In this document: one piece after another, positions 1 to 64,000 of the stretch | Numbering within the stretch: position 1 is the first letter of the stretch | Layout of the letters: every line of letters begins with the position of its first letter | Origin: a virus | Virus record (IMG/VR): IMGVR_UViG_3300022562_000520 | Span: 1-64,000 of that record | Length of the DNA stretch: 64,000 nucleotides | Strand: one strand, 5' to 3' | The notes under the pieces: generated by a model | The model's input: the letters and a program-made list of their open reading frames with translations, nothing else | Told to the model about the DNA's origin: nothing | Database searches by the model: none | Made by a program: the position numbers and the translations under genes

Positions 1-5842: not shown

Positions 5843-6988
5843 TTAGTTATATTCAGTTCCGTTTTTACGTAATAGGTATTTTTCGCTTACACTTTTCAGA
5901 ATAACACGACCGATTTCATCATGCTTTCTTTCTGGGAATGGACGAATTACCACACCTTCGCGCATGTGTGCTTCTGTACCAGATGCGGTTTCTTTTCCAT
6001 CTGTGTATTTTTCTACAATTTCACGACTGTAAGGCCCAGCATATAGCATTGGTACTGCTTCCAATCCAAGTTGTTCACACATATAATGAACTTCGGGTTG
6101 TGTATAATATAATCCATTAGATGGATCGCCTAAGAAAATATCGAAGACGCGAAACTGAAGCGGTTGACCACCGTAAGTTAGGTCTTGTACACCCTCTCCA
6201 AAAATCTCTCCAAGGATGTAAACAGGTTCTTCAAAAAGTCCAATAAGGGTTCTAAGACGATCTAAAACTGACCAACCATCAGTATTTTTAGTAGCATCGT
6301 AGGCACGAATGTATAAATTTTTCGCATTAGCTTCATTAAACTTAAATGCTAAACCTTGACCACTTAAACCTTTGGAAGTAATAATAGGAATATCCGAATC
6401 AGGATGAAATCCCATACAACACCAAGTACCGTGGATTTTTTCTGTTAATGTGACATCTTCACCATCAATTAAAATATCTGGATACTTCTTCAAGTTTTCA
6501 ATATCATATTTTAGTGTCATACCAAAAGCATTAAAAACTTCACCTGCCATTTGTGTTGGAATTGGTGGTTCATACTTAGTAATACGCAGCCATTCAGTAA
6601 CATCATCGCCAATTTCTACGGAACGACCAAAGCCGCCTTCACTGTGCGTTACACAGTGAATATTAGAAATATCACCAGTGTCCATATCAATGCAGTCTTC
6701 GCGAGTTTCTACAGGATAAATTAAGCCCTGTGATAAGATGCCGCGAAGCTTAACAGCTTTTACACGGTTTTTATCCTTACCTGCAAGTTTACCTTCTAAA
6801 CCAAGACGTTCAATCATCCAATCGGGAAGAATAGCAGCCTCTGGAATATAAACACCAAGATCGCCGGTTTTAAATTGTCCTTTACGAACAATAGAACGAT
6901 AATCACCGACCTTTGCTAATTCAATTACGTCAGCATTGGGATGTTCTTCAATTTCCAATCTGTAAACTTTACATTCAAACTTACTCAT
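5843..6988 (-). CDS. ATP-dependent RNA ligase, DRB0094/Rnl5-like with N-terminal OB domain
   Basis: HPNADxIE N-terminus, motif I TEKIHG, GEIFG, FRVFDI, REGVVIR, LKSVSEKYL. Confidence 0.92.
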   Translation of the reverse strand: MSKFECKVYRLEIEEHPNADVIELAKVGDYRSIVRKGQFKTGDLGVYIPEAAILPDWMIERLGLEGKLAGKDKNRVKAVKLRGILSQGLIYPVETREDCIDMDTGDISNIHCVTHSEGGFGRSVEIGDDVTEWLRITKYEPPIPTQMAGEVFNAFGMTLKYDIENLKKYPDILIDGEDVTLTEKIHGTWCCMGFHPDSDIPIITSKGLSGQGLAFKFNEANAKNLYIRAYDATKNTDGWSVLDRLRTLIGLFEEPVYILGEIFGEGVQDLTYGGQPLQFRVFDIFLGDPSNGLYYTQPEVHYMCEQLGLEAVPMLYAGPYSREIVEKYTDGKETASGTEAHMREGVVIRPFPERKHDEIGRVILKSVSEKYLLRKNGTEYN

Positions 6989-6990
6989 TT

Positions 6991-7254
6991 CTAAATACTC
7001 TGAACTACATCTATACCTTCAGGGATTTCACTTTCATAAAGCACTACTACTTCCCACCAAACAGTTCTACCATATTCACCAAATTCCCATGGCATTGTTT
7101 CTTTAAAATGTGCAGTTAATTCCCTTTCAGATGGTCTGTTTAACCAATATCCTTCAACGCCCGAATCTGTTGATTCTGATTCCCATGTAGCAACATAGAT
7201 TGGATGTTTGTTTGGTTTAGTTGCCTTTTTCTTCTTTTTTAATTTTTTTGCCAT
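6991..7254 (-). CDS. hypothetical protein
   Basis: 87-aa ORF, Lys-rich N-terminus, TAG stop. Confidence 0.65.
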   Translation of the reverse strand: MAKKLKKKKKATKPNKHPIYVATWESESTDSGVEGYWLNRPSERELTAHFKETMPWEFGEYGRTVWWEVVVLYESEIPEGIDVVQSI

Positions 7255-7269
7255 TGTTTAGCCTTTTTG

Positions 7270-7602
7270 TTAACACTTCTCTTCACCGTAAAATTTTGCA
7301 GCGCCTGTTTGTTCCAATAATTGTTTAAATTCTTCATCGCGATCTTCTTTATTTTCAAAATGCCAAATACAATCAGCATCTTTTAAAAAACAGAACCGAA
7401 TAACGTAAAGTTCACCTACATCATCGCCGAGGTTATTGATTTTTTCAATTGCGGCGAAAAAAGTTTTTACTAATCCCATGTTTATTGGATCGTTGCGATA
7501 GTTAATAACAGGCATAGTTTTAATCCGGCGCTGTGAGCCGTCTTCTACTATTTCCTGTCCACCTGTTTTGAAGCTTGTTATTTTCTTTGGATATACATAC
7601 AT
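7270..7602 (-). CDS. hypothetical protein
   Basis: 110-aa ORF in a co-oriented run. Confidence 0.6.
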   Translation of the reverse strand: MYVYPKKITSFKTGGQEIVEDGSQRRIKTMPVINYRNDPINMGLVKTFFAAIEKINNLGDDVGELYVIRFCFLKDADCIWHFENKEDRDEEFKQLLEQTGAAKFYGEEKC

Positions 7603-7633
7603 CCTTATAGTATATCGATTTCTAGGTTTAATG

Positions 7634-7837
7634 TCAACGCGTTTTCTTTGGGGCTTTGTAGTTATCTGGAACTACATGAATTGAACGAACAATCACTGCC
7701 GGATTTAATCTTGGATCTGTGCCTGTTTTTTTCAATACCATAATATCCACTTCATCCATGGAAATATAATTAGGCTGTACAGTTTCAAAAATGGTCTTAT
7801 CTGTCTTAATATTTCTGTAAACATAATGTTTAGCCAT
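7634..7837 (-). CDS. hypothetical protein
   Basis: GGAGG SD before ATG 7837 (track starts at 7852). Confidence 0.65.
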   Translation of the reverse strand: MAKHYVYRNIKTDKTIFETVQPNYISMDEVDIMVLKKTGTDPRLNPAVIVRSIHVVPDNYKAPKKTR

Positions 7838-7933
7838 ATTATTATCCTCCATATGGTTGATTTTGATTGTAATAAATAGTATGATATCAGGTTATATATG
7901 CTTATTAGCGTATAATAAAAATAAGGTAATCAT

Positions 7934-8599
7934 ATGTTTACACATATAGAAATTCCAGAATTGCCCAAGATTATACAAAAAAATCAACCAAGTGGCAAGA
8001 GATTCTACATTACGCCAGATGGAAATGAATATCCATCAGTAACTACTGTTTTAGGTGCGAAAGATAAACCACACCTTGAAAATTGGCGAAAAATGCTGGG
8101 AGATAAGAACGCAGATCGCGAAACTAAACGATGCGCTGATCGTGGTACTGCTGTGCATGAACTGGCAGAAAAATACCTTAAAAATGAAGAAATTATTACA
8201 AAGGGTATTAAACCCGAATATATTAGTGATTTTAATAAATTAAAGATATATCTTAATAAAATTAATAATATACGTGCGCAGGAAGTTGGTCTATATTGTG
8301 ACCTTTTAAAAGTGGCCGGAACTGTAGATTGTGTTGCGGAATATGATGGGGTTCTTTCTATTGTCGATTTTAAAACTTCCACAAACAATAAAACGCATGA
8401 TATGGTGCACGATTATTTTAAACAATGTACGGCATATGCTATTGCATGGCATGAACGCACTGGTGAAACTATTGAAGATATTACTATTTTAATGACAGTA
8501 GAACGTGGATTAATGCCTTTAATATTTCGCGAAAAGGTCGAAAACTGGATTGCACCACTACTTCAAGATATCGCTTTGTTCAATTCTTTGAATAAATAA
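7934..8599 (+). CDS. PD-(D/E)XK exonuclease of T4-like phages (Cas4/RecB-like fold)
   Basis: YPSVTTVL, RGTAVH, AGTVDCV, IVDFKTS, YFKQCTAYA motifs; AATAAATA at 7871. Confidence 0.88.
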   Translation: MFTHIEIPELPKIIQKNQPSGKRFYITPDGNEYPSVTTVLGAKDKPHLENWRKMLGDKNADRETKRCADRGTAVHELAEKYLKNEEIITKGIKPEYISDFNKLKIYLNKINNIRAQEVGLYCDLLKVAGTVDCVAEYDGVLSIVDFKTSTNNKTHDMVHDYFKQCTAYAIAWHERTGETIEDITILMTVERGLMPLIFREKVENWIAPLLQDIALFNSLNK

Positions 8600-8621
8600 C
8601 ATATTACACTGGGGAAATTAC

Positions 8622-9518
8622 ATGGAATTTGAAAATTTAGAAGATTTAAAAGCAGCATTTATGGGCGGTAATTTTAATTTCCCTGAAGAAATTGTCGTAG
8701 CGGGTGTAAGATTTCTAAAATTTCGTTCGTCAGAATATTCACTAGAAGACATGATGAAAAATAACTACAAGGCTATGTGGTTATATTTTACACCCAAACC
8801 AGAAATTGAAAGAGCGCGAGAAGCTGGATTGGGCGGTGCATTGGTTTTTCTTTGGGGGTTTGCACCCGGTAAACCAGTAATGTACCCATATGATCTTCGT
8901 AATACTACTAAGGCAAGAATAATTGGTAAAGTTGTTACAGAAGATGTAAATGGTGATAGTGTTAATATTAAGAAAGAAAAGATCATAGGTGATGTTGTTG
9001 ACGTTATAGTTACTAGTATCCCTAACAGTTCGGCAATGAAAGGTAAAGTAGATACTGGTGCTGACGTTTCATCTATACATGCGGAAAACTGGAGCATAAA
9101 CAACGGTCAAGTAACATTCACATGTCCTGAACTTTCTGAAAACAAAATTACACTCCCAGTGCTAGAAAAACAAGCGATTAAATCGTCAAATGGTGATATG
9201 GAATATCGCCCCGTTATACAACTAAACATTCGTATAAATCAACAACAATTAATTAACATGATGTTTAATTTAAATGATCGTGGAAAAATGAAATATCCTA
9301 TACTGGTTGGTCAAAATATTCTTGAAGCTGGTGGATTCATGATAGATCCAACTATAAATGATCCGGATGCGTTAGATGAAGATTTTACCCAAGATACTAA
9401 AGTAGATTGGGAAGGATTACAGGAAGAATTCAAAGACGATATCATCTCTAATTTTATCATAGAAGATGATATTGAAAAAGCAAAAATAGTATTAGATTTT
9501 ATAAAAAGCATCAAATAA
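8622..9518 (+). CDS. retropepsin-like protease (RimK-associated putative ATP-dependent zinc protease family) with extra N-terminal region
   Basis: KVDTGADVSSIHA, EYRPVI, NLNDRGKMKYPILVG motifs; AATAAATA at 8591. Confidence 0.82.
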   Translation: MEFENLEDLKAAFMGGNFNFPEEIVVAGVRFLKFRSSEYSLEDMMKNNYKAMWLYFTPKPEIERAREAGLGGALVFLWGFAPGKPVMYPYDLRNTTKARIIGKVVTEDVNGDSVNIKKEKIIGDVVDVIVTSIPNSSAMKGKVDTGADVSSIHAENWSINNGQVTFTCPELSENKITLPVLEKQAIKSSNGDMEYRPVIQLNIRINQQQLINMMFNLNDRGKMKYPILVGQNILEAGGFMIDPTINDPDALDEDFTQDTKVDWEGLQEEFKDDIISNFIIEDDIEKAKIVLDFIKSIK

Positions 9519-9536
9519 AAATAATAAGGAATAGTC

Positions 9537-10160
9537 ATGGCAACACCAAAATCGCCGTTTTATGTGGTACAAAATTTTCTTACACCTAAACAATGTGAAA
9601 TAATTGTAGACAATTTAGGATACTATTCGCCTGACATGGATAAGGATGGCACTCCTATTAAAATGATGCGCCACCATGAAGACTCCGAAAAACTAATCTA
9701 TGATAAATTTGAACCATTAATACCATTGTTTGAAAAGTATTACAATTTTCAACATCGTGGTACAGAAATGGTTACATTTGAATTTCATGCGGAAGGTGTG
9801 AAACCTGAAGCAATTTGTGACAATTCTAAGTGGGTAAATAAAAAATGGGTTAGAACCAAAGATAGAGATTTTAGCGCTATATTATTTTTAAGTGACTATC
9901 AAGATGACTTACCATTTGATTCTGATTATGAAGTTTATGGTGGTAAGTTAGAATTTCTACAACATAAATTTGGATTTAATCCAGAACGTGGAACGCTTAT
10001 AGTATATCCAAGCAGTCCGCATTTTATTAATGCATTTTCGCAAATCGCCGCAGGTGATTTGTTTATAGCAAGATTTTATATGGCTGGACAAACGCCATAT
10101 TTATATCAACCAGCTGAGTTTCCAGGTAATTATCTTAGTTGGTTCAATCACTTACAATAA
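9537..10160 (+). CDS. 2OG-Fe(II) oxygenase-fold protein (prolyl hydroxylase-like), catalytic residues apparently degenerate
   Basis: NFLTPKQC, RDFSAILFLSD, YGGKLEF, PERGTLIVYPS; the expected HxD reads ICD and the distal His position reads N. Confidence 0.75.
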   Translation: MATPKSPFYVVQNFLTPKQCEIIVDNLGYYSPDMDKDGTPIKMMRHHEDSEKLIYDKFEPLIPLFEKYYNFQHRGTEMVTFEFHAEGVKPEAICDNSKWVNKKWVRTKDRDFSAILFLSDYQDDLPFDSDYEVYGGKLEFLQHKFGFNPERGTLIVYPSSPHFINAFSQIAAGDLFIARFYMAGQTPYLYQPAEFPGNYLSWFNHLQ

Positions 10161-10169
10161 CAATAAAAC

Positions 10170-10198
10170 TTGACACCCATAAATATTTGGGTTAAAAT
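10170..10198 (+). promoter_or_regulatory. sigma70-type promoter
   Basis: TTGACA-17nt-TAAAAT; the spacer contains CATAAATA. Confidence 0.7.
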
Positions 10199-10230
10199 TA
10201 GCATATTCTATTAATATTAGAGGTAATGTT

Positions 10231-11304
10231 ATGAAATCTTATACTACTAAAGTAAGGGGATATTTTACGATGGAAAATGTAAGAAAATTGATGACTGCCA
10301 TTCATGTAAGATGGGTTAATTTCAATAACCACATTGCGGCTGGTTCTGCGAATTCGACGATAACAGTAGCATGTATCGTACTTTCTTTTACAGTGCTTGG
10401 TATTAATATAAGCGGATATCGCGATTCGGTATTAGAAAAAGAAATTGCGTTAAAAAATATAGAACTTGCTTTGGCGAAACAGAGCAGCGATGAACGTATT
10501 AAAATTGCAAAAGCTACTGCCAAAACCAAAGTAGAATTGGAAAAAGTTCGCGCCGATGCACTAAGTGAAGCAGCCGAATATAATCTTAAGGCAGAAAAGG
10601 AACGTAGGCTCGCAGAAGAAGCACGGGCGACCGTTAATCCTTATGTAGCATTGGCAGAACATGGTAAATCTACACCGACACCTGTGAATGTTTATATTAA
10701 TACGCAGGAAGAAGATGGTTATGTTATTCATACTTCTGATGGTGCAACAGAGATTGCCATTAGTACCATTAAGGTTAAAGGTAAAAGATATTCACCTGAA
10801 CAGCGTAAGTTGATGGAAATGGCATATTATATCGGTAAGGATGTTGGATTCCCAGAAACTATTCAAGCATTGTTGTTACAAGAAACACATGCTGGTGCTT
10901 TTGGTGATAGAATTGGTGATATTAATTTACCCGTAGGTAAACGCAGTTATGGTGTTATGCAAATGAAAGTATCTACTGCAAAGAAAGTATTAACTGCATA
11001 TCCAGAACTTGTTACAAAGTATTTTCCTACTCGTAAAACGCTTTCACGTGTTCGCGAAGAAGAACTTATTATCAAATTAATTCAAGATGATGAATTTAGT
11101 ATCCATTTGGCAGCTTTGAATTTTGCTATTCATCGCAAATCGTCCAAAAGTTGGTCGCAGGCGGTTGTTGCTTATAATACAGGACAAGGTGCGGCAAACG
11201 ATATTGAAAATCCAAAGGAACACGAATATTTCATTCATATCATTAATAGGTTAATAAAAGAAGTTAGACCTTTTAATAAAGCAGCAGAACTTTCTTCATC
11301 ATAA
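10231..11304 (+). CDS. membrane-anchored lytic transglycosylase (SLT/lysozyme-like C-terminal domain)
   Basis: TM helix, coiled coil, then LLQET (catalytic Glu), SYGVMQM, AVVAYNTG. Confidence 0.85.
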   Translation: MKSYTTKVRGYFTMENVRKLMTAIHVRWVNFNNHIAAGSANSTITVACIVLSFTVLGINISGYRDSVLEKEIALKNIELALAKQSSDERIKIAKATAKTKVELEKVRADALSEAAEYNLKAEKERRLAEEARATVNPYVALAEHGKSTPTPVNVYINTQEEDGYVIHTSDGATEIAISTIKVKGKRYSPEQRKLMEMAYYIGKDVGFPETIQALLLQETHAGAFGDRIGDINLPVGKRSYGVMQMKVSTAKKVLTAYPELVTKYFPTRKTLSRVREEELIIKLIQDDEFSIHLAALNFAIHRKSSKSWSQAVVAYNTGQGAANDIENPKEHEYFIHIINRLIKEVRPFNKAAELSSS

Positions 11305-11311
11305 TAACCTA

Positions 11312-11340
11312 TTGCATTTTATTTTCCGTTATGTTATAGT
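11312..11340 (+). promoter_or_regulatory. sigma70-type promoter
   Basis: TTGCAT-17nt-TATAGT with extended TG. Confidence 0.55.
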
Positions 11341-11375
11341 ATCACAAAATATTATAACAATAACGGAGAATAATA

Positions 11376-11648
11376 ATGACAATAGCTATTAACCCCGATG
11401 AACGCAAAGCCCTCAAAACTATGATCGTTGAAATGACACATTGCTTACAGCGCATTGATGACGAAAAAGAACAAATGAAGGATATTGCGGCTGCGGCTGA
11501 AGAAAAATTTGAAATTAAAAAGAAATATATTAACAAAATGGCAAGAACTATGTATAAACATAATTATGCTGACTTGCAACAGGAAACTGAACATTTTGAA
11601 TATCTCTATGAAGCTGTCGTTGAAGGGCAGGAAATTTCTGAAGATTAA
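11376..11648 (+). CDS. small dsDNA-binding protein, T4 DsbA/GapR-like
   Basis: 90-aa helical protein, RIDDEKEQMKDI...KKYINKMARTMYK pattern. Confidence 0.7.
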   Translation: MTIAINPDERKALKTMIVEMTHCLQRIDDEKEQMKDIAAAAEEKFEIKKKYINKMARTMYKHNYADLQQETEHFEYLYEAVVEGQEISED

Positions 11649-11679
11649 AAGAAAAGGGGCTTTAAGCCCCTTTTCTTTT
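11647..11679. terminator. bidirectional intrinsic terminator
   Basis: AAAAGAAAAGGGGC-TTTAA-GCCCCTTTTCTTTT between convergent genes. Confidence 0.9.
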
Positions 11680-11688
11680 TAGTAGTTA

Positions 11689-13194
11689 TTAAACTACCGG
11701 CTTACCTGTTGTCATATCGATCCAGAAAGATGGACTTCCACCACGACCAAAACACATTGAACCTGTTGGTGCTGGTGAACCAAAGCCTGTTGCATCTATA
11801 ACATAGATAAAACCGCCTGCAACCACCACTGGTAATGTTCCAACTGTGTATGTTGGTGCTACTGGAACGCCAGTGAATACAGGACTATCTTCAGGTGCTT
11901 GCGCAACCCAAGATGATCCATTATATGCTTTTACACGACTTACAGTAGTATCGTAAACTGTACCACCTGTTACACCAACAGGTAAATTAACAGGCGAGCC
12001 TGCATAATTTGGTTGTACGAACTGTGCTTTCGCACCAGATAATGTTAATACACCATTGTCTGACATTAACATGTAGAATGTTTCTATTGGTGAACCGTGC
12101 GCGGCTTGGCCAATCATAACACTGCTTGCTGTTGTGTTTGTAAGATTATAACCAATAGTAGTTGCATAATCCAAGTTTGTCTGCGTTGAATATCCTAATG
12201 CTATCGAATTAGTTCCACGACAATCAGCGTTTGCACCTATTGCTATTCCACCAACGCGCTCTCCTTGTGTTCCACCTACAATCGCATTAGCACCAAGCGC
12301 AAGAGAATCTTGCGATTTGGCTGTTGCATATGCACCAAAGGCAGTTGCACGTTGTTTATCTGTTGCAGTTAATGGCGAACCTACTGGCGATCCAGTGAAT
12401 CCAGAAGCGATTGCTTGGTAACCAACAGCGGTACAATCGGTTGCATATGCATTTGTATATGCACCAATTGCTATAGTACCTGTTAATGAACTTCCAGCAT
12501 CTTTGGTATAACCTGCTTGTGCAGCTTCACCGATTGCAATATTTTCGTAACCGCGTGTTATTGCTTGGTAACCAATGGCAATAGAAGCCCAACCACCAAA
12601 AGCTTCAACCGAATCGGCAACGGCTTCTTGACCAATAGCGATGCTATAATCACCGCGTGCGTGTGCCACTTCACCGATAGAAATAGTGCCATTTATTGTT
12701 GGCGAACCAAGACCTGCGGCGTTACCTATCGAAATAGAACCAACACCCGGTGCTACTGGCGCGGTAGCAAAATCTGCGCCATTGTTCGCATATATCCAAT
12801 GACCTTCTTGTTTTAATGCTAATTCGCCTGCAACTTTAGATGCAGACCAAACTTCTGTAGTACTTACAGGACTTCCTGTATCATCTATTATAAAATGAAG
12901 TGTGCTATTAGCGATGTGTGTATCAATTTGTTCATGTGTATTCGCCGGAGCGGGACTACCCAAGTGTGCATCGTAATCAGTTTTAAGTACTGAAACATCC
13001 ACGCCGTCTACATTGCCAACATTTGTTATAGCATTTCCACCCATATCCAAATCGGCTAACATGGCCGTTGGACTACCGCCATTACGATTAAGATATTGCG
13101 TATTTAATGATGCTTTTGCTGTTGCATCATTAACGATTTCATTCGCAACGTCTGGTATATTAAGCTGCTTGCCTAGTACTTTTTCTTGAGCCAT
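11689..13194 (-). CDS. fibre/adhesin-like virion protein with YadA-type head repeats
   Basis: Repeated SIAIG/TAVG/ALG beta-roll motifs; 10 GSP motifs. Confidence 0.8.
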   Translation of the reverse strand: MAQEKVLGKQLNIPDVANEIVNDATAKASLNTQYLNRNGGSPTAMLADLDMGGNAITNVGNVDGVDVSVLKTDYDAHLGSPAPANTHEQIDTHIANSTLHFIIDDTGSPVSTTEVWSASKVAGELALKQEGHWIYANNGADFATAPVAPGVGSISIGNAAGLGSPTINGTISIGEVAHARGDYSIAIGQEAVADSVEAFGGWASIAIGYQAITRGYENIAIGEAAQAGYTKDAGSSLTGTIAIGAYTNAYATDCTAVGYQAIASGFTGSPVGSPLTATDKQRATAFGAYATAKSQDSLALGANAIVGGTQGERVGGIAIGANADCRGTNSIALGYSTQTNLDYATTIGYNLTNTTASSVMIGQAAHGSPIETFYMLMSDNGVLTLSGAKAQFVQPNYAGSPVNLPVGVTGGTVYDTTVSRVKAYNGSSWVAQAPEDSPVFTGVPVAPTYTVGTLPVVVAGGFIYVIDATGFGSPAPTGSMCFGRGGSPSFWIDMTTGKPVV

Positions 13195-13205
13195 TGTTTA
13201 CTCCC

Positions 13206-16200
13206 TTATTCTATATAACCAAAGCCGTAAATTTCTACATCTGCAAGGGCAGTCGGTTCACTACCAGCATTAAATGTAATTGTAATAGTGCCAGTACCAT
13301 AACCCGAAACCTGATATGCTTTACTTGCACCTTCGATTTGTTTAATACCATTAACAAATATTTGTATTGCTGCATGGCCTACTGATGGTGTTGGTATATT
13401 CCATGAAAGGATATAAGCACCTGGACTTCCAGCTGGTGCAGAAACAAGCGTGTAAAGTGGTTGCGCGACAGATGTACCAACTTTTGCGAGTGGTAATTCA
13501 GTTCCATCTACACCAGCTTTAAACGTTTCTAATGTATTATCCCAAACAAGAACAGCATTTGCTGCAAGTGGTGAACCGCCACCACGAACAATAGTAATAC
13601 CAGAACCCGTACTACCGGATGTTGCACCTGTATAGTTTCTGTTAAGCGTGATATTATTATCGTCTATATTTAAGTTAGTAGCATCGATTGTTGTAGTTGT
13701 ACCGTTAACTATAAGGTCACCATTAACCGTTACTGTTGAACTAAAAACAGTGGAATCACTAAAAGTTTTAACACCATTGATGGATTCTGCGATACTTCCC
13801 TGTGTACGTACAAAATCAGTTATAACTGAAGGGGCTTGGTTTGCCCATACACCAGCAACGCGTTTTAAGAAATCACCATTAGCTATACCAGCATATGCGA
13901 CATCCTGCATCTCATCTAAGTTGTTTACATTAAGTTCAGCCGTAACTGCGGTAGAAAAATCAGTAATATTTGCGGCAACGTGCGTATGAACTGCTGCTGC
14001 GAATGATGCTGCATTTGAACCACTATCTGTTAAGTTGCCTGAACCGTCAAGACCTGCAAAATTGCCTGCAACTGCACCTGAAACTTTATCGGCCTTCGTT
14101 GTATCAATCTTATTAGCTGTCCATAAATCGGCAACTGTAGTACCAGCATCGTTTACTGCAACACCTGCGTCTTCCATATCACCGTTGGCAGCAATTCTAA
14201 GAATATTACCAACTACATTCGGACTACCACCAACAAAGTTAGCTTTAAGGTTTAACTGTGCTTGTATATTTGATGTTACACCATTTAAATGGTTAACTTC
14301 TGTTGCCATTACAGCAGGGCTACCAAGTACTATAGCATCTAAAAATGCATTTTGGTCTGCTGTCATGTGGAATACTGTTGGGCTTCCAGTGTCTACTGCG
14401 TGTGCATGTAATGCCGCTTGTATAGCGGAGGTTTGTGCATCAACATATTCTTTTGAAGAAGCACCAGTAGCAGAAGGTACGGTTGGTAAACCAAGAACTT
14501 CACCGCCGCCTGAGAACGTAAGGTTAGCAGCGCTGTCCATTGCATCACCTGCACGGCCAATTTTGCTATCTATTTGTACTTGTACGTTTGACGTTACACC
14601 ATTAAGAAAATTGATTTCGGCTGCCATAGTAGCAGGGCTGCCAACTACAATCGCATCTAAAAATGCATTTTGGTCTGCTGTCATGTGGAATACTGTTGGG
14701 CTTCCAGTGTCTACTGCGTGTGCATGTAATGCTGCCTGAACTGCGTCAACATATTCTTTTGATGCGGCAGCAGTAGCGGAAGGTATAGCTGGTAAACCAA
14801 GAACTTCACCGCCACCTGAGAATGTAAGGTTAGCAGCGCTATCCATCGCATCGCCAGCGCGACCGATTTTGCTATCTATTTGTGGTTGAATTAACGATGT
14901 AACACCGTTAAGGTAGCCAACTTCAGTAGCTAATGTTGGAGGGCTTCCAACCATTATCGCATCTAAGAAAGCATTCTGTGCTGCTGACATGTGGAATAAT
15001 GATGGTGGGCTTCCAGTTTCTGCCATATGTTGTGCTAAGTCAAGTTGAACGGAAAGTGAAGAAACTATTGGTGTTGCACTACCTTCAACGCCAAGTTCCC
15101 ATTGTTTTGCACTTTCATCCCATTGAATAATAGCATCTGGTAAATTAGATGCAGGACTTCCGCCAACACCACGTGAAATTCGAATACCTGCCGTACCTGT
15201 ACCATTAGCAGCAAGATTAGCAGTATCACCATAGTTAATATCTACGAAAGTGTCTTTAACGTATAATTCGTTTGTTTCTATGCTTGTATTGGTACCTAAA
15301 ACTTGAAGATTTTGTTCAATTATAATACCATTTTTAAAAGTTTTAATACCATAAACATCTTGGTCAACACCCGTATTTGGGGAGCCGACATCGGCTTTTG
15401 CAACAACATGATCGGCATCTACAAAATCAGAAATGTCTGATTTGACAAGTGCACGGTTTACGAATTTTACACCATTATGAACTAATACGTGTTTATTTGC
15501 TGGTGCTAATGAAGTAGTATCAACATCATTAAGATCGTCTGTAACAAGAAATCTATTTACATAATTCGTGCCATTGTGAACTAACACATGTTTGTTGCCA
15601 GCACCACTGCTAGTTACATCAAGGATATCGTTAATATTTAAACTGATATCGCCCAAAACTGGTGCCAGTGTATTAACCGTTTCAACGTATCCTGCAACTG
15701 GAAAATCTGTAATTTCAGAAACTGTGTGGTTGTGCGAAATAGGTGCAAATAACGCGTTTGCTTCCGTTTCTGTATAATAACGCGAATCCAATACACCTGT
15801 ACTTGAAAGTTCATTTTCAGTATAATATCTGAAGTCTAGTGCACCACCATCTAATTGTGCTTTAGAATAAAAACTACCAGTGGAAACGCCAATTGGATTC
15901 CACGTTGCGCCGTCGTTAGTAAATTCCCAATGTGGTCCACTATCAGGACTTCCGACACTTTCTTCTACGAATCTTATTGATACTGTTCCACCCGGACGCG
16001 AGACTGCTATTCCAGCGCCAGTAATGGCTGGTAATGAGCCGCCATCTGTATTAAGTGTAAAATATTCATCTGCTGTACCAAAAGTTTCAGCTTTCGTTGC
16101 TAAACCATCATTAAGTTGGTCTACTGTTGCAAAAGCATCTAACTGTGATTGACTAACACTATCTGGTTGGATTTGCCACATAGGACGAAGATCGTAGATC

Positions 16201-16559
16201 ATATCGTTTGTGATAGAAAGTGTGGTATTACCAACAAAGATTGCCGCCAATGGTAAATAATCTTTGTATAAGGATGAATCTGGTAAATCTGGTGTGGCGC
16301 TTGCGATACCGTCTATTGGGGGATTGAGTTGGCCATTTGGTTTTAGTGCAATTATAACCCATTTTGCATCAGCTGTTGGATTAGTAATCGGTTGTGATGT
16401 GCCACCTGAATATTCCATATATTCGCCCGTAGCCGTCCAAAAACCACCAGCGGCGACTTTAACTGTCATGTTTGGCGATGCTTGTGCTTCAACTTTCAAT
16501 GGTGCAAAATATGCACCCAATTTTTTGGCGTTATCACCTTTTGGCGGAAGACTTATCAC
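13206..16559 (-). CDS. long fibre-like virion protein with internal repeats
   Basis: GTG 16559 after AAGGAG; EVNxLNGVTSNIQxQ and LDxRYYTExE fibre motifs; 12 GSP motifs. Confidence 0.8.
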   Translation of the reverse strand: MISLPPKGDNAKKLGAYFAPLKVEAQASPNMTVKVAAGGFWTATGEYMEYSGGTSQPITNPTADAKWVIIALKPNGQLNPPIDGIASATPDLPDSSLYKDYLPLAAIFVGNTTLSITNDMIYDLRPMWQIQPDSVSQSQLDAFATVDQLNDGLATKAETFGTADEYFTLNTDGGSLPAITGAGIAVSRPGGTVSIRFVEESVGSPDSGPHWEFTNDGATWNPIGVSTGSFYSKAQLDGGALDFRYYTENELSSTGVLDSRYYTETEANALFAPISHNHTVSEITDFPVAGYVETVNTLAPVLGDISLNINDILDVTSSGAGNKHVLVHNGTNYVNRFLVTDDLNDVDTTSLAPANKHVLVHNGVKFVNRALVKSDISDFVDADHVVAKADVGSPNTGVDQDVYGIKTFKNGIIIEQNLQVLGTNTSIETNELYVKDTFVDINYGDTANLAANGTGTAGIRISRGVGGSPASNLPDAIIQWDESAKQWELGVEGSATPIVSSLSVQLDLAQHMAETGSPPSLFHMSAAQNAFLDAIMVGSPPTLATEVGYLNGVTSLIQPQIDSKIGRAGDAMDSAANLTFSGGGEVLGLPAIPSATAAASKEYVDAVQAALHAHAVDTGSPTVFHMTADQNAFLDAIVVGSPATMAAEINFLNGVTSNVQVQIDSKIGRAGDAMDSAANLTFSGGGEVLGLPTVPSATGASSKEYVDAQTSAIQAALHAHAVDTGSPTVFHMTADQNAFLDAIVLGSPAVMATEVNHLNGVTSNIQAQLNLKANFVGGSPNVVGNILRIAANGDMEDAGVAVNDAGTTVADLWTANKIDTTKADKVSGAVAGNFAGLDGSGNLTDSGSNAASFAAAVHTHVAANITDFSTAVTAELNVNNLDEMQDVAYAGIANGDFLKRVAGVWANQAPSVITDFVRTQGSIAESINGVKTFSDSTVFSSTVTVNGDLIVNGTTTTIDATNLNIDDNNITLNRNYTGATSGSTGSGITIVRGGGSPLAANAVLVWDNTLETFKAGVDGTELPLAKVGTSVAQPLYTLVSAPAGSPGAYILSWNIPTPSVGHAAIQIFVNGIKQIEGASKAYQVSGYGTGTITITFNAGSEPTALADVEIYGFGYIE
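14270..15030 (-). repeat. intragenic tandem repeat, ~318-bp unit, ~2.5 copies
   Basis: 80 bp identical at 14335-14414 and 14653-14732; KIGRAGDAMDSAANLTFSGGGEVLGLP occurs twice; HMxAxQNAFLDAI occurs three times. Confidence 0.9.
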
Positions 16560-16607
16560 TCTGTTTCTCCTTAATAAATACAATTTTTAAACGTGGGTTA
16601 AGAATTA

Positions 16608-17537
16608 ATGTCTAATAATATTTATCAGAGAAGTAAAAATTTTTTACGTAATTCTAAAAAAATACACAAAAATAGGTATGATTATAGTAAAGTTGATTAC
16701 GTAAACGCTAAAACTCCTGTTATAATTGGTTGTCCAATCCATGGTTATTTTAAACAAACGCCAGAAAAACATACCCTCAGAAAACACGGATGCCCGGTTT
16801 GTGGTGGTACATCTAAATCTAATACGTCAGAATTTATAGAAAAAGCGAACAATATACATGACAACAAATATGAATATATGTTAGTAAATTATACGGGTAA
16901 TCGGGGTAAAGTTCAGATAGTTTGTCGCGAGCATGGTGTTTTTGAACAAACACCGAAAGATCATTTAGATGGCTGTGGATGTCCCAAGTGTGGTGGAAGC
17001 GCACCACTAACACAACGCGATTTTTTAATAAGATCTATGGAAGTTCATGGTAACAAATATGATTATTCTCTGGCTAAATATGTTACAGATAGTACTAAGG
17101 TCATCATAATATGTCCTAGCCATGGTGAATTTAAACAAGCACCTATGAGTCATATGCGTGGGGCGGGGTGTCCTATATGTAATAAACCTGGACATTTTTC
17201 TGAAAAATTGTTCAATGAAAATGAAGAATTAAAGTCTAGACCTGGTAAAATATATCTTTTAGAATTTACAGATATCAATGAGAATATTAAATTTTTAAAG
17301 GTAGGTATTACACAAACCTCTATAGAAGATAGGTTTAGGCGTGGATATAAAGCTTACAAATATAATGTGTTAATAGAAAAAACACTCGATTTATATGATG
17401 CTTTTTTATTAGAGCAGCATCTAATTCGTACATTCGTTAATTCGCAATTTATACCACCCATGCCTTTTGGTGGAAGAAACGAATGTTTTACAACCCAATA
17501 TAAAGACCAAATTATTAAAACAATCTTGACATCCTAA
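16608..17537 (+). CDS. free-standing homing endonuclease-like protein: three zinc-ribbon repeats plus a GIY-YIG-like C-terminal domain
   Basis: 3x (YDYS..Y....KV.I.C..HG.F.Q.P..H....GCP.C); KIYLLEF...FLKVGIT...RF...GRNECF. Confidence 0.8.
   Translation: MSNNIYQRSKNFLRNSKKIHKNRYDYSKVDYVNAKTPVIIGCPIHGYFKQTPEKHTLRKHGCPVCGGTSKSNTSEFIEKANNIHDNKYEYMLVNYTGNRGKVQIVCREHGVFEQTPKDHLDGCGCPKCGGSAPLTQRDFLIRSMEVHGNKYDYSLAKYVTDSTKVIIICPSHGEFKQAPMSHMRGAGCPICNKPGHFSEKLFNENEELKSRPGKIYLLEFTDINENIKFLKVGITQTSIEDRFRRGYKAYKYNVLIEKTLDLYDAFLLEQHLIRTFVNSQFIPPMPFGGRNECFTTQYKDQIIKTILTS
16619..16626 (-). promoter_or_regulatory. late-type promoter GATAAATA for the fibre genes
   Basis: ATAAATA core 60 nt upstream of GTG 16559. 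Confidence 0.5.
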
Positions 17538-17554
17538 CACGTATCGTATATCAT
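17526..17554 (+). promoter_or_regulatory. sigma70-type promoter of DNA polymerase
   Basis: TTGACA-17nt-TATCAT. Confidence 0.75.
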
Positions 17555-17590
17555 ATTTGATGCTAAAAATAATAAGAATAAGGAAAATAA

Positions 17591-20230
17591 ATGGGATATA
17601 TCAATACTACAAAAATAAACAATGATGTCCTAGTATGGGAAAGAAACAATGGAAAGCGCGAAGTTGTAACACATCGTGCACCGTACTACTTTTACACAAA
17701 ATCAAAAAATGGTCAATATACAAGCATATATGGTGATAAATTAGAACGTCACGACTTTGCCACAGGCAAGGATTTCAACATAGCACGCTCTAAATTTTCA
17801 GGAATGGGGGTTAAGCTATTTGAATCAGACATTCCTCCAGAATTGAAAATCCTTTCCGAACATTATTATAACAAGCCAGCCCCAGAATTAAACGTAACCT
17901 TTTTTGACATCGAGGTTGATTATAATCCAGAAATTGGTTATTCAACTGTTGGTAATCCATATGCACCAATAAACTCTGTCGCATTATACAATGCTTGGCA
18001 AAAACGCATGGTGGTTTATGCTGTACCACCCAAAGAGTATAATGGCCAAACGGATAGGAAAACAGTTTTACAAAAATTAGACGAAATAGCAAAACTCCCA
18101 ATAGACTGTAAAGTTGATGTTGTTTTTGTTGATAATGAAGAAGAATTACTTTTATGTTTTCTTGAAGAAATTAAGGATAGTGATGTAATTTCTGGTTGGA
18201 ATAGTGAATTTTTTGACGTTCCTTACATAGGTAAACGATTAGAAAAAATGGGTAGTGTATATCTTAATCAATTATCCTTTCCTGAAGGCAGACCGCCAAA
18301 ATTTCGTGACGTTGAATTAAATTACAGAATACAAACAACATTAGATTTATCTGGTAGGATTAGCGCAGACTATTTACCAATATTTAAAAAATATGAAGTT
18401 GTTGAACGACATTCATTTACTTTAGAATCTATCGCGGAAGAAATTTTAGTTGATCCAGATACTAATGAACCGATAATGCCTAAGCTAGAATATGAAGGTT
18501 CACTTGCTGGGCTATACAGAAAGGATTTTTTAAAATTTGTACGATATAACCTTCGTGATACAGAAATTTTGAAAGGGTTTGAAGACCGTTTAGGTTATAT
18601 AGAACTTGCAAACCAAATGTGTCATCTTTCTACGGGTCTATTTAAACACGTTACTGGAACTATAAAACTATCAGAATTTGCAACGATTAACTACTGTCAC
18701 TATGAGCTTAATGGTATGATTGTTAATGATGTTCACGTTCCTGAACATACGGAAAAGGCCAAAGGTGCTTTCGTTTTACTTCCACAGATTGGTGAACATG
18801 AACTTATTGGGGCAGTCGATATAAACTCTCTATATCCATCCACCATTCGTTCCAACAATATAAGTCCTGAAACTATTGTAGGACAGTTTGTAGAAAAAGA
18901 ATTGGCATTTGAACATATAAGGGATGGTTCCTTTGCAAAGCTAACCCTCGAATTTGATTCTGGTGAAGCGTTAACCACAGGCGCAGATGAATGGCGTGAA
19001 GCTTTAAAAAATAAGAAATGGTCAGTATCTGGTTATGGTACAGTATTCACACAAGAACGCAAAGGTATCATGCCATCTATTCTTGAATATTGGTATGGAA
19101 AACGTAAAGAATACCAAAAACTTAATAAAGAAGCAAAAGAAGCTGGTGATTTAATTAAAGCAACTTACTACGATAAACTCCAATATGTTTACAAGATTAA
19201 ATTGAACAGTTACTATGGCTCTCTTTTAAATGCGTATTTTAGATTTTATGATAAACGTCTTGGTGAAAGTACGACTGCAACTAGTAGGGCAATCCTATTA
19301 CATCAATGTGCATATGTAGCTAAATTATTAGATGGAAAATATGCACCAACAGATAGGCGTGAACTCGACGAAAATGGTGATGTTCATATTGGTTATTCTG
19401 ATAAATGGTCTGTTATCTACGGTGACACAGACTCTACATATTTTAAAACTCATGCAACAACTGTAGAAGAAGCTATTGCTATTGCTGATGCTGTTGGTGA
19501 ACAGACTAGTAAATCATTTCCAGAATTTATGCGAAACGCATTTTTGTGTTGTGAAGGCTTTGATGATATTATTAAAACTGGTCGTGAAATAGTTTCAGAT
19601 AAAGGGATATTTGTTGATAAGAAACGATACTTTTTACATATTGTTGATAATGAAGGATTCAAATGTGACAAATGTAAAATTATGGGATTGGATACAAAGA
19701 AAACAACACTTCCAAGGGAAATATCCAAAGTTCTCAACAAATATATTGAACGATATTTAAAGGGTGAAGAATGGGATACACTCGCACACGAAATTGTAGA
19801 TTATAAAGATGAACTTTTTAACACAAAAGAAGTTATGTCTATTGGGTTACCAAAAGGTGTAAAAAAGGTGGAACAGTATACCCGCGAATTTCAACGAAAT
19901 GAAAAAACACGCTTACCCGGTCATGTTGCGGCTTCCATACATTACAATATGTGTCGTGAAAAATATGGTGATAAGGAAAGCCCTGAAATTACTTCAGGTA
20001 TGAAAATAAAAGTTTTTTATTTAAATAAAAACTACGGAAGATTTAAAAGTATTGCCATACCTGTTGATATCGAACAGGTTCCAGATTGGTTTCTTGATGA
20101 ATTCACTATTCATAGAAAAATGCATATTGATCGGCTTGTAGATAACCCATTTAATAACATCGTAAAAGCGATTGGGCGTGAAACCCCTTCAAAACAAAGT
20201 TTGTTGAATGATGATTTATTAGGATTTTGA
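17591..20230 (+). CDS. gp43: family B DNA polymerase with proofreading exonuclease (T4 gp43-like)
   Basis: FDIE, GWNSEFFD, YNLRD, DINSLYPS, KIKLNSYYG, YGDTDS motifs. Confidence 0.97.
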   Translation: MGYINTTKINNDVLVWERNNGKREVVTHRAPYYFYTKSKNGQYTSIYGDKLERHDFATGKDFNIARSKFSGMGVKLFESDIPPELKILSEHYYNKPAPELNVTFFDIEVDYNPEIGYSTVGNPYAPINSVALYNAWQKRMVVYAVPPKEYNGQTDRKTVLQKLDEIAKLPIDCKVDVVFVDNEEELLLCFLEEIKDSDVISGWNSEFFDVPYIGKRLEKMGSVYLNQLSFPEGRPPKFRDVELNYRIQTTLDLSGRISADYLPIFKKYEVVERHSFTLESIAEEILVDPDTNEPIMPKLEYEGSLAGLYRKDFLKFVRYNLRDTEILKGFEDRLGYIELANQMCHLSTGLFKHVTGTIKLSEFATINYCHYELNGMIVNDVHVPEHTEKAKGAFVLLPQIGEHELIGAVDINSLYPSTIRSNNISPETIVGQFVEKELAFEHIRDGSFAKLTLEFDSGEALTTGADEWREALKNKKWSVSGYGTVFTQERKGIMPSILEYWYGKRKEYQKLNKEAKEAGDLIKATYYDKLQYVYKIKLNSYYGSLLNAYFRFYDKRLGESTTATSRAILLHQCAYVAKLLDGKYAPTDRRELDENGDVHIGYSDKWSVIYGDTDSTYFKTHATTVEEAIAIADAVGEQTSKSFPEFMRNAFLCCEGFDDIIKTGREIVSDKGIFVDKKRYFLHIVDNEGFKCDKCKIMGLDTKKTTLPREISKVLNKYIERYLKGEEWDTLAHEIVDYKDELFNTKEVMSIGLPKGVKKVEQYTREFQRNEKTRLPGHVAASIHYNMCREKYGDKESPEITSGMKIKVFYLNKNYGRFKSIAIPVDIEQVPDWFLDEFTIHRKMHIDRLVDNPFNNIVKAIGRETPSKQSLLNDDLLGF

Positions 20231-20231
20231 T

Positions 20232-20441
20232 ATGGTATCAAAAGAAGAAGTAAGATTAGAATGTAAGTCTGCAAATTGTAAATCTTTAAATGATTGTTAT
20301 TTGGTCGCTGATAGAATAATTAACAAATATTCATTACTATATGGGAAGGTGCCTAATGGATTTACGTTGATGGCAGAAATTGTATATAGCGCTGCCAGGA
20401 ATTATTGGCATTCAAAAAATGAAAAAAATCTACACATCTAA
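20232..20441 (+). CDS. hypothetical protein
   Basis: 69-aa ORF directly after the polymerase. Confidence 0.55.
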   Translation: MVSKEEVRLECKSANCKSLNDCYLVADRIINKYSLLYGKVPNGFTLMAEIVYSAARNYWHSKNEKNLHI

Positions 20442-20823
20442 CTTTGCTAGAAATGGTAGCAACCCCAACGCCATTGCCATCAGTTCTATCATACCTGAAT
20501 GGTATAACGGCAAGGAAATGCGTGAACTACTAGCACCAAAATTCGATTTGGTTAAAAAAACCAAAGATGGTACATATAGTAAAGAAAAATATAAAGAAGA
20601 ATATCTTAAGCTACTTAATGATAGACAAATAGTTCCTGAAGAATTGATTGAACTTTTACCAGATGGGGCAATTCTTTTATGTTACGAAAAACCTGGAGGA
20701 TTTTGTCATAGAAGAATCCTTGCTGAATGGATTAAAGAACATATGGGGTTTGAAATACCAGAATGGAAAAGTGAAAAAGAAATGGCTAAAGATAAAATAG
20801 TTGACAGTATATTAGATTTTTAG
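20419..20823 (+). CDS. DUF488-like protein
   Basis: IYTSNF, LAP, LLCYEKPGGFCHRRILAEW; TAG stop. Confidence 0.75.
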   Translation: MKKIYTSNFARNGSNPNAIAISSIIPEWYNGKEMRELLAPKFDLVKKTKDGTYSKEKYKEEYLKLLNDRQIVPEELIELLPDGAILLCYEKPGGFCHRRILAEWIKEHMGFEIPEWKSEKEMAKDKIVDSILDF

Positions 20824-20829
20824 TATAAT
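20801..20829 (+). promoter_or_regulatory. sigma70-type promoter
   Basis: TTGACA-17nt-TATAAT, perfect consensus. Confidence 0.85.
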
Positions 20830-20876
20830 CCATAAATTATAAAAAATATAACATATTAGATAGGATAATAATAACA

Positions 20877-21578
20877 ATGAAACTTTCTCAAGAACAAATC
20901 TCATTTATTGAAAATGTAGTTAAAACAGGCCAAAGTATTGGTATTGACAATATCATTATTGAACCAGAGATGGTTCGTGCTATTGACGATGCAAGAACTG
21001 TAGTATTATATCAAAACGCAGACGTACCTGAAATGCCATTTGGTTCAGTAGGGTTGAATCGTATTGGTGTCTTTTTATCACGTCTTGAAATTGCTAAACC
21101 AAGTGAAAATTTTACACTTGACGTAACAGTTGATGATGGTGAAGAATACGCTCGTTCTATCACAATGAAGGGTACTGGATTAAAAGTTGATTATCGTTGT
21201 GCAAATCCGACGACTATTCAAGCACCGCGTCAGATTAACGACAATTTGGTATATCGCGTTCAGCTTAATGCAGATGCGGTAAGTCTACTTCAAAAGGGTC
21301 AAGTAGCTATGGGTTCTGAAACCGTTGCTATAATTTATAATGATGGTGTTTCACTAGAATTAACCGATGTTAACAGTGATGTATTTAACCACAAATTTGC
21401 ACCAGATGCTGAACTTTTAGATGACGATGCAAATCCATCCTTTTCACACAGATATCCTGTGAAAACCCTTTTAGCACTTTTCAAACAAAATCCAGACGGA
21501 TACTTTGAAATTGGTGAAAAAGGTATCCTTAGTATTACTGTTAATGGTCTTTCCATTTACGTATTACCACAAGTATAA
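20877..21578 (+). CDS. probable sliding clamp (gp45-like)
   Basis: 233-aa acidic alpha/beta protein near the polymerase, size and C-terminal YVLP pattern typical of phage clamps; inference. Confidence 0.6.
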   Translation: MKLSQEQISFIENVVKTGQSIGIDNIIIEPEMVRAIDDARTVVLYQNADVPEMPFGSVGLNRIGVFLSRLEIAKPSENFTLDVTVDDGEEYARSITMKGTGLKVDYRCANPTTIQAPRQINDNLVYRVQLNADAVSLLQKGQVAMGSETVAIIYNDGVSLELTDVNSDVFNHKFAPDAELLDDDANPSFSHRYPVKTLLALFKQNPDGYFEIGEKGILSITVNGLSIYVLPQV

Positions 21579-21648
21579 AATTTAATTGGTACATCTATCC
21601 TTTTTGGGGTTAAATAGATGTACCATATTATAATTTTAGGAGATAATA

Positions 21649-22146
21649 ATGACTATAACAACGGATGAAAACGATAATCTGGTATCTGTTCCTGCCGAGC
21701 CAGTGATGCCTGAAAATGAATCATTTAGTGAATATGAAGTAACTAAAGAACAGGCGAAATCATCAATTCTTTCTGGTGAAGATTTGGCTGACATTAAAGA
21801 GCAACTTAAAAAACAAATTATGGAAGAATTTAAAGATGAAAATACGCGCAAGATGGAACATCAACGTTTACGCCGCGAAGCAGAAGATGAACAGCACAGA
21901 CAATATGTTGAAAAAATGAAAGCTTCCCCAGATCCATGGGTTGATATTATTGGATGGGTTAGAACTGATGCTGGTGTTAAAGTTGAATTAGATTGGAACG
22001 ACGCATTTGTTGATTACCTTCGTGTTAATGGAATTAAGGGCACGGATGATGAACAAACAGTCCAAAAGTGGGTTACTCTACTTTTACGCGACATGGCCGA
22101 TGACATGGAAGAACGTTTCGGCGGTGATATAAGTGAATACGAATAA
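21649..22146 (+). CDS. hypothetical protein
   Basis: 165-aa ORF with AGGAG SD; ELDWNDAFVDYL motif. Confidence 0.75.
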   Translation: MTITTDENDNLVSVPAEPVMPENESFSEYEVTKEQAKSSILSGEDLADIKEQLKKQIMEEFKDENTRKMEHQRLRREAEDEQHRQYVEKMKASPDPWVDIIGWVRTDAGVKVELDWNDAFVDYLRVNGIKGTDDEQTVQKWVTLLLRDMADDMEERFGGDISEYE

Positions 22147-22148
22147 TA

Positions 22149-23060
22149 ATGAAATACTTAGTCTTAGATATTAGCAACCTTCTATATCGTACATTCTATG
22201 CGAATAAAGGTGAAGATGATATTACACTTGCTGGTTTAGCACATCACCAAGCACTCCTTACATTAAACAAATATTACAGAGCGCATAAACCTGATAAAGT
22301 TGTCATGTGTTTTGACCGCAAAACTTGGCGTAAAGAATATACAAAATCTGAAAAGTGTATTTCAGGTAAATTATACAAGGGTAATCGCCGTCAAGATATG
22401 ACACCAAAAGAGCGCGAAAAGTATGAACTGTTTTTAGAACATTTAAGTGAATTTGAAGAACTAATGAATGTGCGTACAAGTGTTGTATGTCTCGCTGCGG
22501 ATGGTCTAGAAGCAGATGATCTAGCAGCAGGGTTTGTCCAAATGTATTCTGGTGATGATAACGAAATTGTTGTAATAAGCACAGATAAAGATTATATACA
22601 ATTACTCGGTTTTCCTAATGTTACACTTATCAATCCTGCGGATGATAAAGAGCGCAGCCTTGATAATTGGGGTGGTGATGCTGAATTGTTTATATTTGAA
22701 AAGTGTGTTCGTGGTGACGCCGGTGACAACGTACAATCTGCTTATCCGCGTGTTAGAACAACTAGAATCCAAAAAGCATATAATGATCCCTTAGAACGCG
22801 TTAATATGATGGAAGAGACATGGACAAACCATGAAGGAAAGGAAATGCGTGTTAAGGATGTTTTTAAAGAAAATCAATTATTGATGGACTTACGAAAACA
22901 ACCAGAAGAATATCGTAATTTAATTAAAGAAACAATTCTTAATGAAATGGAAGATCCCGGCACATATTCATATTTCCACTTTCTCAAATTTTTAGGAAAG
23001 TATGATATGAAAAAGTTGGCTGGTCAAGCCGAACAATTTGCGGAGATGCTAAGCAGGTGA
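22149..23060 (+). CDS. rnh: 5'-3' exonuclease / T4 RNase H-like flap nuclease
   Basis: LVLDISN, YKGNR, LEADD, ISTDKDYIQL, RGDAGDNV motifs. Confidence 0.92.
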   Translation: MKYLVLDISNLLYRTFYANKGEDDITLAGLAHHQALLTLNKYYRAHKPDKVVMCFDRKTWRKEYTKSEKCISGKLYKGNRRQDMTPKEREKYELFLEHLSEFEELMNVRTSVVCLAADGLEADDLAAGFVQMYSGDDNEIVVISTDKDYIQLLGFPNVTLINPADDKERSLDNWGGDAELFIFEKCVRGDAGDNVQSAYPRVRTTRIQKAYNDPLERVNMMEETWTNHEGKEMRVKDVFKENQLLMDLRKQPEEYRNLIKETILNEMEDPGTYSYFHFLKFLGKYDMKKLAGQAEQFAEMLSR

Positions 23061-23420
23061 TTACTCACCTGCGTGGTCATCTACTTTTGGTTTAGGGGCA
23101 TCTTCTTTTTTATTACCCCAAAATGTAAATCCATTCCATTTTTTACCTGTAGAAGTATATAGTCCGAAAACAGCGGCAGAAATACCAACAACAGCTGTAA
23201 CCAATGCGGCGTGTTGTGTGGTAGGTGCCTGAACAATACAATCTAATGTATTTTGCGAAACACATTTGTCGATGAGGTGTGGTTCTAATGCCATATACCA
23301 CATTACTACTTTGTATAACATCCAGCAGTATAAACCTACTAAGGCACGTGGAACAATGCGCCATGCATCAAGCATTTCGGCCAATGCAAGGTGAATTTGA
23401 CGAAATCTATCTATATCCAT
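23061..23420 (-). CDS. small two-helix membrane protein (holin-like)
   Basis: DAWRIVPR then a TM helix, second TM AALVTAVVGISAAVFGLY; GGAGG SD. Confidence 0.6.
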   Translation of the reverse strand: MDIDRFRQIHLALAEMLDAWRIVPRALVGLYCWMLYKVVMWYMALEPHLIDKCVSQNTLDCIVQAPTTQHAALVTAVVGISAAVFGLYTSTGKKWNGFTFWGNKKEDAPKPKVDDHAGE

Positions 23421-23441
23421 AATTACCTCCTTGTAATCATG

Positions 23442-23453
23442 ATAAATATTTAT
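23442..23453. promoter_or_regulatory. palindromic back-to-back late promoters
   Basis: ATAAATATTTAT gives ATAAATA on both strands between divergent genes. Confidence 0.6.
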
Positions 23454-23483
23454 TATTGAATAGGTTAATTTTTGGAGAAATGA

Positions 23484-23798
23484 ATGAGTTCAGCAGTGGC
23501 AAGGATAGGTGATCCAATTTCCTGTGGAGATACCATAGCCCAAGGTAGCGGTGACGTATTTGTTAATAATATACCGGCCGTAAGATTGGGGGATATGACT
23601 ATAGGACATACACCCCCAGGGCACACCCTATATCCACCTACGCCAATTATTAATGGTTCGGGATCTGTTTTTGTTAATAATCTCCCACTGGCGCGTTTTG
23701 GCGATGCCATTGCTACACATACTGATCCTGGTCATCCATCATCACATCCACACGCAGGAACTATTAGTGTTGGTTCTAGTGATGTCTTTTCGGGGTAA
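23484..23798 (+). CDS. PAAR spike-tip protein (gp5.4-like)
   Basis: VARIGD, GSGDVFVNNIPAVRLGD, GSGSVFVNNLPLARFGD repeats. Confidence 0.93.
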   Translation: MSSAVARIGDPISCGDTIAQGSGDVFVNNIPAVRLGDMTIGHTPPGHTLYPPTPIINGSGSVFVNNLPLARFGDAIATHTDPGHPSSHPHAGTISVGSSDVFSG

Positions 23799-23801
23799 AA
23801 T

Positions 23802-24725
23802 ATGGGCGTTTGTGTACCTAAACAAAATTATTGCTATGAAAGTACTAACGGGGTAAAAGGATTTATACCAGATTTTACCGCAGGAACAGAAATCTGTGTA
23901 TTACCAGAATTTAATGAATATCGTGCTAGAAATATATTAGGCGGCGAACTATTTAGGAGTGTAAACGGTGGTACTAGTGCCAACAATATATCAATAACTT
24001 GTAGTTTTAAATATTGGAATGGTAGTACATGGGTTGATACAACCGAATCTACATATGCTGCTGCACGCGATGCATTATATACTACACCCACAATTAATAA
24101 TACTACTTTTTTTATCCAAGTAACATTAACAGTTGATGACGGTATTAATACCCCCGATATCTACACGTCTTGTCAATATCAAGTTTATTACGCTGGTGCT
24201 GGATCACCATTGACGGGTGCATGGGAGTGGAAACGTAATGCAGTTCACGATGAAAGTTATTTGCCTTCACTACCATCATCATATCCTGATAATGTTGATT
24301 ATACTGTAGGTTTTCGTAACCAATTAGTATCTAGTACAATCGCAACACTTCCTGATATTGACATTCAAACAATAGGTATTGGTTCACCAGATGGCTGGGA
24401 TTCTTCCATTTACGATCCAGACCATATAGCGAGTTTCACAAATTCTAATCTAACAGGTGGCAGCGGACCACCAGACTTACCTACTAGTGCTATACGAACT
24501 GGCCCAGCTATATCTATGATTTATATCCGTAATAGTGATGCAACCGTCGATGGTTCAATACTTACTATTGATACCGTTAAGGTGTGGGATAGTTATGTAG
24601 GTACTGGTGCGTGGGTTTCACGTACAGGTTCACCGACATCTGATGGAAATAGATGTATAGATAATAGCGATCCGCTCAATCCTGTTTATTCTGATGGCTC
24701 ACCTCAATTACCTATTACTTGTTAA
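23802..24725 (+). CDS. hypothetical, probably virion-associated protein
   Basis: 307 aa, S/T/G/P-rich, 4 GSP motifs, starts 3 nt after PAAR. Confidence 0.7.
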   Translation: MGVCVPKQNYCYESTNGVKGFIPDFTAGTEICVLPEFNEYRARNILGGELFRSVNGGTSANNISITCSFKYWNGSTWVDTTESTYAAARDALYTTPTINNTTFFIQVTLTVDDGINTPDIYTSCQYQVYYAGAGSPLTGAWEWKRNAVHDESYLPSLPSSYPDNVDYTVGFRNQLVSSTIATLPDIDIQTIGIGSPDGWDSSIYDPDHIASFTNSNLTGGSGPPDLPTSAIRTGPAISMIYIRNSDATVDGSILTIDTVKVWDSYVGTGAWVSRTGSPTSDGNRCIDNSDPLNPVYSDGSPQLPITC

Positions 24726-24801
24726 AATCGATTGGTAACTCCCCAAAAATCGCTGCTAAATAATATTAGAAATTTAGCTTTTTTCACTAAGGAGATGTAT
24801 A

Positions 24802-25230
24802 ATGGCTATAACAAAAAGACAGGGTGGTTTCCCACACGTTTACTGGATTGATTTAAAAGGAAATGGCGTATTAACAGAATGTGCCGTTTTAAAAACTGAT
24901 GGTTTTGGTAATACTTACTATATTGAACTTCCAATGTTAGATGGAATTGACAAAAACCGCATAGCGCGTATCGTACGTAATCGTAATGCGCCTAACTTCG
25001 CACTTTGGGATCTTATGAGCCAAGTTACTCTTAATAATGGTCTTAATGCACTAGATTATTTCCATCAATTGGTTAAAATTATCACACCAGAAGGTGTTAT
25101 ATTGAATCCACGTGCTGGTGAAGTTGGTACTGGTAAAGTAGATACTAATGTAACAAATAACGAAATGACACCTGCACAAAAACGTGCTGAAACGATTGCT
25201 AAGAAAAGAGCAGACGTTGAAACACAATAA
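24802..25230 (+). CDS. hypothetical protein
   Basis: 142-aa ORF with AAGGAG SD. Confidence 0.8.
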   Translation: MAITKRQGGFPHVYWIDLKGNGVLTECAVLKTDGFGNTYYIELPMLDGIDKNRIARIVRNRNAPNFALWDLMSQVTLNNGLNALDYFHQLVKIITPEGVILNPRAGEVGTGKVDTNVTNNEMTPAQKRAETIAKKRADVETQ

Positions 25231-25249
25231 AATAACTATAGTAAAAACT

Positions 25250-25276
25250 AAAAAACCCGCTTAATGCGGGTTTTTT
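25250..25276. terminator. bidirectional intrinsic terminator
   Basis: AAAAAACCCGC-TTAAT-GCGGGTTTTTT between convergent genes. Confidence 0.9.
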
Positions 25277-25300
25277 ATTATATAAAAAAATTAATAAGTA

Positions 25301-26497
25301 TTATATTTGTGTTCTTGCTACAGATATTGTAAGTGTATATGTAATAGTAAGAGTTCTATTAGCGGCTTTTAATACTGGCGCAAAAATTAAATGCGTAAGG
25401 AGTCTTTCTTGTTCTTTAGCAGAGTTAACAGGATTATTTTGTTCACCCTTATCATTACCATCTACCGCAGGTTGTATCGTACCACCTAAACCATCTGCGC
25501 CTGCAAACAAGTCTGTATAGGTTGTGCCTGCCGTTATTCTAACTTTTGAAGTTGAACCAGTAGTACCACTAGTGAAGCGTAAAAATCCATATGTTTGTGC
25601 ACCTTCGATAGAAGGATACGTACCAAATGTCGTATCTGTTATAGAAACCGTTGCGCCGCCTGGCATTGGTCCAGAAACACCCCATGCAAGACCCAAACCG
25701 GATGTTGCATTATTTAAAGCTTCACACAATTCACCATATGTAGGATAATCAGAAGGTGGTGTAAAACTAATTTCGGTTGCAGGATCGCCATCGGTTACAG
25801 CTTGGTCAACTGTAATTTTAAAACTATATGTTTTTGTTGAAAGTAATGGTGTTTGATCTGTTGAAGATTTTTCACCAACGTCTAAATCGTTAACACCTGC
25901 GGAAGCAGAAGCTGGAAGACCAGAAGTAAAAAGTGCAATTTCATCAAAAGTGAAAGAACTATCTATATTATTTGATGTTTGGTCATTTGATAACTGGCCA
26001 GTAGGTTCATCTGGATTAAGAACGCATACAATTTCAACTTCTGAGGTTAAACCGAGTTCGCGACTGCGTACACCTGGTCCTGAAACGTGTTCTACAGAAT
26101 CTGGATCACCAGAAGCAACAGCACCACCGCCCGGACGGGTTCCAACGCGTGAATCTGCTGAACCCGGGTCAGTACCTATTAATGCATCACTATCATCAAC
26201 AACTTCTGAATATGTTTCATTATATAAACGTGATTCCCACGTCTGTGTATCAGGAGGTTGTCCATCGTTTGGTTTTTTAAATGAAATTGTATAGGCGGCG
26301 TCAATTTCTGTACCGCCATTACCAAATGCAAGTCTGTAAATTCTTGAATTATCTTCGTTAGCTAAAGCTCTTGCGATAACACGCGCCATATTTTGTGGAT
26401 GAACGGCGTTGTCTTTATCAACGAAAACAGTTCCAAGATCGTCTTCGATTTTGCAATGTCCGTGGACTTCCATTGGTAGGTTTAGTGTGTGCTGCAT
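25301..26497 (-). CDS. virion structural protein (baseplate/fibre-attachment type)
   Basis: LAFGNGG, FDEIAL, LLTHLIFAPVLKAANR..ITYTLTI motifs; late promoter upstream. Confidence 0.7.
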   Translation of the reverse strand: MQHTLNLPMEVHGHCKIEDDLGTVFVDKDNAVHPQNMARVIARALANEDNSRIYRLAFGNGGTEIDAAYTISFKKPNDGQPPDTQTWESRLYNETYSEVVDDSDALIGTDPGSADSRVGTRPGGGAVASGDPDSVEHVSGPGVRSRELGLTSEVEIVCVLNPDEPTGQLSNDQTSNNIDSSFTFDEIALFTSGLPASASAGVNDLDVGEKSSTDQTPLLSTKTYSFKITVDQAVTDGDPATEISFTPPSDYPTYGELCEALNNATSGLGLAWGVSGPMPGGATVSITDTTFGTYPSIEGAQTYGFLRFTSGTTGSTSKVRITAGTTYTDLFAGADGLGGTIQPAVDGNDKGEQNNPVNSAKEQERLLTHLIFAPVLKAANRTLTITYTLTISVARTQI

Positions 26498-26518
26498 TAA
26501 ATTAGCTCCTATTTCGTA

Positions 26519-26526
26519 TATTTATA
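26519..26526 (-). promoter_or_regulatory. T4-type late promoter TATAAATA
   Basis: Exact match 22 nt upstream of ATG 26497. Confidence 0.7.
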
Positions 26527-26529
26527 AGC

Positions 26530-26787
26530 TTAACTATTACGAGAAAAGCTAGATGAATCGTTCCGTGTTATACGTCTAACACTTGTAGTTAATTGTTTTA
26601 TCATGTTATTAAATGCTACAGGTTCCACCATACATTTACCAAGATCGTACCTGTTAATAAATTCGTCATCGACATTGGTGAAGACAAAAGTGCCTTTATT
26701 TCCATTGATTTCAATGTCTATTAATTCGACATCGTTTAATCGCAAAACTGCTGCTAGGATGATGTCCGTCGTTCTAAAAGATTCCAT
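26530..26787 (-). CDS. small hypothetical protein (DUF5659-like)
   Basis: FRTTDIILAAVL...FVF pattern; CATAAATA at 26809-26816. Confidence 0.65.
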   Translation of the reverse strand: MESFRTTDIILAAVLRLNDVELIDIEINGNKGTFVFTNVDDEFINRYDLGKCMVEPVAFNNMIKQLTTSVRRITRNDSSSFSRNS

Positions 26788-26822
26788 TTTGTTTTCCTTT
26801 TTTCATTATATTTATGTTAATA

Positions 26823-29800
26823 TCATATAGATTCTACCCAACCACCTGTAATACCAGTATTTGTTAGGGCTTCTATGGTCGTAATTGTTGTTCTTATACC
26901 ATCAAAAACTGGTGCAGATTCTACACTATAAACACCATCATTATTAGGAGAACCTAAAGAATGTGATATTTTGATAGTTTGTGCAGGAGAACCCCCTATA
27001 ATATCGGCTGTAGCATCACCATAAACGATTATAGAATTTGTTCCTGTTGCTATAATCATGTATTGGAACCACTGTTGAAACAGCGCTTTACCACTTTCAA
27101 TTGTGGGAGAACCGCCAAAAATACCAGTGTTTGGCAGCGTTCCTGCAATAGTTAATGCTACATGACTATTTGGCGATCCGTACATTTCCGCATCTAAAAT
27201 TGTATAATTTCCATCATAATTAGGCGAAGATATAGATCCAGTAATTTCAATGGTTGTGTCGGCTAGCGTTCTAACCTCTGGTGAGCCAGTAATAGGCGAA
27301 CCAGTAATAGGTTTAAATATATTATATACTTCACCAGTTGAGGTATCTGGAATATATATCTTGCTTATTTCTGGTGATGTTGATACTAATTGGGTTCCGT
27401 CTATGTAAAACTTGTAACCCTTTAACATATTAAAGTCTTCCGTTATAGAAGTATCTGCATCCCACGAACCTACAAAAGTATTGGTAGCAAGACCGCCATA
27501 ATTAAAGATTTTAGCTTCAATAAAATCATCTACACTTAATGCGGGAGTGATTATTTCAAACGTTGTTTCTGATAGTATATTAAATTCTGCGCGAGTACCA
27601 TTGACGAAAACCTCTATTAACGTTGGATCGGTAACACCAGGAGAACCTATTACTGGAATCGTTAATGAAGATAATATGTATGTTGTTTGTGCTACAGATG
27701 TTTCTGTTTCACCAGCAATAAAAGTTTCCGATCCAATATTAATTCTAGTTGAAGATGCTGGTATAAGTTCATTATAACCCGGGACTTTCGTATATTCAAG
27801 TATCCAACCAGTATCTAAATTATTTAAAGTTGATGGCACAGGATAGCTTAAACTATTTCTATCATAATACTGATAAACTGTTCTATAATACATGTATCCT
27901 GTTGTAGTATCATTCCAATAAATTTTATTTAATGGCACTTCCTTCCAACCTATAGATGGTGAACCAGGTAACAACATTGTATATAATTTCAATGTACCAG
28001 GACCATTAGGGCTACCTGTATTTGAAGCTGTATCAAACCATAAATCATCTTCTACTGGGGAAACGGGTTCTGTTGCAGAAACTGTAACAGTGGGTGCAGT
28101 TGTAGAAAAAATAGTTAATGGAAGATCATAACCAAGGGCACCTATACTGTTTCCATGTGCTATAATATCATCAGAAGCCCAAACACCATGTCCATTAATA
28201 TAAAGTTTATCACGTATGGCTACTTTAACATAAGTTTCTGGTACAACATCACACAGCTGTGGTGTTTCGCCAAATCCCGGCGTTGCATATGTCAAACTAC
28301 CGCCCACAAATTCATGTATTTCACCAGTTGCATCAGTAGTATCAATGCGCTCATTGATATAAATTTTGGTTAGATTAGTAGAAGCATTATATGAAGTACT
28401 ATTAACTGTATAAAATCCATCGTTTCGTACTGAAGAAATAACATTAAATGCTGAATTCATTGGAAATATTTTAGTATAATCTCCAGATACTACAAATGCA
28501 TTTTCGGGTTCTATTGGAGAACCACCCTTTGCTATTACACCAATTACTAATTTTCCACGCTGATGGTTTATTATATCTTCAATAACACGAATTTGTGTTT
28601 CACCATTTTTAAACTTTGAACCAAGAACGGTATATTTACCTTTATATTTTCCAGTATTAACCAATAAGGTTATACCTTGTTTGAAGAAATCACTATAATC
28701 ACCATCTACTATAAACACGTTAGATGGTATATCAAATTTTACATAACCATTTATATTTGGATCATGAATGCTTGCTACACCGATTCTTGTAGCATAATCA
28801 CTTATCAATGGTTCAAAAATATATTGAATGTCAGTTATAATATAAGTGGTATTATTATCTGTAGAACCTGTGACTGTTATCTCATCACCAACAAAAACAT
28901 TACTATTTTCATAATTACCCTCTACTACAAAATATGTAGGTGATCCTTGTGAAAGGTTAACAATAGGTGCATATACGGTACCTTCATCTGGTTTTTGCAA
29001 CAGACTTTCTGGTGCTGTAGCATTAAAATATCGTAACGCATTACTGTATCCTAGCACACGATTGTAATTAAGATTACCAATACCAACGACCGATACATAT
29101 TTTTGATTTGCATCTGGATTTTCCGCCGGTGGGGTAAATGACATGCCTGTTATATAAACAGTAGTATAGGAACTAATAATACTAGTACCTTCCGTATAAG
29201 TTACATTTGTAGAAGCAAAACTACCAGTGTTATTGTCATCTATTAATTTTACAAATCCACCTGCTATATTTGAACGTATAATTTGATTTTCTACGGGGAT
29301 TCGCGTTGCTACTTGTTCAGGAGAACCAAATGTTACTACGGTTGCACCCGATGGTGAACCTGTAGGACCTTTAACAATATATGCACCATCATTGTCATCG
29401 GAATCTGTTACAAAGAAGATTGTACCTTCTGAAAATAATGCTGTTCTATCACCCAATACATAAAATTCACTACCAGAATATGCTGGTGATCCAGCACCTG
29501 GTGTGGCCATAACAATACCATCTTTTGTATAGCTTGTTATTCTAAAAATTATATTATTGCTTGGTGAAAAGAACGCACGTTGATCACCTACAAGTACAAA
29601 CGAGTTACTAGTAAATGAAGGAAAGCTAGTTATAGTTTGACCTGGGTCTGGTGAAACTATTGGAAATACGTCTGGACTATCAAATCCAAGAGTACCAAAT
29701 CCATCATCTAAACAGTCGTCTGGTGTAATAGAAGAACCATATACCATGTCTATATCAAATAAAAACTTTTCGAGCATAGTAACATCAATAAGTTCAATAC

Positions 29801-29912
29801 CAACGTATTCAACTAAAGATTCTATTACTTTTGTATGATACGGTTTAATGTCTTCTATGTAATCTATAAGACCTTGAACCGGATCCAAATTTTTAATGCT
29901 ACTTGATGCCAT
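26823..29912 (-). CDS. large virion structural protein (baseplate-associated) with repeated beta modules
   Basis: DYIEDIKPYHTK N-terminal motif; repeated F.V.GD...NDG.Y.V modules; 14 GSP motifs. Confidence 0.75.
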   Translation of the reverse strand: MASSSIKNLDPVQGLIDYIEDIKPYHTKVIESLVEYVGIELIDVTMLEKFLFDIDMVYGSSITPDDCLDDGFGTLGFDSPDVFPIVSPDPGQTITSFPSFTSNSFVLVGDQRAFFSPSNNIIFRITSYTKDGIVMATPGAGSPAYSGSEFYVLGDRTALFSEGTIFFVTDSDDNDGAYIVKGPTGSPSGATVVTFGSPEQVATRIPVENQIIRSNIAGGFVKLIDDNNTGSFASTNVTYTEGTSIISSYTTVYITGMSFTPPAENPDANQKYVSVVGIGNLNYNRVLGYSNALRYFNATAPESLLQKPDEGTVYAPIVNLSQGSPTYFVVEGNYENSNVFVGDEITVTGSTDNNTTYIITDIQYIFEPLISDYATRIGVASIHDPNINGYVKFDIPSNVFIVDGDYSDFFKQGITLLVNTGKYKGKYTVLGSKFKNGETQIRVIEDIINHQRGKLVIGVIAKGGSPIEPENAFVVSGDYTKIFPMNSAFNVISSVRNDGFYTVNSTSYNASTNLTKIYINERIDTTDATGEIHEFVGGSLTYATPGFGETPQLCDVVPETYVKVAIRDKLYINGHGVWASDDIIAHGNSIGALGYDLPLTIFSTTAPTVTVSATEPVSPVEDDLWFDTASNTGSPNGPGTLKLYTMLLPGSPSIGWKEVPLNKIYWNDTTTGYMYYRTVYQYYDRNSLSYPVPSTLNNLDTGWILEYTKVPGYNELIPASSTRINIGSETFIAGETETSVAQTTYILSSLTIPVIGSPGVTDPTLIEVFVNGTRAEFNILSETTFEIITPALSVDDFIEAKIFNYGGLATNTFVGSWDADTSITEDFNMLKGYKFYIDGTQLVSTSPEISKIYIPDTSTGEVYNIFKPITGSPITGSPEVRTLADTTIEITGSISSPNYDGNYTILDAEMYGSPNSHVALTIAGTLPNTGIFGGSPTIESGKALFQQWFQYMIIATGTNSIIVYGDATADIIGGSPAQTIKISHSLGSPNNDGVYSVESAPVFDGIRTTITTIEALTNTGITGGWVESI

Positions 29913-29928
29913 TTATATCGCCTTATAA

Positions 29929-32900
29929 TTAATCATCGAATATGCCAGATGTTTGAAATGGTCTAATACCATGTAATGATATCATCGATGTTTTAAATAT
30001 ATCAGGGTATTTAGCTTTGGTTGTAAATGCATCGTGCAATACCGAGAAGTATATTCTATTAACATGTGTATAAGAAAAATTATTATATATTTCATCCATC
30101 GCAGCAATTATATTATCTGCTGTATCAAAACTATTTTCGGTGAAGAAGCTGTCAATATTGATTGGACTAAAATCTATATTTGGATCTATAAGATATGCCA
30201 ATATAGTTCTTAATGCTAAATCACCATTTACGAATGCTTGGCCTGTTCCTAATCCGTATCGTGTATCAGTTCCATATTTTTCATCGTAGAGTTCACGTTC
30301 ATATGATGGTACCCTGATTGTTGTGTCTGCTAAAGTATAACCTATAATAGATTCTGTGATTTTATCCCACTGCCATCTATCAATATTAAATTGTTGTTCT
30401 CTTCTAAAAATTTTCCATTCTTCGTGAAGGTTCTTTAGATCGGTGCTTCCATTAGTTAAACTATCATTTTCAAGATTGTCACGAAGTGTAAAGTCCCTTG
30501 TAAATCTTATAGTATAACGATTATCAGCATTAACAATACCTTGAAGACCGCGTATTATAGCTTGTGTAAATCTGTTTGGTAACTTCTGTGGAATACTATC
30601 AACGGCAGTATATGTAATAGTTATTTCATCATTATTCGCTGGAAAATTTGGACTACCTGGAACGGCATTAATTACAATGACATTAGTTCCAGCCGTAAAA
30701 CTGAAATGACCTTCGGTAGATATTAAATCAATACCATTAACTTCTACATAAACATTGGTTCCTTCAGCAATATTATAATCAGTATAATATGTTATTGCTG
30801 GTGGTGAACCACCTATCGATGGTGGTGAACCTGTTACAGTTGTTAGTTCACGACGAAGTACTAATGAAGTTTCCGCCGTTATACTTGATTCGGCTTGAGG
30901 ATTCTGGAAAAACATGTGTGCAGCTGGAATACTAGCAAGTTGTACTTGCGCTTCTGCTATAGACATGGTTCTATTCTTATCTCTAGGTTTAGTACCTTTG
31001 TTTGTTACCCAAAAATAATAATTATAAAATAAGTTACCAAGTGTATCGTAATATGGTACTTGTGTATATTCATATTCTTGGCGATATGTTTCTGGTGAAC
31101 CTGCAAGTAAAATATCTATATCATCTTGATTTGTAGGTACAAATTGGACAAAACGTATAACATCCGCTTCTTTAATAAATGCATCATTAACAACATATCC
31201 TGATGTTATATCTGCATTTTCTTCATATATTATTCCATTAATATACACATTGGCATAATATTTTGTAGTTTCTGGCGAACCTTCAATAACGGAATCAAAA
31301 TTAACCAATGAAGGAGTGAAAGTATAATTATTTCCAGATAATACACCATCAATTGCTGTATACAATTCTACAAATTTATTAACAGCCGGTACCCAATCAG
31401 ATCCAACCTTTCTAAGTAAAATCTTCCTTGCTGTTCCAGCTTTTCTTAAATGTTCTTCTATTGTTCTATCACCCTCTTCAATAGCGGCAAGAGCATCCCA
31501 TTCTGCCGGTGGAACATCAGATTCAACCCATTCATAAATTTCTATATTACTCCAATCAGCAAGGTTGCCCCAGTTTCTAAAACGTTCTGTTCTGTCTGGA
31601 AACATCTGTTCACTATAGTATGGAACATAGTCAAGGTTTTCCGTATTTAACCAAGTTGTACCAACAAAACCATCTTTCCAAATATCAACATAGTTTTGCG
31701 TTTGTGAAGTAACACCATAACGCGCAGGATCATTTTCATTAATAAGATCTATATTATGAATAGCGGTAGTATAATGTTTTCCACGGGCAGGGTCCCAAAA
31801 CTGAATTGGTGATATTTGTGTTTCTGCTTCCCTGTCAATTATTCTTGCGGGGTTCTGTGCATCATCATTATAGCGCAATCCCCATATAGTAACATTATTA
31901 ACAGTATTTGGTGAACCGCCAGTTCCTTCAAGCCATTCAATAATATTATTATTAATGATATTGTAATGGGTTCCTTCTGTTAATGTTACAGTTGTACCAG
32001 TATCTACAAATTCTTGCGTAACTTCAACAAAATCTGCATCTAAATCGTGTTTAATATATGAAGAGCCATTATTAGTTATGAAATCTGTGGGCGAGTTACC
32101 ATAATTCCACTTATTCTTTATCTTCATATCAAAATACATTACTTTACCATTGTCACGTAAAACTTTAGTTTGATCTGGTTGATTATACCATCGATCAGTA
32201 TTTGACATTTTAATAGCAGTAAAAGTATTTTCTACAGAAGATTCATTAGTTTCATTATCTATGAATTCTAATCGTAATTCATTGGAGCGTGCATCAGCTG
32301 TCGCAACAAACATTTCAGGATATTCTTTTTCGCCAGTGGAACCAAAACTACCAACTTTAACAGCCCAATAATCGTCAACCTTAGCATCTATAAATCTGCG
32401 TGAATTAATATATGCCGTTACAGCATTTATAGAACCCTTGGCTTGAATCTGTCCTCTCCAGAATAAAAATTGTGATTTATTTGAAAGGTTTAAATTGGAT
32501 AAGTAATCTTTAGTACCTTCGTATCCCAATCCGTTACGTGCATATTCTGTCATTAGATTAGTTTCAAGCGTACGATATGTATCATATGCATTGCGAAGAT
32601 TTTCAACGCTTGCTTCTATATTTTCATTTAAGTTTGCACCTTGGTTAAAGAAAGTACTAAGGTAATATCCACCTACGTTTGGACGTTGGGTAAATTCCTT
32701 TTGTCTATTGAATAACATTTCGTATTTTGTTACATTCAATCCTATAAATGGGTCGTATAATAAATTATCTTCAGAAGTATAATTATTGAGAACCATTACA
32801 TGTTCATATGCATCTGTAAATAAATGTAATCCACCAAGATGTAATCTTGTATAAGCATCGGATATTAATGGTAACGTTTCGCCTTCGACGGCATCAAGTA

Positions 32901-35900
32901 CTTCTATTTTTGTCAATTTATCTTGTCTATAAACGCGCAATTGGTCTGTAGAAATTCTGTCCCCATTCTGATTAAATATTAGTTGTGTAGATCTTACATC
33001 CGCAGATGGACCTGTAATAACATTAGAAACTATACCAACAGTTGGTTCAAACCATATGGCGTTTCTAAATGGGTTAATTTCAAAATCTTTAATAGATGCT
33101 CTAAATTCTCTTGGCTTAGAAACAGAAAGATTACCAACACCTGAAATTGATAGTATATCAATTGCGATACCATCTTTAGCGCCTTGTTTTGTGGCTGATA
33201 ATCTAAAAGTATCAAGGGTATCACGTATTACATAATAACGGATACCTTGTGACAATGGTGTTGGGAAAACGTTATTTGAAGAAATAACGATAACTGGATC
33301 GCCTGTTATAAATGTTCTATTTGTGTCAACAAATGTAAATGTATCCGTTGTTATATCAACAGTTACAGGATATCTATCATTAAGTTGTTCTCTGAGTACG
33401 CGCTGCGAATACGCATATGTGATAAAGCGCTCTGTTTCTGTTTGCCAGTTAAGAATTTTTCCTGATGTTGGATCTTGTAATGTATGATCATTATTAACTT
33501 TCCAGCCGATATCATCAAGATATGAAGCATATCCTTGAATTATATTAACCAGCGTTTGCATTCCTTGAATTTCTTGAGGTGTATTAATTTCTAAAATGTT
33601 TGTTTTATCAAGTGCGTAAATTCTCCAATTCGTATTAGATCTGGCACCAGAATCTGCAAGGAATGTACTTACAATTTGACCAACAAAATGATCACTGCGA
33701 CCAGCCGATGTTATATCTATAGGAATTCCAGCTATAGCATTATTGTATGTTTCAGCTACTTTAAATGTTGTATCAGAAAGGCGTATAATATAATACTTTG
33801 TTGTACCTAATATTGTATCTGTAGCTAATGGTATTGGCATAGTTTCAGCCGTAGAAAGATAGATGGTATCACCGGTTTCCCATGGTATAGTTCTATAATC
33901 AGCCTTAATTACACCAGAAATTTCTGCGTCTGGAATGTTATTACTAACAAAAATTGTAGTTAATTTGGTTGTAGTATCGTAAGATGAAAGTTCTATATCA
34001 TAGGTAGCATCATTTCCTATAGAACCTTGAATATCAAATTGACTTCCGGCAATAAGTGTGGATGTCTGATCCCCAGCTATAGTAAATGTCTTATTAAAAG
34101 TATCTAAATCCTTTATCTCCCAAGTATACAATGAACAAATATCCGTATCTGGATCGGCATAAAATTGATAATTATGCACATCATAATATTTTAAATTTCT
34201 ACTAATAGAAATATTAGTTTTAAGTTCAAATCTCCAATCAATATGATTATCATATCTTGCAAGATTATAAGGTACATTTGTTATTGATACTTTAAGTGCA
34301 TCTAACCAATAATCATTAATTCCAGGTGCGCGTTTAGCTACAATATTATAATCAAAATTAGAAACGTTTACATATCTGTGAGCAAATGTTAAAGATGGCG
34401 TATCAATAAAAGAGGCAAATTGATATGTTAATGGGGCTGTCCAACCAGTCCACATTTCTCTAAAATTAGAAAAGTTGGCATCATAACCAGAATATCTATT
34501 ATAGTTAACATACCATTGGTTCATACCATTGCTTTTATATTGTTGATTATCTACAACTTCACCATGAAAATCAACACGTGTATGACTTGCCGTATTTTTT
34601 ATACGCTTACTAACTTGTAATCCACCTATAGTAGTTAAATCAAAACCGAAAGCTAAGAAGGAAAAGCGCATAGGATCTATACGAAAAGCAACTGTAAGTT
34701 GATCATATAAAAATTGTGAAGAAACGCGCCATTCCCATTCTATATTACCAGCATCACCGAAAACATAGCTTGCATTTGGAGATATAACTTCCGTAGTATA
34801 ACTAGAAAATAATGAACGTACTAATACATCGTAATTTTGCGGAATACCATTAAATGCAGTTATATAATCCCAATATGGTGGAAATACATCATCTGGATTA
34901 TATGTAGTGGTACCGCCATCTGCACTAAGTGGACGATTGGAGATATTAACACTAAAATAATTAAACGTAGGCAAATCTGGAACAGATAAGCCAAGTAAAG
35001 TATCTTCGCTAGGTACACCGCTCATTCCAAGAACACCATTCGGATATGTTCTATTTGGTGGAATCACTCCTATACGAATATTTTCCCACATTCCATATGC
35101 TTGTAATATTTTTCCAGAAGGAATATCACTAGCTACTGACTGTTCTAATTTTATAGAAGTTATATTTGTAAGTGGATCATATAACAATCCATTTATAAAA
35201 TGATCTGTTGTATTAAATTCACCAACATCTATAGATTCTTCTACCGTTATAATAAATGTATTCAATGAATGACTTACACTTTTAATAGTAAATGATTTTA
35301 TAAGTATGTTGTATACTGGATTTATTGTACGTTCAGCTATAGAAAATACCATTCCAACTTGATATATGTCCGCAGCTGGATCTGGTGGAAGGTCTTCTAT
35401 AACAAAAGAGGCTGATCCTGCTGAACCTGGATTTATCGCTATTAAATCATCACGCGATGCTATAGTATATACACCCGCATGTGTTACAGATTCATCAACT
35501 GTAAAAGATTGTCCTGAATAGAAATTTGTATGAAAATCACCGGCAATTCCAAATTGGCCATAAGTGATAGGACTTCCCAACAGTGATTGACCATCAAATC
35601 CATCATTATTAGAAAGGACAATATCAAACCCATGTTTGTATTTCCACTTTCTATCACCCCATTGTTCTACGTCATCATTAAGATATTCTTCATCCCACCA
35701 ATCTGGTTTATCAATATATCCCTGTAAAACCCAAGGTTCTGCATGTGGATATGGGGTTCCATAAATTTTAGTATATAAATCTCTCCAATCGCCACCGGAT
35801 TCTGAACCATCATTAAGGTTATTGGGTTGTGATATTGTTATTAGGCTAGGTAAAACACCAGAATATATTATACCACGGGTGCCATCCAATACATCACCTT

Positions 35901-38900
35901 CAACGAAAATACGTGTAGTATCATTCCCACTATCATAATATGTTGTAGGTGTAGTAGGTGTAGATAGTAATGTTTTCCAAGTACCATCGTTTACTGAAGA
36001 ATTCTTAATATAGAAGGTAATTTGTGAATTACATGCACCGCTATCTGTGCATGGATCAAAAGTTGCAACGTAATCACCTGCTACTAAGAAAGAATTAGTA
36101 AGACCATCAGCTTCCAATATCGTTAATCCACCACCAATAGATGAATTTTTATAGTTCCATGTAAATGCATCTGATGCATTATATTCTGTATTTTTATATG
36201 GTGATGTAATTTCATTTTGTGAAACATAATCTAAGAATGCTTCTTCTAAATATTGTTGATATTTAACAGGGTTATCGTTAGCTAATTGTTCAAAATCATA
36301 AGCAAGATTTGGAAATGTAGGAACATTGTCATATAAACGCGTTTCAATTTCATAGATAGTATCCCCCAATAAAGTATCAAGGTTTACTTCTTGCCATGCA
36401 GAAATTGTTGCGGTTGTTACATCATTTGGATCTGTTCCATTATGCAATCTTCCACCACCCAATAATAGACCTGTTACTTCATTCCATTCTACATTACCCT
36501 GATAATCAGTTTCTTTTATACGTAAAACTTCTAAACTTGGTGTCAAATCCATCCACAACGTTCCATCTGGAAGTGATGATGATGGTTGATCTTCACCAGA
36601 TTCTGCCACAATATAACGATATAATATGTTAGGTTCACCAGATTTAATTTGATACCAATAAACACCTTCTCTGTTTGATATAGCATCAAAGCTTGTTAAA
36701 AATTCGGAAATATTGTCGGGTGGAGACATTGATGATGTTACACCAATACCTCTATCAATAGTTCTAGGATCTGGTGAAGATACTACTAATTGAGAAATAA
36801 TATCTTTTGTAGCTTGTGTTAATTTATAACTATGACGATGGCCATCATGATGAACAACATCATTAAGGGACAAATTATCATCGACTATTCTATTAGGAGT
36901 CATAGCATTGACAAGATTAATATATGGAAGTGTGGCAATCCAATTTCTAATACCAATATCATTACTACCTTCTACATCTATAAAAGTTGTAGAATCTCCA
37001 TATACAAATGATGCTTGATCATTTAATTCGTGTTCTGTTATAACATTAGTAGCAACATAAGAAGATAAATCTAGGATGTTTGCTATTTCTAAATTTGTAA
37101 GTAAAGATATAGCATTTTCACGATAAATTTCTTTAACTGAATTTAGTAACTTTTCATATTGATCGTGGGCAAATTCTATTAATGTTCTTGGTGTAACAGT
37201 ATCAATAAAAATGGATGATAGTAAATTATCAAAACCATAGTTAAATTCTTTAATAGTTCCACCATATCCATAATTTACGTCATTAATAGGTAATAAATTA
37301 AACATACCATCTTTAGAGCCTGTATAACCAGGAATCAATGGTTGTTCTTCAATAATTGTTGAAAAATGTGTTAATAATTCGCGGGAATTTAAATATTTGC
37401 GATTTTCATGTAAATGATTATAATATAATGGATCTGGTATTTCCCAATCACCGATCCACGTGCCTGTAGAAGAAAGATGGTTAATCTGACTTTGGAACCA
37501 TTCTTGTGTTGCCTGTGTAATGGCTTCTGCTTCTATAGTATATGTTCCTTTAAGTATTAATTCAGCAGCACGAGCTGTGATATAATCATCCTTCTCTGTA
37601 TTATATTCTTCTAATGAACGTACATCCCAATCTACTTTTTCTGGAATATACATTTCATCGTTTAATCCACCTTTCCAAATGGTTTGTAAATTTATATCCG
37701 TTACATAGTTATCAAATTTTTCAATTTCTACCCATATATTACCAGATACAAATCTTCTATATAATTTATCTAATACAGGATTATACCAATATAATCCATC
37801 AATAGCACGTAAACGAGAGTCTGGTTCTACTTCACTAACTATAGCTTTAGTATAGTGTTCTGACATTTCTGTCTTATCGCTCCATTCTACACCTCTCCAA
37901 AAATATACAACCTGTGTATCAGGATTATACCAATAATCTTCTTCTTTATTAGCATAATCACGATAGGCATATAAAACACCGTCATCTTCTTCTAGTAAAA
38001 ATTGGTCAAATTCATATATGTCATTGACTGAATCATATACTATACGAAATCCAGTATTAACATTAATTTCATATTCCGAGGATGTTCTATATCCAAAAAT
38101 TGGATTAGCTTTATATGCTGGCGTTCCATCAACATTAAATATATCAAATAACGGATATTGATTAGTTCTAGTTTTTATCTGTTCTACTTTACGATAATTA
38201 ATTAAACTTATAGCAGAATCACCAACTAAATCATAAGTTTCATCACTTTCTACCATTCTAACTTTATTTAAATGACTACCCAATTCATCAATAGAAGAAG
38301 CACCTACTTCAATAGCAACATTTAATCCAGCATCAACTGGGTTAAAAAATTCTATACCAACTACATAAACAGTTATACCATTTTTATTAGAAGAAAAGTC
38401 AGGATCAGCATCAGGTTGAATTGGTGATGTGATATTTGATATATCACCGCTTATTGTAGCACCTGGTGGAATTCCTGGACTACCGCTGACACGTATTCTA
38501 TTTGAATTAGGTACAGTTGGTGGTATAACTTGAAAATCCATAGTTCCAAAATTGCTATTTCCAGATACACGAATTGTATCACCAGTATTAAAATATTGTG
38601 AGTAATTTCCATCAACTATAAATTCATTCGTATCATAATCTATGGATATAATATCTAAAACTACTTCACCCAATTCATCATATGTTCCAAATTGGCGTTC
38701 TATATCAGTTCCAGCTGCATTAGTAAGGTAAACACGTATATCATCAAAACCATATAATGCTTGACGATTCAATGGACGGGTGTGTCCTACTTCTATACTA
38801 TCAGTTAGATAAAATGTTGACCAACTATTTCCCGGTGAACCGACCTTTGTTACGAAATATTTTTGTTGATATGCCGATGTTGTATATTCATAAACTTCAC

Positions 38901-41019
38901 TTTGTGGTGATCCACCATCATATCCAAGTATTGGTGTTGCAGAATCTGATATAGCAATATATGGATTATCCACTTGGTGGGGGGCTGGTGTAGCATCGTC
39001 TGCACCAAGAAATAACCAATGCACTCCATAACCTTGCCACACATCATCCATAACGGTTTTAAAAGGATAGATTTCATATGTATTAGGTATTAAGTTAATA
39101 AGATCACCGGTTGAGTTTGGTTTTACTGTAAAAGTAACAAACGTTCTATATGGATGTGTACTAGGGCTTGACTTGTATTCAGAATAATCAACCGTATATA
39201 TTGTAGGTGATGTTCCATTACTAATATAAACCTGTTTACCAGCCACGAAGTAATCTGTTAAATCACCATAACGTGTATCAAATATAACTGTTTTATTATT
39301 AATATCTACACTACTTTCAAGCTCCCACCATGTAATTGGTGCAATTTCTATTGAAGGCGGTTTAATATCTGTAGCGGAGAATATATCATCTACTTCGCTT
39401 CGATATGACCAGTTGTATAATATTCTTGTCCATTCATTTAATTCTAAATCCCAATCGTATTCAATAATTGGTTGTGTGGCTCGTCTGACAGATGCGTAAT
39501 TTGTAATATCATTTTTATGTACCCATTTATTTTGCGAAATCCACTGATCCATGGCTTCTATTCTTGGTCTTATATCACATGCTTCAGTAAGATCCCATAA
39601 GGCAAATCCTGTTGTAGCATCGAGTAATAAGTTAAAATTATTCCAAAGAATCTTCCAACCTATTGTAGTATCATACTGATAAAGTCTGTTATTAGTGGAA
39701 TCGTGCCATAATTCATCTTGTGAGCCAGCACCAACTGGTGGGCCTGCATTGGTGATACTATCAATGAAGTTTGTGTGGTCTGAAATACCATCACTTACAG
39801 GATTACCAAAACTATCTATAACATCACCCCATAATGGAATGTTTGGGTTATCATCCCACAAATTTCCTTCATCCCATCCGCCCAATATACCACATTGACA
39901 GTTCTTTTCAGCTATATAAACTGAATACTGTTCATTTAATGATAATTCACCACCCAAAACCGTATTATCCGTGACCGCGTTTTTAATAGTTATAATTGTT
40001 TGTAAATTATCAATATCTGCTTCCGAACTGACGATTTCAATATATGAGTTATTTAATTCAAGGTTGGCCAGATTTCGTATAAAGATAATAAAACCTTCTT
40101 TAAATAATTCTGAATAGTCACCGCTTTCTAAACCGGATGATGTTACTACTTCTGGTGAACCTTCATATGTAAGAGTATAATTTGACCCGATTACAATTTT
40201 ATCAAACCTGCGAAGTTTTAATGTTCCTATGGAGTTCTCATTAGTGACTAGATCATTAACGGTAAATATAGTTAAATTGTTAACCCCATCATATACTGGT
40301 AAACTATTAACCTGATGTGCACCATTATTATACGCCGTTCCTTCAATAGTAAAGTATTCATTTTCTGATAAGCTACTGGTTGCATCACCAATAACACTAA
40401 TTTCATTTCCTGAAAAATCTATATTAGAGATTGTATATGATGGTAAGCTGTTTATGTTATCGGCGGGTAACATTTCAACAAGAGGGAAAGTATCACCATA
40501 TTGATTCATTATGCTTTCCCACCATGTTACTCTTGAAGTAGCTGTGGAGCATTTGTTACGAACGGTTATATATTGTGGAAGTTCATTAGTTTCAGAATCC
40601 CAATAATAATCACGATAGTTTATTATTTTATTAATATCGATTGGTGGTGCCCAGTTGAATTTTTGGGTTGCACCCCAATTAGCAAAATCTTCAAGGTCTA
40701 CACCCAATCTTTCTAATTCGTGTTGGATATCTTTCCATGAAGCCATGTGTTCTATGGAACCAATTTTATCATATAGGATAGGTTGTAACTGGAAGGCTTG
40801 ACGATGAACGTCTTTTTCTTTTATTTGACGTTTAACTATAGCGGAGCTATTTCCTTTACCAATATAACCCGCGACCTTATCTACTTCCTGTTTAGATAGG
40901 TATCTATTAAACAAGTTGCTGAATAGGCTGATATTTGTATCAGACTGATATGGCTCTGGCAGCAAATGTACCAAATCCATAAAAGCTTTTGTATAATCTG
41001 ATTTATTATTGTGCGACAC
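29929..41019 (-). CDS. giant (3696 aa) baseplate wedge-like structural protein
   Basis: Uninterrupted 11-kb ORF in the baseplate operon; GTG start after GGAG; 11 GSP motifs. Confidence 0.8.
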   Translation of the reverse strand: MSHNNKSDYTKAFMDLVHLLPEPYQSDTNISLFSNLFNRYLSKQEVDKVAGYIGKGNSSAIVKRQIKEKDVHRQAFQLQPILYDKIGSIEHMASWKDIQHELERLGVDLEDFANWGATQKFNWAPPIDINKIINYRDYYWDSETNELPQYITVRNKCSTATSRVTWWESIMNQYGDTFPLVEMLPADNINSLPSYTISNIDFSGNEISVIGDATSSLSENEYFTIEGTAYNNGAHQVNSLPVYDGVNNLTIFTVNDLVTNENSIGTLKLRRFDKIVIGSNYTLTYEGSPEVVTSSGLESGDYSELFKEGFIIFIRNLANLELNNSYIEIVSSEADIDNLQTIITIKNAVTDNTVLGGELSLNEQYSVYIAEKNCQCGILGGWDEGNLWDDNPNIPLWGDVIDSFGNPVSDGISDHTNFIDSITNAGPPVGAGSQDELWHDSTNNRLYQYDTTIGWKILWNNFNLLLDATTGFALWDLTEACDIRPRIEAMDQWISQNKWVHKNDITNYASVRRATQPIIEYDWDLELNEWTRILYNWSYRSEVDDIFSATDIKPPSIEIAPITWWELESSVDINNKTVIFDTRYGDLTDYFVAGKQVYISNGTSPTIYTVDYSEYKSSPSTHPYRTFVTFTVKPNSTGDLINLIPNTYEIYPFKTVMDDVWQGYGVHWLFLGADDATPAPHQVDNPYIAISDSATPILGYDGGSPQSEVYEYTTSAYQQKYFVTKVGSPGNSWSTFYLTDSIEVGHTRPLNRQALYGFDDIRVYLTNAAGTDIERQFGTYDELGEVVLDIISIDYDTNEFIVDGNYSQYFNTGDTIRVSGNSNFGTMDFQVIPPTVPNSNRIRVSGSPGIPPGATISGDISNITSPIQPDADPDFSSNKNGITVYVVGIEFFNPVDAGLNVAIEVGASSIDELGSHLNKVRMVESDETYDLVGDSAISLINYRKVEQIKTRTNQYPLFDIFNVDGTPAYKANPIFGYRTSSEYEINVNTGFRIVYDSVNDIYEFDQFLLEEDDGVLYAYRDYANKEEDYWYNPDTQVVYFWRGVEWSDKTEMSEHYTKAIVSEVEPDSRLRAIDGLYWYNPVLDKLYRRFVSGNIWVEIEKFDNYVTDINLQTIWKGGLNDEMYIPEKVDWDVRSLEEYNTEKDDYITARAAELILKGTYTIEAEAITQATQEWFQSQINHLSSTGTWIGDWEIPDPLYYNHLHENRKYLNSRELLTHFSTIIEEQPLIPGYTGSKDGMFNLLPINDVNYGYGGTIKEFNYGFDNLLSSIFIDTVTPRTLIEFAHDQYEKLLNSVKEIYRENAISLLTNLEIANILDLSSYVATNVITEHELNDQASFVYGDSTTFIDVEGSNDIGIRNWIATLPYINLVNAMTPNRIVDDNLSLNDVVHHDGHRHSYKLTQATKDIISQLVVSSPDPRTIDRGIGVTSSMSPPDNISEFLTSFDAISNREGVYWYQIKSGEPNILYRYIVAESGEDQPSSSLPDGTLWMDLTPSLEVLRIKETDYQGNVEWNEVTGLLLGGGRLHNGTDPNDVTTATISAWQEVNLDTLLGDTIYEIETRLYDNVPTFPNLAYDFEQLANDNPVKYQQYLEEAFLDYVSQNEITSPYKNTEYNASDAFTWNYKNSSIGGGLTILEADGLTNSFLVAGDYVATFDPCTDSGACNSQITFYIKNSSVNDGTWKTLLSTPTTPTTYYDSGNDTTRIFVEGDVLDGTRGIIYSGVLPSLITISQPNNLNDGSESGGDWRDLYTKIYGTPYPHAEPWVLQGYIDKPDWWDEEYLNDDVEQWGDRKWKYKHGFDIVLSNNDGFDGQSLLGSPITYGQFGIAGDFHTNFYSGQSFTVDESVTHAGVYTIASRDDLIAINPGSAGSASFVIEDLPPDPAADIYQVGMVFSIAERTINPVYNILIKSFTIKSVSHSLNTFIITVEESIDVGEFNTTDHFINGLLYDPLTNITSIKLEQSVASDIPSGKILQAYGMWENIRIGVIPPNRTYPNGVLGMSGVPSEDTLLGLSVPDLPTFNYFSVNISNRPLSADGGTTTYNPDDVFPPYWDYITAFNGIPQNYDVLVRSLFSSYTTEVISPNASYVFGDAGNIEWEWRVSSQFLYDQLTVAFRIDPMRFSFLAFGFDLTTIGGLQVSKRIKNTASHTRVDFHGEVVDNQQYKSNGMNQWYVNYNRYSGYDANFSNFREMWTGWTAPLTYQFASFIDTPSLTFAHRYVNVSNFDYNIVAKRAPGINDYWLDALKVSITNVPYNLARYDNHIDWRFELKTNISISRNLKYYDVHNYQFYADPDTDICSLYTWEIKDLDTFNKTFTIAGDQTSTLIAGSQFDIQGSIGNDATYDIELSSYDTTTKLTTIFVSNNIPDAEISGVIKADYRTIPWETGDTIYLSTAETMPIPLATDTILGTTKYYIIRLSDTTFKVAETYNNAIAGIPIDITSAGRSDHFVGQIVSTFLADSGARSNTNWRIYALDKTNILEINTPQEIQGMQTLVNIIQGYASYLDDIGWKVNNDHTLQDPTSGKILNWQTETERFITYAYSQRVLREQLNDRYPVTVDITTDTFTFVDTNRTFITGDPVIVISSNNVFPTPLSQGIRYYVIRDTLDTFRLSATKQGAKDGIAIDILSISGVGNLSVSKPREFRASIKDFEINPFRNAIWFEPTVGIVSNVITGPSADVRSTQLIFNQNGDRISTDQLRVYRQDKLTKIEVLDAVEGETLPLISDAYTRLHLGGLHLFTDAYEHVMVLNNYTSEDNLLYDPFIGLNVTKYEMLFNRQKEFTQRPNVGGYYLSTFFNQGANLNENIEASVENLRNAYDTYRTLETNLMTEYARNGLGYEGTKDYLSNLNLSNKSQFLFWRGQIQAKGSINAVTAYINSRRFIDAKVDDYWAVKVGSFGSTGEKEYPEMFVATADARSNELRLEFIDNETNESSVENTFTAIKMSNTDRWYNQPDQTKVLRDNGKVMYFDMKIKNKWNYGNSPTDFITNNGSSYIKHDLDADFVEVTQEFVDTGTTVTLTEGTHYNIINNNIIEWLEGTGGSPNTVNNVTIWGLRYNDDAQNPARIIDREAETQISPIQFWDPARGKHYTTAIHNIDLINENDPARYGVTSQTQNYVDIWKDGFVGTTWLNTENLDYVPYYSEQMFPDRTERFRNWGNLADWSNIEIYEWVESDVPPAEWDALAAIEEGDRTIEEHLRKAGTARKILLRKVGSDWVPAVNKFVELYTAIDGVLSGNNYTFTPSLVNFDSVIEGSPETTKYYANVYINGIIYEENADITSGYVVNDAFIKEADVIRFVQFVPTNQDDIDILLAGSPETYRQEYEYTQVPYYDTLGNLFYNYYFWVTNKGTKPRDKNRTMSIAEAQVQLASIPAAHMFFQNPQAESSITAETSLVLRRELTTVTGSPPSIGGSPPAITYYTDYNIAEGTNVYVEVNGIDLISTEGHFSFTAGTNVIVINAVPGSPNFPANNDEITITYTAVDSIPQKLPNRFTQAIIRGLQGIVNADNRYTIRFTRDFTLRDNLENDSLTNGSTDLKNLHEEWKIFRREQQFNIDRWQWDKITESIIGYTLADTTIRVPSYERELYDEKYGTDTRYGLGTGQAFVNGDLALRTILAYLIDPNIDFSPINIDSFFTENSFDTADNIIAAMDEIYNNFSYTHVNRIYFSVLHDAFTTKAKYPDIFKTSMISLHGIRPFQTSGIFDD

Positions 41020-41046
41020 GGCTACACATTCTCCAATAGTTCCAAG

Positions 41047-41054
41047 TATTTATC
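41047..41054 (-). promoter_or_regulatory. late-type promoter GATAAATA
   Basis: ATAAATA core 28 nt upstream of the giant gene. Confidence 0.6.
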
Positions 41055-41080
41055 TGACTAACATTAGGCAAAAAAGCGCC

Positions 41081-44000
41081 TTATTGACGGATATTTTCCG
41101 GTGTAAATGACTGAACAATTTCAATGTTCTGCGTAGATATATCAGGTACAAAGATTTCATTTTCACGGGATTGAACTTGAAACAAATCACCAAACTGGTT
41201 TGTAGAAAAGGTTGGAACCAACACGATTGATTTTATTTCAGGACCAAGTGCGGCATGGATTGAAGCGGACAATTCGGTAAAAAAGAATGTACTACCAAAA
41301 TCCCAATCATCAATGTCAAAATAATCACGAATAACTTCAACGATTCTAACTTTAACTTCATTATCAGTTAAGTTACTGATTTCAGGGCGTATTACTTTAA
41401 ATGTAGCTTGTAATTCTGGAATTGCACGACTTCCAAAAAGTATTTTAAATAAACCAGTTTGTAATATTACCGTATCAGATATCATACGATTTTCAAGTAG
41501 GCTGTCATAGGCCGTTCTTAAATCTAATGGCGTTGGTGCATCTGGACTAATGTCAGTTTTATTTTCGAGCCAACGTGTAACACTTTCATAGTAGCCAGAA
41601 GTAATTATAAACATATCTATAATATTAGACGCAGCTGGATCTACTAAATGAAAACGCGGGGTTGTATAAAACCATGCAAAGTTCAAAGGATATCTTCCAT
41701 GTTCACGTCTATAAAGTCTATTGCGTTCAGAATTTAATAAATCAAGATACCATGCGGAACGAACAATAGCTGTATCCGTTACTGGAACCCATTCACTTGT
41801 TGAAGAATCGCGATTAAAATATACAAACTGCTTAGTACTAATTTGTATAGTCTGTCCTGCTGTAGTTCCATTTACGGTTAAATTTGTAAGTTCGGTACCT
41901 GTAACAGGTTCTATATTAGAAACGGTTCCATAAACAGTCGGGGAACCAAAATTCAATACCGGGGAACCACCAAAAGTTGGTAATAATTGGTCATGTGATA
42001 GTGGATCATTATATTGACCTATCGGAATAGTTGTATATCCTGGTGAGCCGCCTGTATAAACTGCGCCCGTACCATCGTTTAAAACACTATACGTACCATT
42101 ATAGTTACCATATGATGGATCTGTTGCACCATTTTGTATTCTTATTTTTGAACCTATTGGAAAATCTGCGGTAACATCACCTGATACTAAGACAGTATCT
42201 GGCGCTGATGGTGAACCTGGCATTGGTGAACCAATAGGGTTATTAATAATATTAACATCAATTATATCAAAAACAGGGTATAATCCCCAAGTTCCTATTG
42301 TGGCAGACCCATTGTCATAGTCAAAAACAGTACCATCGACGCTTACCAATACACTATCTGCTTCTGTACCATTTATAAAATATTGTGATGGTTTTATGAA
42401 AGTTACAGAAGTATAATCGTCTGTAGCTGCAAAAGTATCTGTAGAATATAATAATTCTAACTGGTCAATTTGATCTGGAATACCGTCATCATTAGTATCT
42501 GTTGGTATAACAAACAATCTACTATCATCTGGAACTCCAGCATTTGGAAGATTTTGAGCTACTAATTCTTGACCTAAAACGTTGTAAATTTTATTTTCAG
42601 TTAATACTGCATCCAAATTTCCATTTAAATTGGCGCGTAATATAACAATATTATCGTCATTAGAAGTTAATGTATTAAAGTTTATTACGCTTGACGTATT
42701 AGCATTTCTAAATTTAGTGCTAACGCTTTGCGCATTCATACGTTTAACTTGCCAACGTACTGTCCATCCTGATAAATTGCTTGCTGTAAATTGCGCTTCA
42801 ATTCTTATCATAAGACTTGAAGAAAATGGCAAGCCAGTTGATGGATTTATAGTTGTATTTGGTCCAACCGTCCAGTGTGGTATTTCAACGGTTGGGCTTC
42901 CAACAGCAGTTTGTGATTTAAAGTATAAATCTACCTGTGGGTTTGCTGACGTTGCTGCACTATTGAGTGCCGTTTCTATAAATGGTCTTTCTAAATCAAT
43001 ATCAAAAGTACAAGGTATTTGCCCAAGAATATTATAAAAATCACCACTACATAATAATGGTTCTACAAGATTGGTTATTACTTCATCCGCAGTTAATGCT
43101 AAATTTGAAATAGCAACGCCACCATTATTAATATCGTCTTCTACCCAAAATAATGCTAAATCTTCACCGAAAATTTTAACATCTTCATAGTATTCTTTAG
43201 GATCGTGCCACGCTATATACTTAGAATCACCAGCAAACGTTCTATTAACTGCTTGTAATTTCAATATAGAGGGGTCTTGTAACATAAAAGAATTATAGTC
43301 ACGGCCATTAACCATTCTATCCTGTGTATAATAAACAGATGGTGCAACCCTACGAATATGTTCAATATCTTCAGAAACCGAAGCATTTTGTAAAGAATTT
43401 ATTAATGAGAATGTAAACTTAAAAGTCTGTGTAGTATTTGTTAGGTCAAGATATGTAAATGATGCCGTTTGATCTACAACAGATGATTTTTGTATAATAC
43501 TATTACTGTTCGCAGAAATTCTGTACCAAATATCAAATTCACCAGAAGGTATATCTGAGAATTCCCCGTCACCAAAAATTAATCGTACTTGGTCATTATC
43601 TAATGTTTCAATTTCATATTTTTGACGATTTTTATCTGTATTAAAAATTATATTTTGCGCATTCGCCAAATCAACTTCGGTCCATTCACCATATCTACCA
43701 ATACCGTCTTCTAAGTGTGGCAATATATCTGCATATGGATTAGTTTCTACGATAACACGTGTACTTGGATCTACATTATTGAGCCAAACATCAGTTTCAT
43801 TAATATTGCTAACTAAAATATCGTGGGTTTGGTTTGGGGTAACACCATCGAAAGATTGGGTTACTAATTGTAATGTTCCTTGTTTTGTAAAGCAGAAAAA
43901 TCCTGTGGTATCTGAACCATCACCCAAACCATCTGAACCGTACAAAATTGAAAATTTGGCGTTTCTTTCGGGACGTTTTTCTACAGGCGAAGTTGATGTC

Positions 44001-44650
44001 AATGTAACAGGTACCAACTCCATTGGGAATGCTGTACCTGATGATGTTGCAGAATAGTTAAATGTTGAAACTCCACTACCCTTTAACGGTTGATTGTTCC
44101 AAGTATATAACTCAAACAATACGTCTTCTATCTGTACACGTTCATTCGGTGAAACGGTTCCAAAATCTTGTTCTAAAACACGATTCAATACAAGTAAAAA
44201 TTGTTCTTTCCAATCTGGATTATTTAAATCGTTCCAAACTATTTTGGTGTTAGCTAAATTTCTACCTTGCGAATCATTAACTTGTTCTGTAGTTTGAATA
44301 GATGTTATTTTAACTAAACCACGCGCAGCAATATTTCTTGATACTTTATAAGATATTAATTTTGCAAGACGAAGGATGGATTCTTTACGTTCAGCAGTAC
44401 TGATAAAGTTTTCGTGGGCATTTAAATCAAGTCTGTAAGAAATGATTTCACCAACGTATGCAAATATTTCAAGGATTGCTATAAATTCACTTGATTCAAT
44501 ATAATCGTTAAAATCTTCAGGAAAGTAAAGTTTTACATAATCTAAAAGACTTTCTTTGATTGTATTATAATCGAACGCCGAAAAGTTAACACGGGTAAAT
44601 ACCTCGTGTGCGCGTGTCCAAGCCTCCGCTCTAGATATTTCTATAGCCAT
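41081..44650 (-). CDS. baseplate wedge protein, T4 gp6-like
   Basis: DFNDYIESSE, ENFISTAERKESILRLA, FGDGEF, APSVYYTQDRMVNGRDY motifs; 6 GSP motifs in the central insertion. Confidence 0.85.
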   Translation of the reverse strand: MAIEISRAEAWTRAHEVFTRVNFSAFDYNTIKESLLDYVKLYFPEDFNDYIESSEFIAILEIFAYVGEIISYRLDLNAHENFISTAERKESILRLAKLISYKVSRNIAARGLVKITSIQTTEQVNDSQGRNLANTKIVWNDLNNPDWKEQFLLVLNRVLEQDFGTVSPNERVQIEDVLFELYTWNNQPLKGSGVSTFNYSATSSGTAFPMELVPVTLTSTSPVEKRPERNAKFSILYGSDGLGDGSDTTGFFCFTKQGTLQLVTQSFDGVTPNQTHDILVSNINETDVWLNNVDPSTRVIVETNPYADILPHLEDGIGRYGEWTEVDLANAQNIIFNTDKNRQKYEIETLDNDQVRLIFGDGEFSDIPSGEFDIWYRISANSNSIIQKSSVVDQTASFTYLDLTNTTQTFKFTFSLINSLQNASVSEDIEHIRRVAPSVYYTQDRMVNGRDYNSFMLQDPSILKLQAVNRTFAGDSKYIAWHDPKEYYEDVKIFGEDLALFWVEDDINNGGVAISNLALTADEVITNLVEPLLCSGDFYNILGQIPCTFDIDLERPFIETALNSAATSANPQVDLYFKSQTAVGSPTVEIPHWTVGPNTTINPSTGLPFSSSLMIRIEAQFTASNLSGWTVRWQVKRMNAQSVSTKFRNANTSSVINFNTLTSNDDNIVILRANLNGNLDAVLTENKIYNVLGQELVAQNLPNAGVPDDSRLFVIPTDTNDDGIPDQIDQLELLYSTDTFAATDDYTSVTFIKPSQYFINGTEADSVLVSVDGTVFDYDNGSATIGTWGLYPVFDIIDVNIINNPIGSPMPGSPSAPDTVLVSGDVTADFPIGSKIRIQNGATDPSYGNYNGTYSVLNDGTGAVYTGGSPGYTTIPIGQYNDPLSHDQLLPTFGGSPVLNFGSPTVYGTVSNIEPVTGTELTNLTVNGTTAGQTIQISTKQFVYFNRDSSTSEWVPVTDTAIVRSAWYLDLLNSERNRLYRREHGRYPLNFAWFYTTPRFHLVDPAASNIIDMFIITSGYYESVTRWLENKTDISPDAPTPLDLRTAYDSLLENRMISDTVILQTGLFKILFGSRAIPELQATFKVIRPEISNLTDNEVKVRIVEVIRDYFDIDDWDFGSTFFFTELSASIHAALGPEIKSIVLVPTFSTNQFGDLFQVQSRENEIFVPDISTQNIEIVQSFTPENIRQ

Positions 44651-44651
44651 A

Positions 44652-45029
44652 TTAATCCTCAAATTGGATGTTTAATTCAAAATCATCCACCTTATTTAAT
44701 TCTATATAAAACAATGTTGCATTAACATACAACGAGTTAGTATCAAAATCTGGTGTTACAGACATGTTTACCAGATTTATTCTTGGGTCATAGTCGAAAA
44801 TAGCCAAAAGTTCAGCATATACTTCATCCACCAAATCTTCATCTAATGGTTCAAACGCTAATTCAGGTATAATACTTCCAAATTCTGGCATCATCACACG
44901 CGTACCTTTCACTGTAAATATATGATTTAACAGATCCATTTTCACCAGTTCAACATCACGAAGTCTTAAAGACTTGTTTTTTTGAAACTCGAATGAGGAA
45001 TATCCCCTGTAAAGATTAGTGCGTGCCAT
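44652..45029 (-). CDS. gp25: baseplate wedge subunit, gp25-like
   Basis: DLLNHIFTVKGTRVMMPEFGSIIPELAFEP, YDPRI. Confidence 0.9.
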   Translation of the reverse strand: MARTNLYRGYSSFEFQKNKSLRLRDVELVKMDLLNHIFTVKGTRVMMPEFGSIIPELAFEPLDEDLVDEVYAELLAIFDYDPRINLVNMSVTPDFDTNSLYVNATLFYIELNKVDDFELNIQFED

Positions 45030-45054
45030 ATAATAAAATCCCAATACTATCTAA

Positions 45055-45062
45055 TATTTATT
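45055..45062 (-). promoter_or_regulatory. late-type promoter AATAAATA
   Basis: ATAAATA core upstream of the gp25-like gene. Confidence 0.55.
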
Positions 45063-45079
45063 TCCTGTCGGTTTAGTAA

Positions 45080-46582
45080 TTATCGGTGCCAATTAGGGTT
45101 ACGATCAATGAGTTCCCCGCGTTCTGATTTACCAACATTTGGGTCATCATATGTAAATTCTGCGGAATTGGTATGGGTATTACCAGTACTGTTGTCTGTG
45201 GCAGATACTTTAGTCATTACCCTTGCCCATGGTTCATGTTCTGGAACGCGATTAGTCCAAAAAGCTTCCTTGGTATTACTGGCACTGGCTGGTGTTGCAG
45301 CAGCAGCTGGTGGTCCATTGAGGTGAATCGCGGAACCAGTTTGCAATATCTGACCACCCGCATTTATATTCGCATCACCATCGGAAGCCAACTTTAATAC
45401 ACCACCTGTTATATTAGTTTCACTTGAGCCAGTTAAATGTATATTCGTAGCTAATATATTTAAATCACTATCACTTTTAAGTTGTAAATTTCCAGACTTG
45501 GCGTGAAGTCGTACCTCCGTTTCTGAAATAAGATGAATACCATTTTTGGCTTTTACGCGAAATGTATCACCAGCTGTAAAGTTAATATCTTTTTCTGCAT
45601 GATATGAAATGTTTCCTTTTGCATAGATATCAATATTACCTGTTTTTTCATCAAGTTCTATCCACGATTTTCCACCTGCTACACTAAGATAGATGCGTTC
45701 ATTAGTATCATCTAAAATAATTTGATGTCCTTGTGTTGTTCTAACACGAATGCGGCAACTTTTAGCTGAGTCACCCATCGATATAGAATGAAAGCCTGGA
45801 GTAGTCCACGAATAAACTTGTGGATCATATGCAAAAACTGTAGTATCGGATGTTAATCCATCTTCTAATCTTGTCTTGTGATATCCATGTGTATTCTCTA
45901 TTTCGTTACCGTCTTTTTCTGTAAATGTTTCCGCTTTATCATCTATATGTGAAGTAAAAAGAACATCATCAGTATCAATAAAAAACGAATCGATACCTGC
46001 TACACCAATATCTGCACCACGTGTTCTATATTCGTAATTTTTTCGTGGATCAATAGGTATTCCTGAACCAACACTATCTAATGATTTTTGGAAGGCCATT
46101 GTTTGACTATCATATAAAGGTTGAAGTGCTTCTTCTGTTGATGTTAATGGCCCAGAGGGTTCATCTTGTAAACCATTTTCTTTATTATACGAATATCTAC
46201 CATGAGGTAATGTGTGTGGTAAAAATTGATCATGTAAACATCCCAAATAAACGCGGAATTTAGGATCGCCTTCGATACATGCTACTAAAACATATGTGCC
46301 GACTTTGGGCACATTAAACATACCATATGCTACAGGCCCAGATGATATATTATCTTCACGGCCACGGGCTAGTGAAGTTGTTGTACCTGCTAATGGTGAT
46401 ATTGGTGTTGCCCATGGAATGGTTTTTATTGGGGTATCTTTTGTATCACCAAAATATGGACATGCGATACGAATCCTTCCCATTTGCTGCGGATCGTTCG
46501 TATCTACTACTTCACCCAATGTTAACTGTTCAAATTCACCAGTAACACCAAGGCCATTGTTTATATCATCAAATATTGACAT
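45080..46582 (-). CDS. baseplate central spike, gp5/VgrG-like (OB fold plus beta-helix, no lysozyme domain evident)
   Basis: GEVVDTNDPQQMGRIRI, PKVGTYVLV, GHQIILDDT, RVPEHEPW. Confidence 0.88.
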   Translation of the reverse strand: MSIFDDINNGLGVTGEFEQLTLGEVVDTNDPQQMGRIRIACPYFGDTKDTPIKTIPWATPISPLAGTTTSLARGREDNISSGPVAYGMFNVPKVGTYVLVACIEGDPKFRVYLGCLHDQFLPHTLPHGRYSYNKENGLQDEPSGPLTSTEEALQPLYDSQTMAFQKSLDSVGSGIPIDPRKNYEYRTRGADIGVAGIDSFFIDTDDVLFTSHIDDKAETFTEKDGNEIENTHGYHKTRLEDGLTSDTTVFAYDPQVYSWTTPGFHSISMGDSAKSCRIRVRTTQGHQIILDDTNERIYLSVAGGKSWIELDEKTGNIDIYAKGNISYHAEKDINFTAGDTFRVKAKNGIHLISETEVRLHAKSGNLQLKSDSDLNILATNIHLTGSSETNITGGVLKLASDGDANINAGGQILQTGSAIHLNGPPAAAATPASASNTKEAFWTNRVPEHEPWARVMTKVSATDNSTGNTHTNSAEFTYDDPNVGKSERGELIDRNPNWHR

Positions 46583-46584
46583 TT

Positions 46585-48573
46585 TTAACCTTTTCTACCA
46601 TTTCGTCCATATGTTCTATTTTTAACTTCACCAACTGTTCGTTCTTCGTTTGTTTTATCATAGGTGCGTGTACCTCGATGTCCTACAGTTGTTGATGAGG
46701 TTGTTGTTGGTTCTTTTATAGCTTCTTTCGTTGGTATATTTTTGTCACGCGGTTTAGTATTGGATGTTGTTTTATCAGAAACTGGAATACTCATTAAATC
46801 TAATTCTTGTAAAAATTCACCATCTGAAAACATTTGTTTAACACCAAATATCATATAATATCCCTTATACCAAAAGTCTTCATATTCTGTGTTAAAGTCA
46901 TTAGCATCAACGGGCATCTTTATATTTACTTTGCAAAGAGTTGGCGTTTTTAACCATTCAGGATTTATTGTCTTATTTTCTTTTGCATCTTCTGTCTTAC
47001 CAGCTGCTAACTCGGAAGGAAGAATTAACAATTCGCCCAATAATTGCGGATTACCAAAAATTGTCATTTTAGCTTCTATATTTTCCAGTGCAGCATGGCG
47101 GCTTAATAACGCTTGAAAAGTTGCACTACTTACAGGATTTTTTGTATTACGAGCCATGGGTTGTTTAATTATAGAACCTAAAAACAAAGGTGTTTTTGGT
47201 CTTGTATTGTTTGCTTTATTAGCAGGAGACTGACCACTTTGATGTGTCATACCATTTATATCAGCTGTAAGTTTTGTTTTTTGGTCTGGAACTGTATCTG
47301 TAGTAGCAGCTATTTGAAAGAATGCCATACCCATTTCCATTTTAATATCGAAACTTTTAATGTCTACATTTTTACCAGTAAAAATATAATTAAAATCTAT
47401 GGATTGGCCGGGTCTTGGTTTATATTCTTCACCTTTAGAAGCTGCATCAAATGGTTGTTCAATTAATTCATATCTATTAACATAATATTGTACTACAAAT
47501 TTGTCGTGGGCAGATTTTAACCCTGATGCGATTTTGTAAATATATCTTTTACCACTATCACCTTCTGTTCCATCCTTAATAACACCTTCACACGAGGCCA
47601 TTAATTTTTTAATTATTTCTTCGACGCCCAAATCTGAACCAAAATTATATGGGGTGTCAGAACCCCTACCACCTACTCTAATAGGTTCATTTGATGCGGC
47701 TTGATATTCAGACTTATCGTAATCTGGTGCAATTATTTCATATGTAACTGGTCTATAATTATTTTGATAAAACTGTTTTGCTTGTTGGGCAGCTGAATCC
47801 TCCGAAATAGCATTTCCAGTTTTCTTAGCTTCTTCATATAGTGTGTTGGCATAATCTTCTATAGCCTGTTGTTCATATTCCTTATATGAATCATTAACAC
47901 GCAATGCCAATCTCTCAAAAGTTTTTGCTAATGTTTCACCTTGTACAACATTTATAGAAACACCATTAAAAATCTTTTGCGTGTGTGGTAGTTTACCTAG
48001 ACCATTAACAGCCCCAACAAAATTCATTTTATATTTTGCACCAGAGCTATCAAATAATGCTGTAATATCGTAGTTTATAAACAAAAGTGGACGAATATTT
48101 GATATCATTTCTGTAGAACCATCGTCATTATGTCCAACAAAAATAGTCTTTAAAACAAATATCAAACCTACAGGATCAGTTTCTAAATCATCACATATAT
48201 CAGTTAATCTATTAAGAAAACTTGCGCCGAGCGGTTCTACTATTTCTAGTTCACCTTCTAATGACATAGATGTTGATTGTGGTATATCACCCTTACCAAC
48301 ATAATTTTCCATTGCTATTATATTTTCCCACGATGCATTAATAATAAAAAACCGCGCATCTGTTGTACCATCTATAATAGTTACATACTTATTATTAGGA
48401 TTTCCACCTATTTGTCTTGGTGTATATCTTGCCTGATTAAATGGATGTTGAAAAACGGTTATCTCACTAGTGTTTGATAACTCTTCGGCTGCTTCTGTAC
48501 TATTACAGGCCATAAGAATGTGGTGATAAGCGTACGACCTGAATTTTCCAAGTATATTCTGTGGATTTGACAT
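46585..48573 (-). CDS. baseplate hub protein (gp27-like by position)
   Basis: N-terminal NILGKFRSYAYH; C-terminal MTIFGNP...GYYMIFGVKQMFSDGEFLQELDL; precedes the spike gene. Confidence 0.65.
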   Translation of the reverse strand: MSNPQNILGKFRSYAYHHILMACNSTEAAEELSNTSEITVFQHPFNQARYTPRQIGGNPNNKYVTIIDGTTDARFFIINASWENIIAMENYVGKGDIPQSTSMSLEGELEIVEPLGASFLNRLTDICDDLETDPVGLIFVLKTIFVGHNDDGSTEMISNIRPLLFINYDITALFDSSGAKYKMNFVGAVNGLGKLPHTQKIFNGVSINVVQGETLAKTFERLALRVNDSYKEYEQQAIEDYANTLYEEAKKTGNAISEDSAAQQAKQFYQNNYRPVTYEIIAPDYDKSEYQAASNEPIRVGGRGSDTPYNFGSDLGVEEIIKKLMASCEGVIKDGTEGDSGKRYIYKIASGLKSAHDKFVVQYYVNRYELIEQPFDAASKGEEYKPRPGQSIDFNYIFTGKNVDIKSFDIKMEMGMAFFQIAATTDTVPDQKTKLTADINGMTHQSGQSPANKANNTRPKTPLFLGSIIKQPMARNTKNPVSSATFQALLSRHAALENIEAKMTIFGNPQLLGELLILPSELAAGKTEDAKENKTINPEWLKTPTLCKVNIKMPVDANDFNTEYEDFWYKGYYMIFGVKQMFSDGEFLQELDLMSIPVSDKTTSNTKPRDKNIPTKEAIKEPTTTSSTTVGHRGTRTYDKTNEERTVGEVKNRTYGRNGRKG

Positions 48574-48585
48574 TATATTCTCTTA

Positions 48586-48945
48586 TTATTTTATAACTTT
48601 ACCGCCTTCCGTTTTCGTCATTATATCTAACGTTAGGCGTTGTTTTGTTGGCATAACAATTTCTGCACCTGCAACAAGTTCTGTTACCGGGTCTACAATG
48701 TTGTTATATTGTAGAACTATCCATGCATAAGTTGCTTTACCATATAGACGATATGATAATAAATCTGGTCGTCCTGCTTCATGTTCACGCACAGTTATTC
48801 TAAGATCGTTGTCTTGTTTTTCTAGTGCACGTCTTTCCCACCAACCAAGTCTTTTGGTATATCTGTCTGTTAATCCGCCTTGTACCATGCGCGAATTTCT
48901 ATTATCTACCGAATTTGTATTTCTATCATCAATACTGTAAGCCAT
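48586..48945 (-). CDS. baseplate wedge protein, gp53/LysM-like
   Basis: GRPDLLSYRLYGKATYAWIVLQYNNIVDP motif. Confidence 0.8.
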   Translation of the reverse strand: MAYSIDDRNTNSVDNRNSRMVQGGLTDRYTKRLGWWERRALEKQDNDLRITVREHEAGRPDLLSYRLYGKATYAWIVLQYNNIVDPVTELVAGAEIVMPTKQRLTLDIMTKTEGGKVIK

Positions 48946-48947
48946 AA

Positions 48948-49673
48948 TTAAAATCCTTGTAATATTCCTTTTTTGTACGCATCCAAATTAAACCCTTCAT
49001 ATGAATTGGGTGAATGAGTTTCAATTAATGCTATATCAATATTCATTATTAGTGGCATTGGTACACCATTTGATGTAGTTATATAATCCATATCATTAGG
49101 ATAAGGTATTGTGAGTTGTTGTATAACAACAGGAACGCGGTTTATATGTTGTGAAACGTTCCATATGTTTGATGTATTACCAGATTTATTTTGTTTAGTT
49201 TCCGAACCAACATTTCGTGAATAGGCGCTCAGATAAAGAACTGGTGGTGGTGCACCCAATAATTCAGTACCATAGTATCTTTCCAAGTCTTCTTCATTAT
49301 CTGATTGTGGTCTATATGGATCGTATCCGCCTTGTTCTCTGCGTGAACGGGCTTGTCGCTGGCCATCTTCTAATGTGGTACTGTTTCCAAACCGTGGCAT
49401 ACACCATGCGCGAAGTGTCCAAAGCTTTGCCAAGTTTCGGTCGGCTTCTTGAATTGTTCTAGAAATTAATTTAACGTCCGATATTTGAAAGGTGCGTGAA
49501 GCGGTATTCTTATACACCTGAATTTGACCGGGTGCGTGTAATGGGTCTAAAGAACCATAATTGACGCTTCTATTTTCCGAAACAGTTGGTGATGCATCAA
49601 AAGATACAGTTTTTCCGCCGCGAGACGCAGCCGTCAACCTTACTTTATAGGGATTTTCTTGCGATTTTGCCAT
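48948..49673 (-). CDS. tail tube initiator-like protein (gp48/gp54-like)
   Basis: YKNTASRTF, GAPPPVLYLSAY, PVVIQQLTIPYPNDMDYI motifs; first gene of the baseplate operon. Confidence 0.6.
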   Translation of the reverse strand: MAKSQENPYKVRLTAASRGGKTVSFDASPTVSENRSVNYGSLDPLHAPGQIQVYKNTASRTFQISDVKLISRTIQEADRNLAKLWTLRAWCMPRFGNSTTLEDGQRQARSRREQGGYDPYRPQSDNEEDLERYYGTELLGAPPPVLYLSAYSRNVGSETKQNKSGNTSNIWNVSQHINRVPVVIQQLTIPYPNDMDYITTSNGVPMPLIMNIDIALIETHSPNSYEGFNLDAYKKGILQGF

Positions 49674-49699
49674 ATAATTTCCTTAACCTATGTTACTGA

Positions 49700-49707
49700 T
49701 ATTTATT
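49700..49707 (-). promoter_or_regulatory. late-type promoter AATAAATA for the baseplate operon
   Basis: ATAAATA core 27 nt upstream of ATG 49673. Confidence 0.6.
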
Positions 49708-49711
49708 ACAG

Positions 49712-49740
49712 TTGACATAGCTTAAAAAGTGATATATAAT
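49712..49740 (+). promoter_or_regulatory. sigma70-type promoter for the gp55-gp47-gp46 unit
   Basis: TTGACA-17nt-TATAAT, perfect consensus. Confidence 0.85.
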
Positions 49741-49760
49741 ACTGATAATTGGAGAATAAA

Positions 49761-50282
49761 ATGGCAAAAGAAGAACAAAAAACGCCACCCAAGAAAAAAA
49801 CTAACTATTTAAGAAATAAAGACTTGCTTGTTGAAGTCATAGCCTGTAAAGAAACAGGCGTAATGTCAGACACACTAGCAAGAATGCTTCAATTACTTAC
49901 AGCAAAATATGGCCGGTCAGCGCAGTTTGGCGGTTATACTTTTAATGAAGATATGCAGGCATATGCGATGATGATGTTATGTAAAACGTGGTCTAGTTTT
50001 GACCCGATGCGCAGTGATAATCCATTCGCATACTATACGCAAAGCATTAAAAATTCATTCAAACAATTCTTAAATCGTGAAAAAGTTCAAAGGGTTGTAC
50101 GAGATGAATTATTAGTTAAACGTGGTTTAAATCCATCGTTTACATACTTGGCTGAATATGCAGATTCCGATCATCACCATGTCCATGATGAAGAAGATCA
50201 CAACCAAGTAATGCAGGACATGAAAGATATAAATGATAGTGAAGATAGTTCTTCAGATGATTTAATTTCTTTCGACAAATAA
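49761..50282 (+). CDS. gp55: late-transcription sigma factor, T4 gp55-like
   Basis: NYLRNKDLL, FGGYTFNEDM, FDPMRSDNPFAYYTQ; gene order 55-47-46. Confidence 0.88.
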   Translation: MAKEEQKTPPKKKTNYLRNKDLLVEVIACKETGVMSDTLARMLQLLTAKYGRSAQFGGYTFNEDMQAYAMMMLCKTWSSFDPMRSDNPFAYYTQSIKNSFKQFLNREKVQRVVRDELLVKRGLNPSFTYLAEYADSDHHHVHDEEDHNQVMQDMKDINDSEDSSSDDLISFDK

Positions 50283-50312
50283 TATAACTATAAAAAATAG
50301 GAAATAATAAAA

Positions 50313-51377
50313 ATGGGAAATCAGCCTAGGTTGATGAAAGGCGCATTTTTCAGCGATATACACGTAGGTGCTAAATCGAATTCACAACAGCACAATGATG
50401 ACTGTATGGAATATATTAACTGGTTCTGTGATAAGGTTAGATCAGATCCTGATATAGACTATGTTTGTTTTTGTGGTGATTGGCATGAAGTTAGAAACGC
50501 TGTCAATGTATTCACTTTAACATATTCTTACCAAATTGCTTCCAAAATCAATGATTTAGGTCTTCCAGTATTTTTTATCATAGGAAACCACGATTTATAT
50601 AATAGAAATAACAGGGAAATATATTCAGTTATTCCTTTTCACGAATTTGAAAACTTTACCATAATTGATAAACCTACCGTTTTTGACAACATTGGTGATG
50701 GTGTATTGATGTGTCCATTCCTATTTCATGAAGAATACCCTAGTTTAATTGACTACAATAACATTCCTTTTTGGGTAGGGCATTTTGAATTTAAAGGATT
50801 TATAGTTACAGGTTATAATATTACCATGAAAACAGGCCCAGACCATACGGACTTTTCTGCGCCAGAAAATATTATTTCTGGACATTTTCACAAACGACAA
50901 ACTAGTGGTAATGTAACTTATATCGGAAATACGTTTCCTACAAACTTCAGTGATGCTGATGACAGTGAACGAGGTATGATGGTATTTGACCATGGTACTA
51001 AAACTATGGTATTCTATGATTGGGAAGATTGTCCAAGATATACAAAAGCAAAATTAACAGATATTGTTGGTGAAAAGGTTACACTTTACCCCAAATCGCG
51101 GGTACGCTGCATTGCAGACATTCCTATAACTTATGAAGAAAGTATAGAGTTAAGAAGAACTTTTATGGAAGGTTATAATTTGCGGGAATTTACAATTGAA
51201 GAATCTATTGAAATTCATGAAGCATTAACGGATACCGAGGTTGATATTGATATGGCGGCTGAAGATGATGGAAAAGATCTTGGTTCGACAGACGAAATGG
51301 TAATTGACATGTTAAAGGCTATAGATTCAGAATTAATTAATAGCGACTTGTTAGTAGACATATACCAAAAAGTATAA
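50313..51377 (+). CDS. gp47: Mre11/SbcD-like nuclease (gp47)
   Basis: SDIH, GDW, GNHD, GHFE, SGHFH phosphoesterase motifs. Confidence 0.93.
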   Translation: MGNQPRLMKGAFFSDIHVGAKSNSQQHNDDCMEYINWFCDKVRSDPDIDYVCFCGDWHEVRNAVNVFTLTYSYQIASKINDLGLPVFFIIGNHDLYNRNNREIYSVIPFHEFENFTIIDKPTVFDNIGDGVLMCPFLFHEEYPSLIDYNNIPFWVGHFEFKGFIVTGYNITMKTGPDHTDFSAPENIISGHFHKRQTSGNVTYIGNTFPTNFSDADDSERGMMVFDHGTKTMVFYDWEDCPRYTKAKLTDIVGEKVTLYPKSRVRCIADIPITYEESIELRRTFMEGYNLREFTIEESIEIHEALTDTEVDIDMAAEDDGKDLGSTDEMVIDMLKAIDSELINSDLLVDIYQKV

Positions 51378-51403
51378 CATAAAAAATAAAAAATAATAAT
51401 GTA

Positions 51404-53698
51404 ATGATTAGGTTTAAAACACTTTCGATTAAAAATTTTCTTTCTTATGGTGAAGCACCAACAGTGATCAATCTTGATGATGTTGGCACTACATTAATAG
51501 TTGGGGAAGATTTAGATAATACTGCAAGCGGTACAGGTGCTAATGGTGTTGGAAAAACTGTTTGGATAAATGCACTTATCTATGCTTTATATGGTAAACC
51601 CATATCTAAAATTTCCATGGACAATCTTATTAATAATATTAATAAGAAAAATATGGAAGTAGCGGTTGAATTTGAAAAAAATGGTGAATTAATTACCGTA
51701 ATGCGTGGACGAAAAATAACAGGCGTTGGTAATTTATCAAAAATATACATTCGTCCGGCTGGAACAGATTTAAATTTAGATAGTACGGAACAAGATAAAA
51801 CACCAGCCAATCCAAAAGAATTTGATAATTTTATCGTGGAAAAACTTGGCATACCATATGAACTGTTTGTTCGTATAGTTGCTTTTGCTGCTACTCATAC
51901 GCCATTTTTAGAACTCCCTGTTCGTGCCGCATCAGGTGCAAACCAATCAGATATTATGGAAGAATTGTTTAGATTAACCCAATTATCTGTTAAAGCTGAA
52001 GGACTTAAAGAAGCAATAAAAGACACCAAACAGCGCCTTGAAATTAAAATTAAACACAATGAACAATTAGAAAAAGAACACAATCGCCATAATATACAAT
52101 TGGAATCTGCACGTGCGCGTGTAAATGATTGGGAAGAAACCCGCAACGATGATATTGAAAAGATTAAAGTTGAATTGACAAAGTTTGAAAATGTTCCTAT
52201 AAAGGAACAAGAGTCACTTTATAAGCGTATTGATAAGGTTAAAACTGAACTTCTAAAAGTAAAAGAAGAACAGAAAGAAGTTGAATCTGTGGTTACTAAA
52301 ATAAGTACCGAATATACAATAGCCACAACTAATATTAAACGCTTCAAGGAAGAAAAGGAAAAAATTGTAAACTGGAAAGACGAAAATATTAAAAAGGCCG
52401 CAGCATATAAAGAGGCCGCAGAAAGATTGCCCGAAGCATATGTCCTTTCAAAGCAGAAAGAATTACATGATGGATTAACGGTTTTAACAGAAGAACTAGA
52501 CGAGTTGAATTCAAAAAAAGCCGATTTGGAATATTTTATAAAAGATACAAATAAAATTACAGAAAAACTCCAAGAAGAACTTCAACACCTTGAAGAAGCG
52601 AAGTGTCCATATTGTTTACAGAAATATGAAAGTAAAGATAAAATAAAGGATGCTCAACATACCATAAAAAACAAAAAGCAGGAAGAAGTTGATGCCACAT
52701 TACTTTTAGATGTTGTTATAAAAAATATTAGCGGTACTAAAAATAATATTGACATGATATCTGAAGAAATCAAATATACTGTTAAAGAAATAGAAAATTA
52801 TGAACGTGAACGTGTAGAATATGCTAAGAAAATGGAAGAACTTCTCAACGAAAAATGTCCATATGGTGATAAACATGGTACGGGTGATTTGATTGATGCG
52901 ATACACATTTTAGAAAAAGAGGCTGAAGAATTAAAAGAACGATTGGATGAAGAAGCTGATCGTTTAGTAGAAGTAGATGAAATAGTATCTGCACTCGAAA
53001 AAGAAGTTTTACAATGTAAAAATGCTATTACTATTTCATCGATTGATGAATTATACCAGATTAAAAACAAAATTATACAACTTAAAGATAAGATTAAAGA
53101 ACTTGAAGATTCAGTAAACCCATATTTAGAACCATTAAAAGAACTAGAGATGATTGAGCTTGAACCAATTGATATGGATTCTATAAATGAACTTGATAAT
53201 TTGATGAAGCACCAAAACTATTTATTGAAACTTTTAACCAAAAAAGATAGTTTTATTAGAAAGACGCTTTTGAATAGAAACCTTTCATTCTTAAATCATC
53301 GATTAAAGGAATACTTAATTGCCCTAGGTCTACCGCATAAGGTTGAATTTACTCATGAAATGACAGCCCATATTTCACAATTTGGGCGGGAACTTGATTT
53401 TGGCAACCTATCTAGCGGTCAGAAGGCGCGTGTTAATCTTGCGTTGTCGTTTTCATTCAGGGATGTGCTTCAAAAATCACATGATAGTATAAACGTGTGT
53501 ATGCTTGATGAAGTTTTAGACGTTGGCCTCGATTCAGTAGGTGTTCAAAATGCCGCAAGAATGTTAAAACGAAAAGCACGCGATGAAGATTTAGCGCTTT
53601 TCATAATTTCCCATAGGGATGAAGTCAGCAACATTTTCGATAAGAAAATGGTAGTTCAAATGACAAAAGGTTTTAGTTCTGTAAAAGAAGAAGAATGA
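51404..53698 (+). CDS. gp46: Rad50/SbcC-like ATPase (gp46)
   Basis: Walker A GANGVGKT, CPYC hook, LSSGQ signature, LDEVLD, ISH. Confidence 0.95.
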   Translation: MIRFKTLSIKNFLSYGEAPTVINLDDVGTTLIVGEDLDNTASGTGANGVGKTVWINALIYALYGKPISKISMDNLINNINKKNMEVAVEFEKNGELITVMRGRKITGVGNLSKIYIRPAGTDLNLDSTEQDKTPANPKEFDNFIVEKLGIPYELFVRIVAFAATHTPFLELPVRAASGANQSDIMEELFRLTQLSVKAEGLKEAIKDTKQRLEIKIKHNEQLEKEHNRHNIQLESARARVNDWEETRNDDIEKIKVELTKFENVPIKEQESLYKRIDKVKTELLKVKEEQKEVESVVTKISTEYTIATTNIKRFKEEKEKIVNWKDENIKKAAAYKEAAERLPEAYVLSKQKELHDGLTVLTEELDELNSKKADLEYFIKDTNKITEKLQEELQHLEEAKCPYCLQKYESKDKIKDAQHTIKNKKQEEVDATLLLDVVIKNISGTKNNIDMISEEIKYTVKEIENYERERVEYAKKMEELLNEKCPYGDKHGTGDLIDAIHILEKEAEELKERLDEEADRLVEVDEIVSALEKEVLQCKNAITISSIDELYQIKNKIIQLKDKIKELEDSVNPYLEPLKELEMIELEPIDMDSINELDNLMKHQNYLLKLLTKKDSFIRKTLLNRNLSFLNHRLKEYLIALGLPHKVEFTHEMTAHISQFGRELDFGNLSSGQKARVNLALSFSFRDVLQKSHDSINVCMLDEVLDVGLDSVGVQNAARMLKRKARDEDLALFIISHRDEVSNIFDKKMVVQMTKGFSSVKEEE

Positions 53699-54621
53699 TG
53701 AAATTTAGAAAAGTTACCTTTAATAATAATGATTATGGAATCGTCACAATTGATGATGAAGCACCCACGAATATTGTAGAATTTGATTTAACCCAAATAC
53801 ATTTAGTTGAAAATCCCATGCCTGGAATGGAAGTACAACCATCTAATATGTTATTGGAAATTGGTGATTTACTTTATGTCCATGGAACAACCCACGTATA
53901 TGATGGGACAACATGGTTATGTGTTGATGTTGTTGAAACTAATGATGAAATTTTTATGCAAACTCCAATAAAAAGCCACCCCGGACGTGTATACCCACGT
54001 GCAGATAAAACTATCAGATTAGATGTATCTGAAACAAAAACAATGTCTTATTGGAATAAAGGTATAGATGGTAAATGGCACATGTTCGTTACTGTTGAAG
54101 AAGGTGGAAAAGTTAAGGATAGATATATCGACGGTTTAATTGTCGATAAAAAACAGTGGGATGAATTAGTAGTTCCTCCCGCAGATTGTTGTATAGATAC
54201 ACCAAAAACAGAATCTCCGCATAAATACAACAAATCATTAAACATAATGGAGAAACAGATGAACGACCAAGATACACTTCTTGCAGCTAAAACAGTAATT
54301 AAAGACGTAATGATACATCACCTTTTTGAACCTATCGACAGGATAACCTTTTCTTCCATGGAAAAAATGATTATTGATAGATTGATTGATACTATCGATA
54401 TTGATTTTTCGGTGGATGTGGATTTATATAAAGATGATGATGTAAAAGTCAAACTTATTCTTTACTGGAATGATGATATACACAAAGATACAGTAATTAC
54501 AGCAAGTTATGCTGATTGTCCTGTTTTCTTTGATGGTGAAAAGAATGAAAGACCTGTAACAAAAGAATCTGAAAAGGAAATTAAATTTCGCGCATTTGAT
54601 GATGCGATGGGAGTTGTATAA
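53695..54621 (+). CDS. hypothetical protein
   Basis: 308-aa ORF coupled to gp46. Confidence 0.75.
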   Translation: MMKFRKVTFNNNDYGIVTIDDEAPTNIVEFDLTQIHLVENPMPGMEVQPSNMLLEIGDLLYVHGTTHVYDGTTWLCVDVVETNDEIFMQTPIKSHPGRVYPRADKTIRLDVSETKTMSYWNKGIDGKWHMFVTVEEGGKVKDRYIDGLIVDKKQWDELVVPPADCCIDTPKTESPHKYNKSLNIMEKQMNDQDTLLAAKTVIKDVMIHHLFEPIDRITFSSMEKMIIDRLIDTIDIDFSVDVDLYKDDDVKVKLILYWNDDIHKDTVITASYADCPVFFDGEKNERPVTKESEKEIKFRAFDDAMGVV

Positions 54622-54962
54622 TGAAGTACTGGAAGGAAGATGAAGTTCAAGTTCTTCCTTATTGGGAAGGTAGTAGAATTTTACCATATCATCATCCTGC
54701 TTCTAGGGTTGTAGACCATGATACAGGTTCAACAGTCTTTGAATGTGAAATTATTCCTTTTACGGAAAGAGAAGCGGAATATATTGACCATATTGAAAAA
54801 ACACTTGTAACTGGAAAATGTGTAAAGGTTGAAATTCGTGAATGGAGCGCAAATAGTTTAATGGGCGTTCGTCATGAAGTAGTATCATTAAACAGTATGG
54901 GATATCTTGAAGAACCTGATAATAAAGATGCCACGTTCGCACGGGCAATGAAAATTGTATAA
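54621..54962 (+). CDS. hypothetical protein
   Basis: 113-aa ORF with TAATG coupling. Confidence 0.7.
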   Translation: MKYWKEDEVQVLPYWEGSRILPYHHPASRVVDHDTGSTVFECEIIPFTEREAEYIDHIEKTLVTGKCVKVEIREWSANSLMGVRHEVVSLNSMGYLEEPDNKDATFARAMKIV

Positions 54963-55065
54963 TAATAACATAATATAACTTGTTATTATTAAAAAAGAAT
55001 TTATAAGTTATTGAATTCTTTTAAATGTGTAGCTAAATACTACCGTTTATAAGGACAATAACTAT

Positions 55066-55734
55066 ATGTACATATGTTACCAGTGGACTTGCACTGCAAA
55101 TAATAAAAAATATGTTGGTGTTACAAAAAATACACTCAATGTTAGGTGGCAAAGACATTGCTACGATGCCGATAATGGTAGTCAGTGCCTATTTCATAAG
55201 GCAATACGAAAATATGGTAAGGATGCCTTTAATGGGGTTATTTTAGCTACTACCAAAAGTGAAAAAGAAGTTTTATCACTTGAAAATAAGTACATTGAAG
55301 AAAATGGTACATTAGCAGATAAACATGGATATAACTTAACTACAGGTGGTGAATATCCAAAACTTAGCAAAGAGTTACGAAATTATTTGTCAGAAAAGGC
55401 TAAACAAAGAAAGCCAGTTTCTAATAAAACAAAAAGAAAGTTATCAAAAAGTCTTAAGGGAAATACCAATAAAAAAGGTAAATTGTTATCCCAAAAGACC
55501 AAAGATAAAATTTCTGAAAAATTAAAGGGGACAAAACAACCCGAATACGTTAAAATAAAACGTAGAGGTCAAAACCATTACAATGCTAAAAAAGTAATGG
55601 TGGATGGTACGATATATGCTACTATTTTAGAAGCCTCAGAAAAGTTAAGTATTCCTTATGGGACGGTTTATAATCGTATTAAAAGTTTAAATACTAAGTT
55701 TGGTAGTTATCATCTAATAGAAGGATGTGTATGA
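55066..55734 (+). CDS. GIY-YIG homing endonuclease with NUMOD3-type basic repeats (Seg-like)
   Basis: CYQW...KKYVGVT...RW..H, AIRKYG, LENKYI, GYNLTTGG, TKRKLSKSLKG repeats. Confidence 0.88.
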   Translation: MYICYQWTCTANNKKYVGVTKNTLNVRWQRHCYDADNGSQCLFHKAIRKYGKDAFNGVILATTKSEKEVLSLENKYIEENGTLADKHGYNLTTGGEYPKLSKELRNYLSEKAKQRKPVSNKTKRKLSKSLKGNTNKKGKLLSQKTKDKISEKLKGTKQPEYVKIKRRGQNHYNAKKVMVDGTIYATILEASEKLSIPYGTVYNRIKSLNTKFGSYHLIEGCV

Positions 55735-56213
55735 TGCGCATCCTTGGAATAGACCAAAGCTACACTTCTACTGGAATAGTGGTTTTGGAAAATGGTAAAA
55801 TGATTTATTCGGAACGTTTCGTATCAGATAAGGAACGGGATCGTTTTGGTCAGGCATATGAAATAGCTTTACATATCGCAAGTGTATATGATAAATTTGC
55901 ACCTGATATTGTAGCTCTTGAAGGACTTGCCTTTGGAATGAAAGGTAATGCGACTAGGGATTTGGGTGGATTACAATTTGTAATTGTTTGTCACCTTCAG
56001 GAAGTTAAAAAACAACCTGTAAAAATTATTGCTCCTCTAACTGTGAAAAAATTTGCTACAGAAAGTGGACGAGCGAAAAAAGAAGAAATGATAGAAAGCT
56101 TGCCCAAAAATATCTTAAAAGAATTTGAGGATATGGGGTTAAAGAAAACTACAGGGCTTGCAGACCTTGCTGATGCATACTGGATTGCAAAGACAGTAGA
56201 GAACTTAAAATAA
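55731..56213 (+). CDS. ruvC: RuvC-like Holliday junction resolvase
   Basis: ILGIDQSYTSTG, VALEG, TVKKFATESGRAKKEEM, DLADAY. Confidence 0.88.
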   Translation: MMRILGIDQSYTSTGIVVLENGKMIYSERFVSDKERDRFGQAYEIALHIASVYDKFAPDIVALEGLAFGMKGNATRDLGGLQFVIVCHLQEVKKQPVKIIAPLTVKKFATESGRAKKEEMIESLPKNILKEFEDMGLKKTTGLADLADAYWIAKTVENLK

Positions 56214-56225
56214 AAGGTAAAAAGT

Positions 56226-56450
56226 ATGGCAACATACACATACAAATGTACAAATGAAAAATGCGATCTTAACACGCTGGCTGATGAGCCTATAATTTTA
56301 GAAGTTCAACAAAGTATGAAAGACGAACCACTCACTATTTGTCCAGATTGTAAGAAAGAAACATTAAAAAAGGTTATAATGTCCGCAGGTGGTGGATTCC
56401 GAATTGGCGGAAAAGGTGTACATAAACCGACAGCGCACTGGGGCAGTTGA
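56226..56450 (+). CDS. FmdB-like zinc ribbon protein
   Basis: MATYTYKC...C...QSMKDEPLTICPDC...LKKVI...GFRIGGKG. Confidence 0.85.
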   Translation: MATYTYKCTNEKCDLNTLADEPIILEVQQSMKDEPLTICPDCKKETLKKVIMSAGGGFRIGGKGVHKPTAHWGS

Positions 56451-56755
56451 TGGGCTGCTGGAAGGAAGATATTAAAAATCTTACTTCCAGTGAAAATCCT
56501 CTCTCCTTTTATAACTGGATACAGATATTAAATTTTTTTGAAAACCATAAAAACGAATTAGATATAGAAGATGTTCAATTAATAGTAGATAGATCAGAAA
56601 AAATTAGATTATATGTAAATGAAGAATATCGTTCAAGGATAGAACGATGTGAAGTACGACCAAATGTATATCTACATTTGGAAAATCTCAAGGAAGAAAA
56701 AAGCAGAAGTGACATACAAGTCAACGAAGACAATCTTATTGCTTGTCACCAATAA
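56447..56755 (+). CDS. hypothetical protein
   Basis: 102-aa ORF overlapping the previous stop. Confidence 0.6.
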   Translation: MMGCWKEDIKNLTSSENPLSFYNWIQILNFFENHKNELDIEDVQLIVDRSEKIRLYVNEEYRSRIERCEVRPNVYLHLENLKEEKSRSDIQVNEDNLIACHQ

Positions 56756-57075
56756 GTCGGTGTACGGTGCCCAACTTGAAGCGTAAGCTATTGCGGCTAG
56801 TCCATCGTTAGATGAATATCATTAAAAGGTAGAAATCAGATATGCTGCGGTATTCCAGATTTCACACGTTATGGTGGTAGTTTTCCACTAGGTAGCCGTG
56901 ACCCCTTCGGACATTGACCTTGGTTTTTATAACCTAAACGAGGGAAGGGGATAATTTATCCAACAATTAGACATAAAATAAAACAAGCCAGCGCATATAT
57001 GGCAAGCGATAGCGCAGACATATATGGCTCGGCTTCACCAAGTGCGCAGCACGTAGGTGGACCTGGAAAACTTGC
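56756..57075. other. GC-richer intergenic region with several inverted repeats (possible ncRNA or origin-related element)
   Basis: CCCCTTC/GAAGGGG (56902-56950), GTGG/CCAC, AAGCC/GGCTT enclosing two CATATATGGC copies. Confidence 0.45.
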
Positions 57076-57107
57076 TTTTAATCAATTGCTGTGATAAACT
57101 TGTACAG

Positions 57108-64000: not shown

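Follow-up and report, generated by a model that had tools for sequence, protein, structure and literature searches.

Why does one tripeptide, Gly-Ser-Pro (GSP), recur so often in the probable virion proteins of a single phage, and what, if anything, reads it? We addressed this question in a 64,000-nt stretch of viral DNA (the window), in the 100-kb contig to which it belongs and in related phage genomes.

GSP is enriched in outer baseplate and fibre proteins

An earlier note on this DNA had counted 10, 12, 4, 14, 11 and 6 copies of GSP in six window proteins (Table 1), 57 in total, with about three expected by chance. Our recount matched these numbers exactly, and the expectation recalculated from composition was 2.3. 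Within-protein shuffling, repeated 5000 times, gave a mean of 2.33 copies (sd 1.5) and a maximum of 10, so the enrichment survives the composition-matched shuffle that the note had named as a way to refute it. The note had seen no GSP in several named window proteins, such as the polymerase and the helicase, and a scan of the 64,000-nt window found none in any other ORF of at least 100 aa. Over the whole 100-kb contig there were 75 copies for 6.6–6.8 expected (z = 26; runner-up tripeptide, z = 7), and a first-order Markov model raised the expectation to 22.6. In G000, G001, G002, G004 and G018 no other tripeptide reached the genome-wide enrichment of GSP (z = 6–26), and 47 proteins from five genomes held 261 copies versus 15 expected. 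In this uncultured giant phage and in its close relatives, we conclude, GSP is about 20 times above chance in fibre and outer baseplate proteins.

Table 1. Coordinates of the GSP carriers and of other genes discussed
Position	Strand	Feature	GSP	Remarks
2..211	-	truncated first ORF of the contig		orthologue of the trio-flanking gene in G001, G002, G004
11689..13194	-	fibre-like protein, 501 aa, YadA-head-type repeats	10	PF05658, E 1.9e-12
13206..16583	-	fibre-like protein, 1125 aa	12	weak PHROG virion structural matches
20380..20823	+	DUF488 gene		after DNA polymerase
23802..24725	+	307-aa protein	4	immediately downstream of PAAR gene 23484-23798
25301..26497	-	virion-module protein, 398 aa, conserved	none	42% identical to XacN1 ORF329
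26823..29912	-	multi-domain beta protein, 1029 aa, repeated small domains	14	
29929..41019	-	giant baseplate-wedge/virion protein, 3696 aa	11	GSP in indel-rich segments
41081..44662	-	gp6-like baseplate wedge protein, 1193 aa	6	phrog_10646, E 3.5e-263

The codons quoted previously for the copies at 24381, 24696, 11739 and 14387 were correct, as were the doubled copies. AGY codons encode 20 of 71 GSP serines, for a background of 30%, and most of those in the 1125-aa protein. Since both Ser codon families are used, a DNA repeat is excluded as the origin of the motif, and the proposal that selection acts on the peptide stands. No domain or module common to the carriers was found; because of this, and because the codons vary, GSP appears to have been acquired in parallel and independently. 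Half of the copies in the 1125-aa protein (6/12) lie within three internal repeats of ~105 aa, and five of the six in the gp6-like wedge protein fall in an insertion of ~100 aa (about residues 800–910) that is absent from all 24 other aligned orthologues. A global fold search with the 1029-aa protein gave weak matches only. GSP-rich proteins continue outside the window, notably at contig positions 89180-92107 (975 aa, 10 GSP). TTG codons at 16583 and 44662 indicate that two carrier ORFs may begin slightly upstream of the coordinates first given for them.

Specificity, placement and conservation of the sites

The one-letter neighbours of GSP (GxP, xSP and every GSx) were at expectation in the same 47 proteins. 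Observed and expected counts were 26 and 19 for GTP, 10 and 14 for GDP, 19 and 12 for GNP, 12 and 14 for GAP, 16 and 15 for SSP, and 22 and 19 for TSP, with ASP likewise at expectation. Thr is thus not accepted in place of Ser, and Gly is obligatory before it, DSP occurring six times for 13 expected. We conclude that there is a strict requirement for all three letters. The flanks are diverse, beta-like upstream and poor in charged residues, with Arg depleted around the sites. Copies are isolated or at most doubled and do not form the residue runs of Pro/Thr or Gly/Ser low-complexity linkers, in contrast to the genuine PT-rich runs of XacN1 fibres.

Orthologue alignments placed the sites in insertions or in variable, indel-rich, poorly conserved loops. 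An AlphaFold model of one carrier, the 1029-aa protein (pLDDT 76), read as secondary structure, put 14/14 sites in coil, seven of them no more than two residues past the end of a strand or helix. The copies had been described as short loop insertions, and both lines of evidence agree with that description; GSP looks to be located in exposed surface loops of outer virion proteins.

Conservation was compared between G000 and its 64%-identical relative G001, where 23 of 36 sites are shared for 5.0 expected from local identity, the identity around the sites being 0.35 versus a background of 0.64. G001 keeps three of the four copies in its orthologue of the 307-aa protein (32% identity) and seven of the 11 in that of the 3696-aa protein. 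The family of the 1029-aa protein comprises 47 homologues with 4–21 copies each, almost all of them GSP-rich, and its sites are column-conserved across a 45-member family. GSP itself therefore seems to be under selection inside variable surroundings. Orthologues of the carriers in XacN1, Xoo-sp13, RsoM2USA, G003 and G022 have no GSP or about the expected number (none was found in the 3696-aa orthologues of the first three), and several complete metagenomic relatives lack the trait in the same proteins. Because of these orthologues, the carrier folds can probably do without GSP. The conserved 398-aa protein served both as the anchor with which 80 related loci were gathered and as an internal negative control; a locus scan anchored on DNA polymerase had missed close relatives. 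GSP-rich and GSP-poor lineages are interleaved in the anchor tree. In keeping with the earlier note's suggestion, the sites are lineage-specific and not conserved in all homologues, and the trait appears confined to one group of XacN1-related jumbo phages, patchily among relatives.

Could GSP simply be a good way to leave a strand? Under such a structural explanation, Gly provides freedom, Ser caps a turn (ST/Asx-Pro turn), Pro ends the strand and nothing reads the motif; one lineage would favour GSP in its fibre domains, and descent with convergent drift would spread it. The modelled sites, all in coil and half directly after a strand or helix, the beta-like upstream flanks with few charged residues, and the column conservation within one protein family are what this explanation predicts, and the reader is still a candidate. 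However, Asx/ST-Pro turns take Asp, Asn, Ser or Thr alike before Pro, whereas GDP, GNP, GTP and the equivalents GAP, SSP and TSP are not enriched here. Orthologues of the same fold manage without GSP, unrelated folds gained it in parallel within the same genomes, and its occurrence among genomes follows that of a gene cluster located far from the carriers (see below). We consider the structural explanation unlikely. The adhesins gp38 of T-even phages, in which conserved glycine-rich motifs frame hypervariable segments, resemble the carriers in having small conserved islands between the variable loops of receptor-binding proteins, but those motifs are structural elements of one fold in a single protein, whereas GSP is spread over many unrelated proteins whose orthologues dispense with it.

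The earlier suggestion that the motif acts like a sequon or docking motif fits its strict specificity and its conservation amid variable surroundings. Known sequons include N-X-S/T for N-glycosylation and D-(S/T)-(A/I/L/V/M/T) for O-glycosylation in Bacteroidota, each built around a hydroxyl or amide acceptor. Like these, GSP has three residues, with Ser as the candidate acceptor, sits in exposed loops of many unrelated proteins, is selected at the peptide level and turns over in position between relatives. It differs in having Gly at -1, Pro at +1, no Thr and a depletion of Asp at -1, the residue that the Bacteroidota motif needs before its acceptor, and also in that its carriers are virion proteins assembled in the cytoplasm, for which no transferase was identified.

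A gene trio that accompanies the motif

A cluster of three genes, PrkA, YeaH and SpoVR, was present on 7/7 GSP-rich contigs that could be judged (G001, G002, G004, G018, L440, L485 and L477), with several others left out of the scoring as too short. The trio was not found in the GSP-poor relatives G003, G022 (complete), G023, G026, G020 and G021, nor on 50 further related contigs, three complete genomes among them. Its absence from G003 and G023 is real, because the two genes that flank it elsewhere stand adjacent there. The present contig breaks exactly at the expected trio site, since its truncated first ORF is an orthologue of the flanking gene (Table 1). Among 91 shared genes, 13 had a GSP-rich-only pattern, and the trio was the only enzyme-like set in that group. 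The co-occurrence of the trio with the motif is newly seen and, judged from genome comparison, correlative; it rests on about three to four phylogenetically independent contrasts, and shared host or linked inheritance could be its source.

The phage genes stand in the same order as in the bacterial PrkA/YeaG-YeaH-YcgB(SpoVR) module, to which they are 55–80% identical. The module has been noted in jumbo phage RsoM2USA (PMC8504454), and in Bacillus it affects the formation of spore integuments (PMC13001217), which, like a virion, are a large protein shell built in the cytoplasm. Four phages that are more distant (G010, G011, G012 and RsoM2USA, the last with the whole module) have PrkA but no enrichment in GSP, so PrkA is ruled out as a sufficient cause, and its high conservation (60–80% identity) suggests a general function. 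In our literature search we came across neither a phage paper dealing with a Gly-Ser-Pro motif nor a substrate motif of YeaG.

We tentatively propose that GSP is a Ser-centred tag of a previously undescribed kind, read in trans and kept by selection, with the trio as the best candidate for its reader, an account that we regard as quite possible though short of probable. The outermost proteins of the virion, namely those of the baseplate periphery, the giant wedge protein and the fibres, would gain and retain GSP in their exposed loops under selection, and the serine would be a modification site, or the tripeptide a docking site, rather than a requirement of the fold. The candidate reader would consist of phage PrkA, which is an AAA+ ATPase whose C-terminal domain is kinase-like, together with the vWA protein YeaH/DUF444 and SpoVR/YcgB. 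These may phosphorylate Ser in [G/T/S]-G-S-P-[A/L] loops or, alternatively, act on tagged fibre proteins in the manner of an AAA+/vWA assembly machine. Binding or modification of GSP, and its chemistry, are what we infer. The more specific claim, that the trio recognises GSP or has it as its substrate and that this group of jumbo phages uses the trio to phosphorylate or AAA+/vWA-remodel exposed loops of its own fibre and baseplate proteins, is doubtful.

Phosphorylation of S/T-P sites by CMGC kinases, known as proline-directed, offers a partial parallel, with Ser followed by Pro in loops and the co-occurrence of PrkA, an annotated Ser protein kinase. However, GSP needs Gly at -1, and Thr-Pro and other xSP are not enriched. 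PrkA is not a relative of the CMGC kinases, and its activity as a kinase is in dispute, the Bacillus anthracis protein having shown only negligible in vitro activity as kinase or protease (PMC13001217).

A strict tag on many unrelated outer virion proteins would imply a virion-wide recognition or modification system of a kind undescribed for phages, which could bear on how giant phages recognise their hosts, remain stable or evade immunity. If GSP were the target of the trio, it would give the PrkA/YeaG family its first defined target motif, and the shared distribution gives a testable hypothesis for a bacterial module whose biochemistry has been obscure for decades. Even if no chemistry emerges, GSP cleanly marks both exposed loops and one jumbo-phage lineage.

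The modifying activity might instead belong to the host, GSP being the sequon of a host-encoded cytoplasmic modification, whether glycosylation, phosphorylation or another, or an adaptation to the host surface. GSP-rich phages would then have a host group in common, and PrkA would co-occur only because it is of use there. Like host range, the trait varies patchily from one close relative to the next; outside this group, phages with PrkA are not enriched in GSP, and no common transferase was found in complete GSP-rich G001. Against this, the phage's non-virion proteins are neither enriched in GSP nor avoid it, and we know of no host modification system with a GSP motif. We consider a host origin rather improbable. 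The same lack of avoidance counts against our own proposal, since a promiscuous cytoplasmic enzyme might be expected to drive GSP out of non-virion proteins.

Glycosylation, docking and other candidate partners

The main idea of the earlier note was a Ser O-glycosylation sequon, here for a phage-encoded glycosyltransferase. In mycobacteriophages, whose virions Freeman et al. in 2023 reportedly found to be glycosylated by phage-encoded glycosyltransferases, capsid and tail-tube proteins provide the acceptors through C-terminal extensions rich in Ser and Thr. The precedent resembles our case in the proposed coating of exposed virion proteins and in its limitation to some phage lineages, and the GSP carriers are indeed at the outer virion. 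GSP sites, by contrast, are strict tripeptides that stand in isolation on proteins of the baseplate and fibres, outside Ser/Thr-rich stretches, and exclude Thr. Neither GT1 nor GT2 (PF00534, PF00535) had a match in complete G001 or in G002, G004 and G018, and no glycosyltransferase was found among the scanned window ORFs. A P4H-type oxygenase was likewise without a match in complete G001, one being present in G018 only. G001 does have a CMP-sugar synthetase-type/KdsB-like gene (CTP_transf_3), a KdsA-like gene (DAHP_synth_1) and a sulfotransferase beside fibre genes, but these have no homologue on other GSP-rich contigs and no surrounding sugar island. Conversely, XacN1 has glycosyltransferases beside its fibre genes yet no GSP enrichment. 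Glycosylation by a phage enzyme, in view of the missing matches in G001, is very improbable.

Least probable of all is a docking site for a small phage decoration, cement or chaperone protein: three small ORFs (window 26530-26787, contig 87211-87657 and contig 88434-88673) are confined to GSP-rich genomes by BLAST and adjoin GSP-rich genes, but such fast-evolving ORFs are easily missed by BLAST, these had no family, fold or feature match, and three residues make a very short epitope for the specific docking of a protein. ESM Atlas look-ups for two of them gave nothing usable, and no decoration-protein partner for GSP was identified.

Several other genes were considered as readers or correlates. 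A small kinase-like ORF at contig positions 83681-84328, with no Pfam or PDB match, has a 50%-identical copy in GSP-poor XacN1 and was rejected as a specific reader. DUF488 correlated perfectly with GSP enrichment in ten genomes and failed on 80 loci, where GSP-rich members without the gene and GSP-poor members with it both occurred. Radical-SAM/SPASM genes lie in the G001 fibre cluster; the formylglycine motif used in sulfatase maturation by radical-SAM anSME enzymes, (C/S)-x-P-x-R, does not fit GSP, whose Pro is at +1 and around which Arg is depleted, and these genes were rejected because the loci of 79 relatives were enriched in Cys tripeptides and not in GSP. In G001 the adjoining fibre has a Cys-Thr repeat at its end, and relatives of the radical-SAM genes have neighbours rich in Cys.

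Enrichment of GSP in outer virion proteins

The window is part of a viral contig of 100,293 bp. Its source, a jumbo myovirus, is most closely related among cultured phages to Xanthomonas phages XacN1 and Xoo-sp13, Stenotrophomonas phages and Ralstonia phage RsoM2USA (39–45% identity in DNA polymerase, 45–49% in gp6). The earlier note had counted 57 copies of the tripeptide Gly-Ser-Pro (GSP) in six probable virion proteins, and each of its counts was reproduced (see table), against 2.3 copies predicted from composition. The enrichment survived 5000 within-protein shuffles (mean 2.33, maximum 10). Over the whole contig, GSP occurs 75 times against ~6.7 expected (z = 26; runner-up tripeptide, z = 7), the first-order Markov expectation being 22.6. 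We conclude that the enrichment is genuine, exceeds chance by a wide margin and has more to it than the earlier note could see.

Locations of the GSP carriers and of other features discussed in the text
Feature	Location	GSP	Family or remark
PF05618 protein, 298 aa	window 8622-9518		"putative ATP-dependent zinc protease" domain
Carrier	window 11689-13194	10	YadA-head repeats
Carrier	window 13206-16583	12	no family match
Carrier	window 23802-24725	4	directly after PAAR gene
Carrier, 1029 aa	window 26823-29912	14	no family match
Giant virion protein	window 29929-41019	11	
gp6-like baseplate wedge protein	window 41081-44662	6	phrog_10646, E 3.5e-263
Kinase-like ORF, 215 aa	contig 83681-84328, minus		
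CRISPR-Cas proteins	G001 140704-145267 and elsewhere		
Radical-SAM/SPASM genes	G001 213041-220904, minus		
106-aa paralogues	G001 236003-236649		two in tandem
Fibre proteins (examples)	XacN1 record 124048-133104, 235607-237637		Pro/Thr runs

GSP is absent from all other window ORFs of at least 100 aa, including the polymerase, helicase, spike, hub and tape-measure-like protein, as previously reported, and also from the sheath and tube-region proteins; the major capsid protein has one copy. Further GSP-rich proteins lie on the contig outside the window, such as a 975-aa fibre with 10 sites. No module common to the six carriers was found. The codons vary and use both Ser families in background proportions, and thus selection acts on the peptide, as had been proposed.

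When the 47 GSP-rich proteins of five genomes were pooled (48,110 aa), GSP was observed 261 times against 15 expected, whereas all of its one-letter neighbours (observed/expected: GTP 26/19, GAP 12/14, GDP 10/14, GNP 19/12; ASP 12/13, TSP 22/19, SSP 16/15), the GSx tripeptides included, match expectation. Flank preferences are mild (G, T, S or V at −1; A or L at +1), positions −4 to −8 carry hydrophobic, β-like residues, and charged residues are scarce around the motif. Non-virion proteins neither accumulate nor avoid GSP.

Location and evolution of the sites

The sites are lineage-restricted. The gp6 and giant-protein orthologues of XacN1, Xoo-sp13 and RsoM2USA have no GSP, and the XacN1 genome holds 20 against 24 expected. 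Metagenomic relatives fall into two classes: GSP is the top tripeptide genome-wide in G001 (363 kb, complete; 87 observed/15.6 expected), G004 (46/10.4), G002 (23/7.1) and G018 (73/9.2), and is not enriched in G003 (13/14.9), G022 (350 kb, complete with terminal repeats; 21/19.2), G023 (23/15.9) and G026 (11/8.0).

The suggestion that copies are loop insertions was borne out. Five of the six gp6 sites lie in a ~100-aa insertion found in 0 of 24 other aligned orthologues, and the sixth in a small one shared with three relatives. Sites of the giant protein occupy indel-rich segments, where GSP-poor orthologues show gaps or unrelated residues. Between the window phage and G001, whose giant proteins are 64% identical, identity around GSP sites is 35% (64% for average tripeptides), and 23 of 36 GSP are nevertheless retained against 5.0 expected from local identity. 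Nearly all of the 47 homologues of the 1029-aa protein in a large protein collection have 4–21 GSP (0.3–0.9 expected), many column-conserved (35 of 44 sequences have GSP at reference residue 935); at most two copies are present in five homologues and in the G003 orthologue, where other residues, including GT, occupy the columns.

AlphaFold modelled the 1029-aa protein (mean pLDDT 76, from a 45-sequence alignment) as a chain of small β domains with no convincing global fold match; all 14 GSP are in coil, and for seven of them a strand or helix ends no more than two residues before. Taken together, these results describe GSP as a short linear motif kept by purifying selection inside otherwise free loops; the folds do not depend on the motif. 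Our leading, still tentative reading is that GSP marks exposed loops of the outermost virion proteins as a tag recognised or modified in trans; no description of such a motif was found in the literature searched. A purely structural loop motif is an unlikely explanation. The 1029-aa protein consists of repeats of a small β domain with the signature F-x-V-x-G-D ... N-D-G-x-Y-T-V, and one copy also occurs in the giant protein (~32% identity over 60 aa).

The PrkA-YeaH-SpoVR genes as a candidate reader

To look for a reader, we compared the gene content of GSP-rich genomes with that of GSP-poor ones, using complete or large genomes. Only one gene set passed every test: a trio of PrkA (PF08298 + PF06798), YeaH/DUF444 and SpoVR, present at 67–81% identity in G001, G002, G004, G018 and the contigs behind loci L440, L485 and L477. 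All seven of these in-group contigs are GSP-rich. The trio is absent from G003, G022, G023 and G026 (GSP-poor by whole-contig counts), G020 and G021 (GSP-poor by locus-level counts), G005–G009, XacN1 and 50 further related contigs, including three complete GSP-poor genomes. In G003 and G023 the genes that flank it elsewhere are adjacent, so its absence is real and not an assembly gap. The window contig starts with the orthologue of a PrkA-flanking gene, so that its break coincides exactly with the site where the trio is expected.

In a tree of the anchor, a conserved, GSP-free 398-aa virion-module protein, rich/PrkA-positive and poor/PrkA-negative lineages interleave, giving roughly three to four independent contrasts; a gp6 tree agrees in placing G003 among GSP-rich phages. 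Of 91 G001 genes common to at least two GSP-rich contigs, 13 had no tblastn match in four GSP-poor in-group genomes, the trio being the sole enzyme-like set.

Four more distant phages (G010, G011, G012 and RsoM2USA) carry the trio without GSP enrichment; for RsoM2USA, ORF28 is listed as SpoVR and ORF30 as PrkA (PMC8504454). The very high conservation of PrkA is consistent with a general role. Whether PrkA acts as a kinase is disputed: the Bacillus anthracis protein, required for spore integument formation, had negligible activity as a kinase or protease in vitro (PMC13001217). No substrate motif of Escherichia coli YeaG is reported in the literature searched. The trio is the leading but unproven candidate, overall a doubtful one. 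The association could also stem from a shared host, and a host-encoded reader is rather less probable still.

Other candidates and neighbouring systems

Phage-encoded O-glycosylation, suggested by the earlier note, is improbable: complete G001 has no GT1, GT2 or P4H-type oxygenase. Docking of a small phage protein, its other proposal, is about equally improbable. The KdsB-like, KdsA-like and sulfotransferase genes of G001 are not common to other GSP-rich contigs, and a DUF488 gene beside the polymerase tracked the trait in ten genomes and failed across 80 anchor-based loci. A 215-aa ORF shows motifs of a minimal protein-kinase-like fold (Gly-rich loop, Lys motif, D-x-x-x-x-N/D-L-G-like motifs) and matched no Pfam or PDB sequence; it was rejected as a specific reader since XacN1 has a copy (50% identity; G001, 65%).

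Three tandem radical-SAM/SPASM genes lie with a 523-aa CxxxCxxC protein, possibly a fourth member, in a fibre gene cluster of G001; the adjoining 551-aa fibre has a CxCxCxC (Cys-Thr) repeat at its end. They were rejected because related genes on 79 other viral contigs neighbour proteins rich in CTC, CNC, CNY or TCQ, not GSP. They appear to belong to a separate system that targets Cys repeats in virion proteins, possibly by thioether cross-linking.

The 106-aa paralogues, ~8 kb from the G001 PrkA cluster, were found by BLAST only in GSP-rich genomes (G001, G002, G004, G018), with no family match or usable Atlas match. The PF05618 protein is encoded just upstream of the fibre genes, with a PD-(D/E)XK nuclease on one side and an SLT-domain protein on the other. 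GSP-rich G004 also has collagen-like GPQ/PQG/QGP repeats (~34 triplets). In XacN1 the fibre proteins contain long, mucin-like stretches of Pro/Thr (TPT 325 times, z = 43), and glycosyltransferase and carbamoyltransferase genes adjoin its giant wedge gene, which may reflect a different coating strategy in this GSP-poor sister clade. G001 carries a phage-borne type I-F-variant CRISPR-Cas set, with Cas5fv-helical, Cas3 (HD + helicase) and Csy4/Cas6f-type proteins.
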